NCBI GenBank assembly: GCA_963729685.1 | Contig: CAVSOX010000018.1 | Span: forward strand, 273,944-337,943 | Source of the DNA: an uncultured delta proteobacterium | GTDB lineage: Bacteria > Desulfobacterota > Syntrophorhabdia > Syntrophorhabdales > WCHB1-27 | Direction: 5' to 3' | DNA length: 64,000 nucleotides | In this document: piece by piece, positions 1 to 64,000 of the stretch | Position numbering within the stretch: position 1 is the stretch's first letter | Layout: each line of letters starts with the position of its first letter | The notes under the pieces: model-generated | Database searches by the model: none | The model's input: the letters and a program-made list of their open reading frames with translations, nothing else | Told to the model about the DNA's origin: nothing | Translations under genes and position numbers: made by a program

Positions 1-309
1 CCGGTAATTCGTTTTCAGCGCCCTGGCGGCCTCGGTCAATCGATATCCCGTTTTGTTCCCCCGGTCCTTCTCGACCAGCTTGAAGCCGAGTGCCTTCTCC
101 GTCGTCTTTATCTTACCCCAGGCCGCCCTGTACGACATGCCCATCTCCTCTGCCGCCTTCCTCAGGGAGCCGCATTCCTCTATCTTGTCCAGAAGCTGGG
201 CGCGCCCCATGCCGAAGAGCACGCCTTCCGTCGTCTCCAGCCACAGGTTAAGCCTGATGTGCGGTTTCGGCTCAGCCTCGGTGCGGACCCCGTTCCCGCT
301 TGCCCCTAT
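1..309 (-). CDS. ModE-N-terminal-like winged-helix DNA-binding protein, partial (C-terminus beyond window start; start codon unresolved)
   Basis: Minus-strand frame, absent from the ORF track because it runs off the edge. It reads ..KPHIRLNLWLETTEGVLFGMGRAQLLDKIEECGSLRKAAEEMGMSYRAAWGKIKTTEKALGFKLVEKDRGNKTGYRLTEAARALKTNYR. GSL-x-AA-x-MGMSYR-AW is the HTH signature of ModE/LysR-like N-domains. No ATG/GTG lies just upstream of the conserved block (only ATA at 309 and TTG at 423). Confidence 0.6.
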   Translation of the reverse strand, partial: MGASGNGVRTEAEPKPHIRLNLWLETTEGVLFGMGRAQLLDKIEECGSLRKAAEEMGMSYRAAWGKIKTTEKALGFKLVEKDRGNKTGYRLTEAARALKTNYR

Positions 310-575
310 GAATCGATTCGTCAGCCAACCGAAGCTCCTGTGTGGTCCTTGCAGCTTTTGTCCGGCCCCCTTAGCTTGAACGCAGCCATGGTAGATTATA
401 ATACAAAAAGCAAGGTTATCCAAAGCAAAGGTTGGGTGGCGCCCTCACGGAAGATCGGGAAACTACCCAGGGGTTGTGGGAGTGCCCCGGCCGAAATGCG
501 GGATTCGGGAATTGGACCACGCGGTCCGCGGACGAGACGTTGACACCCGATCTAAAACCGCATAAAATAGGACGG

Positions 576-664
576 GCCGAAGTGGTGGAACAGGCAGACG
601 CGCCGGACTCAAAATCCGGTGGGGCTTACACCCCGTGGGGGTTCGATTCCCCCCTTCGGCACCA
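576..664 (+). tRNA. tRNA-Leu (anticodon CAA), class II with long variable arm, CCA encoded
   Basis: Acceptor GCCGAAG/CTTCGGC; anticodon stem CCGGA/TCCGG with 7-nt loop CTCAAAA (anticodon CAA); variable arm GGGGCTTACACCCC; T-arm GGGGG-TTCGATT-CCCCC; discriminator A plus CCA. Confidence 0.9.
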
Positions 665-723
665 ATGTTTTCAAGGCTTTTCAACATATTATCTCCTGAA
701 CATCCGGCGCGTTGTCCTCCTTT

Positions 724-743
724 TGTGATAAAATTGTGATAAA
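724..743 (+). repeat. 20-bp motif TGTGATAAAATTGTGATAAA (two TGTGATAAA half-sites 11 bp apart), copy 1
   Basis: Identical 20-mer recurs at 6072-6091. This copy lies 59 nt after the tRNA-Leu 3' end. Confidence 0.8.
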
Positions 744-954
744 CGGTTTAGACGTCCCTTACATTCGTTAATTCTCAAACATGATTTTCTCCTTTCATTA
801 CTCTTTACCATTTCTGAAAATCCACATGTTGAGGAGGAAGGAGGCGAGCATCGACAACTAATGTTTGCAGGTCTTGCATTGCCGAATTCCTGCCCCTCCT
901 TGATCTACCGCCCATATTTTATACTGATCAAATTTACAGCATACTATGACGAGG

Positions 955-1605
955 CTACGAACGAGAGCCCACATACGGATTGTTGGCTTTTTCCATACCT
1001 ATGGTGCTTTTCGGCGCGCCACCATAATTGTGGCCGGGAAGCACCACGGTCGAATCGGGTAGTGTAAAGAGCTTGTTGCGGATGGAGGAAACGAGCATTT
1101 CAGAGGAACCGCCTCCCAGGTCTGTTCTGCCGACACCTCCCACAAACAGCGTGTCGCCGGTGAAGACAAGACCGTGACCGTAAAGGCAGATGGCCCCGGG
1201 AGAGTGACCCGGGGTATGAATGACCGACAGGCTTACCTCTCCCACGGTTATCACGTCGCCTTCCTTTACGGTCTTGCCCGCAGGAGGAGAAGCTTTCGCT
1301 CCAAACATGTCCAGCATCTGCTGGGATTGGTGAGTAAGCGCATAGGCTTCATCCTCATGGATCACGATCGTCGCGTTGGTCAAATCCTGCATACGCTTGT
1401 TACCCAGTATATGGTCCACATGGGAATGAGTGTTGACAATGTACTTTATCTTCAGGCCCTTTTTGTTCGCCTCGTGGAGAATCCGATCCTCATCACCCGC
1501 GGGGTCTATCACGAGAGCTTCTTTTGTCTTCTCGCATCCCACGAGGTAGGCGTACACCGCCATCCGTCCCACTTCCATTTGCTTTACTATCACGTGCGCT
1601 CCCAT
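955..1605 (-). CDS. MBL-fold metallo-hydrolase (GloB/hydroxyacylglutathione hydrolase-like)
   Basis: 216-aa ORF; HSHVDHILG (HxHxDH) zinc motif, TPGHSPG, GDTLF; N-terminus VKQMEVGRMAVYAYLVG is typical of the family. Confidence 0.85.
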   Translation of the reverse strand: MGAHVIVKQMEVGRMAVYAYLVGCEKTKEALVIDPAGDEDRILHEANKKGLKIKYIVNTHSHVDHILGNKRMQDLTNATIVIHEDEAYALTHQSQQMLDMFGAKASPPAGKTVKEGDVITVGEVSLSVIHTPGHSPGAICLYGHGLVFTGDTLFVGGVGRTDLGGGSSEMLVSSIRNKLFTLPDSTVVLPGHNYGGAPKSTIGMEKANNPYVGSRS

Positions 1606-1846
1606 CTCAATTCAAGGTTACTATTTTTAGTATAGTTATGCAACCGCAGAGCGGCATTGCAGTTGCAGCCGTCAGCAGTCAGCTTTTTGGGATGGCTGTA
1701 GGTCTTTGGAGTCAAGCTCCGCCCGTAATGTCACGGGTCTTCAACAATTGCATCTACAAAAACCGGATCGAACGCACGGCCGTTGCACTACCTGCTCACC
1801 GCTTTTCAAACCGGGCGGTAGGTGGTTGTAACGACCTTCAATCTGC

Positions 1847-2335
1847 TCAGGTCTTCCTTAAATATGAGATCAGTCCGATGCAGTCCTTCGCGCCGAGGCG
1901 ACCGATTGCCATTGTGGCGTAGACGGCATCTTCTATCTTCCCATCTGGATTAAGCACAAACCCGCTCGGCTGGAGGTATCCCTTCTCGCCTTCATAGAAG
2001 CCGCCCGTTTTAAGGGATATCTCCCTCGCATTAAGGCCATATGCAAGCGGAAAGGAAATCTTGAGTTCGTCGGCCATTTTGCGGGTATCTTCTATGCTGT
2101 CCACGGACCCTGCTACCAGTCCTATATCCATCTTCCGGAATTCGTCGGCGGCGTTTGTGAAGTCAACCAACTGTTGACGGCAGATCGGTCACCAGTGACC
2201 GCGATAGATCAACACAATTCGCCAGCGTTTGCCTAAACCTTGAGGAACAAGCATCCTTTCGTCGTTGATCAGTCTGAAATCGAGGTTGGGAAAGGTGTCC
2301 CCCGTATCCAAAATCTTGACTGCTTCCCGCGTCAT
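1847..2335 (-). CDS. AhpC/TSA-family peroxiredoxin-like thiol oxidoreductase with in-frame UGA (selenocysteine) in a UxxC motif
   Basis: The ORF track gives only 1847..2170. The same frame stays open upstream to ATG 2335 (AGGAGG 7 nt upstream) except for one TGA at 2189-2191: ..RIVLIYRGHW-U-PICRQQLVDF.. This is the position of the first Cys in HWCPxC redoxins. Confidence 0.75.
2162..2178 (-). promoter_or_regulatory. SECIS-like hairpin downstream of the UGA
   Basis: On the mRNA: UGA + 10 nt + GUCAAC-AGUUG-GUUGAC (6-bp stem, GU-containing apical loop). Confidence 0.5.
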
Positions 2336-2454
2336 GTTCGCACCTCCTGGAATCCGATCTTGCAACCCTCTCTTTTAATCTAAGTCTGCAAACTCTCACT
2401 GTCATAGATAGTGGACGTAGAGTATACTATTCTGCCGGGGTCGGGGCACACCGA

Positions 2455-4632
2455 GTGATTATTGGAAGCATAAGAAGCATGATAGACGAAAAGCACATTG
2501 CAAAGATCGCCGGCGGGCTCGGCCTGAACGCACACCAGGTGAAGGCCGCCGCCGCACTTCTCGACACAGGTGCGACGATACCGTTTATCTCGCGATACCG
2601 AAAGGAGGCCACGGGGTCTCTCGATGAGGTGGCTGTTGCCGGGATCAGGGACAGGTTAGAGGCCCTTCGGGAACTCGATAAACGGCGGGAGAGCATCCTC
2701 AAGAGTCTGGAAGAGACAGGGAAACTGACTGATGAATTGAGACAGAAGGTCCTTGCCGCGGAGACACTCGCGGTCCTGGAAGACATTTATCTCCCCTACC
2801 GACCCAAGCGGCGTACCAGGGCTATGATGGCCAGGGAAAAGGGCCTGGAGCCGCTGGCCGAGAGAATCCTCACGCAGGGTGCGTTCAGCGTGACCGATGA
2901 GGCGCAGCTTTACGTGAATGAAGAAAAAGGTGTCGCCTCGCTGGAAGAGGCCCTGGCCGGCGCGCGCGACATAATCGCCGAGTGGGTTAACGAGAACGAA
3001 AGGGCCAGGACCGGGATGCGCACGCTTTTCGCATCCAAGGCAATGTTGCGGTCGAAGGTGGTTTCCGGAAAGGAAGAGGAGGCGGCGAAGTTCCGGGACT
3101 ATTTCGATTGGAGCGAGCCGGCGGCAAAGGCTCCTTCCCACAGGGTCCTGGCCATCAGGCGCGGAGAGAGCGAGGGAATGCTGTTCTTTCGCCTGCTGCC
3201 GCCGGAGGAGGAGGCCCTTGCCATCCTTGAACGCCTTTTCCTGAAGGGCGATAATGAGGCGACACAGCAGGTCAAAGCCGCGGTCCATGACGGCTACAAG
3301 AGACTCCTCTCATTTTCCATGGAGACGGAAACACGCCTGGAGGCGAAGAAGCGGGCCGATGAGGAGGCAATCAGGGTTTTCCATGAGAACCTGAGGCAAC
3401 TGCTCCTGGCGCCTCCTCTCGGGCAGAGGCGTGTTATGGCCATCGACCCGGGGTTTCGCACAGGGTGTAAGGTTGTCTGCCTCGACGGGCAGGGAAGGCT
3501 CCTCCATGCCGAGACTATCTACCCGCATACTACGTCACCCGAAGGGGCTCGGGCTGCGGGGGAAAAAGTCCGGGAGCAATGCCGGCAATTCGGCACCGAG
3601 GCGATTGCGATCGGAAACGGTACGGCAGGCAGGGAGACCGAGATATTTATCAGGAGGCTCTCCCTGCCGCGAGAGATCCAGGTGGTCATGGTAAATGAAA
3701 GCGGCGCCTCCGTATATTCCGCATCGGAGGCGGCGAGAGAAGAGTTCCCGGACCAGGATGTAACTGTACGCGGGGCTGTGTCGATAGGCCGGCGTCTCAT
3801 CGACCCCCTTGCAGAGCTGGTGAAGATCGACCCCAAATCGATAGGCGTCGGTCAGTACCAGCACGATGTGGACCGGAAAATGCTCAAGAAGAGCCTGGAC
3901 GATGCGGTGGAAAGCTGTGTCAACGGTGTTGGGGTGGAAGTGAACACCGCAAGCAAACAGCTCCTCGGCTACGTTTCCGGCCTGGGGCCGCAACTGGCGG
4001 CAAACGTTGTCTCTCACAGAAACGAGCACGGCCCTTTCAGGACAAGAGCCGAGCTGAAAAAGGTAGCCAAGCTCGGCCCCAGGGCCTTCGAGCAGGCTGC
4101 CGGGTTCCTCAGGATCAGGGACGGCGCGCACCCTCTGGACCGGACTGCCGTGCATCCTGAAAGCTATCACGCCGTCGCAGCTATGGCAGCCGACCTGAAG
4201 GTGACCATCGATGACCTTATCGAGAATGGGGAGCTTCGCTCCCGCATAGACCTGAAGAGGTACATCACGGAGAAGACGGGGTTGCCCACGCTGCAGGACA
4301 TCCTCTCGGAACTGGCAAAACCGGGCAGGGACCCGCGCGAGACGTTCGAGGCCGTCAGCTTCGCCGAAGGGGTGGAGAAGATAGAGGATGTGAGACAGGG
4401 CATGCAGCTTCCCGGCATAGTTACCAACGTCACCGGATTCGGCGCCTTTGTTGATATCGGTGTGCATCAGGACGGCCTCGTTCACGTCAGTGAGCTCTCG
4501 GACCGCTATGTGAAGAATCCTGCTGATGTGGTAAAGGTGCGCCAGACGGTCATGGTGACGATACTCGACGTGGACGTCAAGAGAAGGAGAATCGCCCTCT
4601 CCATGAAGAAGAGACCGCAGCACAAGGGATAG
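2455..4632 (+). CDS. tex: Tex transcription accessory protein (S1 RNA-binding domain protein)
   Basis: 725-aa ORF; N-terminus ..LDTGATIPFISRYRKEATG; YqgF/HhH regions; C-terminal S1 domain GIVTNVTGFGAFVDIGVHQDGLVHVSEL. The likely true start is ATG 2479 (in frame, 8 codons in). Confidence 0.93.
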   Translation: MIIGSIRSMIDEKHIAKIAGGLGLNAHQVKAAAALLDTGATIPFISRYRKEATGSLDEVAVAGIRDRLEALRELDKRRESILKSLEETGKLTDELRQKVLAAETLAVLEDIYLPYRPKRRTRAMMAREKGLEPLAERILTQGAFSVTDEAQLYVNEEKGVASLEEALAGARDIIAEWVNENERARTGMRTLFASKAMLRSKVVSGKEEEAAKFRDYFDWSEPAAKAPSHRVLAIRRGESEGMLFFRLLPPEEEALAILERLFLKGDNEATQQVKAAVHDGYKRLLSFSMETETRLEAKKRADEEAIRVFHENLRQLLLAPPLGQRRVMAIDPGFRTGCKVVCLDGQGRLLHAETIYPHTTSPEGARAAGEKVREQCRQFGTEAIAIGNGTAGRETEIFIRRLSLPREIQVVMVNESGASVYSASEAAREEFPDQDVTVRGAVSIGRRLIDPLAELVKIDPKSIGVGQYQHDVDRKMLKKSLDDAVESCVNGVGVEVNTASKQLLGYVSGLGPQLAANVVSHRNEHGPFRTRAELKKVAKLGPRAFEQAAGFLRIRDGAHPLDRTAVHPESYHAVAAMAADLKVTIDDLIENGELRSRIDLKRYITEKTGLPTLQDILSELAKPGRDPRETFEAVSFAEGVEKIEDVRQGMQLPGIVTNVTGFGAFVDIGVHQDGLVHVSELSDRYVKNPADVVKVRQTVMVTILDVDVKRRRIALSMKKRPQHKG

Positions 4633-4661
4633 GGCCTGGTATTTTTCCCTATGACCGGCAG

Positions 4662-4687
4662 AAAAAAGGCGGGCCGAAAGGCCCGCC
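4662..4687 (-). terminator. Rho-independent terminator of hup (may also serve tex)
   Basis: GGCGGGCC-GAAA-GGCCCGCC stem-loop flanked by A6 on the plus strand (T6 on the minus strand), 13 nt past the hup stop. Confidence 0.75.
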
Positions 4688-4699
4688 CGGCATATTGCC

Positions 4700-5032
4700 T
4701 TATTTCTTTTTGGGTTTCACCGCTGCTTTTTTTGCTTTCGGCTTCGCAGGGGCCGCCTTGCCGGTGGCTGCTGCTTTTAAGGCCGCTCCCGCGGAAAATT
4801 TGGGAACCTTCCTCGCGGCTATCTTGATCTCTTTACCGGTACGGGGGTTTCTTCCGGTTCTGGCCTTCCTCGCGGCAACAGAGAATGTTCCAAAACCTGT
4901 AAGAGCCACTCTGCCGCCCTCTTTTATTGCCTGTGCAATGGAGCCCGTAACCACAGCCAGCGCCTTTGCCGCGGCTGCTTTGGAAACCTTAATTTCTTCT
5001 GCTACCTTTGCGATAATGTCTGCCTTAGTCAT
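4700..5032 (-). CDS. hup: HU-family DNA-binding protein with Ala/Lys/Pro-rich C-terminal tail
   Basis: MTKADIIAKVAE..GFGTFSVAARKARTGRNPRTGKEIKIAARKVPKFSAG (HU fold), then ..AATGKAAPAKPKAKKAAVKPKKK. Confidence 0.9.
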   Translation of the reverse strand: MTKADIIAKVAEEIKVSKAAAAKALAVVTGSIAQAIKEGGRVALTGFGTFSVAARKARTGRNPRTGKEIKIAARKVPKFSAGAALKAAATGKAAPAKPKAKKAAVKPKKK

Positions 5033-5379
5033 TCTTGGTACCTCCTTTTCGTATGTGTAGGTATTTCTACGATATCAAGCAAATATCCTGTACCTGTTGC
5101 ATGAACCCCTTTACAGACAAGCATCTACAGGAAGTATGTCCTTAATTCCTTTATAAATCAAGGACTTTCTTTATTTCATAAAAAAGATACTATTTTTAAT
5201 CCGTTGAAGAAGTCAGAGGAGACGGAACGAATCTGCGATCTATTCACTACAGATGAAAGCATGAATGGCTTATGAGTAAGGTAAAAAGGGTGTTTCAGGA
5301 AGCTGTCCGCACTTTTTACACACCCACCTATATGTGCCTTCTGCTTGGCCTGCTCGTGTACTCCTCTTCGGTAATTGCC

Positions 5380-5535
5380 CTATTCTTGTATACCTTTGTG
5401 AGGTTCTCCAACTGGCTTCCCAGGGTCGGGGTAAACCGGGGGTGTATCACTCCTGCATCCCACACCACTGCATGCGGCAAGGCTCAAGCCAAACACCAGT
5501 ATTAGACCGAGTGCGCATAGTCTCAGAAAGGTCAT
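5380..5535 (-). CDS. small putative lipoprotein (51 aa)
   Basis: Below the ORF-track size cut-off. GGAGGAG SD, then ATG 5535: MTFLRLCALGLILVFGLSLAAC.. (signal peptide plus lipobox L-A-A-C); stop TAG at 5380. Confidence 0.5.
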   Translation of the reverse strand: MTFLRLCALGLILVFGLSLAACSGVGCRSDTPPVYPDPGKPVGEPHKGIQE

Positions 5536-6071
5536 GTGTCACTCCTCCCGCGAATTAATGAATTTCTGTTCATTATAATAGTAGAATCGGGACCCCGGCA
5601 ACAACAAGAGGCGGTCGCATAGATGATGATCGCATTCTGACCTCTCTATGGGCTCTGTTTGTTCTTCTCTCAAGCACGCAGGACACTCTCTCCCGTCGGC
5701 TGGTTTACGGGGCATGTATAATGCCTGATATTTCCCTTATCAGATGTGGAATCAAATATTCAAGGAGGAAGAAGAACATGAAGAAAGTCTATTCGGCAAC
5801 CTTACAGAGATACTTCAGTATTTGAAGGTGAAACTGAATTATTTTTGACTGTGGAAAGTGCCTTGCGATAATGTTGTTGCCTTTTCAAGTACCCTTGCTC
5901 GATGCCTGTCAGCCTCCTTCCCTCTTCCCTGTCCATCCTGTGCAACTCGGTATGAAGCCTATTGACGCACAGGTCGCACGTACAGGCGATTTCTTGCAGC
6001 TCTTCCATTGCGGACCTGAACTGAATGGGTATCTTTATGTATGTAGGGCAAGGACTGTATGGACTCCGGCA

Positions 6072-6091
6072 TGTGATAAAATTGTGATAAA
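6072..6091 (+). repeat. 20-bp motif TGTGATAAAATTGTGATAAA, copy 2
   Basis: Identical to 724-743. This copy lies 83 nt upstream of the tRNA-Leu 3'-half copy. Confidence 0.8.
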
Positions 6092-6174
6092 AAAGAATAG
6101 AATAGATGGAATAGGCGGAATAGAATGGACTATAATCAGACCTAATATCAAGGCCTTCACTTGTTAGCCCAAAT

Positions 6175-6233
6175 CGGACTCAAAATCCGGTGGGGCTTAC
6201 ACCCCGTGCGGGTTCGATTCCCGCCTTCGGCAC
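6175..6233 (+). repeat. Direct repeat of the 3' 59 nt of tRNA-Leu(CAA) (att-like tRNA fragment, not a complete gene)
   Basis: Matches positions 604-662 (anticodon arm to acceptor 3' strand) with 2 differences. Those differences are a compensatory pair in the T-stem (GCGGG/CCCGC versus GGGGG/CCCCC). There is no 5' half upstream. Confidence 0.85.
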
Positions 6234-6364
6234 ATAAACGCCTGAATCCTTACCTTTGTTGATCCCCTTGTTCTATCTTTTTTTAGTTCCCGATGTCCTT
6301 GACATCAACATGGCTAAAGTGTATATGTTAGCTAATATAGTCACTTACAACAGGAGTCAATGAT

Positions 6365-6625
6365 ATGAAAGAAGCGGCTGCAACCGATGTGAAAAACAGG
6401 TTCGGGCAGATGCTCGAAGCGGTGCTGACGGAGCCTATAGCAATAGAGAAGAAAGGCCGGCCCGTCGCCGTTATGATGTCGATTGCCGAATACGAGCGCC
6501 TTGTGGAGATCGAGGACCGTTACTGGGGCGAAAAGGCCCTGAAAGCCATCGAGGAAGGCTTTGTGAGCGACAGCAAGGCGAAGACGCTGTTAGAGGGGAA
6601 GCTTGGCACTGAAACTGCTCGTTAG
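6365..6625 (+). CDS. Type II antitoxin, Phd/YefM family
   Basis: 86 aa; ..DVKNRFGQMLEAVLTEPIAIEKKGRPVAVMMSIAEYERL..; overlaps the downstream toxin gene by 23 nt. Confidence 0.85.
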   Translation: MKEAAATDVKNRFGQMLEAVLTEPIAIEKKGRPVAVMMSIAEYERLVEIEDRYWGEKALKAIEEGFVSDSKAKTLLEGKLGTETAR

Positions 6626-6863
6626 CAAACGGGCCTACACGTTTCTGGACAACCTGCCGCCGAAGCAATTCAGACAGGTACTCAGGAAAGTGCTTGCCCT
6701 GCTCGAAGACCCCCGGCCCCACGACACGGAACAATTGAAGGGGTACCCGTTCCTGAGAAACGATGTCGGCGAATACAGGATCGTCTACGACCTCCAAGGC
6801 GATACCCTCAGATTGATTCTTGTCGGCAAGCGGAACGACGATGAGATATATAAACGGTTATGA
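6603..6863 (+). CDS. Type II toxin, RelE/ParE family
   Basis: 86 aa, TTG start; ..FRQVLRKVLALLEDPRPHDTEQLKGYPFLRNDVGEYRIVYDLQGDTLRLILVGKRNDDEIY, a typical RelE/StbE core. Confidence 0.85.
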   Translation: MALKLLVSKRAYTFLDNLPPKQFRQVLRKVLALLEDPRPHDTEQLKGYPFLRNDVGEYRIVYDLQGDTLRLILVGKRNDDEIYKRL

Positions 6864-7104
6864 TAGAGATGAACACCGGAATGACCACTATTTCCGGAAC
6901 CAAACTTCGGCGCCGCGTTGGTCACTTCACCTGTGCTCGCCCCCGGCCTTTCAAGCCGGTCAAAGAATGCCCTCTGAAAGGTGCAAAAACCCAACAGTAG
7001 ACAAAACGTATTGTGGTGCCTCATCATAGAGACGGAGTTGAAACCGAGTTGATTGTGAGTGGGCGGCGGTTAAGGGCGGGAGTTCGCCCAAATGCCTCCA
7101 GACC

Positions 7105-7932
7105 TCATTTGTGGCACCAAATCTTCACCGCAGAGATTACTAATATCGCCGCGAGGAGGGGAAGAAGCACGGGGGTAGGAATAATACCGAGCAGACGCCC
7201 CCCCACATATGCGCCACCCAAAGAACCCACGGCCATGGTCACTATGAACCGTCGTCCCGTGCGGATCACCGCAAAACTGCTGTCCCGACTGTAGCGCGTA
7301 AAGGCGGTGATCATAGTGGGTAGGCTCACAGCCAGCGAGATACTGCCCGCAAGCTTCAAGTCTGTACCAAACAACAACATGACCGTCGGGATAAGCAACT
7401 CCCCGCCTGCAACGCCCAATAATGCCGCGACCACGCCGATACCTACTCCGGCGCCCACGCCAACCAATGTTAATAACCAGCCATGAAACAATGGTGCACT
7501 CCCCGCGCTCAAGCCGTGTCCCCATAGGAGAACGGCCGCGATGCCGATCAGGAGAACGGCGATAACCCGGTAGAGTCTTTGAGACCTGAGCCGTATAGCC
7601 CAGGTCGCGCCCAACCATGCTCCAATGAGACTGCCCGACAAGAGGGTGACAAGCACATCATAGCGTTGTAGCACGCTTGAGAAGGGGACGGTGGCGGCAC
7701 GAAAAGGAAGGGCAGAGGCTACAACAACCAGACTCATGGCCTTGTTGAGCATCACCGCTTCGAGTGCTCCGAAACCAAAGACCCCTATAAGCAATGGAAG
7801 GCGAAACTCAGCCCCTCCGAGACCGATGAGGCCACCGAGGATTCCTATGACGGCGCCACTGCTAAATACGGCTAAAGGGCTACGGTGGGCCCTTTTACCT
7901 TGGTTTTTTGATGGACTCCGGCGTGAGGACAC
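7105..7932 (-). CDS. TSUP-family (TauE/SafE) membrane permease
   Basis: 275 aa, multi-TM; repeated GGLIGLGGAEFRLPLL / LLGVAGGELLIPT motifs; GTG start preceded by AGGAGA. Confidence 0.85.
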   Translation of the reverse strand: MSSRRSPSKNQGKRAHRSPLAVFSSGAVIGILGGLIGLGGAEFRLPLLIGVFGFGALEAVMLNKAMSLVVVASALPFRAATVPFSSVLQRYDVLVTLLSGSLIGAWLGATWAIRLRSQRLYRVIAVLLIGIAAVLLWGHGLSAGSAPLFHGWLLTLVGVGAGVGIGVVAALLGVAGGELLIPTVMLLFGTDLKLAGSISLAVSLPTMITAFTRYSRDSSFAVIRTGRRFIVTMAVGSLGGAYVGGRLLGIIPTPVLLPLLAAILVISAVKIWCHK

Positions 7933-8231
7933 CTACTCTCCTGTCCTGACCCCGAAGTAGGATAATTTGTACTTCATTAACGATACCTCCGGGCAGTTCT
8001 CCACTTCGTTATTTACATTACCATACAGCCAGGGGAAGATCACACAGTAAAAAAACACGAAGACAGGGGGTCGCGAACTATTTAGCCCTATTGTCAGAGC
8101 ACGCAAGGGCCGGATGGATCTTTTTTCTCTATATTCCATTATGAGACATACCGCAGGATTGCCACGTGAAGCATTGTGCTTCCGCAGCCAACACCCAAAT
8201 CACCACTACAGGAAGCAGTTCAGAACCCCTC

Positions 8232-8696
8232 TTACCGCCGCCGTTGCACGGAATGCTGGCCTCTGCTCCCTCCTCGCTGAGCATTTTGGGGCCTCTTCCG
8301 TAGGTCATAATGCCCGTACGTCACCGCCCCGACCAGCGGGTTATTAATATACGTCACTTCGTAAGTCTTGCACTCTTCTGGAATATTCAGCCGCGCCAGG
8401 ATCGCGCCGACACTCTCCGCCCTGGTTTCCTCCGGCCGATACAAGCCCTGAGAGGTAAAGAACCGCCTGTGGCCCGTTAACTCTTCGCCCGAGAAGTCCT
8501 TTACCATGTACCGGGCCATATAGCTGCCGGGGTTTTCGTAGGACTCCATGGCCTCGGTAGACACGGTCCCATGGCCCCACGTCTCGACCAGCTCCTTTTG
8601 GGGCACGTAGGGCAGACCGAAGATGGCCACATGGTAATGCCATACCTTCACGCCGTACTTCTCGCGCCGTACCCACTGGACTTGTGGAATCCTCAC
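8232..8696 (-). pseudogene. Truncated HUH-superfamily rolling-circle replication initiator (ssDNA phage/plasmid Rep remnant)
   Basis: WHYHVAIFG (HUH motif) and, 40 aa later, GSYMARYMVKD (compare phiX174 gpA YVAKYVNK, the YxxKY catalytic Tyr motif). The frame opens only 15 codons upstream of the GTG, so motif I is missing. Confidence 0.6.
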
Positions 8697-8880
8697 GTAC
8701 TGGGCCGGCGATGCTTGTTTCTCGATGTTCGCGGCTTATGCTATTCGCTCCTGTCGGACAAAAACTTCGAAAGCGGTCGACCGGCGTGACGCCGGAGAAC
8801 AATGAGCGCGGGCGGCGCCATGGCATGAGTCTTTCACATTGTTGACAAAAGAGTGCGCCTTACTGTATTCCTTATAATGG

Positions 8881-9576
8881 GTGAACGACGTGAGTGACAA
8901 TAGCTCGCCCCACGAGGCGGCGGAGTATGACGAAGGGGTTCGCAGGACCGTCCCCTTCTACCATCTGTTCCATACCGAGACCATCGACCTGGTCAGAACG
9001 CTCCTGCCGGATGTGTCGGTCTGGCTCGACACCGGCTGCGGCACCGGCTACCTTCCGGAGCTCGCGCTGCCCCTTCTGCCCGGGGTGCGTTTTCTTCTGG
9101 CCGACCCCTCGCAGGCGATGCTCGATCAGGCACGGGGCAGGCTCGCACGCTTTCCGTCCGCACGCGTCTGCTTCCTCGGCGCCATGGCGACGGAAGGGCT
9201 CGCCGGCGTCGTCTCCGAGACCCCCCAGGTGATCAGCGCCATCCAGTGCCACCATTATAGCGGAGAAGAGGCGAGGAGGCTCGCAACCGCTGTTTGCTAC
9301 CGGCTCCTGGAGCCGGGGGGCCTCTATGTCACCTTCGAGAATATTCGACCGGACACAGGCCGGGGCGTCGAGGCCGGTCTGGACCGGTGGCTCCGTTTCC
9401 AGCGCGAGGCGGGCCGGTCCCCGGAGGCCGTGGAGGAGCACCGGTCCCGTTTCGGAAGGAACTATTTCCCGATTACCGTTGCCGAGCACCTGCGACTGCT
9501 GCGTGCGACCGGCTTCACCGTCGTCGAGATGCTGTGGCTGTCTCACATGCAGGCGGGCTTCTACGCCGTCAAGTGA
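8881..9576 (+). CDS. Class I SAM-dependent methyltransferase (CmoA-like N-terminal region)
   Basis: 231 aa; YDEGVRRTVPFYHLFH.., motif I VWLDTGCGTGYL, LLADPSQAML. Confidence 0.8.
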   Translation: MNDVSDNSSPHEAAEYDEGVRRTVPFYHLFHTETIDLVRTLLPDVSVWLDTGCGTGYLPELALPLLPGVRFLLADPSQAMLDQARGRLARFPSARVCFLGAMATEGLAGVVSETPQVISAIQCHHYSGEEARRLATAVCYRLLEPGGLYVTFENIRPDTGRGVEAGLDRWLRFQREAGRSPEAVEEHRSRFGRNYFPITVAEHLRLLRATGFTVVEMLWLSHMQAGFYAVK

Positions 9577-9677
9577 GGCGCGCCGAGGGAGGGTCGAGAG
9601 GCTTTCAGTCCATGGATAGATTTACCGCGTGAGGACGTTTTGCGAAGGGGTGCTGCCGAAAAAACAAGGGGGTCGAG

Positions 9678-10724
9678 ATGAAAGACGGGATGAACCGGAG
9701 GGATTTTTTGAAAACGACCGTCGGCGCCGGGACCGTGCTGATGGCAGGAGGCATGATGGGCGAGGCAAAGAAGGCTTATGGCGCGGTGAAGATGCCGGAA
9801 GTCGACAGGGTGGAGATTACCATCATCACGGACAACTACTATGACGCGCTCAGGCCGGATGCGCGGGTGACAAAGAGGTTCCGCACCCAGCCGGGCAAAT
9901 GGATGCACGCCGAGCACGGCCTGTCCTACTTCATCGAAACGGCGTCGAACAACAAAACGAGCGGGTTCATGTTCGACTACGGCCTGGACAGCCAGGGCGT
10001 GAAAAGGAATATGGACGTCCTCGGCATCGACGTGGGAAAGGCGGAAGGCTTCGGGCTGAGCCACGGCCACTTCGACCACTGGGGCGCGTTCACCCAGATG
10101 CTGGCCATGAACCGGGCAAAGATAAAGAAAGGGACACCCTTGTACCTGGGCGAGGAGGCTTTCGCAAGGAGATACTCCCTGAGGCCGGGCACGACGGAAA
10201 GGCTGGATATCGGCCAACTGAGCAGGGCCGATATAGAGGCGTCCGGCCTGGTGCGGATCGTCGAGGTCAAGAGCCCTACCGAAGTGATGCCGGGGGGCTA
10301 CTTTTCGGGGTATGTGGAACGGGTGACCGAGTATGAGAAGCTGCCGCCCGTACTCCTCGTGAAGCAGGGCGATGCGGTCGTGGCCGATTCATTCCCGGGT
10401 GAGCAGGCCATGGCATTCAACCTGAAAGGGAAAGGGCTGGTCGTCGTATCCGGATGCGCCCACAGGGGCATCGTCAATACCGTGAAACACGTGCAGAAGA
10501 TGGCGGGGATCGAGAGGGTGTACGCGGTCATGGGCGGCTTCCACCTGGTCAATGCAAAGCCGGAGGTCATCGAGAGGACCGTGGCCGACCTGAAGGCCAT
10601 CAACCCGGAATTCATCGTCCCGGCCCACTGCACGGGTTTTGAAGCGACCGTTGCCTTCTCGAAGGCCATGCCGGGACAATTTATCCTGAACACGGCGGGG
10701 ACGAGATACACGTTCTCGGCATGA
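9678..10724 (+). CDS. Tat-exported MBL-fold metallo-hydrolase (COG1237-like)
   Basis: 348 aa; twin-arginine signal MNRRDFLKTTVGAG; GLSHGHFDHWG (HxHxDH); SGCAHRG. Confidence 0.85.
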   Translation: MKDGMNRRDFLKTTVGAGTVLMAGGMMGEAKKAYGAVKMPEVDRVEITIITDNYYDALRPDARVTKRFRTQPGKWMHAEHGLSYFIETASNNKTSGFMFDYGLDSQGVKRNMDVLGIDVGKAEGFGLSHGHFDHWGAFTQMLAMNRAKIKKGTPLYLGEEAFARRYSLRPGTTERLDIGQLSRADIEASGLVRIVEVKSPTEVMPGGYFSGYVERVTEYEKLPPVLLVKQGDAVVADSFPGEQAMAFNLKGKGLVVVSGCAHRGIVNTVKHVQKMAGIERVYAVMGGFHLVNAKPEVIERTVADLKAINPEFIVPAHCTGFEATVAFSKAMPGQFILNTAGTRYTFSA

Positions 10725-10800
10725 CCCGCGGCCATGTGGAGGTCCGTTTGAGAGGGAGACCGCCTCCGCGCTTATCGCGGCCGTTCCCGGAGGCTTCTCG

Positions 10801-12376
10801 TTGAGGCTCGGCACAAAGCTCACGCTGTATCTCTCCCTTATCATCATCCTTGTGCTTTCCGGATACGGGTATCTCGATATTCTCTCCCGCCGGGACATCC
10901 TCGTGAGAAAGACGAAGGCGGAAGTGAGAAGCACCGGTCGCACCCTCGGTGTATCCCTCGAGAAGATCTCCCTGCCCGAAGAGCAAGAGTATGTCCAGGG
11001 TCTCATCGATGCGGTGAGCGAATACGAGAGGACCCTCGGCGTCATCGTCTACTATGAGAGAGGGCATCGCATCTTTCATTCGAACCTTTTAAAGGAGGGG
11101 ATCGAGCCCTCTCTCGACGCGATCAGAAGATCGATGCGAGAGGACCTTCCGCACGAGCAGTTTGGAGTCTACAAAAAAGTTCCTATATTTTCTTACATAT
11201 TCCCGCTTAAAGACGGGACGGGGAAGGCTATCGGCGGTGTCGCCATTCTCCAGCGGACGTCTTTCATGGAGGGAGAGATCGGGAAAGCGGAATGGAGCAT
11301 CGTCATCGCGATCCTCGTGCTGATCGGCGGGACCGTGGTTTTGGTCCTCGCGGGCACGAGAAGATGGGTGAGTCAGCCCATCTCCAGGCTGAGAGAGGGG
11401 ATCACGCATATGGCGCAAGGGGACCTCGACACCAGGATCGCGTTCAAGGGTCGCGATGAGCCTCTCCGAATTGGCGCATTCCTTTAACCGGATGGCGGCC
11501 GATCTGAAAATAGCCCGGGAACGGATCATCCGCGACGCGGAAGGCCGGCTGGAATTGGAGAGCGGTCTCCGGCAGTCCGAGAAGCTGGCCACCGTCGGTC
11601 AATTGGCTTCAGGACTGGCCCATGAGATCGGGACGCCCCTTAACATACTCTTGGGAAGGACGGAATTGATCAAGAGAAGGCTGGAAGACAGGGAGTCGAT
11701 TCAAAGGAATCTGGAGATCATCGACAACCAGATCGAGAGGATCACGAAGATCATCCAGCAGCTCCTCGGGTTCGTCAGAAAGAAGAAGCCCGAGCAAAAG
11801 GTGCTCGATATCGGCGCCGTTCTGGAGACGACCCTCGACCTCCTCGACTACCGGATCGAGAAGCAAAAGCTTGGGGTGGTGAAAGACTTCGAGGACGATC
11901 TGCCCGCCGTGCTGGGAGATCCGGATTTGCTGCAGCAGGTCTTCCTGAACCTGATCCTCAATGCGATCGAATCGATGCCCGAAGGGGGGACGCTCCGCCT
12001 CCGCACCTCGTCCGCCCGTGTTTCCAGGGGTGTCCTTCCTGAAAGCGAGAGACGGTATATCGAGGTACGGGTGGAGGACACGGGCGCGGGCATGGCCGGC
12101 GACGTCGTCCAACACATCTTCAAGGCCTTTTATACGACGAAGACGACAGGGACGGGACTCGGGCTCATGGTCACCCAGGGCATTGTCCAGGACCATGACG
12201 GATGGATCGATGTCGAGAGCGAGGCAGGAAAGGGATCGGTCTTCAAGGTCTACCTGCCGCTTTTTGCGGAACGGGTGATACCGGGTGTCGCATTCGAAGG
12301 TCCATCGAGGCGGCGACGAGGAGCCGACGAAGGCGTTTGCCGCCCCCGCGCGGAGGCTGGGCACCCGGCTATGTAG
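10801..12376 (+). CDS. Membrane sensor histidine kinase (HAMP + HisKA + HATPase), split by an apparent 1-nt frameshift near 11461
   Basis: 10801..11487 holds TM segments and the HAMP start [32 protein letters not shown]. 11456..12376 continues with [15 protein letters not shown].., H-box [14 protein letters not shown] and the N/G1/G2 boxes. Removing one C at 11461-11462 joins the two frames. Confidence 0.85.
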
Positions 12377-12437
12377 AAGGATGAGCGACGAGGAGTCAAC
12401 GAAGATGGGGCGAAGAAGGCGACCGGGGTGAGGCGTA

Positions 12438-13787
12438 ATGGACGAGACGTATAAGATACTGGTAATCGATGACGACGTGGACATGTGTGAGCTGCTCTCC
12501 GACGTGCTCAAAGGCGAGGGATGGTCCGTCATGAGCATAAGCGACAGCCTGGAAGCCTCCAGGGTCCTGAGAAAGGAGGAGTTCGACGTCATCATCACCG
12601 ATCTCAAGATGAAAGGCTTGAAAGGTCTCGACCTCCTGGAGGAGGCCCACAAAGTGGCACCCCTCACGCCCGTGATCATTATCACGGCCTTCGGGACCAT
12701 CGAATCCGCCATCAAGGCGATGAAGATGGGCGCCTACGACTATATCACCAAGCCCTTCCGAACGGATGAGATCGTGCTGACCGTGAAGAAGGCCCTGGAG
12801 ATGCGCCTGTTAAAGAAAGAGGTCGTACGGTTGAAAAAAGAGGTGGAGTCGAGGTACCACTTCCACCACCTGATCGGCAAAAGCCCCTCGATGCAGAAGA
12901 TCTACGACCTCATTGAAAGGATCAGCGGAAGCTCCTACAACGTCCTCATCACCGGGGAAAGCGGGACAGGCAAGGAGCTGGTTGCGCGGGCTGCCCACTA
13001 TTCCGGCTCCAGAAAGGGGGGTCCGTTCGTGGCGGTCAATTGTGCGGCCATCCCGGAGACGCTGCTCGAAAGTGAGCTGTTCGGCTATAAAAAGGGCGCC
13101 TTCACCGACGCGAAAACGGACAAGTTGGGGTTGCTGTTCCAGGCCGCGGGAGGAACGGTCTTCCTCGACGAGATTACGGAGATGCCGCCCGTTTTGCAGG
13201 CCAAATTGCTTCGGGTGATCGAAGAGAGGGAAGTCCGGCCCCTGGGAGGCACGACTCCTTATCCTCTCGACGTGAGGATCATCTCCTCATCGAATCGCGA
13301 GATGAAAGAGGTGATCCGGCAGGGGCGGTTCCGTGAAGACCTGTACTACCGGCTGAAGGTCATCGACATCGAATTGCCGCCCCTCCGCGAGAGGAGAGAG
13401 GATATCCCCCTCCTGGTCGAACATTTTATCGCGAGATTTGGCCGGGAGCCGAAGAAGAGGGTTTCGGGCGTTTCGGAAGAGGCCCTCAAGGCGCTGATAA
13501 GTTACGCATGGCCGGGGAACGTGCGGGAGCTGGAAAACGTCATTCAACGGGCAATCACCCTGTGCCGGCACGAGGTGATCCTGCCGGAGGATTTGCCCGC
13601 CGCCATCACCCAGGCGCCGAAGGACGACCTTTTTGAGAAGGGCATCAGGGAACACTACACGATGGAGCAGGTGGAGAAGGAGTACGTCCGCAGGGTCCTC
13701 GTCGAAGTCGGGGGCAACAAGTCAAAGGCGGCCCAGATACTCGGCTTCGATCGAAAGACGTTGTATCGAAAGCTTGAGGAGTTGTAG
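12438..13787 (+). CDS. Sigma-54-dependent response regulator (NtrC family)
   Basis: 449 aa; receiver ILVIDDD..DVIITDLKMKG; AAA+ GESGTGKELVARAAH; GAFTDA; ESELFG; C-terminal Fis-type HTH. Confidence 0.93.
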   Translation: MDETYKILVIDDDVDMCELLSDVLKGEGWSVMSISDSLEASRVLRKEEFDVIITDLKMKGLKGLDLLEEAHKVAPLTPVIIITAFGTIESAIKAMKMGAYDYITKPFRTDEIVLTVKKALEMRLLKKEVVRLKKEVESRYHFHHLIGKSPSMQKIYDLIERISGSSYNVLITGESGTGKELVARAAHYSGSRKGGPFVAVNCAAIPETLLESELFGYKKGAFTDAKTDKLGLLFQAAGGTVFLDEITEMPPVLQAKLLRVIEEREVRPLGGTTPYPLDVRIISSSNREMKEVIRQGRFREDLYYRLKVIDIELPPLRERREDIPLLVEHFIARFGREPKKRVSGVSEEALKALISYAWPGNVRELENVIQRAITLCRHEVILPEDLPAAITQAPKDDLFEKGIREHYTMEQVEKEYVRRVLVEVGGNKSKAAQILGFDRKTLYRKLEEL

Positions 13788-14112
13788 GCTTTCGGCGCGG
13801 CCGGGATCTTTTCGCGATGACCATTATTTCAGCCGCGGCCATCCGGGCCACCGCTGAAATAACTTCCGATTCCTCACTCCCAATCTTGATAATTTGGCCC
13901 TTGAAAGCAGCACCGCTGAAATCGAAGATAGCGTAAGTGTTGCCGTCCTCAGCGGTAACGACCGCTCTACCGTCAACTAATTCGCTTTTGGTTATGTTGA
14001 GCCAATTTCCCCAATGCCACTGGTTGCCGCTCTTTGTAGCCCATTTCAATCTGCGTAGCCCGTCAACGCCACTTAAAATACCTTTAGAGTTGAATGTGAT
14101 TTTGCCTTTCAA
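13645..14112 (-). CDS. Hypothetical protein, doubtful (possible decayed gene)
   Basis: 155-aa TTG-initiated ORF with no SD. The first ~95 aa are protein-like, but the last 143 nt run antisense into the NtrC gene. It sits in an AT-rich patch. Confidence 0.25.
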   Translation of the reverse strand: MKGKITFNSKGILSGVDGLRRLKWATKSGNQWHWGNWLNITKSELVDGRAVVTAEDGNTYAIFDFSGAAFKGQIIKIGSEESEVISAVARMAAAEIMVIAKRSRPRRKPTTPQAFDTTSFDRSRVSGPPLTCCPRLRRGPCGRTPSPPAPSCSVP

Positions 14113-14508
14113 CTCGACACTTGCATCAAAAGTATTCAGCTAACTGATTTCCTTCGATAAGAAGCTGAGTAGAGCTTATATTTCGAGCTGCATTGTTACC
14201 GCAGGCTTTCGTACGCGGATGCTATATCGGAACCGGCCTTTGTTGTAGATTCTTCCGATGCGGACAGCCCAGTGAGCGGGCCAATTAAGAAAGGGCGACA
14301 AGGAACAGACCGATAAGAATGCAAGAGTGTCCCTTCATTTTTGATCTCCTTTCATGCCGTTATTTAATTTTGGCCTCACGCTCTACTTCGAATAACTCTT
14401 ATTATTTCGATTCGCGCCACCGCCCCGCGTGCAAAGGCGTCTCACCATTGCTCATCTTGCTCGAATTGAGATCAGGACTGTCTTTGGTATGCCCTGCCCT
14501 TTTCTGAT

Positions 14509-14916
14509 TTACCTTGGCAGATACTTAGTGCCACACAGTTCAGACATCTCAACTATTGCCCCGTTTCGGATTTCGTTTGTCATGGGAAGGCCGCCTAGTT
14601 GAATGGCCAGTGCTCGGTACGTCTTAGCGGACTCATGCTTGAGAGCCACAGCGCACTTTGTGCCGGATTGGAGTCTCTCCCGGCCGATCGCCTTGCCCGA
14701 TTCATCGCAGACCTTGGTTTGAGGCGTAATTTTGAAGATCTCGCCAGTCGGCGTTTCCATCGCCGTTGAGGATACGCTTTTGACCGGTCCTGTCCACCTT
14801 GCATCGACTGTTATCCCAAGGGATTGTGCGCGGCTGTCCTTGTCCTTTCCCCACGATGAAGGGGCAACGATGATGGCGACGGCAACAATAACAATCGCAA
14901 GGGTTAGATTGATCAT
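14509..14916 (-). CDS. Hypothetical secreted protein
   Basis: 135 aa; GAGGAGG SD; N-terminal signal/anchor MINLTLAIVIVAVAIIVAPSSWG. Confidence 0.55.
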   Translation of the reverse strand: MINLTLAIVIVAVAIIVAPSSWGKDKDSRAQSLGITVDARWTGPVKSVSSTAMETPTGEIFKITPQTKVCDESGKAIGRERLQSGTKCAVALKHESAKTYRALAIQLGGLPMTNEIRNGAIVEMSELCGTKYLPR

Positions 14917-15332
14917 GTTCTCGTCCTCCTCGACCAGAATGTATTCGTTGAGTCAACTATGGAAAACGCTTGCCCCTACCTTTCTTTGTCCTGGGTTCTA
15001 CCTACAGCTAAACAACGTATACCAAGCATTGATAATTGTAGCACTCGGTATCGGCCCGGTCGAGCAAAATCTGCACTTCAGTGCATTGGTGAAGGAGGTG
15101 AACAGCGATCCATACCGGGCACTCTTTGGCTGATTGACCACGTAATTTTCGCAGCGACCGTATGAGAAGTGACGAGGACGTGACGGCTTTCGTGGACGAT
15201 GAAGGCTGTCTACGCTCCGGCTCCTGTGATTTTTGCCTTGCCACGCCTGTCCGCACCATGCAATAATAGAGGCAGGGCTGTACAACAGCGGCCGCTTCGG
15301 CTGATTCAAATTGTCTTTTCAGGAGGTAGATC

Positions 15333-16523
15333 ATGAAAAGGTTTATCGGCATGCGAAACTGGTTTTGTGCAGCCGCGCTCATTATCATGCTCCCTCTGAC
15401 TGTTGCCGCAGGTGGGAAGCAGGCGCTGATGGTCGTCGGCATTGACGAAAAAGTGCTGTGGGATGATGCAGGCAAGATAGTGTTATCTCCCCCCGGCAAG
15501 GACAGGGTCTTGATCGTTGACATCGGTACTGATCCGCTTGCCCCCAGGATCATTGCCGGTCTGCCCCTTATGAACTCCATCTTTGGTCCGCCCGTCAACC
15601 TCCAGATTACCCCGGATCAGGGTCTCGCTCTGGTCGCTAATTCCGTCACGACGGTGCAGGATGGCGGTGCGTGGAAAACGGTTCCTGACAACAAGCTCTA
15701 CGTCATTGACCTCAAAGCTTCTCCACCTGCCCTGATCGACACCATTGAGGTCGGGAAACAGCCTTCCGGCCTGTCGATCAACGGCAAAGGCACTCTCGCG
15801 CTTATTGCCAACCGTGCGGGCAATTCGATCAGCGTCGTGTCAATCGAAGGAAAAAAAGTGAAAGTGATCGATACCGTGGCGATGGGGGATTCGGTGGCCG
15901 CCGTCAAGTTTACCCCCAATGGCAACCGGGCGCTGGTTGTCAAGTTTCCGGCCCACAAGGTGGCTGTGCTGGATGTGGATGGGACAAAAGTCACTTACAA
16001 CAAAGCCTATGATATGCCGGCAGGTTTGTGGCCTTATAATATCGATGTCACACCCGACGGCAAAATTGCGCTTACCGCTGATAACGGCAACAACGGTGCG
16101 GCAGACGGGAATGTGGATACGGTCAGTGTGATCGATCTTGAAGCCAACCCGCCCTACGTCATGGACAAAGTTGTGGTCGGTGACTCACCGGAGGGTCTTG
16201 CCATAAGCCCTACCGGGAAGATTGCCGTGACCATGCTCATCAAGGGGTCCAAATCCGACAAAAATATCTGGTATTATCACCGGAATGGTACCGTGGTTGT
16301 ACTCAAGATCGATGGCAAAAAAGTTACAAAGATCAATGAGATTGAAGTACGCGGCGATCCCGAAGGCGCCGTGTTCAGCGCAGACGGAAAGTATCTTTAC
16401 GTTGCAAACTTCATGGACAGCGATATTTCTATTTTAAAAGTCGACGGCACGGAAGTTACCAACACGGGCAAAAGTTTAAAGCTGCCGGGGCATCCTGCTT
16501 CGATGCGAGGCCCGGCACGTTAA
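15333..16523 (+). CDS. Secreted beta-propeller repeat protein (YVTN/lactonase-like 7-bladed propeller)
   Basis: 396 aa; signal peptide; repeated ..G.QPSGLSINGKGTLALIANRAGNSISVV.., ..GDSPEGLAISPTGKIAV.., ..GDPEGAVFSADGKYLYVANFMDSDISIL. Confidence 0.8.
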   Translation: MKRFIGMRNWFCAAALIIMLPLTVAAGGKQALMVVGIDEKVLWDDAGKIVLSPPGKDRVLIVDIGTDPLAPRIIAGLPLMNSIFGPPVNLQITPDQGLALVANSVTTVQDGGAWKTVPDNKLYVIDLKASPPALIDTIEVGKQPSGLSINGKGTLALIANRAGNSISVVSIEGKKVKVIDTVAMGDSVAAVKFTPNGNRALVVKFPAHKVAVLDVDGTKVTYNKAYDMPAGLWPYNIDVTPDGKIALTADNGNNGAADGNVDTVSVIDLEANPPYVMDKVVVGDSPEGLAISPTGKIAVTMLIKGSKSDKNIWYYHRNGTVVVLKIDGKKVTKINEIEVRGDPEGAVFSADGKYLYVANFMDSDISILKVDGTEVTNTGKSLKLPGHPASMRGPAR

Positions 16524-16736
16524 GATAAGGAGCCGACAAGCACTTTCCAATGTCGGGAATCAAAATCGGCCGACGGTATCCTCCCTTGCCGTCCCCGAGG
16601 TTTCGCGACCGTTGCTCGTCGCTGCGCGACGCGTGAATTCGTGATTACCACAGCAAAGGCGTAAAACTCTTATCCATGTCTGCACATTCCTGACGATCCA
16701 CTATGCCTGAATTACCTCTCATGCCCCTGCCGTTTC

Positions 16737-17534
16737 CTATATCTTGGGATGCCTCGTCTTCGGCGTGAAGTGACATCCGCCGCAGTCCATCAAACCCCTT
16801 GTGTTCTCAAGCACGCCACCCTGGTCATGGCAACTCCGGCACGTCTGTTCCGACGCGGGAATCGCATACGCCGCCTTGAAGACGCCTGCCGCATTATCAT
16901 TCAGCATTTGGGCCGTGTGCCGCGCGACGGAAGCCGAGATCCAGGCGCACCGCTCGGCACGCTCCTTTGAAAACGATTTGACCTTCGACACCTTGCACCA
17001 GTTGGTGACGGAGACGTGGCAGAGCGGGGAGCGGGAGACAGATGTGACGATCTGGAACTTAGGATTCTTCGGCTTGTAGTCGGGCAGTTGCGCTTGCTCG
17101 TACCAGTTGAAAAGCTCCCTGATAAGCGCGAAGGCTTTCGCCTTTTTCGCCGGTTCTGCGCCGCCTGCGGCAAGGAAGATGGCCATTGCCGCGCCGTTCA
17201 GCGCGCCGCACAGCGTGGCGATGCCGGCAACGCCCCCCTCCCCGAAGACCATCATCGCGCTGGGAAAGGCGGCCCAAGGCCCACCCACGTCTTTGCGCAG
17301 CCCTCCAACGATCCCTTCAAAAGCGCCATAGCAGCAAGCGCCCGTGTAGTAACCTTCGTAGCCTCTCTCGGCAGCCGCGTCCAAATCCAGCTTTTTGTAA
17401 GGCCATGGCAATTGCGCCGCCCCTGATTGCAATTCCGCAGCAATTCCGTTCTTCAGGCCGGCAACCCCTCCAATGCCCAGGCCCAAAGCCAACCCTCCCA
17501 CACCTCTCAACAAATCTCTTCTCGACATTCTCAT
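16737..17534 (-). CDS. Tat-signal C_GCAxxG_C_C-family protein with C-terminal dihaem c domain (split-Soret cytochrome c-like)
   Basis: GGGAG SD then ATG 17534: MRMSRRDLLRGVGGLALG (Tat signal); ..CCYGAFEG.., ..LCGALNGAAM..; two CxxCH motifs (CRSCH, CGGCH) near the C-terminus. The ORF-track start 17618 is probably too far upstream. Confidence 0.75.
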   Translation of the reverse strand: MRMSRRDLLRGVGGLALGLGIGGVAGLKNGIAAELQSGAAQLPWPYKKLDLDAAAERGYEGYYTGACCYGAFEGIVGGLRKDVGGPWAAFPSAMMVFGEGGVAGIATLCGALNGAAMAIFLAAGGAEPAKKAKAFALIRELFNWYEQAQLPDYKPKNPKFQIVTSVSRSPLCHVSVTNWCKVSKVKSFSKERAERCAWISASVARHTAQMLNDNAAGVFKAAYAIPASEQTCRSCHDQGGVLENTRGLMDCGGCHFTPKTRHPKI

Positions 17535-17968
17535 AGCTAATCTCCCTGTTTGCGAAAATCGGTCACAAAGTGTCTTGTCCGACAGTTGCCCATTGTAACA
17601 TGCAACACTGCTCCACACGAGACAAATCTAGCATTCCAGGAAGCAGTGCTCGACGCTCTACATCGTCCTATCGTCCTTATTTTTCTCACAAAATGTAAAC
17701 GATGCCTTTCGTCGCTCCTGGTTGTCATGCCTCCTTGTCACCCCTGGTTGTCGCCCCTCCTTGTCGCTTTGACGGGAGAGGGGAAAAGAGAGAGAATCTT
17801 GTTAGGCCGGGCAATGATTCTGATAGGTCCTCAACGGATGACATAGCCCGGCCCGCTTCAGCCGGTCTCACAGCTCCCGTAAACCGGCCCGCTCTTTGAC
17901 AACTCAAGCCGACAACCGTGGCCTTAGAAGGGTCCTCTTTCCGATTCGCGTTTTCTTTTTCATTTTCA

Positions 17969-17986
17969 CCCCCCCCCCCCCCCCCC
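17969..17986 (+). repeat. Homopolymeric C18 tract
   Basis: 18 consecutive C in the 845-bp intergenic region between the divergent cytochrome and response-regulator genes. Confidence 0.95.
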
Positions 17987-17991
17987 GAAAC

Positions 17992-18014
17992 CGTGCACTT
18001 TCGTGCACTTTCGT
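17992..18014 (+). repeat. Tandem 10-mer CGTGCACTTT x2.3 (two GTGCAC palindromes 10 bp apart)
   Basis: Read directly from the sequence, 5 nt after the C18 tract. Confidence 0.9.
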
Positions 18015-18244
18015 AAACCCCATTCTAGAAATGCCTTGCAAGAGAAAGGAATCGGGAAAGGAGTGCCGATACGGTTAGTGAAGAATCCGTGCTAAAAAAG
18101 GGTAAAAGGAGGGTAAAACGCAGGAAAAAGATGGCAAAAGGGACCTTTTTTGTGGGTTTCCGGAGCCTGGTGTTCACCCCGGGTGACGGCCCTTAAGTTA
18201 CCGCTTATGCCCGCAAGCCCCACGCCCTTCTCTCGTGCCCTATT

Positions 18245-18263
18245 ATGCCACATGGTGTGGCAT
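18245..18263. promoter_or_regulatory. Candidate enhancer-binding-protein site (palindrome ATGCCACA-TGG-TGTGGCAT)
   Basis: Perfect 8+3+8 dyad about 100 bp upstream of the -24/-12 element at 18348. Confidence 0.4.
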
Positions 18264-18347
18264 TATTCCCCACTTGATCCCTGCCTGCATGCCGGGGTGA
18301 TACTTTAAGTCACCGGGAACATTGATGAAACTCGATCTTTCGTCGGA

Positions 18348-18363
18348 TGGCGCCGCTCTTGCA
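18348..18363 (+). promoter_or_regulatory. Sigma-54 (-24/-12) promoter candidate
   Basis: TGGCGC-CGCTC-TTGCA fits TGGCAC-N5-TTGCW with exact GG/GC spacing. Caveat: the predicted TSS is only ~6 nt before ATG 18380. Confidence 0.45.
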
Positions 18364-18379
18364 TCGGTAAGCTCCCGAA

Positions 18380-18805
18380 ATGGGAGTCCTTGAAAATAGA
18401 CATACCCCTCAAATTCTTATCGTCGAGGATGATGAGGAGATGCGATCACTGCTCAAGGAATTTCTCGAGGAGGAAGGATTCGAGACCGAATGCGCGCGCA
18501 ACGGCTCCGATGCGCTTCGTGAGATAGTCAAAAAGCCCTTCGACCTTATCGTGACCGATATCGAGATGCCCGGCCTGACGGGACTCGACATCCTTCCGGA
18601 GATCAAGAAACTCCGGCCGGCGGCTTCCATCATCGTGATGACCTCCTTTGCAACGGAGGAGATGTATCGCAGATCGCTGGAAAAAGGGGCCAACGGCTAT
18701 CTGGAAAAACCGATCCACATAAAGAAATTGAAAGCATTGATCTATGAGCTGCTCTCTATAAGACAAGAAACGAAGGGCGCTCGCGCCTCGCCGGAATCCG
18801 GGTAG
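18380..18805 (+). CDS. Single-domain response regulator (CheY-like receiver)
   Basis: 141 aa; QILIVEDDEEMRSLL..DLIVTDIEMPGLTGLD..IIVMTSF..GANGYLEKP. Confidence 0.9.
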   Translation: MGVLENRHTPQILIVEDDEEMRSLLKEFLEEEGFETECARNGSDALREIVKKPFDLIVTDIEMPGLTGLDILPEIKKLRPAASIIVMTSFATEEMYRRSLEKGANGYLEKPIHIKKLKALIYELLSIRQETKGARASPESG

Positions 18806-18905
18806 CCGGCTTGCGGCGGGGCAACGGCGCGGGAGGCGGCTGACGGTGTGGCGAGAGGCGAGAGGAAAGGGCAAGCAAGAAAAATAAGGCATACAAGGGG
18901 GACAT

Positions 18906-19436
18906 ATGCGTACGGGAAGAATTTTTGCGATCGGCGTTCTGAGTCTATTCCTTGGAGTTTTGGGCTGCACACAGGGACAGAAAGCGGAGGGTCCCAAGCA
19001 GGAGCAGGTCCAGAAGAACCTGGTCCCGCCAAAGGCCGAGACCGCGGGACCCAATTTTTCCGTGGTGCTGAGCGACCTCAAAGTGACCGCGACAATAGAT
19101 AGCGGTTCCAAAGAGATCGTCGAAACACCAAAGCTCAGCGGAAACATCAAGATAACCAACAAGTCGGCCGATATCCTGGATATCCAGGGGATTACCCTCG
19201 AATACCTGGACAACGCGGGGAAGCCTATCCCGTTTAGCTCCGGGGAGAAGATTTCGAAGGTCTCTTCCTACTGGAAGGCCATCAAGCCGGGAGAAGATTT
19301 CGAAGGCTCCATAGACGCCACCATCCCGAGGGCGGCGGTGAAAGAAAAGGTTCTCGGAAAGATAGAGATCAGCGCGGTCTACGTGCCTTCTCCCCTTAAA
19401 CGCGAGACGTTCACCATACCTGAAAAGGTCGAGTAG
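18906..19436 (+). CDS. Hypothetical lipoprotein
   Basis: 176 aa; MRTGRIFAIGVLSLFLGVLGC (lipobox L-G-C). Confidence 0.7.
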   Translation: MRTGRIFAIGVLSLFLGVLGCTQGQKAEGPKQEQVQKNLVPPKAETAGPNFSVVLSDLKVTATIDSGSKEIVETPKLSGNIKITNKSADILDIQGITLEYLDNAGKPIPFSSGEKISKVSSYWKAIKPGEDFEGSIDATIPRAAVKEKVLGKIEISAVYVPSPLKRETFTIPEKVE

Positions 19437-19441
19437 TCCGG

Positions 19442-19525
19442 GAAGAGTGAAAGGCAGTGACGAGTGACGAATTCAACGCAATAGGTTTCTTTTTCACTCG
19501 GCACTCGGCACTCGTCACTCGTCAC
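19442..19525. repeat. Heptamer-mosaic intergenic repeat, locus A
   Basis: Left arm ..GTGACGAGTGACGA; AT-rich centre ..GCAATAGGTTTCTTTTT; right arm CACTCGG CACTCGG CACTCGT CACTCGT CAC (complement of GTGMCGA units). Confidence 0.85.
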
Positions 19526-19551
19526 TTGAGGCGGGGGTCGGAGGCGAGGCG

Positions 19552-20469
19552 GTGAACATCTTTTTACCTATCGCGCAGATGAGTCTCAGCATCCCGGTGA
19601 TAATCGCCGTCGGCGGGGTGGTAGGGCTGCTGTCCGGGCTGTTTGGCGTCGGCGGCGGCTTTCTGCTCACGCCGCTCTTGATGTTCCTGGGCATATCGCC
19701 CGCGGTGGCGGCGGCGTCCGGCTCCGCGGGGATCGTCGCCGGATCGGCGACCGGAACGCTGGAGCATTCGCGGGGCAGCACGGTGGACTACAAGATGGGC
19801 TTCTGGCTCTTTGTAGGCGGCTCCGTGGGGAGCGTCTCGGGCGTCGAGATCATCCACTGGCTCAACCGTTTCGGTCCTGCCAACTATGTCATCCGGGTCC
19901 TCTACCTGGTCATGCTCGGCGCCATAGGGAGCATCATGCTGATCGACTCGGCCCGGACGTGGCGAAGCGGCGCCTATATGTCGGAGCGGAGGTTCGAGCC
20001 CGTCCGCACCCGCAGATGGGTTGACTCTCTGCCCTTCCAGGTGCACTTCCCGACGTCGGATATCAAGGTCTCCTTCCTGCTCCCTGCCGCCTTCGGCGCT
20101 CTGGCCGGCGTCCTTGCGGCGATGATGGGTGTGGGCGGCGGCTTTATCATGATCCCGCTCATGCTCTATGTGCTGCGCATGCGGATCCACGTTGCGGCGG
20201 GAACGAGCCTGTTCCAGATACTCTGTACGTGCATGCTCGTCACCGTGCTCCAGTGCGGGCAAAACCATACGGTGGACTTCGTGCTCGCCTTCCTGCTCGC
20301 CATGGGCTCGATGGCCGGGGCGGTGGTCGGGGCGAGACTGGGGCGGCGCCTGCGGGCGGATCAGCTCAAGGTCCTGCTCGCTATTATCATCCTCGTGGTG
20401 GCCTGCCAGGTAGGCATCGATCTCTTCAAGACGCCCACGACCTTCCTTTCCCACGTGGCGGGAGAATGA
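19552..20469 (+). CDS. TSUP-family (TauE/SafE) membrane permease
   Basis: 305 aa; MNIFLPIAQMSLSIPVIIAVGGVVGLLSGLFGVGGGFLLTPLL.. and second repeat MGVGGGFIMIPLMLYV. Its stop overlaps the next start (ATGA at 20466-20469). Confidence 0.9.
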   Translation: MNIFLPIAQMSLSIPVIIAVGGVVGLLSGLFGVGGGFLLTPLLMFLGISPAVAAASGSAGIVAGSATGTLEHSRGSTVDYKMGFWLFVGGSVGSVSGVEIIHWLNRFGPANYVIRVLYLVMLGAIGSIMLIDSARTWRSGAYMSERRFEPVRTRRWVDSLPFQVHFPTSDIKVSFLLPAAFGALAGVLAAMMGVGGGFIMIPLMLYVLRMRIHVAAGTSLFQILCTCMLVTVLQCGQNHTVDFVLAFLLAMGSMAGAVVGARLGRRLRADQLKVLLAIIILVVACQVGIDLFKTPTTFLSHVAGE

Positions 20470-23400
20470 GGCGCATGATGTCCCGGCGAAGCGGCAGCCG
20501 CGTGCTCGGAGTCGCAAGCCTCGCGCTGGCGCTCGGGGCTCGTGTCGCCCGTGTGCGCCGGCACGTTCTCCTCCGTGGACCCTGCCTCCGTGTCGGCGGG
20601 GACATTCTATAGCGGCGCCACCCTTCACGTTCGCGGAAGCATAGGCGCCGGGTCCCAGGTCGTGATCCGGATAAAGGGGGCGTCGGAGCACCATGTGTTC
20701 AACCGCCGCGGTAAGATCGGCGGCTTCATGTGGGGGGGGATCGAACACGTGACCTTCCGGCATGCACCGACCTTTTACGGTGTATACACCTCCTCGGACC
20801 TCGCGGCGACGGCCCCTCCGGCCGTGCGCAGCCAACTCCAGCTTGGCTACGAGCCGCTCGAGACACAGATGGACGTCGAGGGAACGAAGGCGGACAAGCA
20901 CCTGATGATTACCTATTTCGTGCAGTTCAAGGAGACCGAGGGCCTGTACCGCATCGCGCCGGGAGCGGTGCGCCTTACCGACCCGCGGCGCGGGCGGCGC
21001 GGGTTCGATGTCGCGGTGCCGCTCTCCGCGAACACGCCCCCGGGAGACCTTGAGGTGGCCGTCTTCGAGCTCGCCGGGGGCGCCGTTGTCCACAATGAGA
21101 CAACGACGGTGCGGCTCCTGAGGGTCGGCCTGCCGGCTTACCTCTTTCGCGTGACCCACGAGGACGGCGTGCTCTTCGGTCTGGTCGCGCTCTTCATCTT
21201 AGTGACGAGCGGGCTCGTGATAGACTTCATCGTGTGCAGGGGGGACCCGGCTAAGCGCGGCCCAGCCCTGGAGGCCCTTGTCGACCTGCACCGGTTGATC
21301 GCCGAGGGCCTGTTCGGCGTGCGCAAGAGGACCAGATCCTCCGAAACTATTGCGAATCTGCACGGGAAGTACGAGCATTTCCGCGCCCTCCTCGCCCTCA
21401 ACAACGAGCTTCTCGAGCTCCTGGCAGAGCTGGAGGAGGAGTCTTCGTGGTCTACGCTGCGCCATCCGAGGGTGCGCATGGGGATCCGCGCCCTTTTCGA
21501 CGGGACCGAGGATATGGTCCAGGTGCTGAACCGGCTCACCGGGAATCGCTACTTCGATCTCACGAACGTCGTCGCCGGCGTGCGGTCGAGTGTCCTGACC
21601 TACCTCGCGAAGGTGTCCGAGCAGAAAGACCCTTGCCTGACCCTGCAAATGGAGGAGATCAACTCCAGGACCGCGGGCCAGGCGGGCGGCAAAGCCGTCA
21701 ACCTGGCCCGCATCGAGGAAGACCTCGGAATGCGCGTACCCAGGTCCTTCGTGGTCACGACCGAGGCCTACCGGGAGTTCATGGAAGTCGACGGGCTCGC
21801 GAGTAAGGTGCGGAGCGTCCTTGCGCCCGCACGCCTGGACGCGCCTGAGGATTTTCGGCGACGCTGCGAGCTGGCGCAGGACCTGGTTCGGGAGACCCGC
21901 GTGCCGCCGGCCGTGGTGGAGGCCATCTGCCTCGCGTACCGCTCCTCGTCCATTCCTCTCGCGGAAGGGGTCGCGGTGAGGTCCAGCGCGGCCGGGGAGG
22001 ACAGCCAATTGTCATTTGCCGGCCAGTTCGAGACGGTCCTCAACGTGAACGAATCGGACGTGGCGGAGGCATGGAAGCGGGTGGTCGTCAGCCGGTTTTC
22101 TCCCGGGGCCGTTTTTTACCGGCGGGCCGCGGGCCTGGCAGAAGTGGACACACCCATGGCAGTGCTCGTGCAGCGTATGGTGACCGCCCGGGCATCGGGC
22201 GTGCTCTTCACGCGCCGGCCCGAGGACCCGAAGGCGGCCGAGCTTCTCATCACCGCTGTCCGGGGGCTGGGCGCCCAGGCGTCGGCCGGCATCGCCATTG
22301 CCGACGAGTTTGTCGTGTCGCGAAGCCGTCCGTGGCGCATCCTGGACAGGCGCATCGCTCACAAGTTGGTGCGGCTCGCCGGCAAGGCGGGCGGCGGCCT
22401 TGCCCTGGTCCCGGAAGCCGCCGGGGAGCAGGATGCGGCGGCTATCACCGACGACGCGATCCTACGGCTCGTGGAGGCAGCCGTTGCCATTGAGCGCTAT
22501 TTCGGCCGTAGCCAGGACATCGAGTGGGCCATCGACCCCGAAGGAGAGATCTTCATTCTGCAAGCCCGGCCGCTCCGGGTCGAAAAGCCGGAGACGGCGC
22601 GCGGGGACCTGCCGCGTGATGTGGCGCCGCTCCTGCATGGGGGCGATCCGGTCTGGCTCGGGCGAGCAGTTGGTCCCGTCCACGTAGCGAGAAACGCGGA
22701 GGAAGAGAACCGCACCCCCCACGGCGCGCTGCTGGTGGTCCCCCAGCTCCTGCCCGATTGCGTACGGCTCCTGCCGAGGGTCTGTGGCGTGCTGGTGGAG
22801 CGGGGGACGGTGACGGGCCACGCGGCCTCCATCCTGCGGGAGTTCCGGGTGCCGAGTCTCTTCGGTGTTGCGGGCGCGGTCGCTACATTGACGTCCGGTC
22901 AGGTAGTGAGCCTCGACGTCGCGAGCCGCAGTGTCTTCGAGGGGGTCCTCTGGCCGAAGCTGCGGGGCCACCTTCCCATCACGCTCCTCGGCCGGCGCAC
23001 TACGGGTCTCCCGGACGTGCTGGCCGGCAAGCTCACGAAACTGAGCGGGAGCAGCTTCATGGGCACCTGGGCGTGCCAGTCCCTGCACGACGTCATCCGT
23101 TTTGCCCACGAGATGGCTATTCAATCGATGTTCGAGATAGGAGACCGGCTTCTCGACTCGCCCATCGGCGGGGTCAAGCAGCTCGATTCCCCTTCGCTGA
23201 TACAGATGTATCTCGTGGACCTCGGGGGTGGGCTCCTTCCGGAGGCAGGGTCCGGGCGGTCCGTGAAACCCGAGGATATCGCCTCGGTCCCCCTGAAGGG
23301 ACTCTGGCGGGGCCTGAGTGACCCGGAGTTCGACCGGGAACAGGATATCACGCTTCGATCGTTCGGGTCCGCAATCGGCAGGGGTCTGACAGCGGCGGGA

Positions 23401-23883
23401 CCGCGAGAGATGGGGGCGCCCAATTATGCGTGCGTCACGGAGAGCTACCTCAACCTGAACTCCCGGCAGGCATACCACTTCACGATCGTCGACGCCTTCC
23501 TTTCCGACAACCAGAATAACAATCACCTCAGCCTCCGCATGAAAGGCGGCGGCGGCGCCCTCTGGCAGCGCAACCTCCGGGCGGAATTCGTCGCTGAGGT
23601 GCTGCGCATGCACCACTTTACCGTGAACGTCGCGGGCGATCTGGTGAACGGCTGGGTTCGTGGGCTCGACCTGACGACGGGCGTCGAAAAGCTCACGACA
23701 ATCGGCCACCTGCTCCGTTTCTCGGCGCTCCTCGACATATCCATCACGAGCGAAGCCCACATGAAAAGCTACGTTGCCGCTTTTGTCGAGGCTGAAAGAC
23801 GGCGCCTGGCCGGGGATAGCGAGCCCGGGCAGCGCGTAGCAACAGTCTCAAAAATGGTGTCGACAACCGATCACCCCGTTTGA
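20466..23883 (+). CDS. Fusion protein: TIGR02186 (Alph_Pro_TM)-like exported domain + TM helix + PEP-utilising enzyme (PPDK_N ATP-grasp and phosphohistidine swivel) + uncharacterised C-terminal domain. Apparent 1-nt frameshift in the signal-peptide region (GGGG at 20535-20538)
   Basis: ATG 20466 gives MRRMMSRRSGSRVLGVASLALALG, then a frame change into the track ORF 20542..23883: ..VVIRIKGASEHHVFNRRGKIGGFMWGG.. and ..LSANTPPGDLEVAVFEL.. (TIGR02186-like). TM helix GLVALFILVTSGLVIDFIV. GGKAVNLARIEE..DIEWAIDPEGEIFILQARPL (PPDK_N). ERGTVTGHAASILREFRVPS (mobile His domain). Confidence 0.8.
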
Positions 23884-23953
23884 GACCGTTATTAACACAG
23901 ACTTCAGGCTTACGGGACTGCCAACTTAATAAAGGATCGGGTATAATCAATCC

Positions 23954-24683
23954 ATGAGGATGATGGCGCCCATAGTAGTTTTCCTCCTGTCCCTCGTCTT
24001 CGTCCTGCCGTGCCGTGCCCAGGAGAGGCAGGTGCTGTTCCGGGAAGCGTTCACGGGCCTGGAAAACTGGCGTCCCCTCTTCTTTCCCAAGGTGCATAAG
24101 CACACGACTTACGCCATCGATGGGAAAGACGGGGAGCGCTGCCTGAAGGCCGAAAGCGACGGGTCGGCGTCCGCCCTTGTCTATAAGGGGGAATTCAACG
24201 CCTATGGGTTTCCCTGGGTGAGGTGGCGCTGGAAGGTGGAGAACGTCTACCGAAAGGGCGACCCGGAAAAGAGGTCCGGCGACGATTACCCTCTCGCGCG
24301 TCCAGATCGTCTTCAAGTACGATCCTGAAAAGGCGGGGAGGCTCAAGAGGATGGAATGGGGTCTCGCGAGGCGGATATACGGAGAGTATCCGCCTGAAAG
24401 CACCTTGAGCTACGTCTGGGCAAGCCGGGATGACCAAAGAACGATGATGGCAAGCCCTTTTTCGACCAGCGTCAGGCTGATTGCCCTTGAAAAGGGCGGC
24501 AGGAAGTGCGGTGCCTGGCAGGAGGAAGAGGTCAATATCGTGAATGACTACAAAGCGGCCTTCGGGTCGGACCCTCCGGCCATAGCGTCCATAGTCATCA
24601 TGAACGATTCCGACGACACGGGAGAAAGGTGCGTGTCGTACGTGAAGTTTATCGAGGTTTTCGGCACGCACCCGCCGAAGTGA
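23954..24683 (+). CDS. DUF3047-family secreted protein, split by an apparent frameshift near 24296-24301
   Basis: 23954..24328 holds the signal peptide, ..FPWVRWRWKVENV..SGDDYPLA. 24351..24683 extended upstream reads VQIVFKYDPEKAG..LSYVWAS..DYKAAFGSDPPAIASIVIMNDSDDTGE. The junction lies in a CGCGCG run. Confidence 0.75.
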
Positions 24684-24712
24684 GGTAAAGTCCTATCCGG
24701 CTTGGCGCCCTT

Positions 24713-24865
24713 TCAATATCCCAGCCGATGCAGCGCCGGCACAACCGCGGCGGCGAACAGACAGTAGCAGCCGAAATAATGCCATTTCCCCCGGTCGAGC
24801 CAGCGAGTCAGCCATCGCAGCGCCAGAAGCCCCGCGAGGAAGCTTAAACCCAGGCCGCGGCCCAT
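24713..24865 (-). pseudogene. Possible C-terminal fragment of undecaprenyl-diphosphatase (UppP/BacA)-like gene
   Basis: MGRGLGLSFLAGLLALRWLTRWLDRGKWHYFGCYCLFAAAVV.. resembles the last ~45 aa of UppP (F..G.LA.R.L.R.L.R....F..YR). No upstream body is present. Confidence 0.3.
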
Positions 24866-24872
24866 GACCTGG

Positions 24873-25358
24873 CTACGGGCGCCGGAGGCTCCGCAACCGG
24901 GGGATAAACCGTCCCGTCCGTTCGGCGTATGCACGGTATTGCTCGTGAAAACGCTCCGACATCATGTGCTCCTCGCGGACGACGAGCCGGCCCCACACCG
25001 GATGCAGCGACACGGCCCAAAGGAGAAGGACCCAGGAATTGAGGTAGATCGCAACGCCGGGGCACAGGAAAGTGATCCAGGCGGCATACATCGGATGGCG
25101 AAACCATCTGAACGGACCGGTTGTGCATAGTTGGTCTTTCACCCACCAGTTCCGGAGGGCGTAGGCCGTCCAAAAATAGAGGACCAATCCGGCGCAGGCC
25201 GAGAGGGCGCCCAAACCTTCCATCAGCGACGGGTACTTCAGTATCTCCGGATGACCCAGGCCGCGGTCTGCCGAAACAGCCGCTGCCAGGAGGATGAGGC
25301 TGATGCCCAGGCCGATCGGGCCGACGCCGAAAAGCTTTTGCAGCGCACTCCGGTCCAT
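24873..25358 (-). CDS. Isoprenylcysteine carboxyl methyltransferase (ICMT/PEMT) family membrane protein
   Basis: ATG 25358: MDRSALQKLFGVGPIGLG..; TTGPFRWFRHPMYAAWI; EEHMMSERFHEQYRAYAERTGRFIP. The ORF-track start 25583 translates repeat DNA. Confidence 0.8.
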   Translation of the reverse strand: MDRSALQKLFGVGPIGLGISLILLAAAVSADRGLGHPEILKYPSLMEGLGALSACAGLVLYFWTAYALRNWWVKDQLCTTGPFRWFRHPMYAAWITFLCPGVAIYLNSWVLLLWAVSLHPVWGRLVVREEHMMSERFHEQYRAYAERTGRFIPRLRSLRRP

Positions 25359-25484
25359 GCACACCTTCTGTGGAAGCCCGGAGGCGCTCGGCTTGAGCCT
25401 GTCAAAGGGAGAGAATTCTGCGCATTGCCGCCGGAAATCCCGATAATTGTAGCACGGATCACACGGGAAGACTACAGAAGAACA

Positions 25485-25554
25485 GAAGGGAGAGGGGAGA
25501 GAGGAGCAGCGACGAGTGCCGAGTGCCGAGTGAAGAGAGGGGAGGGGGGAGGGG
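25485..25554. repeat. Heptamer-mosaic intergenic repeat, locus B (single arm)
   Basis: GA-rich GAAGGGAGAGGGGAGAGAGG, then GCGACGA GTGCCGA GTGCCGA GTGAAGA, then GAGGGGAGGGGGGAGGGG. Confidence 0.75.
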
Positions 25555-25687
25555 CCGTCGAGATATATGGGCTTCAAGTGCATATATTACTAAATGCGCG
25601 AACAATAAGCGAAGGCGGACAGACGTGAGATCGACCGGTTTGGTTGGACAGACCGGAGAAATCAAAAAAACATGGAAGGGGGAGCCT

Positions 25688-26131
25688 ATGAAGACAGAGG
25701 GAAAAGTGAAAGCGCTTCAGGCCGAGATCGTGGATGCGATGAAAAAGTGGCAGAAGGTGGAAGATGCTTCTCTTGCCTCTACGGGGCGCATCATCGAGAA
25801 GACGACAAACCCGATCATACGGCTGACCATGGAGGTTATCCAGCGGGATTCGCAGATGCACTACAATGTGGAGAAATGGGTTGCAGAGAGCCTTCAGGAT
25901 GCCACCATCTCGCTGACCCCCGAAGAGCTGAACGCCGTATGGACGATGATCGAGCACCACATAGAGCTGGAGCACAAAATGATCGATGCCGTGGAAAAGC
26001 TGCTCCCGTCGCTTAAAGGGAAGCGCATGGTGGTGCAGGAGTATCTGCTCAACTATCTGCTCGAAGACGAAACCAAGCACGCGAACCTGTTGAAGCGCCT
26101 GGAAGGCATCAAGAGGGGGATGCTGCCGTGA
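25688..26131 (+). CDS. Ferritin-like four-helix-bundle protein (hypothetical)
   Basis: AAGGGGGA SD then ATG 25688; 147 aa with ExxH-type pairs (ELEH, DETKH, QRDSQMH). Confidence 0.6.
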   Translation: MKTEGKVKALQAEIVDAMKKWQKVEDASLASTGRIIEKTTNPIIRLTMEVIQRDSQMHYNVEKWVAESLQDATISLTPEELNAVWTMIEHHIELEHKMIDAVEKLLPSLKGKRMVVQEYLLNYLLEDETKHANLLKRLEGIKRGMLP

Positions 26132-26232
26132 AATTGCGCCGGAAGCCGCATTTCCGGCAAAAGTCTGGAATCCTGGGAGAAAGCGTATTATCATGTTGTC
26201 GGTTTATAAGAGGGGAGGGCAAAAAAAGACGC

Positions 26233-27204
26233 ATGGGTGGCGCATCCCATAAACCGACGCGGATCGCCCAGGAAGTTCTCCAGGGCAATGAAAGAAGCGC
26301 CGCGCGGCTTATCTCACTCATAGAGCAGGAGGACCCGGAGGGGTACAGGGCCCTGTCGGACCTGTGGCCTCCAGGCCGGTGCGCCCACGTCGTGGGGATC
26401 ACGGGCGCCGCGGGCTCGGGCAAGAGCACCCTCATCAATGCGCTCACCCGGCGTTTGCTCAAAGAAGGGAAGAAGGTCGGCATCGTCGCGATCGACCCGA
26501 GCTGTGCCATAGGCGAGGGGTCTCTGCTCGGAGACCGTCTCAGGATGAAGGACGCGGAAAAATCGGAGGGCGTCTTCATTCGGTCCATGGCCCAGCGCAA
26601 ATACCCGGGCGGTGTCTGCAGGGCCGCGACGGGCGCCGTCTGCGTGCTGGAAAGCATGGGAAAAGATTTTGTGATGATCGAGAGCATCGGGGCCGGTCAA
26701 TCGGACAAAGAGCTTTTTTACCTGGCTGATACCATCATCACCATGTTTACCCCGGAATTCGGCGACGAGATCCAGCTTATGAAGGCAGGGCTCCTCGAAA
26801 TCGGGGACATAATAGTGGTGAACAAGAGCGACAAGCCGGGGGCGGACGACGTGAAGCGCGCGATAGAGGCGTACCTGCCGGAGACAAAGGAGAAGGGGTG
26901 GAAGGCGCCGGTGTTGGTGCTGCGGGCCGACAGGGGCGCAGGGCTGGACGAGCTTGCCCGCGCTCTCGCCGGCCATGCGGAGTTCTATCGAAGCGAGAAA
27001 GCGGCCAAAAGGGGCGAGAAGTACGCCCATTTTACCATGACCCTCCTGAAAGAAGAGGTCTGGAAGCGTTTTTCGGAGCAGTCTTCGCGCACATCTTTGG
27101 CGCATGTCCTCGAAAAAGTGAGGCGCGGCGGGCTCGATCCCTATAGTGCCGTGGGGCAAATAGGGGCGGAGTTCGAGGCCATCATGAAGGGCAGTGACGA
27201 GTGA
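26233..27204 (+). CDS. meaB: MeaB/ArgK-family G3E GTPase (methylmalonyl-CoA mutase-associated)
   Basis: RLISLIE.., P-loop GITGAAGSGKSTLINAL, ESIGAGQSD, VVNKSD; likely start ATG 26233 (MGGASHKPTRIAQEVL). Confidence 0.88.
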   Translation: MGGASHKPTRIAQEVLQGNERSAARLISLIEQEDPEGYRALSDLWPPGRCAHVVGITGAAGSGKSTLINALTRRLLKEGKKVGIVAIDPSCAIGEGSLLGDRLRMKDAEKSEGVFIRSMAQRKYPGGVCRAATGAVCVLESMGKDFVMIESIGAGQSDKELFYLADTIITMFTPEFGDEIQLMKAGLLEIGDIIVVNKSDKPGADDVKRAIEAYLPETKEKGWKAPVLVLRADRGAGLDELARALAGHAEFYRSEKAAKRGEKYAHFTMTLLKEEVWKRFSEQSSRTSLAHVLEKVRRGGLDPYSAVGQIGAEFEAIMKGSDE

Positions 27205-27280
27205 AGAGGGGAGAAAAGAAAGTGACGAGTGTCGAGTGCCGAGTCAAAAAAAGCGCCGCTCTTCACTCGTCACTCGTCAC
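27192..27280. repeat. Heptamer-mosaic intergenic repeat, locus C
   Basis: Begins in the last codons of meaB: CA GTGACGA GTGAAGA GGGGAGAAAAGAAA GTGACGA GTGTCGA GTGCCGA GT ... CTCTTCACTCGTCACTCGTCAC. Confidence 0.85.
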
Positions 27281-27294
27281 TATATTCTCTGAGG

Positions 27295-28062
27295 ATGGCC
27301 CTCGAAAAGCGCGTCCCTCGTTACCTGCCGCCCCTGTTCCGGATTATCGCCGGCCTCGCGCTGGCGGCTGTCCTGGTCTGCATTTTATACTGGTACTATG
27401 AGGGGGAGTGGAGGGGGCTTTTTTTCCGCTTCAAGTATTTCTACAGCTTCAAGCGGCTGAGGGACTTTATCCTTTCCTTCGGGGCCTACTCGGCGGTCGT
27501 CTTTGTGCTCCTCCAGGCCCTTCAGGTGATTTTTGCCCCCATACCCGGCGAGATAACGGGTTTTGTCGGCGGCTATCTCTACGGGAAGTTCGCGGGCACC
27601 ACACTCTCCACCATCGGCCTGGTTGCCGGGTCTGTTTTTGCCTTCGAGATCACCAGGTTTTTCGGGGTGCGTCTGGTGAGCAAGATGGTGAAGCAGGAAG
27701 TCATGGGGCGTTTCGACGAGTTCGTGACGCACCGCGGTCTGCGCATCGCCTTTCTCCTGTTCCTCATACCGGGCTTTCCGAAAGATTCACTCTGCTATCT
27801 CCTCGGTTTGACCCACGTGAGCCGCCTCGATTTTCTCCTCATGAACGTCTTCGGGAGGCTGCCCGGCACGCTCATTCTTGTCATGGAAGGTGATGCGGTA
27901 AGGACGGGCAGGTACCATGCCTTCTTTGAGATCTTTGCGGGAAGCGTGGCCCTGACGCTGATTCTTTACGTCTTCAGGTTCTCCGTGATACGCTCCTTGA
28001 GCCGGATGGTCGAAGAGGTCTCAAAGGCACGTCGCCGGGGACGCGGCAAAGGACAGCCCTGA
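27295..28062 (+). CDS. DedA/TVP38-TMEM64 (SNARE-associated) family membrane protein
   Basis: ATG 27295 (MALEKRVPRYL..); LLQALQVIFAPIPGEITGFVGGYLYG; FLLFLIPGFPKDSLCYLLGLT. Confidence 0.85.
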   Translation: MALEKRVPRYLPPLFRIIAGLALAAVLVCILYWYYEGEWRGLFFRFKYFYSFKRLRDFILSFGAYSAVVFVLLQALQVIFAPIPGEITGFVGGYLYGKFAGTTLSTIGLVAGSVFAFEITRFFGVRLVSKMVKQEVMGRFDEFVTHRGLRIAFLLFLIPGFPKDSLCYLLGLTHVSRLDFLLMNVFGRLPGTLILVMEGDAVRTGRYHAFFEIFAGSVALTLILYVFRFSVIRSLSRMVEEVSKARRRGRGKGQP

Positions 28063-28069
28063 CCACGCG

Positions 28070-28354
28070 CTACAAAACGAGGTCTATCTGCCCCCTCAAC
28101 ACCTGGTCTATCCAGCCCAGCTCCGCCTGCCGCCGCTCCTGCGGATCGATCGCCAGACGGACGGGGAGACGCGAGACCGAGAGGTCTTTCCAGCCCTTCT
28201 CATACTCCTGGTAATATTTCGCGAAATGCTCCCAAAATTGGGGGACGATAACGGTGTTGATGCGCATATAATCTTCCAGCTCCAGGGCTTGCAGGTAATC
28301 GACGCGAAACCTTTTCAGGAGTTCCGCTTCTTCGATGTGCTCGGGGGCGTCCAT
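28070..28354 (-). CDS. Hypothetical protein
   Basis: 94-aa ORF downstream of mobB in the same operon direction; no recognisable motif. Confidence 0.45.
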   Translation of the reverse strand: MDAPEHIEEAELLKRFRVDYLQALELEDYMRINTVIVPQFWEHFAKYYQEYEKGWKDLSVSRLPVRLAIDPQERRQAELGWIDQVLRGQIDLVL

Positions 28355-28883
28355 GGTGGTGCTCCTTTGCTTTTGCGTCCATCGGTTCTTCCACTCATCA
28401 CCTTCTCGACGATGAATTCGGCGAGCCGCCCTATGTCATCCCTGTGCAGGACGGGCACGGGGGCGTCCATGGGCATGTCCGTGACAAGGGCGAGAAGGCT
28501 CCTGTGTCCTAAAGAGACGGGCGGCTCCTGGTTGCGGACGTTGTAGACCTCGATCCTCGGCACGTCTTCCCTCTTGAACCCTTCAGTGATGACGAGGTCG
28601 ACGTCGTGCACATGGCGGGAGACCAGCTCGGCGAGACCGGGCTCCCCGTCGACGTCCTCGACCAGGGCGACCTTTCCCGGCGAGACGACCATGGCGAGTG
28701 CGGCCCCCGCCCTTTTGTGGCGGTAGCTGTCTTTTCCCTCCCGGTCCATCTCGAAATCATGGGGGTGGTGCTTTAAGGTGGCGACCCGGATGCCGCTGCC
28801 GTGAGATGCGGGATCAGCCTTTCTATGACGGTGGTCTTCCCGGTCCCTGATCTTCCGACGAAGGAGAGTATCGGTATCCGCAT
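28315..28883 (-). CDS. mobB: MobB (molybdopterin-guanine dinucleotide biosynthesis adapter), apparent frameshift near 28790-28797; in frame with and not separated by a stop from the upstream MoeA-like ORF
   Basis: MRIPILSFVGRSGTGKTTVIERLIPHLTAA (P-loop, frame of 28773..29813), then after a 1-nt shift GIRVATLKHHPHDFEMDREGKDSYRHKRAGA..VDLVITEGFK (frame of 28315..28749). Confidence 0.75.
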
Positions 28884-29813
28884 ACCCTCGGCAGCCTTGC
28901 TTTCCTCCTGGAAGGGCCGGCCGGCCATCCCCAGAAGCGCCCTTTTGACGAAAAGCTCGTAGAGGCTTTCCACCGCCTTTGGATTGCCGGGAAGGATGAA
29001 GAAGAGCTGAGGGCCTTTCCTGCCGAAGGCCATTGTCTTGCCCGGCTGGATAGGGGGGGAATCGAGAAGGAAGCGGAACCGCATGCGCCTTACCGCCTGT
29101 TTGGTCAGGTCCTTTTTCCCCTTCGCCGTGCCGCCCGTGAGGATGAACAACCGGGCGCCGGGGGACTCCCTCATGGCGCGCCGGATCTCTTCTTCATCGT
29201 CGTCCACGGTATGGAGACCCGCGATGCTGCCGCCGTCCCTCTGGACAAGGCCGGCCAGAAGAAATTTGTTGGAGTCGGTGCCGCCCCCTTTTTTCAGCTC
29301 GCTTCCTGTCGCGATGAGCGCCACCGCCGGTTTCCTGAAGACCCGCAAGGCCTCATGGCCGCCCAGGGCCAGCAGGCCCATTGCGGCCGGGCCGATGACA
29401 TCGCCCCGGTCTATCAGCCGCCGCCCTTTTTTCAGCCAGTCTCCCCTTGTCACGACTTTTCGCTCGTCCGCCTCGGTCTCCACCCTGATGGCGTCGGCTT
29501 TTTCAGCCACGTGCTCCCTGGCCGCGAACCTGGACCCGCGAGGGAAGCGGCCGCCCGTGGGGACAAAGACCGCTTCGCCTTCTTTGAGAGGTAAAGGGGT
29601 CTCGCCGAGGGGCTCGAGGGACCCCCGGGTGCGGAAATCCGTCCCGGCGCCCCTCACCGCATAACCGTCGAGGGCCGAGACGTCGAAGGGAGGCATGGGG
29701 CGGCGTGCGATCAGGGAGCGGGCACTGACGCGCCCCAGGGCATCGAGGAGGGGGATAGTCTCCTCCGACGGCCGCGGAATGTGGCGGTCGATGACGTCCA
29801 TAATGTTGGTCAT
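28884..29813 (-). CDS. moeA: MoeA-like molybdopterin molybdotransferase (domains I-III; no separate MoeA_C), reading straight into mobB
   Basis: ..PPFDVSALDGYAVR.., ..EGEAVFVPTGG.., ..VALIATGSEL.. DSNKFLLAGLV.., LFILTGGTAKGKKDL, PGKTMAFG, ILPGNP. Confidence 0.8.
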
Positions 29814-30361
29814 GTGAGGGCTGCCATGCCGTATTTCTGAAGATAGAGATGGAAGGCGACGACAACGAGACCGTGGTTTATCGTACCCGATGCAATGAGG
29901 GACGGTATCCGGGCCAGCGGCACCAGCTCGACATCGATGTCTTCCATGGGATCGAGCGAAGGCGGCCGAGTCGGCCGCGCGTCCTGCGCAAAGTAGCTAT
30001 AGCAGAGGTTGTTGAAGATGGCGGGATTGGGGTTGACGGCGCCGAGAAGGGTCATACCGGCGCTCTCGTAGCCCGTCTCTTCGGCAAGCTCCCGTTTTGC
30101 CGCCTCCGCGGGGTCCGCCTCGTCGACGGACCCACCCGGGATTTCGAGCGTGATTTCGCGGGAGCCGTGGCGGTACTGCCGTATCATGACCACTTCACGC
30201 TCTGCGGTGAGGGGCACGATATTGACCCAGTCCCCGCATTCCAGCGCGTAGAACTCGTTGCTGGCCTGCGTCCGCGGCGAGCGGGCCGCTTCCGCCCTCA
30301 CCTTGAACACCCTGTAATCCTTGTCGATCCTCGAGTCGAGGACGTGCCATTTTTTAACCAT
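29810..30361 (-). CDS. NUDIX hydrolase (ADP-ribose pyrophosphatase-like)
   Basis: Nudix box GGSVDEADPAEAAKRELAEETGY; 183 aa; overlaps the moeA start by 4 nt. Confidence 0.88.
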   Translation of the reverse strand: MVKKWHVLDSRIDKDYRVFKVRAEAARSPRTQASNEFYALECGDWVNIVPLTAEREVVMIRQYRHGSREITLEIPGGSVDEADPAEAAKRELAEETGYESAGMTLLGAVNPNPAIFNNLCYSYFAQDARPTRPPSLDPMEDIDVELVPLARIPSLIASGTINHGLVVVAFHLYLQKYGMAALT

Positions 30362-30397
30362 GGGATGATCGCGCGGCGCGGCCCGCCGGCCCGCCCG

Positions 30398-31852
30398 TCA
30401 CTTCTTGATCCGCCATTTTGTTCCCTGGGGGGTGTCGAGGAGGGCAATGCCTTTTTCGAGCAGCCTGTTCCTTATCTCGTCCGCATGTGTGTAATCCTTG
30501 TTTCTGCGCGCCTCGATCCTCTCCCTTATGGCGTCTTCGATGGCGGATGCGTCGAGTCCCACCGCGATGAGATGGCGGCGCGTCTCATCGCGCGTAAAGG
30601 CCTCCACGTCCTGCGTCAGGAGGCCCAAGCCGCGGGCGAGCGAGAGGAGGAGGTCCCGCGCTTTCGCGATCGACGGCAGGTGCGCCCGGTCCCCCTCGTC
30701 CATCATGCGGTTGATCGCGGTGGCGAGGTCGAAGATGGAGGAGAGGGCAAGGGCCGTGTTAAAGTCATCGTCCATGGCCTCGTAGAACCTTTGCGCAAGG
30801 TTGTCGAGCTCCGCGTTGCTTTGAGGCGGCGCGTCATCCAGCCCTTTTACTCCCGATGCCCTTTCCAGCGTCGTGTAAAGCCTGGCCAGCGCGCTGCGTG
30901 CGGCCTCGACGTTGCTCTCCGCGTAATCGACGGGGTTGCGGTAGTGCGCCGAGAGGAAGAAGAGGCGCAGCACATCGGCGTGGTAGACTTTCAGGAAGTC
31001 CTTGATGAGCAGGATGTTGCCGAGTGATTTCGACATCTTCTCACGGTCCATCGTGACGAAGCCGTTATGGACCCAGTAATTGACGAACCGTTGTCCGGTG
31101 GCGCACTCGGCCTGGGCACGCTCGTTCTCGTGATGAGGGAACAGCAGGTCCTTGCCCCCGCCGTGCATGTCGAAGGGGCACCCGAGGTACTTGATGCTCA
31201 TGGTGGAGCACTCGATATGCCAGCCGGGTCTTCCCTTCCCGAAGGGGCTGTCCCAGGCCGGCTCACCGGGCTTCGACTCCTTCCAGAGGGCGAAGTCGAG
31301 CGGGTCCTTTTTTCGTTCGTCGACTTCTATGCGCGTCCCGGTCATCATCTCGTCTAAGGTCCTGCCCGACAGCTTTCCGTAGCCCTTGTCTTTGCTGACG
31401 GAGAAGTAGACGCTGCCGCCGGCCGCGTAGGCGAACCCCTTATCGACCAGGTTTTCGATGAGGGAGATCATATCCGCGATGTGCTCGGTGGCCCTCGGCT
31501 CATGGGTGGGCGGGAGCACGCCGAGGGCGGCCATGTCCAGCCCGAAGGAATCGATATAGGCGTCCGCGACCTCTTTCCAGCTCCGTTTTTCGGCGTTGGC
31601 CCTGTTGATGATCTTGTCGTCGATATCGGTGAAGTTCCTCACATAGACGACGTCATAGCCCGAGGCCCGCAGGTATCGGGAGATGACGTCGAAGACTATG
31701 GCGCTGCGGGCGTGGCCTATATGGGAGTCGGCGTAGGCCGTGACGCCGCATACGTAGAGGCGTACCCGGCCTTCCGTCACCGGGGTAAAGACTTCTTTTT
31801 CATGGGTGAGGGAGTTGTAGATTCGCAACGTCATTACTTCATATTTAATCAT
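30398..31852 (-). CDS. cysS: Cysteine--tRNA ligase
   Basis: 484 aa; YVCGVTAYADSHIGHARS (HIGH), KMSKSLGN (KMSKS). ATG 31834 (MTLRIYNSL) is an alternative start. Confidence 0.95.
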   Translation of the reverse strand: MIKYEVMTLRIYNSLTHEKEVFTPVTEGRVRLYVCGVTAYADSHIGHARSAIVFDVISRYLRASGYDVVYVRNFTDIDDKIINRANAEKRSWKEVADAYIDSFGLDMAALGVLPPTHEPRATEHIADMISLIENLVDKGFAYAAGGSVYFSVSKDKGYGKLSGRTLDEMMTGTRIEVDERKKDPLDFALWKESKPGEPAWDSPFGKGRPGWHIECSTMSIKYLGCPFDMHGGGKDLLFPHHENERAQAECATGQRFVNYWVHNGFVTMDREKMSKSLGNILLIKDFLKVYHADVLRLFFLSAHYRNPVDYAESNVEAARSALARLYTTLERASGVKGLDDAPPQSNAELDNLAQRFYEAMDDDFNTALALSSIFDLATAINRMMDEGDRAHLPSIAKARDLLLSLARGLGLLTQDVEAFTRDETRRHLIAVGLDASAIEDAIRERIEARRNKDYTHADEIRNRLLEKGIALLDTPQGTKWRIKK

Positions 31853-31890
31853 AGGAGCGCCCGGCTGTCAAAAGTATCTCGCAAGGCGAA

Positions 31891-32048
31891 ATGACGAGTG
31901 ACGAGTGGGAAGTGCCGAGTGGCGAGTGAAGAGTGAAGATGGGAGAGGGAGAGGGGAGAAGGGAGAGCGGTGAGTGAGGGTTCCAACTCGTCCGTCGCTT
32001 CTTTTGTCTTCTCTCGTCACTCGTCACTCGGCACTCGGTACTCTCCCT
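31891..32048. repeat. Heptamer-mosaic intergenic repeat, locus D (full-length, ~158 bp)
   Basis: ATGACGA GTGACGA GTGGGAA GTGCCGA GTGGCGA GTGAAGA GTGAAGA, then GGGAGAGGGAGAGGGGAGAAGGGAGAG, then ..GGTTCCAACTCG.., then ..CTCGTCACTCGTCACTCGGCACTCGGTAC. Confidence 0.9.
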
Positions 32049-32100
32049 TCGCCATCGGTTTTTTTTGACAAGGTTCGTGGAAAATGTATATGTTAGTTTC

Positions 32101-33077
32101 GTGGGAGAGTTCAGAAAGGACCCGTTGACAGGCAATTGGGTGGTCGTCGGAGTAAAGAAAGCCGGAGCGGGCGAGACCGAGGTCTGCCCTTTTTGCCCCG
32201 GCAACGAGTATCTGACGCCGCACTCCATAAGAGAGATAAGGGACGGGCAGGGGCAGTGGCTTGCGCGCTCCTTTCCCGCGGCCAATCCGGTATTCCAGAT
32301 AGAGGCGAGCGAGAACAAGAGGGCCGAAGGCTTTTACGATAAGATGGGGACCCTCGGGGCGCACGAGATCATCGTAGAGGACAGGTCGCACACGAAAACC
32401 TTTTCGACTTTCGACTTCGCCGACGTCAGCGCGCATGGTGGAGATGTACACGGAGCGCATCATCGATCTGAAACGGGATAAGCGCTTCAAATATGTGCAG
32501 GTCTTCAAGAACCATGGAGAGATCACCGGCTCCCTCATCTTTCACCCGCACTCCCACGTGCTTGCGACGCCTATCGTGCCCCAGCAGTTGTCCCTGGAGC
32601 TCGCCAATTCGAAGAATCACTACCTGCAAAAGGAGCGGTGTCTCACGTGTGACGTCGTGAGCCAGGAGATAAGGCAGGCTAAAAGGGTGGTGACGTCGAC
32701 CGAGCACTTCCTGGTTATCTGTCCTTTTGCATCCCGCCTCTCCTTCGAGGCCTGGATCATTCCGCGGCGACACAACGCGAGCTTCGAGTCCTGGACCGAC
32801 GAAGACGTCGACACGCGACTTTGTCGCGGTCTTCCTCGATACGATGAAGCGTATCGAAAGGCTCAGGAGCTCTTACTCGATAGTCTTCCATACCTCCCCG
32901 AACACGGCGGTCTGGAATCTTGCGGAAGCCGGCGGTCCCCAGGTGGACGACTATTTCCATTGGCATATGGAGATCCTCCCGAGGACCTACTCCAAGTACA
33001 AGCGGGAAGACGAATTCTACACGGTTTCCATCATGCCGGAAGAAGCGGCAGAAATATTGAAGACGGAGAAACCTTAG
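32101..33077 (+). CDS. galT: GalT-family (HIT superfamily) hexose-1-phosphate uridylyltransferase-like, split by two apparent frameshifts (~32430 and ~32813)
   Basis: Three consecutive frames. (1) VGEFRKDPLTGNWVVV..CPFCPGNE..GAHEIIVE. (2) MVEMYTERIIDLKRDKRFKYVQVFKNHG..HPHSHVLATP..CLTCD. (3) RDFVAVFLDTMKRIERL..SIVFHTSP..FHWHMEILPR. The TTG at 32065 used by the ORF track is more likely a -35 box (TTGACA-16-TATATG). Confidence 0.75.
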
Positions 33078-33097
33078 GGGGACGAGTGAAATCCACC

Positions 33098-33346
33098 ATG
33101 TACTGGCTCAACTGCGGGCTCTCGGTATCGTGCGGCATGATCATGGTGTTCTTCGGGGCCGTTTTTATCAGGCATATGTGCTTCTGCCTCTACCTGTCCC
33201 ACGAGCAGGCCGCCTTTCCCTCATTGCTTTTAGGCGTGCTTCTCCTCCTGGTGGGAGGGGGGCTGGTCTCCACGACAATCGTCCGTATGAGGAAAGGGAC
33301 GGGTAAAACTCAATCGTTGCCGGTTCGCCCTGTCGGAAATTCTTAA
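33098..33346 (+). CDS. Small hypothetical membrane protein (82 aa, 2 TM)
   Basis: MYWLNCGLSVSCGMIMVFFGAVFI..FPSLLLGVLLLLVGGGLVSTTIV; it forms the tail of track ORF 32435..33346. Confidence 0.4.
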   Translation: MYWLNCGLSVSCGMIMVFFGAVFIRHMCFCLYLSHEQAAFPSLLLGVLLLLVGGGLVSTTIVRMRKGTGKTQSLPVRPVGNS

Positions 33347-33365
33347 AATTTTCTTAAAAATTTTC

Positions 33366-33394
33366 TTGACAATCAGTTCGCCAAAGATGAGAAT
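33366..33394 (+). promoter_or_regulatory. Sigma-70-type promoter candidate for nrdD
   Basis: TTGACA (33366-33371), 17-nt spacer, GAGAAT (33389-33394). Confidence 0.4.
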
Positions 33395-33406
33395 GTATCT
33401 ACCATT

Positions 33407-33422
33407 GCCACTATATGTGGTA
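33407..33422. promoter_or_regulatory. NrdR box 1
   Basis: GCCACTATATGTGGTA matches the 16-bp NrdR palindrome acaCwAtATaTwGtgt. Confidence 0.7.
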
Positions 33423-33438
33423 GTACTATCTGTTGTCG

Positions 33439-33454
33439 GCACAATATATAGTAT
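33439..33454. promoter_or_regulatory. NrdR box 2
   Basis: GCACAATATATAGTAT lies 32 bp (about 3 helical turns) from box 1, the usual tandem arrangement upstream of nrd operons. Confidence 0.7.
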
Positions 33455-33499
33455 TTTTAGTACTTCTCAATAGTTAGACAAAAGGGGGCAGAAAAAACG

Positions 33500-35584
33500 A
33501 TGGAGACGACCGACCTGAACCTTTTCGTACGCACCTCGGAAGAGACCATCTCCGACTGGGACCGAACAAGGATAGTCGACGCCCTGATGAGAGAGACGAT
33601 GATCGATCAGGATACGGCCATGTCGCTCAGCGCCGGCGTGGAGGACCTGATCAAGAAGTCGGGCATCAAGATGGTGACGGCCCCGCTGATCAGGGAGCTC
33701 GTCAACGCGAAGCTGATCGAGAAGGGTCTGGAGTCTGCCCGGAGGATGCACACCAGGCTTGGTATGCCGATCTACGACGTCGGCAACCTGATCCTTCATC
33801 AGAATAAGGAGAATGCGAACGTGCCCCATGGGCCGGAGGCGACCAACCTCACGTTAGCCGAAAGGATAAAGAAGGAGTATGCCCTCCTCTCCGTTTTTTC
33901 CCAGGATGTAGCCGACGCGCACATGAACGGCGATATCCACCTCCATGATCTCGGCTTCATAGACAGGCCCTACTGCAGCGGCCAGTCCCTCGAATACATC
34001 AAGAAATTCGGGCTCAACCTCCCCCACTCGCTTTCCATGGCAAAACCCGCGAAGCATCCGGAGGTGCTTCTTGCCCACCTGGTGAAGTTTGCCGCGGCCT
34101 TGCAGAGCAATTTCGCGGGGGCCATAGGCTGGGATGCCATCAACATCTTCTTTGCGCCGTACCTTGAGGGCATGAGTGATAATGACGTCAAGCAGCTCGC
34201 CCAGATGCTCATTTTCGAGTTTTCGCAGCAGGCGGTGGCCAGAGGCGGCCAGGCGATCTTTACGGACATCAACCTCTATTGGGAGATACCGAAGCACTTT
34301 GTCGACGTCCCGGCTATAGGACCGGGCGGGGTTTTCACCGGTAAGACATACGGAGAGTATGAGAAAGAGGCGCAGCGGTTTGTCTGGAAGCTGTTCGAGG
34401 TCTTCAAGGACGGAGACGGCGCGGGACGTCCCTTTTTCTTCCCGAAGCCCCTCGTCCACATCACGGAAAAATTCTTCAAGACCGAGGGTTACAATGACTT
34501 CCTGAACCATATCTCGGATGTCGCCGCGGACAAGGGGAATACCTACTTCGTCTTCGACAGGGGCGAAACGGCCAAGATATCGGAGTGCTGCCGCTTAAGC
34601 TTCAAGCTGGATGAATTCGACCTCCTCGACGCGAGAGAGCCGTGGCGGATGCGCTATTCCGCGCTGCAGAACGTCTCCATCAACCTTCCGCGCATTGCCT
34701 ACCTGGCCAAAGGTGACGATACGCAGCTTTTCAGCCTGCTTACGGAGAAATTCCTGCTCGCCGTGACGGCCCACAAAGAGAAGCGGGCTTTCATAGAGAG
34801 GCTCCTCTCGTCGGGAGAAGACGGCCCTCTCGCGCTCCTGACCATGAACCGGGACGGCATGCCCTACCTCCGGATGAACAGGGCTTCCCACCTCGTGGGG
34901 ATGGTGGGCCTCAATGAAATGGTGCAGATACATGCAGGCGAGGAGATGCATGAGTCGAAGAAGGCGCTCAAATTCGGCCTGAAGATCATGGCCCACCTGA
35001 AGCTCCAGGCGGACAAGATGAAGGCGCAGGAGAACATGAGGCTCGTTCTGGAGCAAACCCCTGCGGAGAGCACGAGCTACCGGTTCGCGAAGCTCGACCT
35101 CCATTATTTCTCTCCTGCGTCGGGAAAAGCCGTAAAGGGCGATGTCTCTTCAGGCGAGGTCTACTACACGAACTCCACTCACCTGAACGTGTCAGTGCCG
35201 ATGAATCCCATCGAGAGGGTAACCAATGAAGGGCTGTTCCATCCCCTGATAGAGGCCGGGTCCATTTCCCACGTCTGGATCGGTGAGTCGATGCCGTCGA
35301 AAGAGGCTATCGGCGATTTCGTCACGAAGACTTTCAGGTATACGTTGAGCGATCAGATCGCCTTTTCGCCGGAGTTTACCGTGTGCAATGCGTGCAATCA
35401 GACGTCACGGGGGCTGGCCGACACATGCCCCCGCTGCAACTCCCACGAAGTGGACGGCATCACCAGGATCACCGGTTATTTTACCAAGGTATCGAGCTGG
35501 AACAAGGGCAAGCTGGGAGAGCTCAAGGACCGGTACCGCAACGGCGAGTTCTTCTCCGGCGAGCAGCAGAGAAAGGTTGTCTGA
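33500..35584 (+). CDS. nrdD: Anaerobic ribonucleoside-triphosphate reductase (class III) with N-terminal ATP-cone
   Basis: 694 aa; ATP-cone DWDRTRIVDALMRE..; Zn site CNACNQ..CPRCN; glycyl-radical tail GITRITGYFTKVSSWNKGKLGELKDR. Confidence 0.95.
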   Translation: METTDLNLFVRTSEETISDWDRTRIVDALMRETMIDQDTAMSLSAGVEDLIKKSGIKMVTAPLIRELVNAKLIEKGLESARRMHTRLGMPIYDVGNLILHQNKENANVPHGPEATNLTLAERIKKEYALLSVFSQDVADAHMNGDIHLHDLGFIDRPYCSGQSLEYIKKFGLNLPHSLSMAKPAKHPEVLLAHLVKFAAALQSNFAGAIGWDAINIFFAPYLEGMSDNDVKQLAQMLIFEFSQQAVARGGQAIFTDINLYWEIPKHFVDVPAIGPGGVFTGKTYGEYEKEAQRFVWKLFEVFKDGDGAGRPFFFPKPLVHITEKFFKTEGYNDFLNHISDVAADKGNTYFVFDRGETAKISECCRLSFKLDEFDLLDAREPWRMRYSALQNVSINLPRIAYLAKGDDTQLFSLLTEKFLLAVTAHKEKRAFIERLLSSGEDGPLALLTMNRDGMPYLRMNRASHLVGMVGLNEMVQIHAGEEMHESKKALKFGLKIMAHLKLQADKMKAQENMRLVLEQTPAESTSYRFAKLDLHYFSPASGKAVKGDVSSGEVYYTNSTHLNVSVPMNPIERVTNEGLFHPLIEAGSISHVWIGESMPSKEAIGDFVTKTFRYTLSDQIAFSPEFTVCNACNQTSRGLADTCPRCNSHEVDGITRITGYFTKVSSWNKGKLGELKDRYRNGEFFSGEQQRKVV

Positions 35585-35635
35585 TTCTTGACGAGGGAAG
35601 TGGCGAGCGGGGTACACCGAGCGAAAGCGAGCTAA

Positions 35636-35768
35636 AGCGGGGAGGCTCGGCGGGCTTATGCCCGTCGAGGGGGCGCTGAGCCCCAATGACTGAAAGCGAG
35701 CGCATGCGAAGCGCTGAGCGGGGAGGCTCGGCGGGCTTATGCCCGTCGAGGGGGCGCTGAGCCCCAAT
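35636..35768 (+). repeat. Tandem direct repeat (2 x 52 nt, period 81 nt), each copy folding into two hairpins
   Basis: AGCGGGGAGGCTCGGCGGGCTTATGCCCGTCGAGGGGGCGCTGAGCCCCAAT occurs at 35636-35687 and 35717-35768. Hairpins: CUCGGCGGGC-UUAU-GCCCGUCGAG and GGGGC-GCUGA-GCCCC. Both flanks share GAAAGCGAGC. Confidence 0.9.
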
Positions 35769-35788
35769 AATAGAGGAGGGCACGCAAG

Positions 35789-36052
35789 ATGGGAGTGGTA
35801 AAGATTTTCTACAAGGACGATTGCCCGAAGTGCCCTTTGGCGAAACAGCTCGGAGATAAGCTGAGGGAGAGGGACGTGGATGTCCTCACCTACAACGTGG
35901 GGACAGCGGACGGGCTCGCCGAGGCGAGCTTCTACAGCATCATGTCGCTGCCCACGGTGCTTGTGGAAGACACGATGGAAAACGGCATAGGAGAGTGGAG
36001 AGGAGACGTCCCCAAAGTGGAAGAGGTGCTTCACGCTGTCCATTCTGCCTGA
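35789..36052 (+). CDS. Glutaredoxin/thioredoxin-fold small redox protein (NrdH/Grx-like)
   Basis: 87 aa; VKIFYKDDCPKCPLAK (CPxC); ..LPTVLV..; AGAGGAGGG SD. Confidence 0.8.
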   Translation: MGVVKIFYKDDCPKCPLAKQLGDKLRERDVDVLTYNVGTADGLAEASFYSIMSLPTVLVEDTMENGIGEWRGDVPKVEEVLHAVHSA

Positions 36053-36758
36053 TTTTCCCGTCAAGGGTTTTATCGAGACGAGCTTCATCGACTGGAAGAC
36101 GCAGCTCGCGTCGGTAATATTTTCCGGAGGCTGCAATTTCCGGTGCCCTTTCTGCCACAACAGGAAGCTGGTGCTCCACCCCCAGTCCATGGAGGACGTG
36201 CCTTTTGACCATATCCTCGGGCGCTTGAAGAGATTCCGGAAGTGGGTGGAGCGGGTGGTGGTCACCGGGGGCGAGCCCACCATGCACAAGGGCCTCGTGA
36301 GGGTCGTCGAGACCTTCAAAAAACAGGGACTCAAGGTGAAGCTCGACACGAACGGGTCACGGCCGGACGTGGTCAAAGGGCTTGTCGACGAGGGACTGAT
36401 CGACTATATCGCCATGGACGTGAAGGGACCCCTCGGCGCCTACGAGAGGTGGTGCGGATGCCCCGTCGATAAGAAGAAGATCAGGGAGAGCATCGATTTT
36501 ATCCTGGAGGGGCGCGTCGATTATGAATTCAGAATGACCCTCGTGCCCTTCCTGCACCGGGAAGAGGATGCTCTTCAGGTGGCGAGAGAGATCAGGCCGG
36601 CCCGTCGCTTTTTCGTGCAGGAGTTTGTCCCCAGGGAGACCCTCAATGAGAAATACGCAACCATAAAGCCGTTCTCTCCGGAAAGAATGAAAGCCATAAG
36701 GGAAGCGGTCGCCGCCGTCCTTTCGAATGCCCCTGTCCGCCGTCATATACACGAGTAA
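36042..36758 (+). CDS. nrdG: Anaerobic ribonucleotide reductase activating protein (radical SAM); start codon unresolved
   Basis: Frame reads ..PDFPVKGFIETSFIDWKTQLASVIFSGGCNFRCPFCHN.. (CxxxCxxC at 36132-36155), then ..VVVTGGEPT..KLDTNG. The first canonical start (GTG 36171, used by the track) lies downstream of the Cys motif; only ATT 36042 and CTG 36045 are available upstream. Confidence 0.8.
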   Translation: MLPDFPVKGFIETSFIDWKTQLASVIFSGGCNFRCPFCHNRKLVLHPQSMEDVPFDHILGRLKRFRKWVERVVVTGGEPTMHKGLVRVVETFKKQGLKVKLDTNGSRPDVVKGLVDEGLIDYIAMDVKGPLGAYERWCGCPVDKKKIRESIDFILEGRVDYEFRMTLVPFLHREEDALQVAREIRPARRFFVQEFVPRETLNEKYATIKPFSPERMKAIREAVAAVLSNAPVRRHIHE

Positions 36759-37407
36759 CGAGGCCTTTTCCTCCATGAGGGACGCGGTCCGGCGGAGGGC
36801 CGAAGGTCGTGGAATAAAACCCTACACATTTTCCTTTGCCCACAAGCTGGAGACAGGCGCCGTCCGTGTGCGGGCGACCGAGCTTGCGAAAGGTGTCCTG
36901 ATGCCCGTGGTGAGAGAGATGGTAGAAAAAGGAGAGGCAACCCTCGCCTCACGGCCGGACAGAGAGGTAAGGGAGGCGGCCTTTGATGAGCTTATAGAGG
37001 ACGGGGACCGGACGAGGAGGGTCGCGACCGTCCGGTTTACGTCGCCCACGATTGTCGAGGTCCAGGGAAGGTACGTGCCTTTTCCTGTTATCCATGCCAT
37101 ATTTGCCGGGTACCGTGAGATCTGGAGCGCCTTTTCGCCCATTCCGCTCCCTCCGGCGGCAGAGGCCCTGGAGCACGTAGCCGTGACCGATTTCAAGATT
37201 TCCTGCGCCACGCCCGGCCTGATCGGGCCGGGGGCGGCCTCCTTTGGGGTCGGGGCGGAAGGGTGGGTCACGCTGGAGATGGAAAGGGGGCGGACCGAGC
37301 AGGAGATCGCTTTCTTCAACACGCTGATCGATTTCGCCTTTTACTGCGGCACAGGCGCCCATACCGACGAGGGGCTGGGGCAGACGAGGAGATGGGAGAA
37401 GAGGTGA
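36727..37407 (+). CDS. Cas6-like RAMP-family protein (orphan; no other cas genes or CRISPR array in window)
   Basis: ..GIKPYTFSF.. (Cas6 'pFtfS' motif), ..VRFTSPTIVEVQGRYVPFP.., and C-terminal G-rich loop FAFYCGTGAHTDEGLGQ (GxGxxxxxGxG, compare Cas6 GFGEKNSLGFG). ATG 36775, 17 nt after the nrdG stop, is an alternative start. Confidence 0.55.
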   Translation: MPLSAVIYTSNEAFSSMRDAVRRRAEGRGIKPYTFSFAHKLETGAVRVRATELAKGVLMPVVREMVEKGEATLASRPDREVREAAFDELIEDGDRTRRVATVRFTSPTIVEVQGRYVPFPVIHAIFAGYREIWSAFSPIPLPPAAEALEHVAVTDFKISCATPGLIGPGAASFGVGAEGWVTLEMERGRTEQEIAFFNTLIDFAFYCGTGAHTDEGLGQTRRWEKR

Positions 37408-37530
37408 GGGACGAGTGCCGAGTGACGAGTGAAACGCTCTCATAGGTCCTATTCGACCTATAGGACCTATGAGAAAGCGAAACAGGGCCTTACGGACGCA
37501 GAGGAACGGGTTGCCCGCGCCCCTCGTCCC
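37402..37530. repeat. Heptamer-mosaic intergenic repeat, locus F (with perfect 14-bp AT-rich inverted repeat 37439-37473)
   Basis: GAGGTGA GGGACGA GTGCCGA GTGACGA GTGAAAC, then CTCATAGGTCCTAT-TCGACCT-ATAGGACCTATGAG, then a degenerate right arm ..CCCTCGTCCCTCGG. Confidence 0.85.
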
Positions 37531-37544
37531 TCGGTCAATTGCCT

Positions 37545-38099
37545 TTACGGCTGGCCTATAGGGAGCACGGTTTTTCCGTGGGACTCGTTGATTACCTCCG
37601 CCATGGCAAGGTACAGGGCGGCGGCGCCGCACGTGATGCCCTCCCATCCGGCGATTATCCCTATGGTAGCATTTCCGCTCCAGTCCCTGATGGCGAGGAG
37701 CCAGAAAAGCACGGTGAGGCTCAGAAAGACGTACTGGAGTACCCTATTCTTTCCCCATGTGCCGAACCACATGAAGAAGGTGAACACCCCCCACATGAAG
37801 AGGTACCAGCCCATAAACCCGACGGGAACCGCGGGGATGTCCTTAAAGACAAGGATAAAGACAAGGGTCCACCAGAAAAAGCCGTAGGAGATAAAGGCAG
37901 TCATACCGAAGGTATTGCCTTTCTTGAACTCCAGGATCCCTGCAATAACCTGGGCGATCCCCCCGTAGCACAACCCCATCGCGAAGATCATGGAGCCAAG
38001 GGGAAAGAACCCGGCATTGTGGATATTCAAGAGGACCGTCGTCATGCCGAAGCCTGCCAGCCCGAGAGGTGCTGGATTTCCTAATTTTTCCGCTTCCAT
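37545..38099 (-). CDS. satP: GPR1/FUN34/YaaH-family acetate/succinate channel
   Basis: 184 aa, 6 TM; NPAPLGLAGFG signature; ..YGGIAQVIAGILEFKKGNTFG. Confidence 0.88.
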   Translation of the reverse strand: MEAEKLGNPAPLGLAGFGMTTVLLNIHNAGFFPLGSMIFAMGLCYGGIAQVIAGILEFKKGNTFGMTAFISYGFFWWTLVFILVFKDIPAVPVGFMGWYLFMWGVFTFFMWFGTWGKNRVLQYVFLSLTVLFWLLAIRDWSGNATIGIIAGWEGITCGAAALYLAMAEVINESHGKTVLPIGQP

Positions 38100-38383
38100 T
38101 GTAATGATTGCCTCCCTTTATTATAGATTATGAAATTGGCAGGGTATCCCCCGCAAGCCATATTAGGGCAATCAAGATTCCAACGGAAGAATCGGTCCGT
38201 TCGGTCCGCGCGTTCATGTCGCATGCGGAACGGCCACATTCTTATTGTAAATGCTTGATTATCCCCCCCGAGCGCGAATATAGCACAGGAGAAAATGGTG
38301 TGTCAATTCTTTTGTGCATATTTTCTCATGCTCGGGAGGTTTTTTTGCGATCAGGGCTTCGGTCGGCCGCGGCGCCTCGAGCG

Positions 38384-38416
38384 CAAAAAAGGGGAGGCGG
38401 GCGCCTCCCCTTTTTT
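38384..38416 (-). terminator. Rho-independent (bidirectional-type) terminator
   Basis: A6-GGGGAGGC-GGGC-GCCTCCCC-T7, 30 nt past the stop of the 38447..38803 gene. Confidence 0.8.
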
Positions 38417-38446
38417 TGATCGGTTTTTCTCGCCTGGCGATTCGGG

Positions 38447-38803
38447 TTACATCCCTTTGTAGCCAATGGACGAAAGATAATGGATATGATTGACCGTCTT
38501 GTAGACTCCGGTCACCTCTGCACCAACCTTGAGGCCCTTTGCCTGGTTGTACTCCTGCATAAACTTGGCATAGTCATCCTGGAGGGTAAGCTCGCCCTTC
38601 GGGGTTTTCACGATGACGCAGTGACACATAGGGTCGTGGCTTACGACCGTACCGGAAAATTTCACGTCTTTTGCCTTGGCGAGCTGGCTATCGAATGCCG
38701 TCTTGCTCCACTCAGCCCCGCCGGCGCCTTCCTGAGCCATGGCCCGACCCACGAACATCAACACGAAGCACAATAAAGCGACTACCCACAAACTCTTTCT
38801 CAT
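38447..38803 (-). CDS. Hypothetical secreted protein
   Basis: GAGGAGGG SD then ATG 38803: MRKSLWVVALLCFVLMFVGRAMAQEG.. (signal peptide); 118 aa. Confidence 0.65.
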   Translation of the reverse strand: MRKSLWVVALLCFVLMFVGRAMAQEGAGGAEWSKTAFDSQLAKAKDVKFSGTVVSHDPMCHCVIVKTPKGELTLQDDYAKFMQEYNQAKGLKVGAEVTGVYKTVNHIHYLSSIGYKGM

Positions 38804-38957
38804 GTCTTCCCTCCTCATTAGATTTTTAAGAACCGGTGGCAATGGCGAATGCCCACGGACATAATATAACCCTCAGAAAAGGGGTTGACAAGGGTTCGCT
38901 GAAGTTTTGTGCAGAAATTTCGTATTCGTCGCCTGCCACCTCTTCGCTGCAAGAAGA

Positions 38958-39242
38958 TCAGAACGCGATGCCCAGCGCCGGCTTGAACACAACGGCCAGG
39001 GCAAGACCGACATCGGCTTTTTGCCACAGGCTCAAGCCGGTGACATCGACCTTCGCCAGTCTGAACAGGAATATGGCGATGCCCGACAAGGCCGAGCCGA
39101 TCAATACCCAGATAGGGACGGATACAAGACTGATGCCGAGACCGAGCCAGATACCGGAGGGCGTCGCCGCCCCGGCCATGCAGGTGTTGATAAACCAAAC
39201 CGTCGCACAGAGACCAATGAAAAGGTGTTTGTCGGAATACAT
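38958..39242 (-). CDS. Hypothetical small membrane protein
   Basis: AAGGAGGG SD then ATG 39242: MYSDKHLFIGLCATVWFINTCMAGAATPSGIWLGLGISLVSVPIWVLIGSALSGIAIFLF..; 94 aa. Confidence 0.6.
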   Translation of the reverse strand: MYSDKHLFIGLCATVWFINTCMAGAATPSGIWLGLGISLVSVPIWVLIGSALSGIAIFLFRLAKVDVTGLSLWQKADVGLALAVVFKPALGIAF

Positions 39243-39474
39243 CAGCTGCTCCCTCCTTATGTTGCTTTCACCGGTTGATTCGCCGAAGGCCTCTCGTTCC
39301 GGGGATCCCTGCGCACTTATCAAGACCCGGCAGCTTCATCGATCAGTAACAAGAATCGTGCCAGGCATCGATCAATTGACCGAAGCCTCCGAGCCTTTGT
39401 CCTGGCGTGTCTTTCTCGGAGTGGACGTGTTGCGACGATGCAGCGCCTTAGCCGGTTGGTTCTGAAAAAGAGGA

Positions 39475-40518
39475 CTATGTCCTGAAAACAGGACTATCGG
39501 TCGATATCGGGCGCCACATTACCTGCGGTCGGCCGCGCTCTTGGGTGATCTCCCGCCGCACCTTCGAGAGGGCTTCAAGCAGGATAAGGTGCCCGATGGT
39601 TTCTCCGAGGGCAAACCATTTCTGGGAGAGCGGAAAGAGGTCGAAGGAATCAGCGACAATGTCCCAGGTCATTTCGGAGGCCACCTGATAGGCGGTTTTC
39701 GGTCCGGTCTTCAGCACATGGAGGGCTTCCTCCGCCCTTTTTTCGTGGTGTATTTTCAGCTCCTCGATCCTTCCCCGCATATCATGGAAGACGGACCGGT
39801 GGCCGGGCAGGACGAGGGTCACGTCGAGGAGGGCCGTGCTCTCCAGGCTTTTCAGGTACTCCTGAAGAGGGTTCCAATTATCGAACCAGCCCTGGATGTT
39901 GGGCGTGATATCGGCAAGGATGTGGTCGCCAGAGATCAGCATGCGGTGTTCGGCGTCGTAGAGACAGGTATGGCCGAAACTGTGGCCGGGCGTCTCGACG
40001 CACCGGAAGGTATAGTTGCCTGCGCGTATGGTCTGCCCGTCATGGGTCTGCGTGAAGCGAAGGGGCAGTTGGGGGCCGTAAAGGTGAGCCGGATGACGAT
40101 CGAGGGCATCACGCAGCTCGTGCTCGGGAAAGCCGTGCAGGCGGCCGGACCTTTCGAGGTTCTCGAGGAACCCGCCGGCCAGAACACGGGAGGCGTCCGG
40201 CCCGTTCAGGTAGATCGCTGCCGTCTCCGCGGCGAGATCGGAGACGAGGCCGAGATGGTCGGCGTGAAAGTGGGTGATGAAGAAATCCGTATCGGGAAGA
40301 CTGATGGCTAAGCGCTCCAGCCCGGCCCGCATGACGTCCAGGCACTCCCTTCGCCTCATGCCCGTATCGATGATCAGATTGCGCCCCCGCCCCTTTATCA
40401 CATAAGAGTTGACGGCTTTCAGCGGGTTTCCCGGAAGGGGTATCTCAAGCCGGTAGATGTCTTTCATTACCTCTTCCGGGTTGCTCCGGGAGCGGTCCGA
40501 TTTCCTCTCACCATCCAT
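39475..40518 (-). CDS. MBL-fold metallo-hydrolase
   Basis: ..NSYVIKGRGRNLIIDTG.., FITHFHADHLG (HxHxDH), ..TPGHSFGH.., LPGHR. Start is either ATG 40518 or ATG 40467; the track start 40596 overlaps the upstream gene. Confidence 0.8.
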   Translation of the reverse strand: MDGERKSDRSRSNPEEVMKDIYRLEIPLPGNPLKAVNSYVIKGRGRNLIIDTGMRRRECLDVMRAGLERLAISLPDTDFFITHFHADHLGLVSDLAAETAAIYLNGPDASRVLAGGFLENLERSGRLHGFPEHELRDALDRHPAHLYGPQLPLRFTQTHDGQTIRAGNYTFRCVETPGHSFGHTCLYDAEHRMLISGDHILADITPNIQGWFDNWNPLQEYLKSLESTALLDVTLVLPGHRSVFHDMRGRIEELKIHHEKRAEEALHVLKTGPKTAYQVASEMTWDIVADSFDLFPLSQKWFALGETIGHLILLEALSKVRREITQERGRPQVMWRPISTDSPVFRT

Positions 40519-40552
40519 GAGTCTTCCCTTTGGTGCGGCCGGCCCGGAAGGT

Positions 40553-41089
40553 TTAGGGGGCGCTTCCCCCGTACCGGTTATACTGTATTTTTTCATAATC
40601 GAGCCCTTCCGCCGGCTTCGGGGCCTTGTGGTCCTGCCGGGCTATACCTATGCTTATCATGCAGTCCACCCTCAGCGCTTTCGGTATGTCGAGGGTTTCC
40701 CGCACGTACTCTTCGGCGGTCTTTTCCGCTGAATGAGGCCTGCTTCTGATCTGGATCCAGCAGCTTCCAAGCCCGAGGGAGTGGGCAGCGAGCTGCACGA
40801 CTATCGCGGCAATAGCGCAATCCTCGATCCACACATCCGATTTCTGCTCGTCCCCACAGATTACGATGCCGAGGGCGGCACCTTTCAGAAAATCGGAGCC
40901 TTGCGGCTTCGCCTGCGACAATCGCAGGAGCATATCCGGATTGTCGACCAATATGAACGTCCAGGGACGGATGTTGCGGGAAGAGGGGCACAGGAGCAAT
41001 GCCTCCTTCATCGACTCGAGGGTCTGCGGGTCGATGCGCCCTTTTTCATAGCTCCTGACGCTCCGCCTCGTTCGCAAGATATCGATCAT
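40553..41089 (-). CDS. Nitroreductase-family protein
   Basis: ACGGAGG SD then ATG 41089: MIDILRTRRSVRSYEK..PSSRNIRPWTFILV..; 178 aa. The track start 41308 translates repeat DNA. Confidence 0.85.
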   Translation of the reverse strand: MIDILRTRRSVRSYEKGRIDPQTLESMKEALLLCPSSRNIRPWTFILVDNPDMLLRLSQAKPQGSDFLKGAALGIVICGDEQKSDVWIEDCAIAAIVVQLAAHSLGLGSCWIQIRSRPHSAEKTAEEYVRETLDIPKALRVDCMISIGIARQDHKAPKPAEGLDYEKIQYNRYGGSAP

Positions 41090-41172
41090 GGCATGCCTCC
41101 GTAAGGAAATAGAATCGATCTGCCGGTCGGGACAGACTATCAAATAACACGTTCCCGACCGGAAGGCAAGCG

Positions 41173-41355
41173 GTGAAGAAGTGCCGTGTGAAGAAGTGCC
41201 GAGTGACGAGTGAAGAGCAGTGCCGAGTGGCGAGTGACGAAGTGATGAGTAAAGGAAATAGGTCTTATAGGTCAAATAGGACTTATAAGACCTATTAAAA
41301 GTTTCCAACTCTCCCCCTCTCTTTCCTTGTCTTCACTCGGCACTCGGCACTCCGC
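41173..41355. repeat. Heptamer-mosaic intergenic repeat, locus G (full-length, with 13-bp AT-rich inverted repeat 41257-41296)
   Basis: GTGAAGA A GTGCCGT GTGAAGA A GTGCCGA GTGACGA GTGAAGA GCA GTGCCGA GTGGCGA GTGACGA A GTGATGA, then AATAGGTCTTATA-14 nt-TATAAGACCTATT, then ..GTTTCCAACTCTCCCCCTCTCTTTCC.., then ..TTCACTCGGCACTCGGCAC. Confidence 0.9.
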
Positions 41356-41424
41356 ATCTTTACATTGTCCCGGCCGAACGATAAAATTAGGAGGCAAGGA
41401 TATCGCGCCGCAGGAGGCCGTGAC

Positions 41425-42465
41425 ATGGAGAAGATAAGGCTGGGCAGAACCGGATTGGTCGTGACGAGGCTGGGCTGGGGAGGCATCCCCATCCAGCGCG
41501 TGGAAGAGGCCGAGGCCGTTTCCGTGATCCGGGCGGTGGTCGACATGGGCGTGGACCTTCTGGATACCGCCCGCGCCTATACAAACAGCGAGCACCGGGT
41601 AGGGCTTGCCCTCGAAGGGGTGGACTCACCCGTCGTGCTTTCGACGAAATCGCAGGTGAGGACGGCGGGGATATACGACGACGTGCACGAGAGCTTGAGG
41701 CAGTTGAAAGTCAAAAAGATCGACATCTATCATCTGCACGGTGTTTTCACCATGGCCGACTATGAAAAGGTGATGGCCCCGGGAGGGGCCTACGAGGGGC
41801 TCAGCCGTGCGCGGGACGAAGGGTTGATCGACCATATCGGGCTTTCCAGCCACAGTCTCGACGTGCTCGTGAGGACCATCGAGGAAGGCCGCGTCGCCGT
41901 CATCATGGCATGCTATGGCTTCCTCGAACCCGATGCAGCCAGGATATTTCCCCTGGCACGGGCCAACGACATCGGCGTGCTGGCCATGAAGCCTTTTTCG
42001 GGCGGGGTGGTCGAACAAGCAGGTCCTGCCCTCCGGTATGTCTTCTCGACCGAGGGTATTGTGCCCATCCCGGGCTCGGAAACCCTCGAGAAAGCGCAGG
42101 AGAATTGGCGGGTCTTCACGGAGGGAGGCCCCCTCACAATAGCGGACAGGGAGTACATAGAGGCCCTACGGAAGGAGTTCGACCGTCGATTCTGCAGACG
42201 GTGCGATTACTGTCAACCCTGCACCGAACAGATCTCTATCCAGTTTGTGCTCGGGTTGAAGTCTACCATTAAACGGTTCGGCGCCCAGGTGCGGGAGCTG
42301 GGCTGGATGAAGGATATGATAGAAAAGGGCCGCAATTGCTCGGAATGCGGGGAATGCCTCCGGCGCTGTCCCTATCAACTGCCGATTCCCGACCTGATAA
42401 AGGAAAACCTTTCCCTCTATGACGATTTTATGAAGAGAGTGGTCAGTACCGGTGCTCCTCGATGA
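41425..42465 (+). CDS. Aldo/keto reductase with C-terminal Fe-S (Cys-rich) extension
   Basis: AGGAGG SD then ATG 41425: MEKIRLGRTGLVVTRLGWGG..LDTARAY..; C-terminus CRRCDYCQPC..CSECGECLRRCP. Confidence 0.85.
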   Translation: MEKIRLGRTGLVVTRLGWGGIPIQRVEEAEAVSVIRAVVDMGVDLLDTARAYTNSEHRVGLALEGVDSPVVLSTKSQVRTAGIYDDVHESLRQLKVKKIDIYHLHGVFTMADYEKVMAPGGAYEGLSRARDEGLIDHIGLSSHSLDVLVRTIEEGRVAVIMACYGFLEPDAARIFPLARANDIGVLAMKPFSGGVVEQAGPALRYVFSTEGIVPIPGSETLEKAQENWRVFTEGGPLTIADREYIEALRKEFDRRFCRRCDYCQPCTEQISIQFVLGLKSTIKRFGAQVRELGWMKDMIEKGRNCSECGECLRRCPYQLPIPDLIKENLSLYDDFMKRVVSTGAPR

Positions 42466-43157
42466 GGTGGATCAGCCAGCCGAGGAGGCCGGACAGGACA
42501 TAGACCGAGACGGAGAGCAGTATGACCCAGAACTTGAAGAGCAGAAGCAGGACGATGACCAGGACGATGAGCAATGACAGTCTGAAGCCCTGCAGGTTCT
42601 TCAGGATAAATGACTGGGGCTTCGAATAGCTGATGGTCGAGACCATGAGGAACCCGATGAGGCAAAAAAGAACGGCAAAGAGCGGCCTCGGGATGTGCCC
42701 GGGCGGAAAGCAGAGGATGCCGAGCCCCACCATGATCCCCGCGATAGGGGAGGGGAGGCCGACGAAGGAATGGGGTGAAGAGCTCGACATTGAACCGGGC
42801 AAGCCGGTAGGCCGCGCAGATGGGAAAGATGACGGCCATAAAGACGCCGAAGTCGACCGGATGTCCGGCCACGACGGCGGAGGTCCCGAAGAGGTAGGTC
42901 TTGTAGGCAAGATAACCGGGGGCAACCCCGAAGGCGACGCAGTCCGCCAGGGAGTCGAGTTCTTTTCCGATCGCGCTCTCGACGCCGAGCCGGCGGGCAA
43001 CCTGGCCGTCGACCCCGTCGAACAATGCCGCGAGCAGGATCAGCCACGAGGCCACACCATAGCCCTCGAAGGAGGTGGTGCTCGCAAAAATAAGGGAGAC
43101 GAACCCGCAGGTGAGATTGCCGAGGGTGAGGACGTTCGGCAGCCAGGAGATGTTCAT
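42443..43157 (-). CDS. pssA: CDP-alcohol phosphatidyltransferase (phosphatidylserine synthase-like), apparent frameshift near 42788-42792
   Basis: ATG 43157: MNISWLPNVLTLGNL..DGVDGQVARRLGVESAIGKELDSLAD (DGx2ARx8Gx3Dx3D) ..YRLARFN. After the frame change it continues SFVGLPSPIAGIMVG.. to the stop at 42443. Confidence 0.8.
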
Positions 43158-43264
43158 AGAGAGATTATACACCAGCGCCGTGACAGGCGACAAATATTAC
43201 TGCCAAAGGCCGGACAGCCCGTGCCGCCGCCGCTTCTTTTCCTCCTTCATCCGGACCCCGATGT

Positions 43265-43843
43265 TCAGCGTGAAGTGACGGGGGTCGTGGACCCGTACTT
43301 CTGGGCGAACCACCCCGTGCCCGAGTTGCGATACTGCTGCATATCGCTTTCATAGATCGCTATCTCCCTGTCCAGGAGTCGCTCGAGAGCGGGGAGATTG
43401 ATCCGATTGGTGCGCCACATGGCCCGCACTTCACGCACGTTCTGGGGACCGTATTCCCTCTCATAGGCATCGATATACGCGTGGAGGGCGTCGAGCCCTT
43501 CCTTTTCTCTGCCCTGCCTCAGCAGGATAAGGGCCTTGTATCCCAGTATGCGAATATACGCGTCGCTGTGGTTGTCCCGCTTCGCCGCCTCCCCGATCGA
43601 CTCTGAGGCGGCCTGGAGGTCGTTCAGCTTGTAGCTTGCCGTTGCCGCCAGGGCGTAGGAGGCGGGCTCGGCCGGCTGGGCTTTGGCCGCCCCGATGAAA
43701 CTCTCACGGGCCTGGAGGTACTCACCCGAGTCGAGCAAGGTTTTCCCCGTCGACAGATCAGAGCGATACGTCTGGTACGCGGTCGAGCAGCCGAGGAGCG
43801 CTGCCCCACCCATCACGAGAACCAGCCAGCAAATCTTTTTCAT
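43265..43843 (-). CDS. TPR-like lipoprotein (hypothetical)
   Basis: GGAGG SD then ATG 43843: MKKICWLVLVMGGAALLGC (lipobox); helical repeat-like body. Confidence 0.65.
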   Translation of the reverse strand: MKKICWLVLVMGGAALLGCSTAYQTYRSDLSTGKTLLDSGEYLQARESFIGAAKAQPAEPASYALAATASYKLNDLQAASESIGEAAKRDNHSDAYIRILGYKALILLRQGREKEGLDALHAYIDAYEREYGPQNVREVRAMWRTNRINLPALERLLDREIAIYESDMQQYRNSGTGWFAQKYGSTTPVTSR

Positions 43844-44065
43844 GTGAAACACCTCCGGTTATTTCTTCAGGCAGACAAGGTCCGCCGGACACGAACGGAC
43901 CGGCGCCTCTTTCAGGTCGAATCAAACGATAGCTCAACGACGCGATGGATATCAAGGCTTATTTTGGATAAGTTCGGTCTTCCCTGTTCTTATCGACGTG
44001 AACGATGGACGAGTGAACAGCCGTTCTTCGTCCTGGCGAAGCGATCTCCCATCTCCCCTCAGTCG

Positions 44066-45062
44066 TTACCCGTACCCCTCCTCCTCTCCCGCTTTTCCCC
44101 TGAAGACCCAATAGCTGTAGGCCGTGTACGCGAGGACCACCGGGAGGACGATGAGGGCGCCCCAGAGGGTGAACAGGAGGGTCTCCTCCCTTGCGGCGGC
44201 TTGCGCTATCGTGATGGACGGTGGAATGGCGTAGGGGTAGAGGGAGGCGGCCAGGCCGAGGTAGCCCGAGAGGAAGAGCACAATGGCCCATATCAGGGGT
44301 GAGTGCTCATGCCGGCTTCGCACGCCCGACACCAGCCTGTACGCCGCAAACAACCCCAGGAGGGGGAAGGTCCAGACGAAGTAGACGCGGGGCGAGCCGA
44401 GCCAGGCGTTGAGGACCTGGGGGTAGTGGTAGGGCGTCCAGACGGTGACGAGCAGCCATGAAGCCGAGGACGATGAGGGCCGATACGCAGGCGAGGGAGT
44501 ACGCCTTCTCCTGGACGGCCCCCGTGGTCTTGATGATGAGGTACGTCGACGCGAGCATGATATAGCCGGGGATGAGAGCGACCCCGACCATCACGGAGAA
44601 GGGGTTGAGCCAGTCGAAGGGGCCGCCCGCAAAAAGGCGCCCCGAGACCGTGATCCCCGTGAGGAGGCCTCCCAGGGTGAGCCCCTGGCTCACGCAGGCT
44701 GTGATGCTGCCGAGAAAGAACGCGAGGTCCCACGCCCTCCTTCTTTCGCCTCCACCCCTGAATTCGAAGGCGACGCCCCGGAATATGAGACCCATGATGA
44801 ACGTGATCAGGGGAAGGTAGAGGGCGCTGGAAAGCACGGTGTAGACCACGGGGAAGGCCGCGAAGATGGCGCCGCCGCCGAAGAGGAGCCATGTCTGGTT
44901 GGCGTCCCAGACAGGTGCGATAGTCGCAACGAGGAGGGAGCGGTCCTTCTCGCCTGAGACGGCGCCGAAGAGGATGCCGATGCCGAGGGTGATGCCGTCC
45001 AGCACGACGTAGAGGATCATGGCGAGGGCCACGAGGCAGGCCCACACGTCGATCAAGACCAT
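44066..45062 (-). CDS. cydB: Cytochrome bd ubiquinol oxidase subunit II, apparent frameshift near 44455
   Basis: ATG 45062: MVLIDVWACLVALAMILYVVLDGITLGIG..PVWDANQTWL... The C-terminal third (..SWLLVTVWTPYHYPQVLNAW..YSYWVFRGK) lies in the frame of track ORF 44066..44353. Confidence 0.85.
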
Positions 45063-45078
45063 TGTCACGCCCCCACTC

Positions 45079-46440
45079 TCATTCCTGGCACGTTCTCTGG
45101 ACGGGAGGGATCGGGCTCTCCATGTCGGGGCCTTGCCCGAAGGCCCTGAGCACATAGTAGAGGTAGCTCCCCCCGATGGCCAGGAAGATGACGATAAAGA
45201 GGGCCAGGGACCAGACGACATTGCCTGCCCTGATGGGCGACACCCCGCTTGATGTGGCCATCATGCCGTAGACCAGCCAGGGCTGGCGGCCCACCTCGGC
45301 GGTGACCCAGCCCAATTCGACCGCGAGCCACCCGAGGGGCTGGATGACGACGAGGGTCCGCAAGAAGGCAGTCGCCTCAAAGATCCTGCCCTTCCTCCAA
45401 AGGACGAGGGCCCAGATCATGATAAAGAGGAACAGAAAGCCTATGCCTACCATGAGGCGGAAGGTCGTGAAAAGTGCGATGACGCTCGGCCGCTCCCATC
45501 TCGGGAACTCTTTTAGCCCGGGCACGCGGCCCGAGTGGGTGTGGGTCACGAGCAGGCTGAGGCCGTCGGGCACGGTGATGGCAAACGTGTTCTTTTCCGC
45601 GTCCATATCGGGGATGGCGATCAGGGAGAAGGGCGCGCCTCCGCTGGTATTCGTCTCCCAGTGGCTCTCCATGGCGGCGAGCTTCAGGGGCTGCCGGGCA
45701 AAGACCTCCCTGCCGCTCACATCGCCCAGATAGACCTGCAAGGGGGCGAAGAGGGCGGCGCAAGTGAGCGCCACGGCCATGGAGCGGCGAAAGAACGGGA
45801 CGCTCCGCTGTTTGAGCAGAAAGAGCGCCGAGGTGCCGGCAACGGCAAAGGCCGCCGTCTCGAAAGAGGCCACCGTCATGTGGCCGAACCGGGTGAGGGT
45901 CGACGGATTGAAGATGACGGCGCTGAACGCGGTCGCAGCAAACTCTCCGTCCACGATGCGGAAGCCCGCCGGCGTCTGCATCCAGGAATTGGCCGCCACG
46001 ATCCAGAGGGCAGATAAGACGGAGCCGCCCGCGACGAGACAGGTGGCCAGGAAGTGGATGGAGCGGCGCACCCGCATCCAGCCGAAGAGCATGATCCCCA
46101 GGAAGCCCCCCTCCAGGAAGAAGGCCGTGAGCACCTCCAGGTAGAGGAGCGGCGCGAAGACGTTGGCCCCTGCCAGCGAGAAACGCGCCCAGTTCGTGCC
46201 GAACTCGAACTCCATCACGACGCCGCTCACGACGCCGACCCCGAAATTGATGGCGAATACCTTGCCCCAGAACCGGCACATCCGGTAGTAGACCTCTTGC
46301 CCCGTGACAAGCCAGAGGGTCTCCGCGATGACGAGATAGAGGCCGAGGCCGATCGTCGCCGTGGGGAAGATGATGTGGAACATGATGGTCACGGCGAACT
46401 GAATGCGCGACAGAAAGACGGCGTCGGATAAGAAGTCCAT
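45079..46440 (-). CDS. cydA: Cytochrome bd ubiquinol oxidase subunit I
   Basis: 453 aa; MDFLSDAVFLSRIQFAVTIMFHIIFP..GVVMEFEFGTNW..; followed 16 nt later by cydB. Confidence 0.95.
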   Translation of the reverse strand: MDFLSDAVFLSRIQFAVTIMFHIIFPTATIGLGLYLVIAETLWLVTGQEVYYRMCRFWGKVFAINFGVGVVSGVVMEFEFGTNWARFSLAGANVFAPLLYLEVLTAFFLEGGFLGIMLFGWMRVRRSIHFLATCLVAGGSVLSALWIVAANSWMQTPAGFRIVDGEFAATAFSAVIFNPSTLTRFGHMTVASFETAAFAVAGTSALFLLKQRSVPFFRRSMAVALTCAALFAPLQVYLGDVSGREVFARQPLKLAAMESHWETNTSGGAPFSLIAIPDMDAEKNTFAITVPDGLSLLVTHTHSGRVPGLKEFPRWERPSVIALFTTFRLMVGIGFLFLFIMIWALVLWRKGRIFEATAFLRTLVVIQPLGWLAVELGWVTAEVGRQPWLVYGMMATSSGVSPIRAGNVVWSLALFIVIFLAIGGSYLYYVLRAFGQGPDMESPIPPVQRTCQE

Positions 46441-46536
46441 AGGGGTTTATGGGAAGAATGTGTACCCTGAAGGGGGTGAAGTCAAGGAGTGCGACTCAGC
46501 CGGCTTTAAGCTCGACGTGCCGTCTTTTCAGAGGGG

Positions 46537-46585
46537 CGCGCAAACCGGGCGGATTGCCGGCATCGGAATCCGCCCGGTTTGCGCG
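46537..46585 (-). terminator. Perfect 19-bp hairpin between the dehydratase 3' end and the cydA 5' region (possible terminator/insulator, no U-tract)
   Basis: CGCGCAAACCGGGCGGATT-11 nt-AATCCGCCCGGTTTGCGCG. Confidence 0.4.
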
Positions 46586-46607
46586 TTCGAAGAATTCCGG
46601 CTTCCCG

Positions 46608-47804
46608 CTATACCTTCCACGTGACAGCCGAAGAGACCGTCTCGATGTACGCCGCCTTCAGCGCGGACTCGGACAGCTCGTTCCCAAGTCCCGGTGCCTC
46701 GGGGACCTCAAAATAACCGTTCACAGGCTGGTAGTCATGGACGCAGAGGTCCCTGTTCCAGGCCGTCCGGTTTATGACATGGTGCTCGTGGATACAGAAG
46801 TTCGGAATGACGGCCTCGAGGTGCAATGACGCCGCGGTGCACAGGGGGCTGGAACAGACGTGCACCTGCACGCCCACGTCGTAGGCGGCGGCCATGTCGC
46901 AGATCTTTTTCCCTTCGGTGATGCCGCCGCAAGTCCCGAGGTCAGGCTGGATCACCCGAAGCGAGCCGTCCGTAAAATAGGGCGCATACTGCCACCGGCC
47001 GTAAATCCTTTCGCCGCTCGCGAGCGGTATGTCCACGTGATCGGCGACCAATTTATGCAGCCTCGGGTCGGGGGTTGTGGGCTCTTCGTAATAGAAGATG
47101 TTGTATTTTTCGATCCTCTTGCCTATCTGGATCGCCGAGGCCACATCGGTGAAAGAGTGGGCTTCCACGATGAGGTCCGACTGCGGCCCGATCGTCTCCC
47201 TCACCGCCGCCACACGCTCCTCGATGAGGTCCAGATAGTACTGCCTGAGGAGCCCTGTCGCTTCCTCGGAAGTGAAGTTCCTTCCATCCCGGTCATAAAT
47301 GAAGAAGTCGATCTTTACCGCATCGTAACCCTCGGCCAGGGCCAGCTTGCAGGCCGTCACGTACTCCTCCGTGGAGCTGCACTTGCCGAACTCGTTGCCC
47401 CAGCCGAACTGGAGCTGGCTGGCGTAAGCCCTCAGCTTGTCACGCTTCTTCCCGCCCAGCAGCCTGTATAACGGGACGTTGAAGAACTTCCCCTTGATAT
47501 CCCAGAGGGCCAGGTCGATGGCGCTCATGCCGGCGAAGGTAACAGGACCCCCGTTCTGTCCCCAGAAGGTCCCTTTGTACATCTTGTCCCAGATAACTTC
47601 GTTGTCCAACGGGTCCATGCCGATGACCTGGCTGGCCAGGTCCTTGACCATGCCGAAGGCCGCGGGAGAGCCTATCCCGTAGGAGAGGGCGGCCTCACCG
47701 TAGCCATAGAGCCCGTCATCGGTATTGATGCGGCAGACAACAGGGCGCCACGGCATAGTGCTCTTGACCCTGAGGGCCATTACATCGATGCTTTTGATCT
47801 TCAT
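46608..47804 (-). CDS. Enolase-superfamily enzyme (mandelate racemase/muconate lactonizing family, sugar-acid dehydratase-like)
   Basis: 398 aa; ..GYGEAAL..SAIDLALWDIKGK..PLYRLLGG..; typical MR/MLE N- and C-domains. Confidence 0.88.
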   Translation of the reverse strand: MKIKSIDVMALRVKSTMPWRPVVCRINTDDGLYGYGEAALSYGIGSPAAFGMVKDLASQVIGMDPLDNEVIWDKMYKGTFWGQNGGPVTFAGMSAIDLALWDIKGKFFNVPLYRLLGGKKRDKLRAYASQLQFGWGNEFGKCSSTEEYVTACKLALAEGYDAVKIDFFIYDRDGRNFTSEEATGLLRQYYLDLIEERVAAVRETIGPQSDLIVEAHSFTDVASAIQIGKRIEKYNIFYYEEPTTPDPRLHKLVADHVDIPLASGERIYGRWQYAPYFTDGSLRVIQPDLGTCGGITEGKKICDMAAAYDVGVQVHVCSSPLCTAASLHLEAVIPNFCIHEHHVINRTAWNRDLCVHDYQPVNGYFEVPEAPGLGNELSESALKAAYIETVSSAVTWKV

Positions 47805-47885
47805 GGAGATACTCCTTTCATCGTTTTATTCTCGCTTCATTCGCGCACGAACGTCCTTGCCGGCCAACCGCATTGATAGTTGCCT

Positions 47886-49208
47886 TCAAGTCCCGGCAGG
47901 CGACCTGACCTGGGCCGGTTTCCTGGTATCTGCCTCCAAAGCGACGTCCCGCATCCGCATGATGAGAATCAACACGATGGCAAAGGCGAAATTGAGGGCC
48001 AGAAACACCAGCGCCGCATTTGTGCCCAAGGCGCCCGTGATGCGTCCCACCGCCATGTTGCCAAAGAACCCCGCCGCGCTGGAACAGGAGTTGATGATGG
48101 CGATGCCGACCGCCGCCCCCATGCCGGTAAGATAAACAGCCGGGAGCGACCAGAAGGGTCCGAAGAAGGCCCCCGAACCGGCTTGTATCAGGACCATCCC
48201 GGTGATTCTCAGCACGACGTTCTTGGATAGCGCACCGAGGAGGGCACCGATGACGCACAGGAAGATGGCTATGATGCTGTGATATTTCCTTTCTCCCGAT
48301 CTATCCGAATGGGCTCCCCAAATGATCATGAAAATACTCGCGACCAGCGGAGGGATTATTAAGATGAAGCCAACGGCCGTGTTGGTAAAAGCTGCGGAGA
48401 AACCCTTGACAATTTGCGGTACCCAGAATGTCATAGCCTGGCTGCCGACCTGAAAGAAGAAATATATCGCCGCCAGGTGCCAGACCCTGATACTGGCGAA
48501 TGACTTCCCGACGGAGATGCTCTTGACTTTGTTCTTTTCCCGCTCGCTCTCCAGCTTGTTGACCAGCCAATCCTTCTCTTCCTTTGTGAGCCACTTCGCG
48601 TCTGCAGGTTTGTCAGTCAGATAGAACCACGTTATTACCCCCATTACGATGGCGAGAAGACCTTCAACCATGAATACCCACCTCCAGCCGGACAGACCTA
48701 ACCAGGAGACATGGTCCATGATTAAAGCCGCCAGCGGAGAGCCGATCATAAAGCCGATGTTGGCCCCCACGAAAAAGAGAGACGTGACCAGGGCGCGCTC
48801 CTTGGCCGGGAACCATAGGGTAAAGTAGAAGATTATTCCCGGGAAGAAGCCGGCTTCCATGAGGCCGACAATCACCCGCAAAGCGTATATATGCCAGTAT
48901 GTCTTAGCGAAAAACACCAGGCAGGTGGCAATACCCCAGGAGACCATGATCCGGGCTATCCATTTTCTCGACCCCACACGCTCCAGGATCATGTTGCTGG
49001 GGACTTCGAAGAAGAAATAGCCGATAAAAAAGGCAGCCGCGAGAGCGCCGAAGGCGGCGGGTATAATACTTAGTTCTTTGTTCATTTGCAGAGCCGCATA
49101 ACCGATATTGACACGATCCAGTATGTTGACGACATAAAGCCCCATCGTGAAAGGTACTAACCGCCATATTATCTTCCGCATCATTCCTTGTCTGAGAGAA
49201 TCCATCAC
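47886..49208 (-). CDS. MFS transporter (anion:cation symporter ACS family, sugar-acid/tartrate type)
   Basis: 440 aa, 12 TM; ..NILDRVNIGYAALQM..FFFEVPSN..GLMEAGFFPG. Confidence 0.88.
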   Translation of the reverse strand: MMDSLRQGMMRKIIWRLVPFTMGLYVVNILDRVNIGYAALQMNKELSIIPAAFGALAAAFFIGYFFFEVPSNMILERVGSRKWIARIMVSWGIATCLVFFAKTYWHIYALRVIVGLMEAGFFPGIIFYFTLWFPAKERALVTSLFFVGANIGFMIGSPLAALIMDHVSWLGLSGWRWVFMVEGLLAIVMGVITWFYLTDKPADAKWLTKEEKDWLVNKLESEREKNKVKSISVGKSFASIRVWHLAAIYFFFQVGSQAMTFWVPQIVKGFSAAFTNTAVGFILIIPPLVASIFMIIWGAHSDRSGERKYHSIIAIFLCVIGALLGALSKNVVLRITGMVLIQAGSGAFFGPFWSLPAVYLTGMGAAVGIAIINSCSSAAGFFGNMAVGRITGALGTNAALVFLALNFAFAIVLILIMRMRDVALEADTRKPAQVRSPAGT

Positions 49209-49245
49209 ATGACCCCCTTTTCAGAAATTAACTGCCTTGTTGTCA

Positions 49246-50016
49246 CTATCCGCCTGGCCTGACCGGCTTCGACCGGTGAGACCCTCTCTTCTTCGATCCC
49301 GCCTTGTTTTGAAGCGTATGGTACATGGCAATCAGGTCCTCGGTGAGCGTCGTGTAGGCCTTCACGCACGCATCCGGGTCCCTGTTCTTCAAGGCTTCGA
49401 GGATCGCTGTGTGGAGGTCGGCCTCATCGCTCGGCACCTCGTTCGTCTCGAAGAAATCTCTCGCCACCGAGTAGAAATGGGGGAACAGCACGTCGCCGAG
49501 GGTCTGGACCGTCGTCAGGAAAATGCTGTTCTTGGACATCTTGAATATCTGCGTATGGAAGAGAAGGTCTTCCCGAAAATAGGTTTCAAGGTCCAGGTTC
49601 TTGAATGCCTTCCTCGCGCGGATATGGACTTCTTCCAGCTCACGGAGATCCTCGTCGGTAGCCCTTTGCGCCGCGAGCCTCAAGGCTTCTGTTTCAAGGG
49701 CCTTTCTGAACTCCATGATCTCGAGCTGGTCTTCGGGCTTGAGGGTAATAGCCACCAGCTCGTTCACGTAGACGCCCGGGGTGAATTCCTTTACGTACGT
49801 CCCGTTTCCGGCTTTGGGTTCGAGCAATCCGAGGGTGATCATCCGCTGAATAGCCATTCTTATGGAGGCGCGGCTCACGCCGAAAAGCGACACCAACTGG
49901 TTCTCCGACGGGATCTTGTCTCCAGGCTGCCATACTCCCTGAACGATATTCTCCTTCAATTGGCTGTATACCTGGTCGGTCACGCCGTCTCTTACTATCT
50001 TTCTGATACCGGTCAC
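49246..50016 (-). CDS. GntR/FadR-family transcriptional regulator
   Basis: 256 aa; wHTH ..GDKIPSENQLVSLFGVSRASIRMAIQRMITLGLL..; FCD-type C-terminal domain. Confidence 0.9.
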   Translation of the reverse strand: MTGIRKIVRDGVTDQVYSQLKENIVQGVWQPGDKIPSENQLVSLFGVSRASIRMAIQRMITLGLLEPKAGNGTYVKEFTPGVYVNELVAITLKPEDQLEIMEFRKALETEALRLAAQRATDEDLRELEEVHIRARKAFKNLDLETYFREDLLFHTQIFKMSKNSIFLTTVQTLGDVLFPHFYSVARDFFETNEVPSDEADLHTAILEALKNRDPDACVKAYTTLTEDLIAMYHTLQNKAGSKKRGSHRSKPVRPGG

Positions 50017-50061
50017 CAGTCCTCCGTGCGCCGAGCGCCGTGCGTTCTTTGGCCCTCGGTC

Positions 50062-50089
50062 GGCAGTTGTCAGTTGTCTGACAACTGCC
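50062..50089. promoter_or_regulatory. Candidate GntR operator (perfect 12-bp inverted repeat)
   Basis: GGCAGTTGTCAG-TTGT-CTGACAACTGCC lies 46 bp upstream of the gntR start and contains GT..AC cores typical of GntR operators. Confidence 0.5.
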
Positions 50090-50266
50090 CTTTACTCTAT
50101 CGATTCCTTCAATAGAATGTCAATCAATTTTTTCTGCATGAGTCGCGTCGCGTACCGATAAGGGAACCGGAAGAAGCGAGCAGGACGATCAATTTAATGG
50201 AGCGACCGGCTCCGGGAGTGGTACAATGAGTGGAGGCTAAAGCCGAGCAGGCTCTCGGAGGATAAG

Positions 50267-52348
50267 ATGAAAAAGGGGAACCTCTCTTTCCCGGCCAAGA
50301 AGACGCCGGCGGCGCAACAGGAGCAAAGAGACGTGCTCTTCGAAGCGCTCCTTGATGCGATACCCGAGTTCATCATCTACTATGACGACGATCTGAAGAT
50401 AATATGGGCCAACCGCGCGGCTGCGGAAGATTCCGGGACATGCAAAGAAAATATGATCGGGAGGAATTTTTTCGAGGCGGCGTGCGGAGTGAAACAGCCC
50501 TGCCCCGGCTGTCCCGTGGTGACGGGTCTTACATCGGAGCATACCGAGACGATTGAGAGCAACGTTTACGAAGGGAAGCTGTTCTACACGCGGTCTTATC
50601 CCATATTGTGTCAGAACAAGAGAATTCCGGGCAGGCTCTTTTTGGCGCAGGATGTTTCCCGCCTGCGAAACCGGTACAGCGTCACCGAAGTCCTGAACCT
50701 CATCTCGGAGGTCTTTCACTCCTCAAAGAGTCTGGCCGAAATGTGCCGGGACATCATAAACGTGATCGCCCAGAGATTCGATTACCCCATCGGTTACATT
50801 ATGTTGTACGACGAGAGAAGAGAAGAGATAGTAAGGCTGGCGGAAATCGATTCCCTGGGCAAGCTTTCCCCCGTGCCGGCCGATTATCCCTCCTCCAGGC
50901 ATTTCTTCTGGAACGCCATGGAGCACGGAGAGGTGTTCAACGTGACGGGCTTGAGCAAAATAGAGGAGCTTTCAGAATACGCGCTTAAAGACGCCTGTGC
51001 GGAGAGCCTTCTCGCGGTGCCGCTCAATATCGACGAGACTATGATGGGGGCCATCATTCTGGCCGACATCAAGGAGAGGCTGGAAAGCAATCTCATGATC
51101 GACGGGCTTCAGGCGGTCGCAAACCGTCTTGGCGCCGAGATCCAGCGCAAGCAGGCAGAGGAAAAATTGAGGGAAGAAAGGAATTTCACGAACGCTGTCC
51201 TCAATAACGCAGGCCCGCTGGTAATGGTCCTTGACCGCGAAGGCCGCGTCGTCCGTTTCAACAGGGCCTGCGAGAGGCTGACCGGTTTTACCTATGAGGA
51301 GGTATCGAGGAAATCGATTATTGATTTCCTCGTCGATTCCAAGGAACGCCACGTCGTCCGAACGATTTTTCCTCTTGCTCCCGAAAGAGTGCTGCCTCCT
51401 TCTTTCGAGGCGTACTGGGTCGGCCAGGACGGGCAAAAGCACCTTATCTCATGGTCCAATAGTCTTATGGGAGGTGCCGAGGAGAGCGGCGTCCATGTCG
51501 TGTGCATCGGGATAGACGTGACAGACAGGAGGAAAGCGGAAGAGGAAGCCGATTTGCGCAGGAGACAACTGGTGGAGGCGGACAAGATGGCGTCGCTTGG
51601 GGTCCTCGCTTCCGGCGTGGCCCACGAGATCAATAACCCGAACAATTTTATCATGATGAATACCCCTATTCTCAGGGATGTCTGGAAAGACGTCTCCCCG
51701 ATCCTCGAGAAATATTACGATGAATGCCAGGACTTTACGGTGGCGAATATGCCGTACTCCGAGATGCGAAACGAGGTCCCGCGTCTTTTCGAAGGGATCG
51801 AAAGCGGCTCCGAGCGCATCCGCAAGATCGTCATTAACATGAAGAACTATGCGAGAAGAGACGTTTCCGACGAGCCCGAAGAGGTGGACATGAATGAGGT
51901 TATTACTGCCTCGGTCTGGCTCTTGTCCCACGAGATCAAGAAGTCCACCAAGGCGGTCACGGTCGAGACATTCGGGGGCCTTCCCTGCATAACCGGATAT
52001 CCCCAGCGATTGGAGCAGGTCGTGGTAAATCTCATTCAAAACGCCTGTCAATCTCTTCCCGACCGCGGTAAGGCGCTCACGATCAAGACATACCATGATC
52101 CGCAGAGAAATGAGGTCGTCGTTTCCGTCGTCGATCAGGGCGTGGGAATTAAACCCGAACACCTGGAGCACATCTTCGAGCCCTTCTTTACCACGAAGCT
52201 GGATAAAGGCGGGACCGGCCTCGGGCTGTCGATATGCGCCAACATCGTGAAGCAGCATAACGGGCGACTGGAATTCAAATCGGAGCCCGGAGAGGGAACG
52301 GAGGCCTGTCTCTTCCTGCCGGCGACTTTAAAGGAGAGGCGCACATGA
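50267..52348 (+). CDS. Cytoplasmic PAS/GAF/PAS sensor histidine kinase
   Basis: 693 aa; PAS regions, H-box LASGVAHEINNPNNFI, N-box NLIQNA, G-boxes DQGVGI / GGTGLGLS; GGAGG SD. Confidence 0.92.
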   Translation: MKKGNLSFPAKKTPAAQQEQRDVLFEALLDAIPEFIIYYDDDLKIIWANRAAAEDSGTCKENMIGRNFFEAACGVKQPCPGCPVVTGLTSEHTETIESNVYEGKLFYTRSYPILCQNKRIPGRLFLAQDVSRLRNRYSVTEVLNLISEVFHSSKSLAEMCRDIINVIAQRFDYPIGYIMLYDERREEIVRLAEIDSLGKLSPVPADYPSSRHFFWNAMEHGEVFNVTGLSKIEELSEYALKDACAESLLAVPLNIDETMMGAIILADIKERLESNLMIDGLQAVANRLGAEIQRKQAEEKLREERNFTNAVLNNAGPLVMVLDREGRVVRFNRACERLTGFTYEEVSRKSIIDFLVDSKERHVVRTIFPLAPERVLPPSFEAYWVGQDGQKHLISWSNSLMGGAEESGVHVVCIGIDVTDRRKAEEEADLRRRQLVEADKMASLGVLASGVAHEINNPNNFIMMNTPILRDVWKDVSPILEKYYDECQDFTVANMPYSEMRNEVPRLFEGIESGSERIRKIVINMKNYARRDVSDEPEEVDMNEVITASVWLLSHEIKKSTKAVTVETFGGLPCITGYPQRLEQVVVNLIQNACQSLPDRGKALTIKTYHDPQRNEVVVSVVDQGVGIKPEHLEHIFEPFFTTKLDKGGTGLGLSICANIVKQHNGRLEFKSEPGEGTEACLFLPATLKERRT

Positions 52349-53763
52349 CGCTTGTGAAAGAGCGGAATCCGGAGAACCCGATACTCATCGTCGATGACGA
52401 GGTTCATGCGATAAAAAGCTTTGAGCTCGCCCTGCGGTCGGATGGGTTGAACAATATTATCCCGTGTCCGAACAGCCTCGAGGTTTATAAGATCCTGGAA
52501 AGCACCGAGATAGAGCTCGTTCTCCTCGATCTGCTCATGCCCGATCTTTCCGGAGACGACATTCTCTCCGCGGCTGCCGAACGGTTTCCGGAGGTCCCGG
52601 TGATAATGGTAACGGGCATCAATGAAGTCGCTACGGCGGTGCGGTGCATGCAGAAGGGCGCTTTTGATTACGTGCTGAAGCCTGTCAACAGGGAACGGCT
52701 TCTTCCCTCGGTGAGGAGGGCCATCGAGGTCCGTCAATTGAGACGAGAGAATGCCAAGCTTGCGCAATGCTTCTTCTCGGACGATCTGGAGCAGCCCGAC
52801 AACTTTTCAAGGATCATCACCCAATCGTCCAAGATGAGGGCCATATTCCGGTACTGCGAGGCGGTGGCCAAGGGAAACCATCCGATCCTGATAACAGGCG
52901 AAACCGGGGTCGGCAAGGAACTGATCGCGGAAGCCATCCACCAGGCCAGCGGGCGGCAGGGGAGCCTCCTCGCAGTCAACGCGGCCGGGGTGGATGACAA
53001 CGCCTTTTCCGATACGCTGTTCGGTCATGTCAGAGGTGCGTTTACCGATGCGCTCGCCGTGCGGAGCGGGCAGATAGAGAGGGCTGCGGGAGGGACCATG
53101 TTTCTCGACGAGATCGGGGACCTCGACTCCAACTCACAGATAAAGCTGCTGCGGCTTCTCGATAAACATGAGTACTTCCCGCTGGGTTCCGATGTGGCAA
53201 AGCCCGCCGATGCCCGCTTCCTTTTCGCCACCAATAAAGACCTGCCCGCGCTTGTCGCGGAGGGACGTTTTCGCGACGACCTCTACTACAGGCTCCGGAC
53301 CCACCATGTCCACGTTCCCCCTCTGAGGGAACGGGTCGATGATATTCCGATCCTGCTCGACTACCTGATAGACGCGGCCGCCCGGGAATTTAACAGGAAA
53401 CGGCCGGGGTACAAACCGGAGCTTGTGGCACTTCTCCGGGGCTACCTTTTTCCGGGCAATGTCCGGGAGCTGAGATCGATGGTTTACGACGCCGTCGCAA
53501 GGCACCAATCTGATGTACTTCCCACGGAGTCATTCAAGGCATCAATGCAGGGCCCAAGGGCCGGTGATGCGGTCGTTCAGCCCCTGCTGCCCTCCGTCAG
53601 GTCCTGGCTGGGCGGGTCAGAAAGGTTCCCCACGTTGAAGGAGACAGTCGCCGGCCTGATCGACGAGGCGATGGCCAGGGCGAAAAACAACCAGCGCGTC
53701 GCGGCCCTCATGCTCGGAATAACGCCCCAAGCCCTGAATCAGCGCCTGAAAAAACGAGAGTGA
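52345..53763 (+). CDS. Sigma-54-dependent response regulator (NtrC family)
   Basis: 472 aa; the start overlaps the kinase stop (ATGA); receiver ILIVDDE..LLDLLMPD; GETGVGKELIAEAIH; GAFTDA; C-terminal HTH. Confidence 0.93.
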   Translation: MTLVKERNPENPILIVDDEVHAIKSFELALRSDGLNNIIPCPNSLEVYKILESTEIELVLLDLLMPDLSGDDILSAAAERFPEVPVIMVTGINEVATAVRCMQKGAFDYVLKPVNRERLLPSVRRAIEVRQLRRENAKLAQCFFSDDLEQPDNFSRIITQSSKMRAIFRYCEAVAKGNHPILITGETGVGKELIAEAIHQASGRQGSLLAVNAAGVDDNAFSDTLFGHVRGAFTDALAVRSGQIERAAGGTMFLDEIGDLDSNSQIKLLRLLDKHEYFPLGSDVAKPADARFLFATNKDLPALVAEGRFRDDLYYRLRTHHVHVPPLRERVDDIPILLDYLIDAAAREFNRKRPGYKPELVALLRGYLFPGNVRELRSMVYDAVARHQSDVLPTESFKASMQGPRAGDAVVQPLLPSVRSWLGGSERFPTLKETVAGLIDEAMARAKNNQRVAALMLGITPQALNQRLKKRE

Positions 53764-53902
53764 CGGTCCCCTCCCCGCGGCATTGTCAACTTTTCTTTAC
53801 TCGTCAATTTAAGTTTATGACCCTCCCGGCTGCTTCCCTGTTCAGCTTAGCTGGGCGCTGCCGGGCGGCCGAGTATCAACATACCTTGATCGGCAAGACG
53901 CA

Positions 53903-53918
53903 GGGCACGGGTCGCGCC
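53903..53918 (+). promoter_or_regulatory. Weak sigma-54 promoter candidate upstream of the acyl-CoA dehydrogenase operon
   Basis: GGGCACG-GGTC-GCGC has GG/GC at the correct spacing and a good -24 (GGCACG), but a poor -12 (GCGC instead of TTGC); 137 nt before ATG 54055. Confidence 0.3.
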
Positions 53919-54054
53919 TATCCGCTATCTACCGATAATGATAGACATTTTCGGCCCTGCCCCTTTTGGTGCATGGTCTTTGCAGTGAATAATGGGCCAG
54001 CAGACAACGGCCGAAAAAGAGGCCGGTAAAAACGACTATTTCAAGGAGGAGACC

Positions 54055-55287
54055 ATGCCCGACCAGTACCTGGATGTGTTCTTGACTAAAGAAGATTATA
54101 TGTTGAGGGATATGATCCGGAATTTTGTCGAGAAGGAGATCATGCCCGTGCGGCAGCAGGTCGACGACGACAAGGACCATGTGATCGTCCATAGGATACT
54201 TCAAGGTCTCTGCGACCTTGGAGTCCAGAAGGCCGCCTTTCCCCCGGAATACGGCGGAATGGGGGTGCATTCAGCGGTCACGGCAGGCGTCCTCCACGAG
54301 GAGCTGAGCCGAGGGGACAGCGGCATCTGCACGGCCCAGGGCGTGACCGGATGGGCATGGATCCCCGCTCTGGCGGCAAACAACAAAGCGGTGCTCGATC
54401 GGTTCGCCCCCGATTTCTGCGGCAAGAATCTGAGGATGGGATGTTTTGCCATGACGGAGCCGGGAGGCAGCCATGGCGGGGGCGGCTGCGACATCGAGAA
54501 CCTCGACCTCCATGGAACGAAGATAAGGACAAGGGCCCGGCTCGAAGGCAATGAATGGGTGATCAACGGCCAGAAGATGTGGGCCTCCAATGAGGGCGTG
54601 GCGGACCTTTACTGCGTGGTCTGCACGACGGACCCGGACCTGGGAGACGAGGGCGTCGCCCTGATTTACGTGCCGAAGGAAACCAAGGGGATCACCTTCG
54701 GCAAGAACGAGAACAAGGTGGGCATGGCAGGCGACAAGAACCACCCCATGTTCCTGGAGAACGTACGGGTGCCGAAAGAATGGCGTGCGGCGGGCCCGGG
54801 ACCGGACGCCGACCTCCTGCACAACAACCTGGTCGTCGGCCGCATCGTGACCGCGGCGTCGGCCACGGGCCAGGCACAGGCCGCCTTCGAGATAGCCCTC
54901 AAATACACCGGGGAGAGGATAGTGGCAAACAAGCCGATACGGCAGCACTCCATAGCGGCGGGGATACTGGCCGACATGGCCATCGGCATCGAAACGGCCA
55001 GGTGGTCCTATCTTTCCGCGGCCTGGATGTACGACCATCCGGAAAAGTATGGCGCCCCTATCTCCAATTACATACTCTCACGGGCAAGCATAGCCAAGAT
55101 GCACGCTGCCGACGTGGCCGTCTCCGTGACGAACAAGGCCATGGAGCTGATGGGCTCCTTCGGGTACGTCCGGGAGTACGACGTGGAAAAATACTGGCGT
55201 GACTGCAAGATCATTCAGCTATGGGAAGGCGGCGCCCAGTTAGGACGCCTGGATGTCTGCCGGGGGTATTATGATCTGAAGCTGTAG
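54055..55287 (+). CDS. Acyl-CoA dehydrogenase
   Basis: AGGAGG SD then ATG 54055; 410 aa; ..CFAMTEPGGSHGGG.., ..NGQKMWASN.., ..IQLWEGG.. Confidence 0.92.
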   Translation: MPDQYLDVFLTKEDYMLRDMIRNFVEKEIMPVRQQVDDDKDHVIVHRILQGLCDLGVQKAAFPPEYGGMGVHSAVTAGVLHEELSRGDSGICTAQGVTGWAWIPALAANNKAVLDRFAPDFCGKNLRMGCFAMTEPGGSHGGGGCDIENLDLHGTKIRTRARLEGNEWVINGQKMWASNEGVADLYCVVCTTDPDLGDEGVALIYVPKETKGITFGKNENKVGMAGDKNHPMFLENVRVPKEWRAAGPGPDADLLHNNLVVGRIVTAASATGQAQAAFEIALKYTGERIVANKPIRQHSIAAGILADMAIGIETARWSYLSAAWMYDHPEKYGAPISNYILSRASIAKMHAADVAVSVTNKAMELMGSFGYVREYDVEKYWRDCKIIQLWEGGAQLGRLDVCRGYYDLKL

Positions 55288-55434
55288 GGGGCTCGTTTAA
55301 GAAGAGGAATCGCGCCCGAGTGACAGGGTGGTCAGGAACTTGACAGCGTCTTTGACAATATGGAAACATAGCATATGCGGGCTTACGAAGAATCCGGATG
55401 AAGGATTGAGGATAAAGACTTCAGGAGAAAGCGC

Positions 55435-56625
55435 ATGGATAAAGGGAGGCTGAAGAAGCTGAAGGATAAATGCGCCATCGTCGGCGTAGGGTATACGCCG
55501 CAGGGACGGGTTCCGGGAAGGACCGCCCTGAGCTTCTGCATCGAGGCGGGAATCGGCGCGATTCTGGACGCCGGACTAAAGAAGGAAGAGATTGACGGCC
55601 TCATATGCTACAGACATTATGATCCCCTTAATAACGAGAGCGAGATCACGACCAACCTCGTCGCGCAGCACCTGGGCATCCAGCCGACGACAATGCTCAT
55701 GGAGGGGGGCTGCGCAAGGAACCAACTGCCGATTGCAATGGGCCTGATCGAGAGCGGGTTCTGTAATTATGTCCTGGTTATCTATGGAGACAACGCCCAG
55801 TCCGGGAAACGGACCTTCGTGAGAGAGGGGTCGCATTCCGAGTCGTTCTCGTACAATGCAGCCTTCGGCCACCTGGGGGCCGTGGGTGCGTATGCAATGG
55901 CGGCAAGAAGGGGGATGCACGTCTTCGGGACCGGTCCGGAAACCTGGAAAGAGATTGCCGTAAACCAGAGAAAATGGGCGCACCTCAATCCCGCGGCGCT
56001 CATGTACCAACAGCCTCTCGACTATGACAGATACATGGCCGAGCCCTACCTCGTCGAGCCGTTCAGGCGCCTCGATTGTTGCCCCATTACCGACGGAGGA
56101 AGGGCGTATATCGTTACCTCGACCGAAAGGGCCGGGGACCTCAAGAACCGTCCCGTTCTTATTATGGGGATTGCGGAAACGAACCCGGCAACGGACGTCC
56201 ATCAGGGCGATTTCCTGGAAGGGCCGACAGGCGCGAAAGAAGGCGGGGCGGCGGCGTTGAGCATGGCCGGGATTACTCTAGCGGAGATAGACGCGTGCGA
56301 GATCTATGATTGCTTTACCTATACCGTGGAAATCACGATGCAGGATTACGGATTTTACCCACCGGGCGGAGGAAAGGATTGGTTCCGGGAGGGAAGGACC
56401 GGGCCGGGCGGCAGCATGCCGGTAAATACCTCCGGCGGGCTTCTCTCGGAGGCCTATCTCATGGGTCTCATACCCCTCACCGAAGCGGTCATGCAGCTGA
56501 TGGGAAGGTGTGGAGACAGGCAGCTCGGGGCGAAGACGGGCACAAAAGAACCCGAGATCATTCTTTGCAGCGATAACGGAGGCGCATTGCAGAACCACTG
56601 CACCACGATCTTGAGGAGGACCTGA
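55435..56625 (+). CDS. Thiolase-fold protein (SCP-x/lipid-transfer type)
   Basis: 396 aa; ..CAIVGVGYTPQGR.., ..EIYDCFTYTV.., ..NTSGGLLSEAY..; it is followed directly by its usual DUF35 partner. Confidence 0.88.
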   Translation: MDKGRLKKLKDKCAIVGVGYTPQGRVPGRTALSFCIEAGIGAILDAGLKKEEIDGLICYRHYDPLNNESEITTNLVAQHLGIQPTTMLMEGGCARNQLPIAMGLIESGFCNYVLVIYGDNAQSGKRTFVREGSHSESFSYNAAFGHLGAVGAYAMAARRGMHVFGTGPETWKEIAVNQRKWAHLNPAALMYQQPLDYDRYMAEPYLVEPFRRLDCCPITDGGRAYIVTSTERAGDLKNRPVLIMGIAETNPATDVHQGDFLEGPTGAKEGGAAALSMAGITLAEIDACEIYDCFTYTVEITMQDYGFYPPGGGKDWFREGRTGPGGSMPVNTSGGLLSEAYLMGLIPLTEAVMQLMGRCGDRQLGAKTGTKEPEIILCSDNGGALQNHCTTILRRT

Positions 56626-56626
56626 T

Positions 56627-57040
56627 ATGACGCAACGGATGCCTCTGCCTATCCCCGACGATGACACGAGACCTTTTTGGGAAGGGTGCAGGCAGCACAA
56701 GCTCCTTTTTCAGAAATGCGCCGCCTGCCGATCGGTAAGGTGGCCGCCGTCATTCGCGTGTCCCTCATGCTACAGCCGCGACACCGAATGGATTTCCGCC
56801 TCCGGTAAGGGAAAGGTACACACCTTTGCGGTGTATCATAAGGCCTTTGACCCTGCCTTTGAGGACCAGCTTCCTTATATTGCCGCCGTCGTCGAGCTTG
56901 TGGAAGGACCCAGGGTATTGACCAATATTGTCGGCAGTCTTCCATCGGATGTCGCCTGTGATATGCCGGTGGAGGTTTTTTGGGAGGATGTGACGGATAC
57001 AATCAGTCTTCCGAAATTCAGGATAAAGGCGAAGAGCTGA
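56627..57040 (+). CDS. Zn-ribbon/OB-fold protein (DUF35 family)
   Basis: 137 aa; ..FWEGCRQHKLLFQKCAACRSVRWPPSFACPSC..GKGKVHTFAV.. Confidence 0.88.
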   Translation: MTQRMPLPIPDDDTRPFWEGCRQHKLLFQKCAACRSVRWPPSFACPSCYSRDTEWISASGKGKVHTFAVYHKAFDPAFEDQLPYIAAVVELVEGPRVLTNIVGSLPSDVACDMPVEVFWEDVTDTISLPKFRIKAKS

Positions 57041-57087
57041 AGAGGACGTTTCATCCGACAGATTTGATCGAAAAAAGGGGGGGTATC

Positions 57088-58113
57088 ATGAAACGTCACG
57101 GCGTGGGGATCTCATGGGTCGTGGTTGTCGCGATCTTGTTCTGTTTTGTCGCATCGTCGGTCCATTCGGCCGAAAAGGTTATCAGGCTGAGGTATGCGGT
57201 CTGGTTCCCGCCTACCCACAGGCTTGCGATCCTTAGCGACCAGTGGTGCAAGGAAGTGGAGAAGAGGACGAACGGCGCGGTGAAAATAACGCCTTTCGTG
57301 GGCGGGACCCTTGCCAATCCCACCCAGGTCTACGAAGGCATTCTCAAAGGATCGTTCGATATAGGGGGCAGCGCGCTTGCCTACAATACCGGAAGGTTTC
57401 CGCTGACGGAAGTCCTCGATCTGCCCCTGGGCTACAGGGACGCCCGGCAGGGCGCACTGTTGCACAATGCATACTTGAAGAAGTTCAAACCGTACCTCAA
57501 AGAGTTCGATGAAGTGAAGCTCTTTTATCTGTTCCCCCCGGGAGCAGGTCTGATCCATACAAAGAAAGTGGTAAAGAGCCTCGAGGAGATAAAGGGCATG
57601 AGGATAAGGGCCAGCGGTCTCAACGCCAAGAGCGTCGAGGCGCTTGGGGCGATCCCGGTAACGATTACGATACCTGAAACCTACGACGCGCTTCAAAGAG
57701 GCATCGTCGACGGTCTCCTCATGCACACGGAGGTCCTTCAGACATTCAGGCTCGGCGAGCTCGCAAAATGCACGATCAAAGACCACGGCATATCCAACGG
57801 GCCTGCGCAGTATGTCATGATGAACAAGAAGAAATGGGAATCTCTGCCAAAGAGCGTCCAGCAGGTCATCGACCAGTTAAACGAGGAGTATCTGGAGAAG
57901 ACCGTCAAGGCGCTTATGGATATGGATGACGAGGTCTATGTCTACCTGAAGAAGATGGGCAATACGGTGGTGACGGTCTCGAAGGAGGAGCAGGCCAAGA
58001 CAGCCGCCAAAATGAAGCCCGTCTTCGATGAGTACGTGCAGAGGGTGAAGGCACAGGGGCTGCCCGGCGACGAAGCGCTCAAGTTCTGCCTCGATTTTCT
58101 CAAGACCCATTAG
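57088..58113 (+). CDS. TRAP transporter substrate-binding protein (DctP type)
   Basis: ATG 57088: MKRHGVGISWVVVVAILFCFVASSVHSAEKVIRLRY.. (signal peptide); 341 aa. Confidence 0.88.
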   Translation: MKRHGVGISWVVVVAILFCFVASSVHSAEKVIRLRYAVWFPPTHRLAILSDQWCKEVEKRTNGAVKITPFVGGTLANPTQVYEGILKGSFDIGGSALAYNTGRFPLTEVLDLPLGYRDARQGALLHNAYLKKFKPYLKEFDEVKLFYLFPPGAGLIHTKKVVKSLEEIKGMRIRASGLNAKSVEALGAIPVTITIPETYDALQRGIVDGLLMHTEVLQTFRLGELAKCTIKDHGISNGPAQYVMMNKKKWESLPKSVQQVIDQLNEEYLEKTVKALMDMDDEVYVYLKKMGNTVVTVSKEEQAKTAAKMKPVFDEYVQRVKAQGLPGDEALKFCLDFLKTH

Positions 58114-58216
58114 GCTGGACCGCTTCTTTTGCTGCTTTCGTTTTGCTCGAACCTTCCGGGGAGCCGGGACCGGCCCGTTTGCGAAGGCAGGGGGAGCCGG
58201 ATTGGAGGGGAATGGA

Positions 58217-58699
58217 ATGGAGCGTATAATTCGTCTCTGGCGTAAGATTGGCATCACCGCTCACGCCGTGGCCGGGGCCGCCCTTTTGGTCATGTTCCTG
58301 ATCACTCTTGCCGAAGTCAGCATGCGCGCGGTCTGGAGGTCGATCCCCGGAACCTTCGAGATGATCTCCCTGCTGGGGGGTATCGTGATCGGACTCGCCG
58401 TTCCCTACACGTCCCAGATGAACGGACATATCAACGTCGATATCCTCATAGGTAAATTACCGAAGGGCGTTCAGGACACAATGAACGTGATTACCCGGAT
58501 CCTGGTGATGGTCTTCTTCATCTTCATCGCATTGAGCCTCATATCGATGGGGATCGACCACCGGGCGTCAAAAGAGGTGACTCAAACACTGAGGGTTCCG
58601 CTCTACTACATCTTCTTCGTCCTCGCGGGCGTCTTTCTGATCCAGGCGGCCCAATTCATTTTGGACATCGCCAAGATCTGTAGAGGTAGCCATGAATAG
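58217..58699 (+). CDS. TRAP transporter small permease (DctQ type)
   Basis: GGAGGGG SD then ATG 58217; 160 aa, 4 TM. Confidence 0.85.
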   Translation: MERIIRLWRKIGITAHAVAGAALLVMFLITLAEVSMRAVWRSIPGTFEMISLLGGIVIGLAVPYTSQMNGHINVDILIGKLPKGVQDTMNVITRILVMVFFIFIALSLISMGIDHRASKEVTQTLRVPLYYIFFVLAGVFLIQAAQFILDIAKICRGSHE

Positions 58700-60002
58700 C
58701 GATACCGCCTTCGGACTCATCTCGCTTTTGGTCCTGATCCTCTCCTTCCTCACCGGTATCGAAATCTCTTTTGCCATAGGCATGATAGGCTTCGTCGGAT
58801 ATATCCATCTCGTCTCCTTCGGCGGGGCGATGAGCATGCTCGGCAAAGACATCTATGATACGTTTGCGTCCTACGGTCTGACCGTGATCCCTCTCTTCGT
58901 CCTGATGGGCCAGGTGGCTTACCACTCGGGGACGGCCCGAAAAGTCTATGATGCCGCCTACAGGTATGTGGGCCATATACCCGGCGGTCTCGCCATGACG
59001 ACGGTAGTAGGGGCGACCCTGTTCAAGGCGATGTGCGGTTCGACCTTCGCCACGGTCGTCGCCTTTTCGAGCGTCGCCGTTCCTGAGATGGTCCGCTACG
59101 GATACAGCAAGAAACTCGCGACGGGGCTCGTGGCGACCGTGGGAACCCTTGGTATTCTCATGCCCCCGAGCGTCATACTCATCATCCTCGGGCTTCTCAC
59201 GGAGCAGTCTGTCGGCAGGCTTTTCCTGGCCGGCATCGTACCTTCCGTCATGCTCTCCCTTTCGTTTATGGGTGTTACCATCGGATGGGTGAAGGTCTCC
59301 CCGGCCGACGCTCCAAGGGGCGAGAAGTCCACCTGGCGGCAGAGGATCAGCGCCCTGCCGGAGGTTGTCTGGGTGGTCGTCGTATTCAGCCTCGTCATCG
59401 GGGGTCTGATGAAGGGGTTCTTCAGTCCCACCGAGGCCGGAAGCATCGGAACGGCCGCTATCCTTGTCCTTGTCTTTGTGAGGGAGAAATTCAGGGTGAA
59501 GAACCTGATCAAGCCCATAGATGAAGCACTCAGGACAGCCTGTATGGTTCTTATGCTGATCGCCTGCTCGACCGTCTTCGGCCATTTCCTGACCATCACC
59601 GAAATTCCTATGGTTGCGGCCGAGTGGACAGCAGGACTTGCGGTCAACCGGAATATCATCGTGATTATCATCCTCGTTATTTACCTCATCGGCGGATCGT
59701 TCATCGACGATATGGCTTTTATGATACTGGCCACACCTATCTTCTATCCGATCGTCCTCAAGCTTGGTTTTGATCCCATCTGGTTCTGCATCATGATCGG
59801 TGCCACCATCATGATCGGTACCGTCATTCCCCCGGTGGCTATCTCCGTCTTCCTCGTGAAACAGATTACAGGCGAGCCCTTCAAGCTGATCTACGGCGGG
59901 GTCTATCCTTATCTCATAGGTCTCGTTGTCTGTATGATTTTGCTTTTTTTCTTCCCCGGGATTGCAACGTTTCTCCCTGATATGCTCATGGGAAAGGGGT
60001 AG
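58692..60002 (+). CDS. TRAP transporter large permease (DctM type)
   Basis: 436 aa, multi-TM; overlaps the dctQ-type gene by 8 nt. Confidence 0.92.
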   Translation: MNSDTAFGLISLLVLILSFLTGIEISFAIGMIGFVGYIHLVSFGGAMSMLGKDIYDTFASYGLTVIPLFVLMGQVAYHSGTARKVYDAAYRYVGHIPGGLAMTTVVGATLFKAMCGSTFATVVAFSSVAVPEMVRYGYSKKLATGLVATVGTLGILMPPSVILIILGLLTEQSVGRLFLAGIVPSVMLSLSFMGVTIGWVKVSPADAPRGEKSTWRQRISALPEVVWVVVVFSLVIGGLMKGFFSPTEAGSIGTAAILVLVFVREKFRVKNLIKPIDEALRTACMVLMLIACSTVFGHFLTITEIPMVAAEWTAGLAVNRNIIVIIILVIYLIGGSFIDDMAFMILATPIFYPIVLKLGFDPIWFCIMIGATIMIGTVIPPVAISVFLVKQITGEPFKLIYGGVYPYLIGLVVCMILLFFFPGIATFLPDMLMGKG

Positions 60003-60066
60003 GATGGGCTAAGAAGGGGGGATGGACGTCGCCTGGGGTGCGGAAATTGAACAAAGGAGGAACATC

Positions 60067-61635
60067 GTGTCTCAGACATCACATGTCGGATTTGATTGGT
60101 TGGAGCGGCGCAGCGAGCTTTCACCCGATAAGGAGGCCGTCGTTGACATAGCGTCGGCGCGCCGGTTCACGTATCGGCAATTCAATCGGCGGACCAACAA
60201 ACTAGCTAATACCTGGCGTGAGAAATGGGGCATCAGAAAGGGGGACAGGATCGCTATCATAGCCCGCAACTGTCCGGAGTTCCTTGAGGCATACTACGCC
60301 GCCGGGAAACTGGGCGCTATTCTCGTGGCTATTAACGTTCGGGCCGCGGGCGAAGAACTCCTCTATTTGATTCGCAACTCCGAGCCCCGAGGCCTTATCC
60401 TCGGGGATGAGTTTCTTGACACCATTCATGACGTGAAGGGAAAGACAGATGTGCGCAATTACCTTTCGTTAGGCGAAAACCGGAGTGAAGAGGCAATCGG
60501 TTACGACGATTTTGTGAGTTCTGCAAGTGATCTGGCGCCGAAACCCGATCAGCCCCTCGACCTGGACGACCCCAGGCTGATCTTATATACGTCGGGAACG
60601 ACGGGTTACCCCAAGGGCGCGATCATCACCAGCAGGGGTATCCTTTTCAACACTCTCAATGTGCTTCTTCATGACGACCAGATCATACCGAGCACGGTAA
60701 GCCTCTGTGTCGTGCCCTTTTTTCACATTGCCGGCCTGAACATAAAGACAAACCCCACCCTTCTCATGGGGGGAACCGTGGTAATAATGAAATCCTTTGA
60801 CGCAGGTGAGGTCATCAGGGTTATACACGAAAAGAAAGTGAACACCCTTTTCCTCGTCGCAACAATGTGGAAATTTGTCTGCGCCCATCCCGACTTTGAG
60901 GCGGCAGATTTCTCGGGAATAAGGATTGCCACGGGCGGAAGCGAGACCCTTCCCTTCTCGCTGATACAAACAGTGGAGAGAAAGGGTGTTCTCTTGACCA
61001 ATGGCTATGGCCTTACGGAAAGCGGGCCCTGTTCCATCGTACAGCGACGAAGCGACACGATGCGCAAGCCCGGCTCCATTGGTTTACCCACCTTTTACAC
61101 TGAAGCACGAATCGTGAATCCTGATGGAGTTGATGTGCCGGTGGGAGAAACCGGAGAGATACTCCTACGCGGGCCTTCCATCATGGCCGGGTACTGGAAG
61201 AATCCGGCCGGGACTGCAGAGGCTATTCGCGACGGATGGCTTTATACGGGCGATCTCGGTTTCGAGGATGAGGAGGGCCACTACTTCATCAAGGGCAGGA
61301 AAAAGGAGGTGATAATCAGCGGGGGAGAGAACATTTATCCCGCCGAGATCGAGAGGTTTCTGAGCCAGCACGAGGACATTGCGGAAGCGACCGTTTTCGG
61401 GGTCCCCGATGAACGATGGGGAGAGGTGGGCTGGGCAGTTGTCTGCCCCAAGGCGGGGAGAACGCTGACAAGGGATCAAATCATCGATTTTCTCGACGAC
61501 AAGATTGCCCGTTTCAAGATTCCGAAATATGTGACTTTCATGGACGCGCTGCCGAAGGCTGCATCGGGCAAAGTCGCAAAGCGGGTGTTGCAGGAAGCGT
61601 ATTCCAGGGAACTAAGCAAAAAGGCGAATCCCTAA
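60067..61635 (+). CDS. AMP-dependent acyl-CoA synthetase/ligase
   Basis: AAGGAGG SD then GTG 60067; LILYTSGTTGYPKGA (AMP motif), ..GYGLTE.., ..YTGDLG.., ..PKAASGKV.. Confidence 0.92.
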   Translation: MSQTSHVGFDWLERRSELSPDKEAVVDIASARRFTYRQFNRRTNKLANTWREKWGIRKGDRIAIIARNCPEFLEAYYAAGKLGAILVAINVRAAGEELLYLIRNSEPRGLILGDEFLDTIHDVKGKTDVRNYLSLGENRSEEAIGYDDFVSSASDLAPKPDQPLDLDDPRLILYTSGTTGYPKGAIITSRGILFNTLNVLLHDDQIIPSTVSLCVVPFFHIAGLNIKTNPTLLMGGTVVIMKSFDAGEVIRVIHEKKVNTLFLVATMWKFVCAHPDFEAADFSGIRIATGGSETLPFSLIQTVERKGVLLTNGYGLTESGPCSIVQRRSDTMRKPGSIGLPTFYTEARIVNPDGVDVPVGETGEILLRGPSIMAGYWKNPAGTAEAIRDGWLYTGDLGFEDEEGHYFIKGRKKEVIISGGENIYPAEIERFLSQHEDIAEATVFGVPDERWGEVGWAVVCPKAGRTLTRDQIIDFLDDKIARFKIPKYVTFMDALPKAASGKVAKRVLQEAYSRELSKKANP

Positions 61636-61668
61636 AGGGATGCCAGGACAGCAGAACGGAGGGCATGC

Positions 61669-62031
61669 ATGGCCAAAAGCATTATACTCTACAACTTGAA
61701 AGAAGGCGTCTCCGACGCAGATTACGTGAAATGGTGTGAGGAGTACAAAGGTCCCTTCTTCCTCTCGCTGCCTGCCTGCAAATCCTTTACCCTTGTGACG
61801 ATGCTGGGCGGGATCAAGGGCAATGGCGCGAAAGGCGCCCCTCCCGAGCCGACCCCGTCGCCGTTCAAGTACGTCGGGATCGTCGATGTGGATAATCTCG
61901 GGGCATGGCAGGGGGATACGGAATCAAAGCGGTTCAGGGAGGAGTTCTTCCCTCAGTGGTTCTCCCGATGGGTCGCCGATTTCTACGTCCTGGTGGGCAC
62001 GGAGGTCTACGAGGGACAAAGCACGCGGTGA
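61669..62031 (+). CDS. Hypothetical protein (possibly EthD/dimeric alpha-beta-barrel-like)
   Basis: 120-aa ORF in the operon; MAKSIILYNLKEGVSDADYVKWCEEY..; the fold assignment is a weak impression only. Confidence 0.55.
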   Translation: MAKSIILYNLKEGVSDADYVKWCEEYKGPFFLSLPACKSFTLVTMLGGIKGNGAKGAPPEPTPSPFKYVGIVDVDNLGAWQGDTESKRFREEFFPQWFSRWVADFYVLVGTEVYEGQSTR

Positions 62032-62087
62032 AGGCCGCGCACCCGGCTCGATTTACGGGGCGCGAAGCGCCGTGAAGCTCGTCCGCG

Positions 62088-62720
62088 ATGAAAAGAGGTG
62101 GTGAATTGTCCGGCGACAAAAAAGAGAAGCGGCAAGACGAGCAGGCTTACGAGGACATGGACCCGTACCTGCTGATTGAAAATCTGGAGCGCTGCATGCA
62201 GTGCGGGAAATGCGTCGGCGCCTGCCCCGTCGCCAGTCTTTCGCCCTCCTACAATGCCCGGCAGATCATAAGCGATGTGGTAGACGGGCGACACGAGCGC
62301 TGGTCGAGGAGCGAGGAGATCTGGCGCTGTTTCTTATGCGCCGGCTGCCACACCCTTTGTCCCGTCGATATTAACTTCCCCGCTCTGATCATGCAGCTCC
62401 GGTACCTTGCGCTTGAGCGGAAGTACGGCGTGAGATACGTGGTCCCCTTCAAGCGCTTTGCAATAGCGGCAAGGCGGGACGGTCTTACCTTTTTGCCGGC
62501 CAGCGAAAAGGCCCGTGACAGGATCAAGAAGATACGGACCGGTATCGGATTGGAGCCGTGGCCGGAAATATCCGAGAAGGCCCGGGAGGAGTACCAGGCC
62601 CTTTTCGATCTTACGGGCGCGAGCGCTTCCATCGAGGCAATAAAGGAAGAGGATGATAAGCCGCTCGATCTCAAGTACGCTGAAGGCAAGGTTGGGATTA
62701 CCCGAAGGAAGGGTGATTAG
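62088..62720 (+). CDS. HdrC-like 4Fe-4S dicluster protein
   Basis: CMQCGKCVGACPV and CFLCAGCHTLCPV ferredoxin motifs; 210 aa. Confidence 0.8.
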   Translation: MKRGGELSGDKKEKRQDEQAYEDMDPYLLIENLERCMQCGKCVGACPVASLSPSYNARQIISDVVDGRHERWSRSEEIWRCFLCAGCHTLCPVDINFPALIMQLRYLALERKYGVRYVVPFKRFAIAARRDGLTFLPASEKARDRIKKIRTGIGLEPWPEISEKAREEYQALFDLTGASASIEAIKEEDDKPLDLKYAEGKVGITRRKGD

Positions 62721-62721
62721 A

Positions 62722-63653
62722 GTGCTTAGCCCGGACGAGAGGATTCCAAGGATTCCGGAAGCCGTCTTTCTTTTCCGGAGCTGGCACGGGAAGCCTGGAA
62801 TATCCCGGAACAGAGAGCGCCGTGAGAGAAACCCTTCAAGCTTTCGGCATCGAAGCGGTCATGAGCCCCGATCAGACCTGCTGTGCCGGCTACCTCCAGG
62901 CATGCTCGGTATATAAGCCTGAGACCTGTCTTGCCATAACCGCGCGCAATCTCGCCATCGTCGAGAGAACGGGTCTGGACACCTACACCTTTTGCAATGG
63001 CTGCTATACCGGCCTATGCGAGTTTTCGCACATGCTCTCGTCCGACCCGGATCAACGGGCCGCGGCCAACGATCTCATCGGTCGCTGGGGGTACCGGTAT
63101 GAGGGCCGCACGACCATCTATCACGTGCAGGAGCTGTGGTATCGGCTGAAGGAAAAAATCGCGGGGAGGGTCGTACGGCCCCTCAAGGGGCTCCGCGTCG
63201 CTGCTCACTACGGATGTCATTACCTGTCTATCCGGGCAGGGGCTCTCGACAATGCGGCTTATCCGACGTTCCACGAAGAGACTCATCGAAGCCCTGGGAG
63301 CGACACCCGTCTTTTATAAGGAACGCCAACAGTGCTGCGGTTACTCGGTGGGGCGGGGCTTTACCCATAGGGACGAGATCGTGGTGCCCCACCTCTACAA
63401 GAAATTCAAGAGCGCCGCCGAGGAAGGGGTTCAACTGATGACCACGGTCTGTCCCGGCTGCAATGTTGCGCTGGACCGGGAACAGCCCGCGCTCAACAAG
63501 CGGTATGGCGAAGAATTCCATATCCCCGTCATCGATCTTTCCCAGCTCATCGCGCTCGCTCTCGGCGTCCCGGTCTCGAAGCTCGGCTTTTCCGCCAATA
63601 CCATCGGTCTTGGTCCTCTATTGAAAAAACTGAATGACGATAAAGGAACGTAA
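62722..63653 (+). CDS. HdrB-like protein with two CCG domains, split by two apparent frameshifts (~62765-62775 and ~63285)
   Basis: GTG 62722 (SD AAGGAAGG) opens frame 1. Frame 2 reads ..FFSGAGTGSLEYPGTESAVRETLQAFGIEAV..CCAG..CNGC..HYGCHY..AYPTFHEE. Frame 3 reads LIEALGATPVFYKERQQCCG..VCPGCN... Deleting one A at ~63285 gives ..FHEELIEALG.. Confidence 0.75.
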
Positions 63654-64000
63654 GTGATGAGAGAGACGGGTAAGACGGCACTGATCATTGGCGGCGGCCT
63701 GGCGGGAATGGAGGCGGCCCTGAGAATAGGGCAGGCGGGCTTTCACTCTGTCCTGATAGAAAAAGAGGCAGTGCTTGGCGGCACGGTCCTGAAGCTCAAG
63801 AGCAGCTTCCCCCGATGGGAGGACCCGCTCGATCTGGTGCATGAGAGGGTCGAGCAGGCCGAAACGCTGCTCCGGGGTCACCGTGATGACCGGGACGACG
63901 GTGGCCGGAAGCAGGCCCCGGCAAAATGGGTTTCTTGTCTCGTTAAGGGCCGGTAACGGCGGCGCCCGAGAGCTGGATATCGATGCCGTTGTGCTCGCGA
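63654..64000 (+). CDS. HdrA/QmoA-like FAD-dependent oxidoreductase, partial (runs off window); apparent frame change near 63855-63870
   Basis: ALIIGGGLAGMEAALRIGQAGFHSVLIEKEAVLGG (Rossmann GxGxxG). After ~63860 the protein-like reading (..GVTVMTGTTVAGSRPRQNGFLVSLRAGNGGARELDIDAVVLA) is in another frame. Confidence 0.7.

Follow-up and report, generated by a model that had tools for sequence, protein, structure and literature searches.

Convergent heptanucleotide repeat arrays form intergenic palindromes in an uncultured Syntrophorhabdales-like bacterium

Tandem heptamers are familiar from cyanobacteria, whose STRR sequences repeat the units CCCCAGT, TTGGTCA, and CAACAGT, and the BOX elements of Streptococcus pneumoniae, found in streptococci only, are assembled from modules of 45–60 nt with fixed sequence and no 7-nt periodicity. 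Heptanucleotide repeats have been described as the most abundant class of long simple-sequence repeats (Mrazek et al. 2007, as cited in PMC4679880 and PMC4692102). In Xanthomonas, G-rich heptamer arrays stand in "convergent orientation" (Rehm et al. 2015; PMC4692102). The GGGAATC and GGGGA(C/T)T repeats of Xanthomonas and Nostoc amount to 70–75 convergent pairs per genome and are stem-loop capable; in Xanthomonas, 89–93% of them are intergenic, their mean distance to the upstream ORF is 28 nt, and related species have them at shared intergenic positions but with highly variable length and sequence; no function has been assigned to them (PMC4692102). TAACTGA repeats occur in marine Beggiatoaceae, cyanobacteria, and Bacteroidetes (MacGregor 2015; PMC4679880). 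REPs are single hairpins of 20–40 bp (stem 5–13 bp, loop 2–20 nt) that bear an unpaired tag, either CGTC or GTAG, the latter type being associated with RAYT transposases, and the roles proposed for REP/BIME sequences include mRNA stability, supercoiling, and termination (PMC3733652, PMC2817692).

The window analyzed here is a 64-kb stretch of DNA with six intergenic loci built on GTGNNGA heptamers (Table 1), all of them at 19.4–41.4 kb. Tandems of this unit and its complement TCNNCAC extend over 19457–19525, 25509–25543, 27194–27280, 31891–32041, 37408–37530, and 41173–41357, and TRF detects period 7 at all six loci. Dimers of GTGNNGA (GTGNNGAGTGNNGA, at most 1 mismatch) occur 38 times in the window against 3.65 expected, a count that none of 100 shuffled sequences reaches, and 35 of the 38 fall in the six loci, which bears out the tandem heptamers reported in the initial annotation. 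That annotation had listed at least seven loci of one architecture. Five are long, imperfect, two-armed palindromes, (GTGNCGA)n...(TCGNCAC)n, with the G-rich array always to the left of its complement, as it had described; locus 2, which it had taken for an inverted-arm element, has a single arm, the complementary right one being absent, and the "degenerate arm" after nrdD (35590–35625) is not a member, because it lacks a period-7 signal and sits in a block 91% conserved with one relative, unlike the fast-changing elements. Each two-armed element is a pair of convergent G-rich (GTGNCGA)n arrays, one per strand, aimed at the element center, and the long imperfect palindrome arises because on each strand the G-rich array heads toward that center. 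Degenerate units keep the phase of the clean heptamers, and the GA-rich blocks (GGGGAGA) are such units. The interiors of the six copies are unrelated to one another. Within them, ATAGGWCYTAT has 10 matches in the window against 1.68 expected, and its hairpins at 37438–37474 and 41257–41296 were correctly recognized, while the version proposed at 19479–19489 is a weak resemblance only. The second proposed module, GTTCCAACTC, is not significant in the window (3 matches against 2.08 expected) but does adjoin the ATAGG core in elements of relatives. No element matches an Rfam family, and a CRISPR or classical REP identity was rejected.

Table 1. Positions and composition of the heptamer loci in the window (F, G-rich; R, complementary)
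Feature	Position	Strand	Content or context
Locus 1	19442..19527	.	between 176-aa ORF (stop 19436) and TauE-family gene (start 19552; Pfam)
Locus 1, 5' arm	19456-19470		AGTGACGAGTGACGA, then 41-nt spacer
Locus 1, 3' arm	19498-19526		(TCGGCAC)2(TCGTCAC)2
Locus 2	25487..25554	+	single arm, about 10 in-phase heptamers
Locus 2, units			GGGAGAG GGGAGAG AGGAGCA GCGACGA GTGCCGA GTGCCGA GTGAAGA GAGGGGA GGGGGGA
Locus 3	27192..27281	.	from meaB last codons/stop codon to before VTT-domain gene
Locus 3, 5' arm			GTGACGA GTGAAGA, starting within meaB last codons and stop codon
Locus 3, middle			GGGGAGA AAAGAAA, then second array GTGACGA GTGTCGA GTGCCGA
Locus 3, 3' arm			TCTTCAC TCGTCAC TCGTCAC
Locus 4	31885..32055	.	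between divergent cysS (start 31852, minus strand) and galT-like gene
Locus 4, left arm	31891-31939		seven F heptamers
Locus 4, GGGGAGA-type block	31940-31967		
Locus 4, interior	31979-31989		GGTTCCAACTC
Locus 4, R arm	32007-32055		
Locus 5	37388..37535	.	between convergent Cas6-family gene (stop 37405-37407) and GPR1/YaaH gene (stop 37545)
Locus 5, left side			GA-rich coding tail, then F arm GGGACGA GTGCCGA GTGACGA
Locus 5, inner perfect hairpin	37438-37474		TCTCATAGGTCCTAT/ATAGGACCTATGAGA
Locus 5, R arm, degenerate	about 37520-37535		CCCTCGTCCCTCGG
Locus 6	41173..41358	.	between divergent nitroreductase (minus strand) and aldo-keto reductase (plus strand) genes
Locus 6, left arm	41173-41250		about 10 F heptamers, phase slips of 1-3 nt
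Locus 6, inner 9-mer hairpin	41257-41296		ATAGGTCTT
Locus 6, motif	41301-41311		GTTTCCAACTC
Locus 6, C-rich block	41312-41329		
Locus 6, R arm	41330-41358		TCTTCAC TCGGCAC TCGGCAC
Probable extra degenerate member	about 17650..17830	.	read by eye, outside 19442-41355; TCGTCCT x2, TTGTCAC/TTGTCGC units (13-nt period), GGGAGAGGGGAAAAGAGAGAGA block, GATAGGTCCT

The intergenic placement given initially, at the meaB and Cas6-family stop codons and in the cysS/galT and nitroreductase/aldo-keto reductase intervals, is correct. Locus 2 is followed by a conserved block and a 147-aa ORF (25688–26131), the real start of the VTT-domain gene 3' of locus 3 is at ~27297, the galT promoter -35 box TTGACA (32065) directly follows locus 4, and a promoter-like TTTACA-17-TAAAAT directly follows locus 6. 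Elsewhere in the window, a textbook bidirectional terminator lies at 38385–38416. The 5' arms have stop codons in two to three reading frames at most loci. The 3' arms have them in no frame, which accounts for the artifactual ORF starts noted initially at 27229, 37429, and 41308, all of which exist.

Folding, which the initial annotation had recommended, gives long hairpins on both strands at the two-armed loci, with RNA energies of -27 to -80 kcal/mol and plus-strand z values of -4.2 to -7.2 at loci 3, 4, 5, and 6. The arms of locus 1 (15 nt, 100% complementary) fold at -27.1 kcal/mol on the plus strand (z = -1.8) and -31.3 on the minus strand (z = -4.4), and those of locus 4 (49 nt, 76% complementary) belong to folds of -80.1 kcal/mol (z = -7.2) and -58.1, respectively. 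The values are -42.2 kcal/mol (z = -6.2) for locus 3, -59.7 (plus, z = -4.2) and -63.8 (minus, z = -5.6) for locus 5, and -80.4 (z = -7.0) for locus 6; locus 2 forms no hairpin (z = -0.9). Single-stranded DNA folds, computed with DNA parameters, are also strong for either strand. Loops span 15–110 nt, and mismatches in the stems carry no strand-specific G-U signal (17 versus 16).

In relatives with 81–90% protein identity, the same sites hold very different heptamer elements, or are empty, or have no elements, and one relative with 90% CysS identity has no array in 21 kb. The position orthologous to locus 2 carries other F-type heptamers, and the L121 counterpart of locus 3 is a different version with one arm, the meaB C-terminus ...AGT GAC GAG TGA being common to L122, L128, and L126 and not to L127 or L129. 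The cysS/galT site of locus 4 is empty in L127 and L191, where one R-type heptamer, a lone TCGCCAC, is retained, and is occupied by different elements in L122, L128, L129, L187, and L188, whose left boundaries fall at three different points of a single 60-nt intergenic site. Non-orthologous positions have modules in common: the ATAGG core and GTTTCCAAC occur both at locus 6 of the window and at cysS/galT of L122, L128, and L187. The comparison indicates that the elements turn over fast, probably through slippage and inter-locus exchange.

The search for further copies found the GTGNCGA-type unit at no fewer than 120 loci in many phyla (at least 120), in genomes that also carry arrays of other heptamer units. 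In 842 kb of carrier genomes there are 183 period-7 arrays (67 of them made of other units), whereas periods 6 and 8 account for 3 and 9 arrays, respectively. Arms range from 2 to >30 units, with count and unit sequence varying even inside one genome; the two arms of an element are usually made of one unit variant but in different copy numbers, around a filler that varies, and about two thirds of the arrays across phyla are single-armed. Polarity is nearly strict: the G-rich arm is the 5' arm in 41 of 42 GTGNCGA-type hairpin pairs (41:1) and in 23 of 25 hairpins of unrelated heptamer units (23:2), and the order within clusters is F-R in 20 cases and R-F in none. Across phyla, a long ORF ends -40 to +20 nt from 52.5% of the elements against 7.8% of random placements, part of this proximity being trivial (34 of 84 cases) because GTGACGA arrays hold TGA in all three frames.

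We give a probability of about 0.55 to the reading that the loci are STRR-like, long, convergent heptanucleotide simple-sequence repeats that change in place by slippage and exchange and whose hairpins are mainly structural. The arrays would grow, shrink, and decay through replication slippage in 7-nt steps, and interiors and arms would be swapped or copied between loci through the common heptamer arms, perhaps with single heptamers already in place as seeds for microhomology-templated copying or gene conversion (the meaB 3' end, GTGACGAGTGA, and the lone TCGCCAC of the empty sites are candidates); exchange of this sort would yield a mosaic without target-site duplications. By analogy with REP/BIME, the hairpins would most likely work mainly as structures in any transcript crossing them, as a 3'-end barrier against exonucleases and as an insulator between adjacent genes, and the elements may also be cruciform-prone DNA beside promoters or largely neutral passengers, tolerated only outside genes. 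This reading is backed by analogy with the GGGAATC repeats of Xanthomonas, alike in architecture and evolutionary behavior (PMC4692102), and by the heptamer excess and polymerase-slippage idea of Mrazek 2007, as cited in PMC4679880. On the other hand, slippage alone accounts for neither the origin of the inverted partner nor the 5' G-rich bias, and it leaves unexplained the clustering of the elements, present in 6 of 14 gaps within 18.8–41.4 kb and in 0 of 17 elsewhere (p = 0.004), which counts against it. Also counting against the reading are the position of loci 4 and 6, which is not a 3' UTR but an interval with divergent promoters, the missing hairpin of locus 2, and the stem mismatches, with their lack of a strand-specific G-U signal.

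The elements might instead be non-autonomous mobile sequences of the MITE/REPIN kind, the heptamer arrays being terminal inverted repeats for a transposase encoded elsewhere, and their fixed arm polarity, the empty sites in L127 and L191, the three boundaries in one intergenic site, interior sequence common to two L129 copies, and the aGCA...TGCt that often brackets elements in other phyla all fit; a strongly preferred orientation is also seen in REP dimers (PMC3733652). Yet comparing occupied and empty cysS/galT sites, the MITE check suggested initially, found no target-site duplication longer than 2 nt, although a single-strand HUH/Y1 enzyme would suit, since such enzymes leave none. The variable arms, the unrelated interiors in the window, the degenerate units, in phase like those of decaying simple repeats, the many single-armed arrays, and the absence of transposases among 38 ORFs scanned against Pfam in this 64-kb window also speak against mobility, and because unrelated units obey the same polarity rule, many different transposases would be needed. 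We consider this reading unlikely.

A DNA-level role, as arrays bound by a putative heptamer protein or as supercoil-absorbing cruciform palindromes that insulate promoters, appears doubtful. Promoter-like -35 boxes lie a few to some 20 bases past the ends of loci 2, 4, and 6 (the one at 32065 from a scan, those after 41358 and 25554 read directly from the sequence), three units, at 21 bp, would equal two helical turns, and the single-stranded DNA folds are strong. BIMEs bind gyrase and IHF. In Nostoc, furthermore, deletion of heptamer repeats altered the action of LexA and NtcA on the recO promoter (bioRxiv 10.1101/2022.06.06.494920). However, elements also lie at gene 3' ends or between convergent genes (loci 1, 3, and 5), units that differ among loci and relatives poorly fit one sequence-specific protein, and no candidate binding protein was identified.

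Bidirectional termination is improbable: although hairpins begin at or just past stop codons (loci 1, 3, and 5, and across phyla) and Xanthomonas transcripts start or stop more often at G4-capable than at control repeats (PMC4692102), none of the elements is detected by a scan for intrinsic terminators, whose requirements are a short loop and a T-run, and a canonical terminator identity was rejected; the loops are long, no U-tract follows the stems, the genome has a textbook terminator of this type (38385–38416), loci 4 and 6 separate divergent genes, and locus 3 is probably internal to an operon. Least credible of all is that the palindromes are scars of a repeat-adding polymerase or reverse transcriptase that extended both 3' ends of a break with G-rich heptamers before rejoining, which would place G-rich before C-rich on the top strand every time, as in head-to-head telomere fusion, and would agree with the polarity in both unit classes, the matching unit variants of arms with varying copy number and filler, and the 7-nt length fixed over many units and phyla, but no such enzyme is known in bacteria, arrays survive long divergence at orthologous sites, single-armed arrays are common, and slippage with orientation selection (e.g., against a free C-rich arm exposed to Rho) could yield the same polarity.

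The initial description of inverted heptamer arms, mosaic interiors, and resemblance to STRR and REP/BIME holds, and no 14-mer of the repeat was found in the literature searched; its kind, however, is published (PMC4692102), and as that kind was already described (Rehm et al. 2015; Mrazek 2007), the loci do not make up a discrete family whose architecture is fixed but are palindromes derived from simple-sequence repeats, with changing units and interiors. Like the Xanthomonas and Nostoc repeats, they have a 7-nt unit in G-rich inverted arrays, are intergenic, lie near the upstream stop codon, and vary between relatives. They differ from those of Xanthomonas in the GTGNCGA unit, which has no G-tract, so that G-quadruplexes could form only in the GGGGAGA side blocks, in showing no four-unit preference, in additional modules inside the elements (GTTTCCAAC and the ATAGGTC 9-mer hairpin), in the Syntrophorhabdales-like anaerobic host, and in the position between divergent genes, taken by two of the six loci here and under-represented there. 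With cyanobacterial STRR and heptanucleotide repeats they share tandem 7-nt units, intergenic dispersal, and variable copy number, and with heptanucleotide simple-sequence repeats in general the predominance of heptamers over other periods, but unit and phylum differ from STRR, and inverted pairing with strict polarity dominates here. TAACTGA is likewise one heptamer across distant phyla, intergenic, with stop codons in the unit, and its 2 to >40 copies with no evident spreading mechanism are as here (PMC4679880); it forms almost only direct repeats (169 direct sets versus 1 indirect), whereas inverted pairs are common here, and it lies just upstream of start codons, suggesting translational control, whereas these elements lie mainly beside stop codons. 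REP/BIME/REPIN sequences are also extragenic palindromes in mosaic clusters with a preferred relative orientation (PMC3733652, PMC2817692), without target-site duplication and often right after stop codons; here, in contrast, the arms are tandem heptamers of variable number, with no GTAG/CGTC tag architecture, and no RAYT gene was seen. BOX elements share the modular mosaic, the pairing of complementary terminal modules, variable tandem internal units, and intergenic location, but the present elements have period 7 and occur outside streptococci. The heptamer elements are a further example of a known, poorly understood kind of repeat of Xanthomonas and cyanobacteria; what is new is an inverted heptamer unit incapable of forming G-quadruplexes and, as host, an uncultured Syntrophorhabdales-like bacterium.

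The heptamer feature of the window is real and statistically solid. Where the initial annotation had placed a family of seven loci, tandem GTGNNGA units were read at the left and their complement TCNNCAC at the right; the G-rich 5' arrays, (GTGNCGA)n, are hereafter called F arms and the complementary 3' arrays, (TCGNCAC)n, R arms. Scanned strictly for two or more GTGNNGA units in tandem, the 64 kb gave six loci (see table) and nothing outside them. With one mismatch allowed, GTGNNGAGTGNNGA gave 38 matches against 3.65 +/- 2.1 in shuffled sequences (shuffle maximum 11), and 35 of the 38 fall within the six loci, where Tandem Repeats Finder reported a period of 7 at every locus and also for the GA-rich blocks (unit AGAGGGG). 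These are head-to-tail 7-nt tandems above chance, as in STRR-like heptanucleotide simple sequence repeats (SSRs), with 2-7 strict units per array; counting degenerate in-phase units as well raises the maximum to about 10. The GA-rich block, proposed as an added component, is indeed present but does not stand apart: with the loci written in rows of seven, GA-rich blocks and odd units keep phase with the clean heptamers (locus 2 reads GGGAGAG GGGAGAG AGGAGCA GCGACGA GTGCCGA GTGCCGA GTGAAGA GAGGGGA GGGGGGA) and are therefore part of a decaying heptamer array. Six of the seven proposed loci were thus borne out; the seventh, a 'degenerate arm' at 35590-35625, has no period-7 signal, lies inside a block 91% identical to a relative and was rejected as a member. 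A degenerate further copy is probably present at about 17650-17830, in a gene-free gap that also holds a long C run.

Coordinates of the heptamer elements, of their counterparts in other contigs and of neighbouring features
Feature	Contig	Extent	Strict tandem (>=2 units)	Setting or content
Locus 1	window	19442-19527	19457-19525	co-directional genes
Locus 2	window	25487-25554	25516-25536	probably co-directional genes
Locus 3	window	27192-27281	27194-27280	co-directional genes; meaB stop
Locus 4	window	31885-32055	31912-32034	divergent genes; cysS/galT; GTGNCGA and GGGGAGA arrays
Locus 5	window	37388-37535	37415-37428	convergent genes; Cas6-family stop
Locus 6	window	41173-41358	41196-41350	divergent genes; nitroreductase/aldo-keto reductase
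cysS/galT site	L122, L128, L187			GGACGAG-type arms around GAGTTGGAAACTC and a four-copy ATAGGTC 9-mer core
cysS/galT site	L129, L188			long GGGACGA-type palindromes, two further interiors including the GTCCCTTCGGGAC hairpin
cysS/galT site	L127, L191			empty: GATATCTCG(T/C)CA(T/C)(T/C)GGTTTTTTTT; one R-type heptamer retained
GTTCCAACTC-type motif, cysS/galT	window	31979-31989
GTTCCAACTC-type motif, cysS/galT	L122	15825-15840		opposite orientation to window
GTCCCTTCGGGAC hairpin	L121	2048-2060
GTCCCTTCGGGAC hairpin	L129	4429-4441, 13518-13530
GTCCCTTCGGGAC hairpin	L188	2614-2626
GTCCCTTCGGGAC hairpin	L178	467-479
Other-unit arrays (examples from L001-L120 and L130-L186)	L026	791-864
Other-unit arrays (examples, continued)	L085	5914-6048
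Other-unit arrays (examples, continued)	L153	7254-7423, 9823-9999
C run	window	17969-18014		18 C, then 2.3 copies of CGTGCACTTT; gap 17619-18379 (760 nt)
Segment missing from L122 (at 9781-9823)	window	25475-26156		about 680 nt; 147-aa ORF 25688-26131
meaB, mechanical ORF	window	26128-27204		358 aa, GTG start
694-aa ORF, read as NrdD	window	33500-35584
52-nt direct repeat AGCGGGGAGGCTCGGCGGGCTTATGCCCGTCGAGGGGGCGCTGAGCCCCAAT	window	35636-35687, 35717-35768		perfect; copies 81 nt apart
Small thioredoxin/glutaredoxin-like gene	window	35789-36052		Pfam Thioredoxin_3
Cas6-family gene	window	36727-37407		PF10040, E = 7e-12
tRNA-Leu(CAA)	window	576-664
Partial copy of tRNA-Leu	window	6175-6233		59 nt, 97% identical, anticodon to 3' end
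TTGTGATAAAA (11-mer)	window	723-743, 6072-6092		near tRNA-Leu and near its partial copy
Bidirectional terminator	window	38385-38416		AAAAAAGGGGAGGCG..CGCCTCCCCTTTTTT; intergenic
19-bp hairpin	window	46537-46585		perfect; intergenic

Examination of the arms indicates that five loci are imperfect palindromes, with arms of 15-49 nt that are 76-100% complementary and spacers of 15-113 nt, and a convergent layout, in which the G-rich strands point at each other, is found at five of the six loci. The inverted arms described earlier hold for the five palindromic loci but not for locus 2, which has one arm and no hairpin (z = -0.9). Both strands of the palindromic loci fold into long hairpins with RNA as well as DNA parameters (RNA fold energies of -27 to -80 kcal/mol), the plus-strand z-score lying between -4.2 and -7.2 at four loci; locus 1 has -1.8 on this strand and -4.4 on the minus strand. 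In a wobble test for a strand-specific RNA signal, stem mismatches were 17 G:T/T:G vs 16 A:C/C:A; there is no strand-specific G-U bias and therefore no positive support for selection at the RNA level. The window copies are 68-186 nt long and their six interiors are mutually unrelated. Among the inner modules noted earlier, the ATAGGWCYTAT hairpins of loci 5 and 6 are genuine (10 matches vs 1.68 expected), whereas the count of the GTTCCAACTC motif within the window is not significant, although this motif recurs beside the ATAGG core in relatives. At the cysS/galT site the GTTCCAACTC-type motif of the window is opposite in orientation to that of the syntenic contigs L122, L128 and L187, a difference that flipping or replacement of the stretch between the inverted arms would produce.

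The earlier gene calls were confirmed by Pfam (TauE, PPDK-like fusion, PEMT, MeaB, VTT-domain, MoeA, CysS, GalT-like, radical-SAM, Cas6-family, GPR1/YaaH, metallo-beta-lactamase, nitroreductase and aldo-keto reductase), and NrdD is the reading adopted for the 694-aa ORF, on the strength of an NRDD domain in the 694-aa protein syntenic to it in relatives. The gene map also upholds the intergenic position of the elements, every kind of gap being occupied; on this rough map, elements lie in 6 of 14 gaps above 100 nt at 18.8-41.4 kb and in 0 of 17 elsewhere (Fisher p = 0.004). At most loci the 5' arms hold stop codons in two or three frames, since GTGACGA and GTGAAGA contain TGA, and the 3' arms hold none in any of the three frames, which accounts for the spurious ORF starts correctly pointed out at 27229, 37429 and 41308. 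Such elements produce false N-terminal extensions by which gene callers can be misled. The mechanical meaB ORF is about 34 codons longer than its homologues; as homologue alignments begin near 26230, past AGAGGGGAGGGCAAAAAAAGACGCATG, the true start is probably the ATG at about 26233.

Several neighbouring features deserve mention. A perfect direct repeat between the nrdD stop and the small redoxin gene looks like a tandemly duplicated structured leader and has no Rfam match at gathering score. The stand-alone Cas6-family gene overlaps the end of the radical-SAM (NrdG-like) gene, and the order nrdD, small redoxin, radical SAM, Cas6 is kept in the relatives L122 and L129; neither a CRISPR array nor another cas gene occurs within the 64-kb window. 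Finally, tRNA-Leu(CAA) has a partial copy 5.6 kb downstream that ARAGORN did not call as a tRNA. Together with the shared TTGTGATAAAA 11-mer it looks like an old integration scar, although the intervening genes (metallo-beta-lactamase, AhpC, Tex) are ordinary.

The nearest named homologues of the window CysS come from Syntrophorhabdales (78%) and Syntrophorhabdaceae (75%). Through homologues of MeaB and CysS, syntenic contigs were located in metagenomes of peat and soil (L121, L122, L126-L129 and L187-L196). A conserved galT promoter pattern had no match in a first metagenome scan, and a relaxed pattern gave two loci. Strict GTGNNGA arrays are nearly absent from these relatives, including one with 90% CysS identity (0 in 21 kb), and orthologous gaps differ in unit, copy number and presence (L121, L122, L127-L129, L187, L188, L191). 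Among close relatives the cysS/galT site is either empty or holds at least four different elements, and thus offers a natural system for studying element origin. The inner modules of L122, L128 and L187 at this site are those of window locus 6 in reversed orientation; left boundaries of the inserts vary by lineage, and no flanking duplication above about 2 nt was found in the relatives compared. At the meaB 3' end, L122, L128 and L126 read AGT GAC GAG TGA, i.e. 1.6 heptamers, L127 and L129 reading otherwise; different elements begin exactly at this point in the window and in L121, while L122 has a GGGGACGACCG hairpin instead and L127 nothing. F-type heptamers occupy the locus 2 site in every relative, their kind and number differing in each. 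Only in L129 do two copies at unrelated sites share interior sequence, along with their arms. Taken together, these comparisons suggest 'repeat-prone' sites that are old and persistent, with a content that is renewed far more quickly than the genes on either side, and modules that appear to move between loci. A further module recurring inside the elements of relatives, and absent from the window, is the GTCCCTTCGGGAC hairpin (C-UUCG-G tetraloop type), one copy of which directly adjoins an unrelated AGTTGTC heptamer hairpin in a viral contig. Right after locus 2 begins a segment that is also found in L121 and L127 and is missing from L122; its ORF has no Pfam match.

A scan for three consecutive GTGMCGA units over one genome per species (596 Gb) returned at least 120 loci, against about two expected by chance according to our own estimate for a 21-mer with three two-fold degenerate positions. 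Judging by record titles, the matches listed include Acidobacteriota (Pyrinomonadaceae, Thermoanaerobaculia), Chloroflexota, Verrucomicrobiota, Planctomycetota, Gemmatimonadota, Bacteroidota, Latescibacterota, Nitrospirota, cyanobacteria and Xanthomonas. All 22 close pairs of opposite arrays among the matches listed have the G-rich array first and the C-rich one second, and the variable positions agree between arms locus by locus (GTGCCGA/TCGGCAC, GTGAAGA/TCTTCAC, GTGCTGA/TCAGCAC). A looser search among the same listed matches placed the partner downstream in 41 cases and upstream in one (p = 2e-11), about two thirds of the arrays having no partner. Containment in stop-to-stop ORFs (76% vs 95%) is non-discriminating in these GC-rich genomes, and proximity to ORF ends was used in its place: a stop-to-stop ORF of at least 200 codons ends between -40 and +20 nt of the element in 52.5% of the matches listed vs 7.8% of random placements, about 40% of these cases being trivial through a TGA within the array itself.

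The 7-nt period and the polarity extend beyond this unit. In 842 kb around the listed matches, 183 arrays have period 7 (67 of them with other units) vs 3 with period 6 and 9 with period 8, and among hairpins of unrelated heptamers in which G and C are unequal in number, the 5' arm is the one where G exceeds C in 23 cases vs 2 (p = 2e-5). The G-rich arm is nearly always 5', in at least five phyla and with many unrelated units, a polarity for which any mechanism has to account. Viral contigs contain the triple unit at 29 loci, vs 16, 6 and 6 for three heptamers of identical composition taken as controls. This weakens the idea of a unit uniquely conserved across phyla, as the excess of ours over the controls is no more than 2-5-fold; it follows that heptamer arrays are generic, the GTGNCGA type being one of the commoner. 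Other heptamers forming arrays and hairpins in carrier genomes and viral contigs include GAAGGAT, AGCTGTT, GGACTGA, GAACTGA and AGTGGTT.

To our knowledge, the origin, the 7-nt preference and the function of heptanucleotide repeats have gone unexplained since the cyanobacterial STRRs. The window elements are convergent heptamer SSR arrays that form hairpins on either strand and turn over fast at fixed intergenic sites. We propose that 7-nt slippage would expand, contract and decay the arrays, that microhomology-templated copying or gene conversion through shared arms would exchange interiors and arms between loci, such exchange being seeded at single heptamers, and that the hairpin would be the active feature. 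By analogy with REP/BIME elements, it probably protects transcript 3' ends and insulates neighbouring genes, and perhaps forms cruciforms near promoters. We give this combined account a probability of roughly 0.55, carried mostly by the identity and evolution of the elements and little by function. Its main gap is that slippage alone leaves the G-rich-5' polarity unaccounted for.

The polarity would follow if the arms were terminal inverted repeats of a mobile element, a reading we consider unlikely. Inverted arms are present; comparison of the empty sites of L127 and L191 with occupied ones reveals no duplication above about 2 nt, boundaries depend on lineage, and none of the 38 ORFs scanned with Pfam in the 64-kb window is a transposase. 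A MITE in the sense of many near-identical copies of fixed length is contradicted by the variable lengths and interiors of the six window copies. Selection against a free C-rich arm, exposed to Rho before its partner is transcribed, could also account for the polarity, and we put it forward as our own suggestion. That a dedicated machinery makes or uses heptamer-array hairpins in many bacterial phyla seems improbable; candidates would be a polar repeat-adding polymerase or reverse transcriptase at DNA ends, a hairpin-specific nuclease or a transposase. On this reading the machinery would determine both the 7-nt unit and the G-rich-5' placement on both strands, would repeatedly seed the same intergenic sites from single heptamers, and would have been recently active in the window lineage while close relatives lack arrays. 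A polar repeat-writing process at DNA ends, which would likewise yield the polarity, is very improbable.

The combined account places the elements among SSRs, and other identities were set aside. Intrinsic (Rho-independent) terminators have a GC-rich stem, a 3-8-nt loop and a U-tract, and no element is among the terminator-like sites of the window; a textbook bidirectional terminator and a perfect 19-bp hairpin elsewhere indicate that the organism uses ordinary terminators. CRISPR arrays have 24-48-nt repeats and unique spacers of similar length, while the heptamer units are 7 nt and contiguous, and the window has no CRISPR-like array despite the Cas6-family gene nearby. At gathering score, Rfam matched no element, its sole window match being the tRNA at 576-661. 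REP/REPIN sequences have a 5-13-bp stem, a 2-20-nt loop and an unpaired GTAG/CGTC tag, whereas the window arms are 15-49 nt of tandem heptamers. They are also associated with a RAYT (Y1/HUH) transposase gene that the repeats flank; the 38 window ORFs scanned include no transposase. Classical REPs are short single hairpins with such a tag (PMC3733652); the window elements fall outside this definition, and CGTC occurs only inside the unit TCGTCAC, never as a terminal unpaired tag.

The elements belong to a known class, heptameric simple repeats in convergent arrays, and are not a new kind. Like STRRs, they are intergenic and dispersed, and vary in copy number and sequence among relatives. The earlier remark that the unit was not recognised as a described family stands insofar as no 14-mer of the repeat was found in the literature searched, but the kind of element has already been described (PMC4692102). 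According to Mrazek et al. (2007), as cited in PMC4679880 and PMC4692102, heptanucleotides are the most abundant class of long SSRs in most genomes, for which a link to polymerase slippage was suggested, and the TAACTGA heptamer is shared among distant phyla, no route of transfer being evident (MacGregor 2015, PMC4679880). The GGGAATC repeats of Xanthomonas form 70-75 pairs per genome in 'convergent orientation' (Rehm et al. 2015, PMC4692102), are 89-93% intergenic at a mean of 28 nt from the upstream ORF, recur at identical intergenic positions in two species while varying widely in length and sequence, and are mostly transcribed, the study having found no function (PMC4692102). The window elements match them in convergence, intergenic placement and variability at shared sites (PMC4692102). 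On the other hand, the Xanthomonas type has G-quadruplex (G4) potential and a preference for four units, and the window type has neither: a G4 takes at least four G-tracts, GTGNCGA is free of G runs of three or longer (such runs occur only in the GGGGAGA blocks of loci 2 and 4), and arrays hold between 2 and 10 units without a peak at 4. Since GTGNCGA, incapable of forming a G-quadruplex, also builds convergent arrays, the G-quadruplex explanation offered for Xanthomonas cannot be general. Beyond the Xanthomonas repeats, the present elements add a non-G4 unit, a new host lineage, inner modules and a polarity rule extended across units and phyla, and their value lies in the constraints they place on mechanism and in a natural series of filled and empty sites.

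Follow-up and report, generated by a model that had tools for sequence, protein, structure and literature searches.

A gene cluster of D. vulgaris and D. alaskensis encodes a TauE permease (DVU0251), a response regulator (DVU0247), a protein with PPDK_N and PEP-utilizers domains (DVU0246) and a phosphatase (DVU0245) (PMC4001038; PMC9723548). Desulfovibrio mutants in the permease, regulator or dikinase-like gene all displayed nitrate resistance, and the authors proposed a leaky thiosulfate transporter (PMC4001038; PMC9723548). The D. alaskensis phosphatase mutant did not show a behaviour opposite to that of the kinase mutant, and in D. vulgaris the histidine kinase of the cluster is a pseudogene, with both the regulator and the dikinase needed for the phenotype (PMC4001038). 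VadK (Rv1127c) of M. tuberculosis is derived from PPDK, has lost its metabolic role and acts as an autophosphorylating regulatory kinase; it is soluble and actinobacterial, partners with methylcitrate-cycle enzymes, and resembles the protein described here in the shared PPDK domains (PMC13400623).

PEP synthase (PpsA) and pyruvate phosphate dikinase share with the protein described here the order of an ATP-grasp domain followed by a swivel domain, as well as the catalytic Lys, Arg, Glu, Gln, Arg and His. Rifampin phosphotransferase and PigC/RedH (PRK06241-type) also have an ATP-grasp domain, a swivel His and a non-TIM acceptor domain, which in these enzymes lies between the ATP-grasp and the C-terminal swivel. 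To our knowledge, all characterised dikinases whose acceptor domain is not a TIM barrel phosphorylate either small molecules or glucans. In plant starch, glucan water dikinase and the phosphatases SEX4 and LSF2 form a reversible phosphorylation cycle. Stand-alone PF09608/TIGR02186 proteins (~270 aa) consist of a signal peptide, a periplasmic domain of ~200 aa and a C-terminal TM helix, and are encoded directly after a TSUP gene; the protein described here likewise has the periplasmic domain and the TM helix and is encoded directly after a TSUP gene, with a signal peptide that is out of frame in this assembly.

The window analysed here is a stretch of 64,000 nucleotides from an uncultured delta proteobacterium (GCA_963729685.1 CAVSOX010000018.1:273944-337943). 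It contains an operon that shares a TauE permease, a single-domain response regulator and a TIM-less dikinase with the Desulfovibrio 'nitrate cluster' (DVU0251-DVU0245 / Dde_0597-0605; Korte et al. 2014, PMC4001038). The Desulfovibrio order of binding protein, kinase, regulator, dikinase and phosphatase matches that of locus L086, whose dikinase has the same C-terminal domain as the window protein, and DVU0246 would belong to the same dikinase-like family, to judge from synteny, its length and its listed InterPro domains. Unlike the window, the Desulfovibrio cluster has no reported PF09608 partner, and its dikinase is not membrane-anchored. It also contains a PtxB-like binding protein, a histidine kinase and a phosphatase, whereas no PtxB-like binding protein, histidine kinase or dual-specificity phosphatase was found within 17600-28000 of the window, and no sat/apr genes were found near the operon. 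The histidine kinase gene closest to the operon (10801-12376) lies at a distance of 6 kb and is paired with a sigma-54 regulator. Our proposal, which is tentative and held with a little less than even confidence, is that the fusion protein of this operon is a membrane-tethered regulatory kinase controlling a sulfur-oxyanion permease.

Organization of the operon

Three genes precede the fusion gene:

18380-18805, + strand: single-domain response regulator, 141 aa, opening the apparent operon (Pfam Response_reg, 107 bits)
18906-19436, + strand: predicted lipoprotein, 176 aa, N-terminus MRTGRIFAIGVLSLFLGVLGC (hydrophobic N-terminus and L-G-C lipobox)
19552-20469, + strand: TSUP/TauE permease, 305 aa (Pfam TauE, PF01925, 156 bits against a threshold of 32.6)

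The regulator, the TSUP gene and the dikinase part of the fusion gene (21304-23811) all lie on the + strand in one cluster. In its sequence, the regulator keeps the canonical acidic pocket, the phospho-acceptor Asp, the Thr and the Lys. Matching regulator and lipoprotein genes are present at equivalent positions in L085, the locus of the closest relative, P0002. The lipoprotein gave no match in a Pfam search and showed no similarity to the ~200-aa proteins encoded upstream of TSUP in other phyla. The TSUP ORF covers positions 1-236 of the 237 of the TauE profile, contains several hydrophobic segments and belongs to a subfamily that is strongly conserved and whose genes are always followed by one for a PF09608 protein. 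Its stop codon (TGA, 20467-20469) overlaps the ATG of the fusion gene at 20466 in the sequence ATGA, as the earlier note had read, and the same overlap was found in L085 and L008.

Domain architecture of the fusion protein

The fusion gene has the following parts:

20466-20537, + strand: true start of the fusion gene, coding for residues 1-24 of the signal peptide (in another frame than the rest of the gene)
20533-20538, + strand: frameshift site (DNA alignment; translations in three frames)
20581-21234, + strand: PF09608 (Alph_Pro_TM) region (Pfam, 127.4 bits against a gathering threshold of 24.5)
21166-21237, + strand: single TM helix, aa 209-232 (modelled helix; sole internal hydrophobic segment)
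21304-21636, + strand: cytoplasmic helical domain, aa ~255-365 (some soluble dikinase-like proteins have a homologous N-terminus)
21679-22596, + strand: PPDK_N ATP-grasp domain, aa 380-685 (Pfam, 257 bits; aligns to solved PEP synthases)
22717-22923, + strand: PEP-utilizers swivel domain, aa 726-794 (Pfam, 47 bits)
22936-23811, + strand: C-terminal domain, ~290 aa (conserved motifs, AlphaFold model, 944 clusters)

The PF09608, PPDK_N and PEP-utilizers scores are far above chance, and the Pfam matches and the single internal TM helix confirmed the domain order and topology claimed in the earlier note. The PF09608 match spans aa 14-231 of the 1113-aa ORF and positions 8-225 of the 227 of the profile. 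AlphaFold modelled this region as a periplasmic Ig-like beta-sandwich with a helical insert, followed by the TM helix (pLDDT 87), and the model gave generic Ig-like matches only in the PDB, none at E <= 0.001. The assignment of this region to TIGR02186 'Alph_Pro_TM' was upheld by PF09608, although TIGR02186 itself scored 61.1 bits (E = 9.2e-17) and missed its curated cut-off of 255.25 bits. Several homologues carry the NCBI name 'TIGR02186 family protein' despite the low score of the window protein.

Unlike the stand-alone PF09608/TIGR02186 proteins, the window protein continues past the TM helix for ~880 cytoplasmic residues. The beginning of this part, described in the earlier note as a helical linker, is not peculiar to the fusion, since the segment belongs to the soluble dikinase-like family of ~850 aa. 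BLASTP alignments to soluble members start at aa 257-263, and the segment used as a phmmer query recovered 38 ORFs in 32 loci. Because a subset of the soluble proteins has a homologous N-terminus, the helical domain is more than a linker.

A frameshift in the signal peptide

The ATG at 20466 opens MRRMMSRRSGSRVLGVASLALALG, in a frame that differs from that of the long ORF (20542-23883), and the signal peptide is joined to it by a +1 shift in the GGGG run at 20535-20538. The DNA alignment showed that the window is 5 nt shorter at 20533-20538 than the P0002 locus, whose protein is 90% identical to the window protein. The signal peptide is continuous in the three closest relatives, P0002, P0363 (same 90% cluster, 1129 aa) and P0003. 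Since the deficit falls at exactly this point and the relatives are continuous, the frameshift suspected at 20535-20538 is real in this assembly. The protein has 1113 aa as an ORF and 1138 aa after frame repair.

Two neighbouring genes are also frameshifted, one for a DUF3047 protein at ~24300 and one for a histidine kinase with a HAMP domain at ~11455, and for this reason we think that the frameshift in the signal peptide is an assembly error. If the 5-nt deficit is true, the protein would be without a signal peptide in this organism. The gene could also be a pseudogene with a genuine frameshift, or the long ORF an assembly chimera of two genes, as the signal peptide is out of frame relative to L085 and the deposited gene call (P0001) begins at an internal GTG and yields 1062 aa. 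Both are very improbable in our view. The remaining 1113 codons are intact and align with the relatives from end to end, the GC3 of 0.82 is typical of coding sequence here, and the frameshifts in the neighbouring genes point to assembly indels. The fused architecture of three Pfam domains was found, continuous, in more than 110 independent clusters at 90% identity (~1110-1150 aa) from several sources, including contigs of 1-7 Mb. Judged from these sequences, the fusion is not two genes artificially joined, a possibility that the earlier note had raised.

ATP-grasp, swivel and C-terminal domains

In the ATP-grasp domain, K384, R480, E661, Q674 and R676 (codons checked) are invariant in the alignment, and so is the predicted phospho-histidine of the swivel domain, H760 (codon 22819-22821). 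The swivel motif GTVTGHAASILREF aligns to TSHAA of PEP synthase 8a8e, and the best PDB matches of the enzyme part are PEP synthases. By analogy with these homologous families, the enzyme would use ATP and form a phospho-His intermediate. The description of the enzyme as PEP-synthase-type stands for the ATP-grasp and swivel domains with their catalytic residues, and fails at the curated PEP-synthase cut-offs, with 267 bits against 739.75 for TIGR01418 and 271 against 598 for PRK06464; these matches end at about position 460 of 784-798. Compared with PpsA and PPDK, the window protein has an unrelated domain of ~290 aa in place of the TIM barrel, and additional periplasmic, TM and helical parts. 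The last ~300 aa matched no Pfam family, and the PEP/pyruvate TIM barrel (PF02896) was absent even at E <= 1. PEP dependence of the enzyme is unlikely because this barrel is absent and the catalytic residues of the ATP-grasp domain are all invariant, so that of the suggested 'ATP/PEP-dependent phosphotransferase' the ATP part was retained and the PEP part was not.

The C-terminal domain contains the motifs C-x3-HD-x2-R-x2-HE, DLGGG, YxNLxxRxxYHF and NNHxxFRFxGG, with 16 residues invariant across phyla, many of them Arg, His and Asp. The invariant Arg, His and Asp residues would suit a small anionic substrate equally well, which runs counter to a regulatory role. AlphaFold modelled the domain as antiparallel sheets and helices, with residues 80-290 mostly above a pLDDT of 85. 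A TIM barrel was excluded by the missing PF02896 match and the non-barrel model. A profile of the domain gave no match among PDB sequences, and a Foldseek search of the PDB gave none at E <= 0.001. An uncharacterised domain thus replaces the TIM barrel, as had been noticed, but it is not special to the fusion, being common to the soluble family.

The ATP-grasp domain matched the rifampin phosphotransferase and PigC/RedH group at E = 1e-38 to 1e-53. PRK06241 and NF041857 scored 182-230 bits against cut-offs of 883-999 and matched the ATP-grasp only. The window order is ATP-grasp, swivel, acceptor, whereas the swivel is last in the rifampin phosphotransferase group, and the acceptor domains showed no detectable similarity by profile or Foldseek. 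Membership among the rifampin-phosphotransferase-like dikinases was ruled out by the sub-cut-off scores and by the swivel preceding the acceptor domain.

These enzymes are precedents for a metabolic function, in which the C-terminal domain would bind a small molecule imported by TSUP and the enzyme would phosphorylate it (ATP + X + H2O -> AMP + Pi + X-P), coupling uptake to activation in the manner of group translocation. The match of the ATP-grasp domain to the precedents, the active-site-like set of 16 invariant polar or charged residues, and the physical tethering of the enzyme to the permease are all consistent with such trapping. We nevertheless consider it unlikely in view of the gene context of the relatives presented below; moreover, we know of no phosphorylated sulfur-oxyanion intermediate.

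The dikinase-like family and its fusion to the permease partner

The C-terminal domain was found in 944 clusters at 50% identity, in soluble dikinase-like proteins of ~850 aa. The window protein is 35-38% identical over ~830 aa to soluble proteins of 836 and 858 aa, with end-to-end homology through the helical, ATP-grasp, swivel and C-terminal domains. On this homology, we assign its cytoplasmic part to a dikinase-like family with its own C-terminal domain, defined here. Most members are soluble and without a sensor domain, and some paralogues have no detectable ATP-grasp domain.

The pairing of PF09608/TIGR02186-type proteins with a TauE permease, which the earlier note had pointed out, was confirmed in a survey of 84 loci, where 42 of the 47 PF09608 ORFs immediately follow a TSUP gene. 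The remaining five comprise artefacts of ORF calling or contig edges and one case of the order TSUP, dikinase, partner. TSUP, PF09608 and dikinase are encoded side by side by three separate genes in L013, L017, L032, L039, L040, L041, L049, L058, L077 and L080, which supports the claim that the fusion links a permease module to a phosphotransferase. Split three-gene versions were found in other phyla. In L004, the order is TSUP, dikinase, PF09608. L011 encodes one of the unfused enzymes most closely related to the fused one, and there the dikinase directly follows the PF09608 gene. No TSUP was seen in L028 because the contig begins at the PF09608 gene.

Signalling context and proposed function

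A small response regulator is the upstream neighbour of 45 of 127 dikinase genes, single-domain regulators being commonest there, and 61 small regulators have a dikinase gene no more than 700 nt away, in many cases at a distance of 0-6 nt. Of 130 dikinase genes, 70 have a histidine kinase at 2.5 kb or less. Some loci have up to four dikinase paralogues, each accompanied by a response regulator and a histidine kinase of its own. One branch of the family is fused to a dual-specificity phosphatase (P0300), a pairing that parallels glucan water dikinase with SEX4/LSF2; glucan water dikinase differs in its domain order, its glucan substrate and its lack of a transporter or response regulator. In Syntrophobacteraceae, the gene order is YeeE-type transporter, TusA, Se/S carrier, PtxB-like binding protein, histidine kinase, response regulator and dikinase::phosphatase, indicating that the module works with transporters of two unrelated families, TSUP and YeeE.

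Association with two transporter families argues against trapping of an imported molecule, as do the family members that often have no transporter gene nearby, the paralogues without a detectable ATP-grasp domain, and the multiple paralogues with their own regulator and histidine kinase, which are unlike a catabolic enzyme. Between the two functions offered in the earlier note, substrate phosphorylation and regulation, the regulators, histidine kinases, phosphatase fusions and two transporter families favour regulation.

A different regulatory scheme would be a non-canonical two-component sensor, in which PF09608, alone or with TSUP, senses an external anion and controls the enzyme, and the phospho-His passes its phosphate to the response regulator, the ATP-grasp and swivel pair standing in for a classical histidine kinase. 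The succession of periplasmic domain, TM helix, helical segment, ATP-binding domain and phospho-His resembles a sensor kinase, no gene neighbours the enzyme more often or more closely than the response regulator, and the window regulator has its phosphorylation site residues (acidic pocket, Asp, Thr, Lys) in place. The C-terminal domain, conserved among paralogues, would fit one common protein partner. VadK is reported to be a PPDK-derived histidine kinase (PMC13400623), and the D. vulgaris cluster depends on regulator and dikinase beside its histidine kinase pseudogene (PMC4001038). However, a classical histidine kinase lies next to the regulator in most loci, the family consists mostly of soluble proteins that lack a sensor domain, and a Cys-based dual-specificity phosphatase is not the expected partner of a phospho-Asp. 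We regard this scheme as distinctly improbable.

Under the proposed regulatory kinase, the operon (response regulator, lipoprotein, TSUP and fusion protein) would encode a membrane complex. TSUP would act as a permease for anions, with thiosulfate, sulfate, sulfite or another sulfur oxyanion as the probable substrate, and its obligate single-pass partner, with an Ig-like periplasmic domain, would have its cytoplasmic tail extended into a PEP-synthase-like enzyme. The ATP-grasp domain is predicted to bind ATP, His760 on the swivel domain would be phosphorylated, and the phosphate would pass from His760 to an acceptor held by the family-specific C-terminal domain. The enzyme would be a regulatory kinase and not a metabolic one. 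Together with the single-domain response regulator, and elsewhere the histidine kinase and dual-specificity phosphatase, it may switch the transporter post-translationally, and the fusion would simply tether the kinase to its target. Related genomes suggest that the dikinase-like family switches sulfur-anion transporters on and off.

The domain layout, the conserved catalytic residues and the linkage of the genes were observed directly; from gene context and the genetics of the related Desulfovibrio cluster, we infer both the regulatory role and the sulfur-anion substrate. Putative transport of a sulfur anion by TSUP is supported by that genetics and by five loci (L001, L003, L007, L013 and L034) in which sat, aprBA or qmo lies beside a homologous TSUP-PF09608 pair.

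Gene junction and reading frame

The permease gene and the fusion gene were located as follows:
19552-20469, forward strand, TSUP/TauE permease of 305 aa (Pfam TauE, 156 bits)
20542-23883, forward strand, long ORF of 1113 aa counted from a GTG, in the frame next to that of the ATG at 20466

The stop codon of the permease overlaps the ATG at 20466 as ATGA. This ATG begins MRRMMSRRSGSRVLGVASLALALG, a signal-peptide start of the typical kind, and its frame closes at 20612. In three close relatives (P0002, P0363 and P0003), the signal peptide continued unbroken into the same mature sequence. Across the signal peptide/mature junction, P0002 (90% identical) carries ...SLALALGLGLMSPACAGTF... and P0363 (1129 aa, same 90% cluster) carries ...SLAVALGFGLVSSACAGAF.... 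DNA alignment with L085, the locus of P0002, showed a 5-nt deficit in the window at 20533-20538. The frameshift suspected in the earlier note is therefore real in the assembly. Two further genes within 10 kb of it, listed here with the intact regulator gene behind the kinase, were likewise split:
10801-12376, forward strand, sensor histidine kinase split in HAMP (ORFs 10801-11487 and 11456-12376, break at ~11455, after GRDE)
12438-13787, sigma-54 response regulator, the next gene after the split kinase
23954-24683, forward strand, split DUF3047 gene (ORFs 23954-24328 and 24351-24683, Pfam profile positions 2-78 and 100-197)

The DUF3047 gene lies directly downstream of the fusion gene and is broken near CTCTCGCGCG, at ~24300. 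Three frameshifts inside ~14 kb (~11455, 20533-20538 and ~24300) suggest indel errors in the assembly, and Microflora-Danica-style names (MFD..., contig_N) on several related long contigs suggest that long-read assemblies lie behind these. Because of the other split genes nearby and the long-read-style contig names among the relatives, we think that the shift at 20533-20538 is an assembly indel, possibly superimposed on a genuine 6-nt length difference; alternatively, the fusion gene may be a true pseudogene. Programmed frameshifting was rejected, since relatives do not share the shift. Elsewhere in the window, a MoeA-like ORF (28773-29813, reverse strand) terminates in 25 residues that form the beginning of a MobB match and is either a truncated MoeA-MobB fusion or one more frameshift.

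Domain architecture of the fusion protein

Pfam searches of the long ORF identified PF09608 (Alph_Pro_TM) at aa 14-231 (127 bits), PPDK_N at aa 380-685 (257 bits) and PEP-utilizers at aa 726-794 (47 bits). The N-terminal part had been read as TIGR02186-like; this similarity was recovered (E = 9e-17), but at 61 bits it lies far under the curated cut-off of 255. The fusion contains a bona fide PF09608 domain that is not stand-alone and falls below the TIGR02186 equivalog cut-off. In the repaired protein, hydrophobic segments are limited to the signal peptide and a TM helix at aa 209-232, which places the N-domain in the periplasm and ~880 residues in the cytoplasm. AlphaFold modelled the N-terminal region (pLDDT 87) mainly as a beta-sandwich into which a helical part is inserted, with the TM helix after it, and Foldseek returned only generic Ig-like folds for this model, none at E <= 0.001.

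Across 26 fused homologues, K384, R480, E661, Q674 and R676 of the ATP-grasp and the swivel histidine H760, within GTVTGHAASILREF, were invariant, and the catalytic region aligned to solved PEP synthases. The enzyme is expected to use ATP and to form phospho-histidine. We regard the architecture and topology, together with the conserved ATP-grasp and phospho-His residues, as established. The first two catalytic domains are taken to work as in PEP synthase; however, PEP-synthase models matched only over their first ~460 positions with scores under their cut-offs, and the TIM barrel is absent, so the fusion is not a member of the PEP-synthase family. A PEP-dependent enzyme was rejected, as there is no PEP-binding domain.

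A wider dikinase-like family

Residues ~257-1082 aligned end to end, at 35-38% identity, to soluble proteins of 836 and 858 aa from like loci, and the alignment spanned the "linker", ATP-grasp, swivel and C-terminal domain. An exhaustive HMMER search found the C-terminal domain in 944 clusters at 50% identity, most of them 820-880 aa long with the domain placed at the C-terminus. The helical linker and the uncharacterised domain therefore define a wider dikinase-like family and are not confined to the fusion.

The last ~290 aa gave no Pfam match over 30 family members, even at E <= 1, and the domain was matched neither by its profile among PDB sequences nor, at E <= 0.001, by Foldseek among PDB structures. 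When the C-terminal domain or the PF09608 domain was used by itself as query, word-indexed protein searches yielded fragments only. In the C-terminal model, residues 80-290 were mostly above pLDDT 85 and formed antiparallel sheets packed with helices, with no TIM barrel. Across phyla, the domain keeps sixteen invariant residues, which lie in the motifs C-x3-HD-x2-R-x2-HE, DLGGG, YxNLxxRxxYHF and NNHxxFRFxGG. One branch of the family (P0300/P0338, 1252 aa, Syntrophobacteraceae) carries an extra C-terminal dual-specificity phosphatase, and in four Nitrospiraceae-type proteins (P0265, P0233, P0251 and P0224) the C-terminal domain is followed by a ConA-like lectin or DUF1080-like domain. At locus L041 (12488-15391), one of three tandem dikinase paralogues consists of swivel and C-terminal domain with PPDK_N undetectable, and may be a non-catalytic subunit.

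Distribution of the fusion

More than 110 clusters at 90% identity had the same three Pfam domains and lengths of 1110-1150 aa, some of them on contigs of 1-7 Mb; with the same architecture in so many clusters, an assembly chimera of two genes was rejected. Among species-representative genomes, true fusions were found in MAGs labelled Acidobacteriota, "delta proteobacterium" and Anaeromyxobacter, and a Methylomirabilota label occurs among the matches of the >110 clusters. When clustered at 50% identity, the fused proteins fell into two of the 150 top clusters. The fusion is genuine and conserved, and its phylogenetic range is narrow.

Databases already list the sequences, with names that say little about them ("TIGR02186 family protein" or "pyruvate, water dikinase" for the fused clusters), and the three-part system and its C-terminal domain are so far undescribed. 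No paper of the literature searched names TIGR02186, Alph_Pro_TM or PF09608. TSUP proteins are abundant candidate transporters without a solved structure (PMC5840216).

Gene neighbourhoods of relatives

In the survey of 84 loci, 42 of 47 PF09608 ORFs directly followed a TSUP gene, which bears out the pairing with a TauE-type permease given in the earlier note. The other five were ORF-calling or contig-edge artefacts, or had the order TSUP, dikinase, PF09608 (L004). At L028, the PF09608 gene stands at the contig start. The PF09608-paired TSUP proteins form a highly conserved subfamily. TSUP, PF09608 and dikinase were consecutive genes at ten loci (L013, L017, L032, L039, L040, L041, L049, L058, L077 and L080) from Thermodesulfobacteriota, Zixibacteriota, Desulfovibrionaceae, Desulfofervidaceae, Desulfobulbaceae-type and some Acidobacteriota MAGs. 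The unfused enzymes closest to the fused one include that of L011, where the dikinase follows a PF09608 gene. Given this order and the split genes of other lineages, the fusion is a textbook case of neighbouring genes with linked functions becoming one. As gene-fusion biology it is ordinary; its value lies in three uncharacterised families being joined and in a testable mechanism for a known, unexplained phenotype. It is direct evidence that the TSUP subfamily, an Ig-like single-pass partner and the dikinase-like family of ~940 clusters cooperate.

A second module comprised a cytidylate-kinase-like (Cytidylate_kin2) and BON protein, a TSUP protein of ~360 aa and one or two dikinases, with no PF09608 partner; it recurred at L010, L014, L015, L020-L023, L026, L031 and L033 (e.g. 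L021, 5798-12424). We speculate that its NMP-kinase-like protein might recycle the AMP that the dikinase releases. The gene most often neighbouring a dikinase on its upstream side encoded a single-domain response regulator of ~120-130 aa (45/127), often 0-6 nt away, and a histidine kinase was encoded within 2.5 kb of 70 of the 130 dikinase genes. Up to four dikinase paralogues occurred per locus, each with its own regulator and kinase. The obligate TSUP-PF09608 pairing, the fusion or adjacency of PF09608 and dikinase, and the recurrent pairing of dikinase with response regulator are likewise regarded as established.

Genes for sat, aprBA or qmo lay beside TSUP-PF09608 pairs at L001, L003, L007, L013 and L034, on the same strand in L003, and an H+-pyrophosphatase adjoined at L002 and L009. 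A DUF202 membrane protein of ~510 aa followed tandem dikinases at 26 loci (e.g. L040 12529-14070, L049 12572-14110, L063 9081-10604, L071 9014-10546), and universal stress proteins recurred as two ORF clusters, at 13 and 10 loci. One recurrent neighbour "family" was discarded, as it consisted of antisense ORFs of GC-rich dikinase genes.

Comparison with the Desulfovibrio nitrate cluster

Two genes precede the permease and the fusion in the window operon:
18380-18805, response regulator, first gene of the operon
18906-19436, lipoprotein of 176 aa, second gene of the operon

The order regulator, lipoprotein, TSUP, fusion was repeated in L085. The lipoprotein showed no relationship to the ~200-aa proteins upstream of TSUP in other phyla.

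In Desulfovibrio, the nitrate cluster comprises the TauE permease DVU0251, DVU0250, the PtxB-like DVU0249, the kinase DVU0248, the regulator DVU0247, DVU0246 with PPDK_N/PEP-utilizers and the phosphatase DVU0245; transposon mutants of the permease, the regulator and the dikinase-like gene alike were nitrate resistant, and the authors proposed a leaky thiosulfate transporter (PMC4001038). In the literature searched, only that study treats the function of these genes; one biofilm and one transcriptomics study name single genes. DVU0246 is likely to belong to the dikinase-like family, judging from its length of 744 aa, its listed domains without a TIM barrel and synteny. The Syntrophobacteraceae MAG locus of P0338 (L086, 2465-12759) encodes a YeeE-type sulfur transporter, TusA, a Se/S carrier, a PtxB-like binding protein, an sCache/HAMP/PAS histidine kinase, a response regulator and a dikinase::phosphatase. 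From the binding protein onward its gene order equals that of the nitrate cluster, whereas the transporter family differs. The window operon shares permease, regulator and dikinase with the nitrate cluster; however, it lacks the binding protein, adjacent kinase and phosphatase and has the PF09608 partner in addition. A PtxB-like assignment of window ORF 9678-10724 was rejected.

Proposed mechanism

Judging from what is known of the family, the enzyme would autophosphorylate H760 from ATP, and the phosphate would then pass to an acceptor bound by the C-terminal domain. Genomic context and the Desulfovibrio genetics point to a regulatory kinase that would act post-translationally on a sulfur-oxyanion transporter; in the fused form, the kinase would be tethered to the permease via the TM helix of the PF09608 partner. 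We tentatively prefer such a kinase, at somewhat under even chances, to phosphorylation of the substrate by the enzyme, which we consider unlikely, because the module is joined to transporters of two families that are not related, is embedded among two-component genes, occurs in paralogue arrays and can be fused to a protein-type phosphatase, and because a single-domain regulator, incapable of transcriptional action, phenocopies the permease mutant. A regulatory kinase derived from PPDK has a recent precedent in VadK of M. tuberculosis (PMC13400623). No conserved candidate phospho-acceptor was found in the TSUP central loop. In a variant of this reading, which we find rather improbable, the fused protein would do the sensing and hand phosphate to the response regulator.

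A broader reading, to which we give little weight, is that the enzyme made up of ATP-grasp, swivel and C-terminal domain represents a second type of histidine phosphotransfer kinase, so far unrecognised, which phosphorylates single-domain regulators or is gated by them. In the fused form, the TSUP permease would then serve, together with its Ig-like partner, as a sulfur-oxyanion transporter-receptor. A regulatory kinase acting on or alongside response regulators would, if true, be a new kinase class in bacterial signalling. Sulfate and thiosulfate uptake and its regulation are poorly known in anaerobes such as sulfate reducers, and the system offers a clue to the mechanism behind the nitrate cluster, mutants of which withstand nitrate, an agent of souring control.

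Other features of the window

No sat, apr or qmo genes were found in the scanned parts of the window, and a "QmoA" match at 63654 was discarded as a generic FAD-binding start only. The NrdD encoded in the window belongs to a 90% cluster with Syntrophorhabdales MAGs among its members, a hint at the lineage of origin. A second TauE-family gene (7105-7932, reverse strand) has no PF09608 or dikinase partner nearby; its strongest Pfam stretch covers profile positions 63-236, and its N-terminus may be divergent or miscalled. GC content was 65% for the TSUP and fusion genes (20001-24000; GC3 0.82-0.85) versus 56-59% in the flanking 2-kb windows, which could reflect horizontal acquisition or merely codon bias; other stretches of the window are GC-rich as well. 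Rfam, promoter and terminator scans of 17500-24900 gave nothing meaningful, and the 760-nt intergenic region upstream of the regulator gene (17619-18379) had no Rfam match. This region contains a run of 18 C at 17969-17986, followed directly by the tandem repeat GTGCACTTTC GTGCACTTTC, and a perfect palindrome, ATGCCACA-TGG-TGTGGCAT, ~110 nt ahead of the regulator start codon.

Follow-up and report, generated by a model that had tools for sequence, protein, structure and literature searches.

Anaerobic ribonucleotide reductase operons, in which nrdD and nrdG are controlled by NrdR and accompanied by a small gene for an NrdH- or thioredoxin-like reductant, are well established. In them, tandem NrdR-type boxes with a spacing of about 31 bp overlap the promoter, followed by nrdD with an ATP-cone, a small CxxC redoxin and a radical-SAM activase. 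The locus described here has the same parts but, unlike those operons, carries a fourth, Cas6-derived cistron which overlaps the end of nrdG.

The product of this cistron, here called Cas6L, finds its best matches, both in sequence and in fold, in Cas6A (TTHA0078) and Cas6B (TTHB231) of Thermus thermophilus (PDB 4c8y, 4c97 and 4c98). All of them are built from two ferredoxin/RRM domains and have a glycine-rich loop near the C-terminus and a (N/K)P(F/Y) motif after helix 1, and TTHA0078 is likewise encoded away from any CRISPR locus. In contrast to the Thermus enzymes, Cas6L lacks His37/His42, has a glutamate where Arg129 reads the stem, is shorter (226 aa), with an N-terminal domain missed by Cas6 profiles, and is fixed in a reductase operon, with no known CRISPR repeat substrate.

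'Non-catalytic Cas6' proteins are cited in PMC3902920. Like Cas6L, as judged from its sequence, they combine the Cas6 fold with the loss of catalytic residues and would be expected to bind RNA without cutting it; they occur in genomes which still have CRISPR, and bind its repeats, whereas Cas6L is tied to nrdG within an operon and none of the loci read shows a CRISPR context. Cas6nc of Pyrococcus horikoshii is an example of this group. To our knowledge, Cas proteins have seldom been exapted for functions outside defence, and no such case is known to us for a solo Cas6. None of the papers searched describes the exaptation of a solo Cas6 or links Cas6 in this sense to nrdD, nrdG or anaerobic ribonucleotide reductase.

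A third point of comparison is provided by the repetitive extragenic palindromes of Enterobacteria (REP/BIME), which are short, G+C-rich, hairpin-forming intergenic repeats, occurring in many copies per genome, in both orientations and often in tandem clusters. Copies also lie between genes within an operon, and the part of the mRNA upstream of them can thereby be stabilised. Repeats of the same general kind are found in the spacer between nrdD and the redoxin gene. Compared with REP/BIME, the element found here is longer (about 80 nt), combines two hairpins with a conserved module on the 5' and on the 3' side, has a first stem which varies by compensatory change between fixed flanks, and keeps its core across order-level divergence; no RAYT-type or other transposase was found adjoining its copies.

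Organization of the operon

The features of the operon are listed below. The window is the whole 64-kb stretch of DNA analysed, to which all positions refer.

33366-33394, + strand: sigma-70-type promoter candidate, TTGACA-17-GAGAAT, 10/12 positions matching
33408-33454, + strand: two NrdR-box-like palindromes, read from the sequence and found in every orthologous locus
33500-35584, + strand: nrdD, class III ribonucleotide reductase with ATP-cone (PF13597, E 1e-144; TIGR02487, 426 bits)
35789-36052, + strand: redoxin of 87 aa ('grx' in the earlier note), thioredoxin-fold, with CPKC motif; NrdH-like by position
36036-36758, + strand: nrdG, radical-SAM activase (TIGR02495, 183 bits)
36727-37407, + strand: cas6L, predicted Cas6-fold protein of 226 aa, starting 32 nt inside nrdG, with glycine-rich loop GTGAHTDEGLGQ and KPYT motif, without catalytic His

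The promoter candidate is also present 5' of nrdD in orthologous loci. The two palindromes, CCACTATATGTGGTAG at 33408-33423 and GCACAATATATAGTAT at 33439-33454, both lie 3' of it. The earlier note had described a promoter candidate and two NrdR boxes 32 bp apart; promoter and boxes are retained, while the spacing is corrected, their starts being separated by 31 nt. As read from the sequence, nrdD-redoxin-nrdG-cas6L is a single operon with NrdR-box-type control, the palindromes being taken to be NrdR boxes from the published consensus.

The redoxin gene is preceded by the Shine-Dalgarno sequence GAGGAGG at 35773-35779 and is found in all orthologous operons; its product reaches 24.8 bits with PF13192, at the cut-off, and 29.9 bits with TIGR00411, below the cut-off. 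nrdG has no canonical start codon, and the near-cognate codons CTG 36036, ATT 36042 and CTG 36045 lie within the last part of the redoxin gene. Redoxin, nrdG and cas6L form a tightly coupled block. The reading frame of cas6L had been given as 211-226 aa. The longer form, starting at ATG 36727, is retained as the true one and the shorter start discarded, in view of the motif MP(L/R)S, which does not vary among 23 homologs.

Fold, conservation and catalytic residues of Cas6L

Cas6 profiles recognise only part of the protein. PF10040 scores 46.3 bits (cut-off 25) over residues 102-220, that is, over the C-terminal domain only, TIGR01877 gives 26.2 bits, under its cut-off of 58.65, and the PADLOC Cas6 and Cas6d models are confined to the C-terminal half; P0089, a canonical relative, is matched over its full length, with 150 bits. 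The N-terminal domain has thus diverged past the reach of Cas6 profiles. A profile built on the Cas6L family finds T. thermophilus Cas6A at E 3e-7. The AF2 model of Cas6L (pLDDT 79, pTM 0.76) was aligned by Foldseek over its full length to Cas6B (4c98) and Cas6A (4c8y/4c8z), with E 1e-12 and TM 0.64-0.74; when StCas6, type IV Cas6 and SsoCas6 are included along with Cas6A/B, full-length alignments range from E 1e-12 to 3e-6 and TM 0.53-0.74. On the predicted model, Cas6L consists of two tandem ferredoxin/RRM (RAMP) domains and has a genuine Cas6 fold. The Cas6-like gene recognised in the earlier note directly 3' of nrdG, on the strength of the KPYT motif and of the C-terminal glycine-rich loop, both of which are present, is therefore upheld by profile similarity as well as by the predicted two-domain RAMP/ferredoxin-like structure.

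Within the loop, which aligns with that of TtCas6A, all 23 homologs have the same residues at G208, G210, G216, G218, Q219 and T220; the pattern GxGxxxxxGxGQT(R)(R) is almost fully invariant in the family, and R47 and R49 are invariant as well. Because the loop and several arginines are invariant, Cas6L probably still binds some nucleic-acid ligand.

In TtCas6A (H37), TtCas6B (H42) and StCas6 the catalytic histidine lies 6 residues ahead of the (N/K)P(F/Y) motif. In the 23 aligned members of the Cas6L family the corresponding column holds E, A, G, V, S, R or K (E26 in the window, six residues before P32), in an N-terminal alignment which is weak, yet held in register by the P(F/Y) motif of three independent structures. 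An invariant histidine was sought across the alignment of the same 23 members and none was found. The equivalent of TtCas6A Arg129 is mostly glutamate. In TtCas6A, Arg129 is the residue reading the repeat stem, and the H37A change lowers cleavage by about 17,000-fold (PMC3902920). Since the catalytic histidine is replaced in every member, the sequences mark Cas6L as a domesticated Cas6, probably with poor or no cleavage. Domestication had been offered in the earlier note as an alternative, and it is the one favoured by a protein which has lost the histidine in 23/23 cases, is an orphan and is locked to its operon. Some Cas6 enzymes work without a catalytic histidine, and for this reason residual cleavage by Cas6L may be conceivable.

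The association of cas6L with nrdDG holds across the order. cas6L follows nrdG, with the same 32-nt overlap, in 24/24 lineages sampled from Syntrophorhabdales metagenome-assembled genomes (the window itself, 16 genome loci and 7 additional lineages). Its identity drops in parallel with that of NrdD, 37-83% for Cas6L against 86-96% for NrdD, and its dN/dS ranges between 0.13 and 0.31. These observations indicate that cas6L is under purifying selection, inherited vertically and locked to the operon. When the synonymous sites of all four genes were scanned, the dual-coding nrdG/cas6L overlap was the sole peak; no conserved RNA target common to all lineages was found in the 5' UTR, 3' of cas6L or at the synonymous sites of the four genes.

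No CRISPR partner was detected at these loci. A search of the 64-kb window revealed no CRISPR-like array, comparison of its 57 ORFs with cas models gave no match beyond the models matched by cas6L, and neither an array nor another cas gene was found at the related Syntrophorhabdales loci read. The orphan status of the gene, proposed for the window, is thereby extended to its relatives. Distant relatives matching the C-terminal half only adjoin CRISPR arrays of up to 47 repeats.

The dispersed two-hairpin element

The spacer between nrdD and the redoxin gene contains two copies of the element:

35617-35690, + strand: dispersed two-hairpin element of about 80 nt, copy 1 (5' module, core 35639-35684, tail)
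35692-35775, + strand: copy 2 (covariance model R1, 82.5 bits, E 1e-20)

They include the two 52-nt double-hairpin repeats reported in the earlier note, at 35636-35687 and 35717-35768, whose coordinates and folds were confirmed. The repeats are 100% identical with a period of 81 nt, for 0 matches expected by chance, and each folds into a 10-bp hairpin with a UUAU loop and a GGGGC/GCCCC hairpin; the folding z-score of the whole spacer is only -2.15. The tail of copy 2 ends at 35771, 1-4 nt ahead of the redoxin Shine-Dalgarno sequence. The possibility that the tandem repeats are a mini CRISPR array was discarded, as the 'spacers' are identical: the window has two repeat copies only, and the 29-nt interval is part of the 5' module of the repeated unit, while in another locus (L016) five 81-nt units are identical, 'spacers' included.

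A survey for further copies revealed a common dispersed element, present on at least 120 metagenome contigs in at least 138 copies, with nrd or cas6L nearby in none among the matches listed. Relative to neighbouring genes, called only crudely, the two orientations are about equally frequent. The first stem is 96.6% paired (40-57% in slid controls); 125 cells are compensatory, where shuffles give 36, and 6/10 of its pairs are changed on both sides in some copies. Comparison of the window and of the spacer with Rfam gave no family match, and the element was not found in viral contigs. No transposase or other gene was found to travel with it, and no ORF family is common to the contigs containing it, except for common paralog families. 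Weak DNA similarity of two of these contigs (L122 and L084) to Syntrophorhabdales loci is the sole support for their origin. The 52-nt repeats are thus copies of a dispersed, REP/BIME-like element and are not specific to the operon.

Among 22 orthologous nrdD-redoxin spacers, seven contain the element, through at least 4 independent insertions, judged by the flanks. Most of the 15 spacers devoid of it contain unrelated hairpins; three have almost no structure, and some measure no more than about 30 nt, with cas6L present nonetheless. Tandem copies are also found 3' of the cas6L stop in two loci (L008 and L009), and at both positions the element is always in sense orientation. In the flanking sequence, about 250 kb in all, the background is about 5 copies, or about 1 per 50 kb, which corresponds to a roughly 10-fold excess in and just 3' of the operon; in the window, no copy exists beyond the spacer pair.

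These data bear on the main proposal of the earlier note, in which an active Cas6-like RNase would cut the hairpins of its own mRNA and so uncouple nrdD from redoxin-nrdG. Self-processing by Cas6 is not supported, because the repeats are dispersed, only 7/22 spacers carry them, cas6L being always present, and the catalytic histidine of the nearest solved Cas6 enzymes is replaced throughout. Cas6L may still bind the element, which is over-represented in and just 3' of the operon.

The region 3' of the operon contains the following features:

37406-37432, + strand: heptamer tandem repeat (GAGTGAC type), directly 3' of the cas6L stop
37438-37474, no strand assigned: perfect 15-bp inverted repeat with 7-nt loop, between convergent cas6L and the GPR1/FUN34/YaaH-family gene
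37545-38099, - strand: GPR1/FUN34/YaaH-family gene, convergent with cas6L

The inverted repeat is the AT-rich hairpin which had been suggested as a further substrate; it was rejected as a conserved one, being absent in relatives. The GAGTGAC-type heptamer repeat recurs in several other intergenic regions of the window.

Explanations weighed and significance

Taken whole, the explanation towards which we lean, as slightly better than evenly probable, is an ancestral operon with a domesticated Cas6 and repeats independent of cas6L. According to it, nrdD-redoxin-nrdG-cas6L would be the ancestral, NrdR-box-controlled anaerobic ribonucleotide reductase operon of Syntrophorhabdales, and a Cas6 derivative would have been captured once, ahead of the divergence of the sampled lineages. 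Vertical inheritance would have followed, with the gene locked to nrdG by the 32-nt overlap and kept by purifying selection. Cas6L would have lost a nearby CRISPR partner, the catalytic histidine and the stem-reading arginine while keeping the glycine-rich loop and the conserved arginines; most likely it would act as an RNA-binding accessory protein, with little or no cleavage, made in step with NrdG. The REP/BIME-like element would have landed repeatedly in the nrdD-redoxin spacer, where its copies most likely form passive intercistronic RNA hairpins, which, by analogy with REP, could shield the nrdD segment or make it less closely coupled to the redoxin-nrdG-cas6L block. The roughly 10-fold excess has a cost for this passive model, which must invoke either insertion preference or selection for any hairpin.

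The same excess, always in sense, is the starting point for a competing view which generalises the idea of the earlier note: Cas6L would recognise hairpin 2 (GGGGC-GCUGA-GCCCC followed by AAUAAUUGC) and bind it, or slowly cut it at the base, in the operon mRNA and in other transcripts, so that a Cas6/repeat pair would work outside CRISPR as a post-transcriptional device. The 5-bp G+C stem with its 5-nt loop and A/U tail with AUUG suits this view and is similar to the stem-loop and AUUGAAAC handle found in the CRISPR repeats beside the nearest true Cas6 relatives. The lineages carrying the element are spread over the entire Cas6L tree (identities of 37% to 100%), and its core is nearly unchanged among them; some copies show a compensatory C-G to U-A change in hairpin 2, and the glycine-rich loop of the protein is invariant. 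Against it, the search pattern itself accounts in part for hairpin 2 being invariant in the metagenome set, and both hairpin-2 variants occur side by side in one genome, which excludes one-to-one coevolution. The 15 spacers without the element, the copies in both orientations elsewhere, the lack of further copies in the window and the absence of both the catalytic histidine and the stem-reading arginine, replaced by glutamate, also weigh on this reading, which we hold to be unlikely. Its fuller version, in which Cas6L and the element make up a CRISPR-independent protein/RNA-hairpin pair, the copies in its own operon serving feedback on the reductase and the others a wider post-transcriptional control, seems quite improbable.

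The loss of the histidine and of the stem-binding arginine is also compatible with a protein which no longer works on RNA, such as a ferredoxin-fold partner of NrdG/NrdD or a nucleotide-binding regulator of the reductase, kept for protein or small-ligand contacts. The overlap with nrdG, obligatory in every lineage, the tight coupling of redoxin, nrdG and cas6L, the N-terminal domain beyond the reach of Cas6 profiles and the lack of a conserved cis RNA structure in or around the operon all point in this direction. The almost fully invariant loop and the invariant R47 and R49 are instead as for a binder of the phosphate backbone, and no Cas6 fold with a role other than on RNA is known to us; such a function is considered decidedly unlikely. 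Finally, Cas6L might be an ordinary stand-alone Cas6, maturing crRNAs from arrays located elsewhere, like TTHA0078, its adjacency to nrdG being incidental. Isolated cas loci are common (PMC5294841), and the genome inspection covers 64 kb. This possibility is hard to reconcile with a catalytic histidine in 0/23 aligned members, with Cas6 profiles still recognising only the C-terminal half and with arrays and cas genes missing from the window and from related Syntrophorhabdales loci, and it is regarded as highly improbable. CRISPR-Cas systems have a patchy distribution, unlike the strictly vertical, order-wide retention of cas6L, with an overlapping start, in a housekeeping operon.

Rfam has no description of the dispersed two-hairpin element, whose first stem covaries between fixed flanks and which merits its own study. 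As for cas6L, a Cas6 derivative appears to have been kept in an essential housekeeping operon, with no CRISPR nearby, through the whole history of an order-level clade, and would offer a clean natural case for what the Cas6 fold does once freed from CRISPR. If hairpin binding persists, Cas6L would provide, ready-made, an RNA-hairpin binder that by nature does not cleave, and it might regulate the dNTP supply of strict anaerobes.

Layout of the nrd operon

The nrd region of the window is one compact operon on the plus strand, with NrdR-type boxes, composed of the following features.

Features of the nrd operon
33366-33394, +, promoter candidate TTGACA-17-GAGAAT
33408-33423 and 33439-33454, +, two NrdR-type palindromes 3' of the promoter, starts 31 nt apart
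33500-35584, +, nrdD, with ATP-cone (PF13597, E 1e-144)
204 nt directly after nrdD, +, nrdD-redoxin spacer
35789-36052, +, 87-aa CPKC redoxin, thioredoxin fold
ending at 36758, +, nrdG (TIGR02495, 183 bits)
36727-37407, +, cas6L, 226 aa, last gene of the operon

The redoxin gene, nrdG and cas6L follow each other without gaps, and cas6L starts inside nrdG; its start was placed at 36727 because the N-terminal MP(L/R)S is invariant among aligned homologs. Within 36036-36171, nrdG has no in-frame ATG, GTG or TTG upstream of the radical-SAM cysteine motif (36130-36160), and the only near-cognate candidates, overlapping the redoxin stop, are CTG 36036, ATT 36042 and CTG 36045. In nrdG orthologs the start is TTG or ATG, at varying positions, or nothing canonical is found. 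5' of nrdD, a GalT/HIT-like gene (32101-33074), intact in its ortholog at locus L181, is broken up among three reading frames, reflecting either a pseudogene or assembly indel errors.

Family, residues and descent of Cas6L

Comparison of Cas6L with PF10040 gave 46 bits (cut-off 25), over residues 102-220 only; TIGR01877 stayed under its cut-off, and PADLOC Cas6 and Cas6d models covered the C-terminal half only. The canonical relative P0089, by contrast, is matched from end to end (150 bits). A profile built on 23 homologs, in which the glycine-rich loop is nearly invariant, detects Cas6A of T. thermophilus (E 3e-7). The entire AF2 model (pLDDT 79, pTM 0.76) can be superposed on Cas6B and on Cas6A (E 1e-12, TM 0.64-0.74), and is also similar to S. 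thermophilus Cas6, a type IV Cas6 and SsoCas6. HMM search and modelling thus agree with the earlier note, which had called the protein Cas6-like: the predicted fold is that of a real, but derived, Cas6.

The catalytic His of TtCas6A (TTHA0078), TtCas6B (TTHB231) and StCas6 precedes a conserved (N/K)P(F/Y) motif by six residues. The column of Cas6L aligned to this His contains E/A/G/V/S/R/K, and no invariant His is found at any position of the family alignment. At the position of TtCas6A Arg129, which reads the lower stem, Cas6L has mostly Glu; in TtCas6A, H37A reduces cleavage about 17,000-fold (PMC3902920). The predicted fold is that of Cas6, but, judged from these replacements, canonical chemistry and the stem-reading mode appear to be gone.

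A database search returned about 87 full-length homologs, all of about 220 aa, followed after a sharp drop by canonical Cas6. Scanning one genome per species yielded 16 full-length cas6L loci, all in Syntrophorhabdales-type MAGs and all with identical nrdD-redoxin-nrdG-cas6L order and 32-nt overlap. The same order and overlap are found in seven more lineages, including the most divergent, P0087 (37% identity) and P0085 (42%), so that the association with nrdDG, which the earlier note had proposed to look for in relatives, is general in this set. Cas6L and NrdD identities fall together (Cas6L 83% where NrdD has 96%, Cas6L 44% where NrdD has 86%), a pattern which indicates that the gene would derive from a single ancient capture, followed by vertical inheritance. 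The dN/dS values (0.13-0.31 for cas6L, 0.09-0.19 for nrdG, 0.03-0.11 for nrdD) describe a gene under selection, evolving faster than its operon neighbours. At several loci from long-read MAGs, cas6L, nrdD or nrdG seems to be frameshifted (L016, 6001-6646; L013 and L184, both in nrdD and nrdG); given purifying selection elsewhere, these are probably assembly indels, not decay.

The dispersed repeat element

The two 52-nt repeats of the window spacer are 100% identical and 81 nt apart, and the fold of each consists of two hairpins, as previously described, one of 10 bp closed by a UUAU loop and one with a GGGGC/GCCCC stem; the second copy adjoins the redoxin SD. Rfam searches with window and spacer gave no match. 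The repeats are parts of a recurring unit of the form GAGCGGGGAGGCTC, a variable hairpin and GGAGGGGGCGCTGAGCCCCAAT. In full, this unit is about 80 nt long and comprises a 5' module CGAGCGAAGCGAGnnTGAG, hairpin 1, with strong covariation of the inner pairs, hairpin 2, which hardly varies, and a tail AATAATTGC. In 80 copies the hairpin 1 stem is 96.6% paired (40-57% in slid controls), with 125 compensatory cells versus 36 in shuffles. The constancy of hairpin 2 is partly imposed by the search pattern in the pattern-scan set; among copies detected by the covariance model, some have a compensatory change from C-G to U-A and some a variant loop.

The earlier note had linked the repeat to the Cas6-like gene. 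The pattern scan found the element, often in tandem, on at least 120 metagenome contigs (at least 138 copies, mostly peat), and among the matches listed none of these contigs encodes NrdD, redoxin, NrdG or Cas6L, as expected of a common element unrelated to the gene. Copies occur in both orientations relative to neighbouring genes (gene calls are crude), no common transposase was found on element-bearing contigs, and no copy in viral contigs. The element is an undescribed, abundant, dispersed repeat family of REP/BIME-like behaviour.

Some copies contain, within hairpin 1 or 2, a further small palindrome, …CCGGGGCACCCGC-loop-GCGGGTCGCGG…, which looks like one small repeat inserted in another. 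In one clade the nrdD-redoxin spacer has another conserved element, a long hairpin, CCTCCGACCACGGCAGCAATTGG…CCAATTGCTGC…, which in L009 is duplicated around the inserted 80-nt unit. Many intergenic sites contain tandem repeats of a heptamer (GAGTGAC/TGACGAG type), some as inverted blocks able to form long hairpins; related heptamer palindromes fill the spacers of the most divergent lineages (L011-L014). The ATAGGTCCTAT arm of the 37438-37474 hairpin has two weak relatives, each with 2 mismatches, at 41276-41297, beside another heptamer block.

Sites of other repeats
Nested palindrome: L185 8918-9018; L008 6731-6842; L007 2488-2600; L016 4509-4591
Long hairpin element: L008 4737-5062; L009 4509-5062; L016 4950-5062
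Heptamer repeats, window: 31888-32043; 37406-37432; 41173-41254; 19495-19526; 25513-25532

Possible roles of Cas6L

Direct recognition of the element by Cas6L would fit the results of the covariance model: in L008 and L009, 3-4 tandem sense copies directly follow the stop codon of cas6L, and in L010 and L184 further copies lie no more than 1 kb downstream. It would also fit the spread of element-bearing lineages over the whole Cas6L tree, and the general shape of hairpin 2 and the tail, which is that of the repeats on which the nearest true Cas6 enzymes act. Outside the operon, some 250 kb contain about 5 copies, so that enrichment in the spacer is about 10-fold; from the flanks, at least four of the insertions were independent events. 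However, the element is present in only 7 of the 22 spacers with judgeable content (window, L003, L004, L009, L016 with five tandem copies, L185 and L176). Orthologous spacers vary in length between about 30 and 594 nt; those of L005, L007 and the P0075 locus have just 30-33 nt, and most element-free ones contain other hairpins (heptamer palindromes, G-rich hairpins, a long AATTG palindrome). The 64 kb contain no copy beyond the spacer pair, and no RNA structure common to all operons was found. Since the enrichment could equally result from preferred insertion at this place, or from selection for a hairpin of whatever kind there, direct recognition is considered unlikely.

That Cas6L is a stand-alone crRNA-processing enzyme, as TTHA0078, is very improbable. 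The 64-kb window contains no CRISPR-like array, and no cas model beyond those matching cas6L hit any of its 57 ORFs, in agreement with the initial reading. Distant relatives (C-terminal-half matches only; Chloroflexi and others) lie 0.4-3 kb from genuine CRISPR arrays of up to 47 repeats, of the type ...AATCCCGACCGAGGGATTGAAAC; they serve as positive control and show the origin of the family. A non-RNA partner or regulator role is rather improbable as well. In the literature searched, no paper connects Cas6 to nrdD, to nrdG or to anaerobic RNR in such a way, and a solo Cas6 case is absent from a review of CRISPR exaptations. Cas6L is filed here as a domesticated Cas6.

On the most likely reading, Cas6L would act as an RNA-binding accessory protein, with little or no cleavage. 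NrdD would be produced at a higher level than redoxin, NrdG and Cas6L, the three downstream cistrons being low and coupled, and spacer hairpins, of whatever origin, may passively help in setting this ratio.
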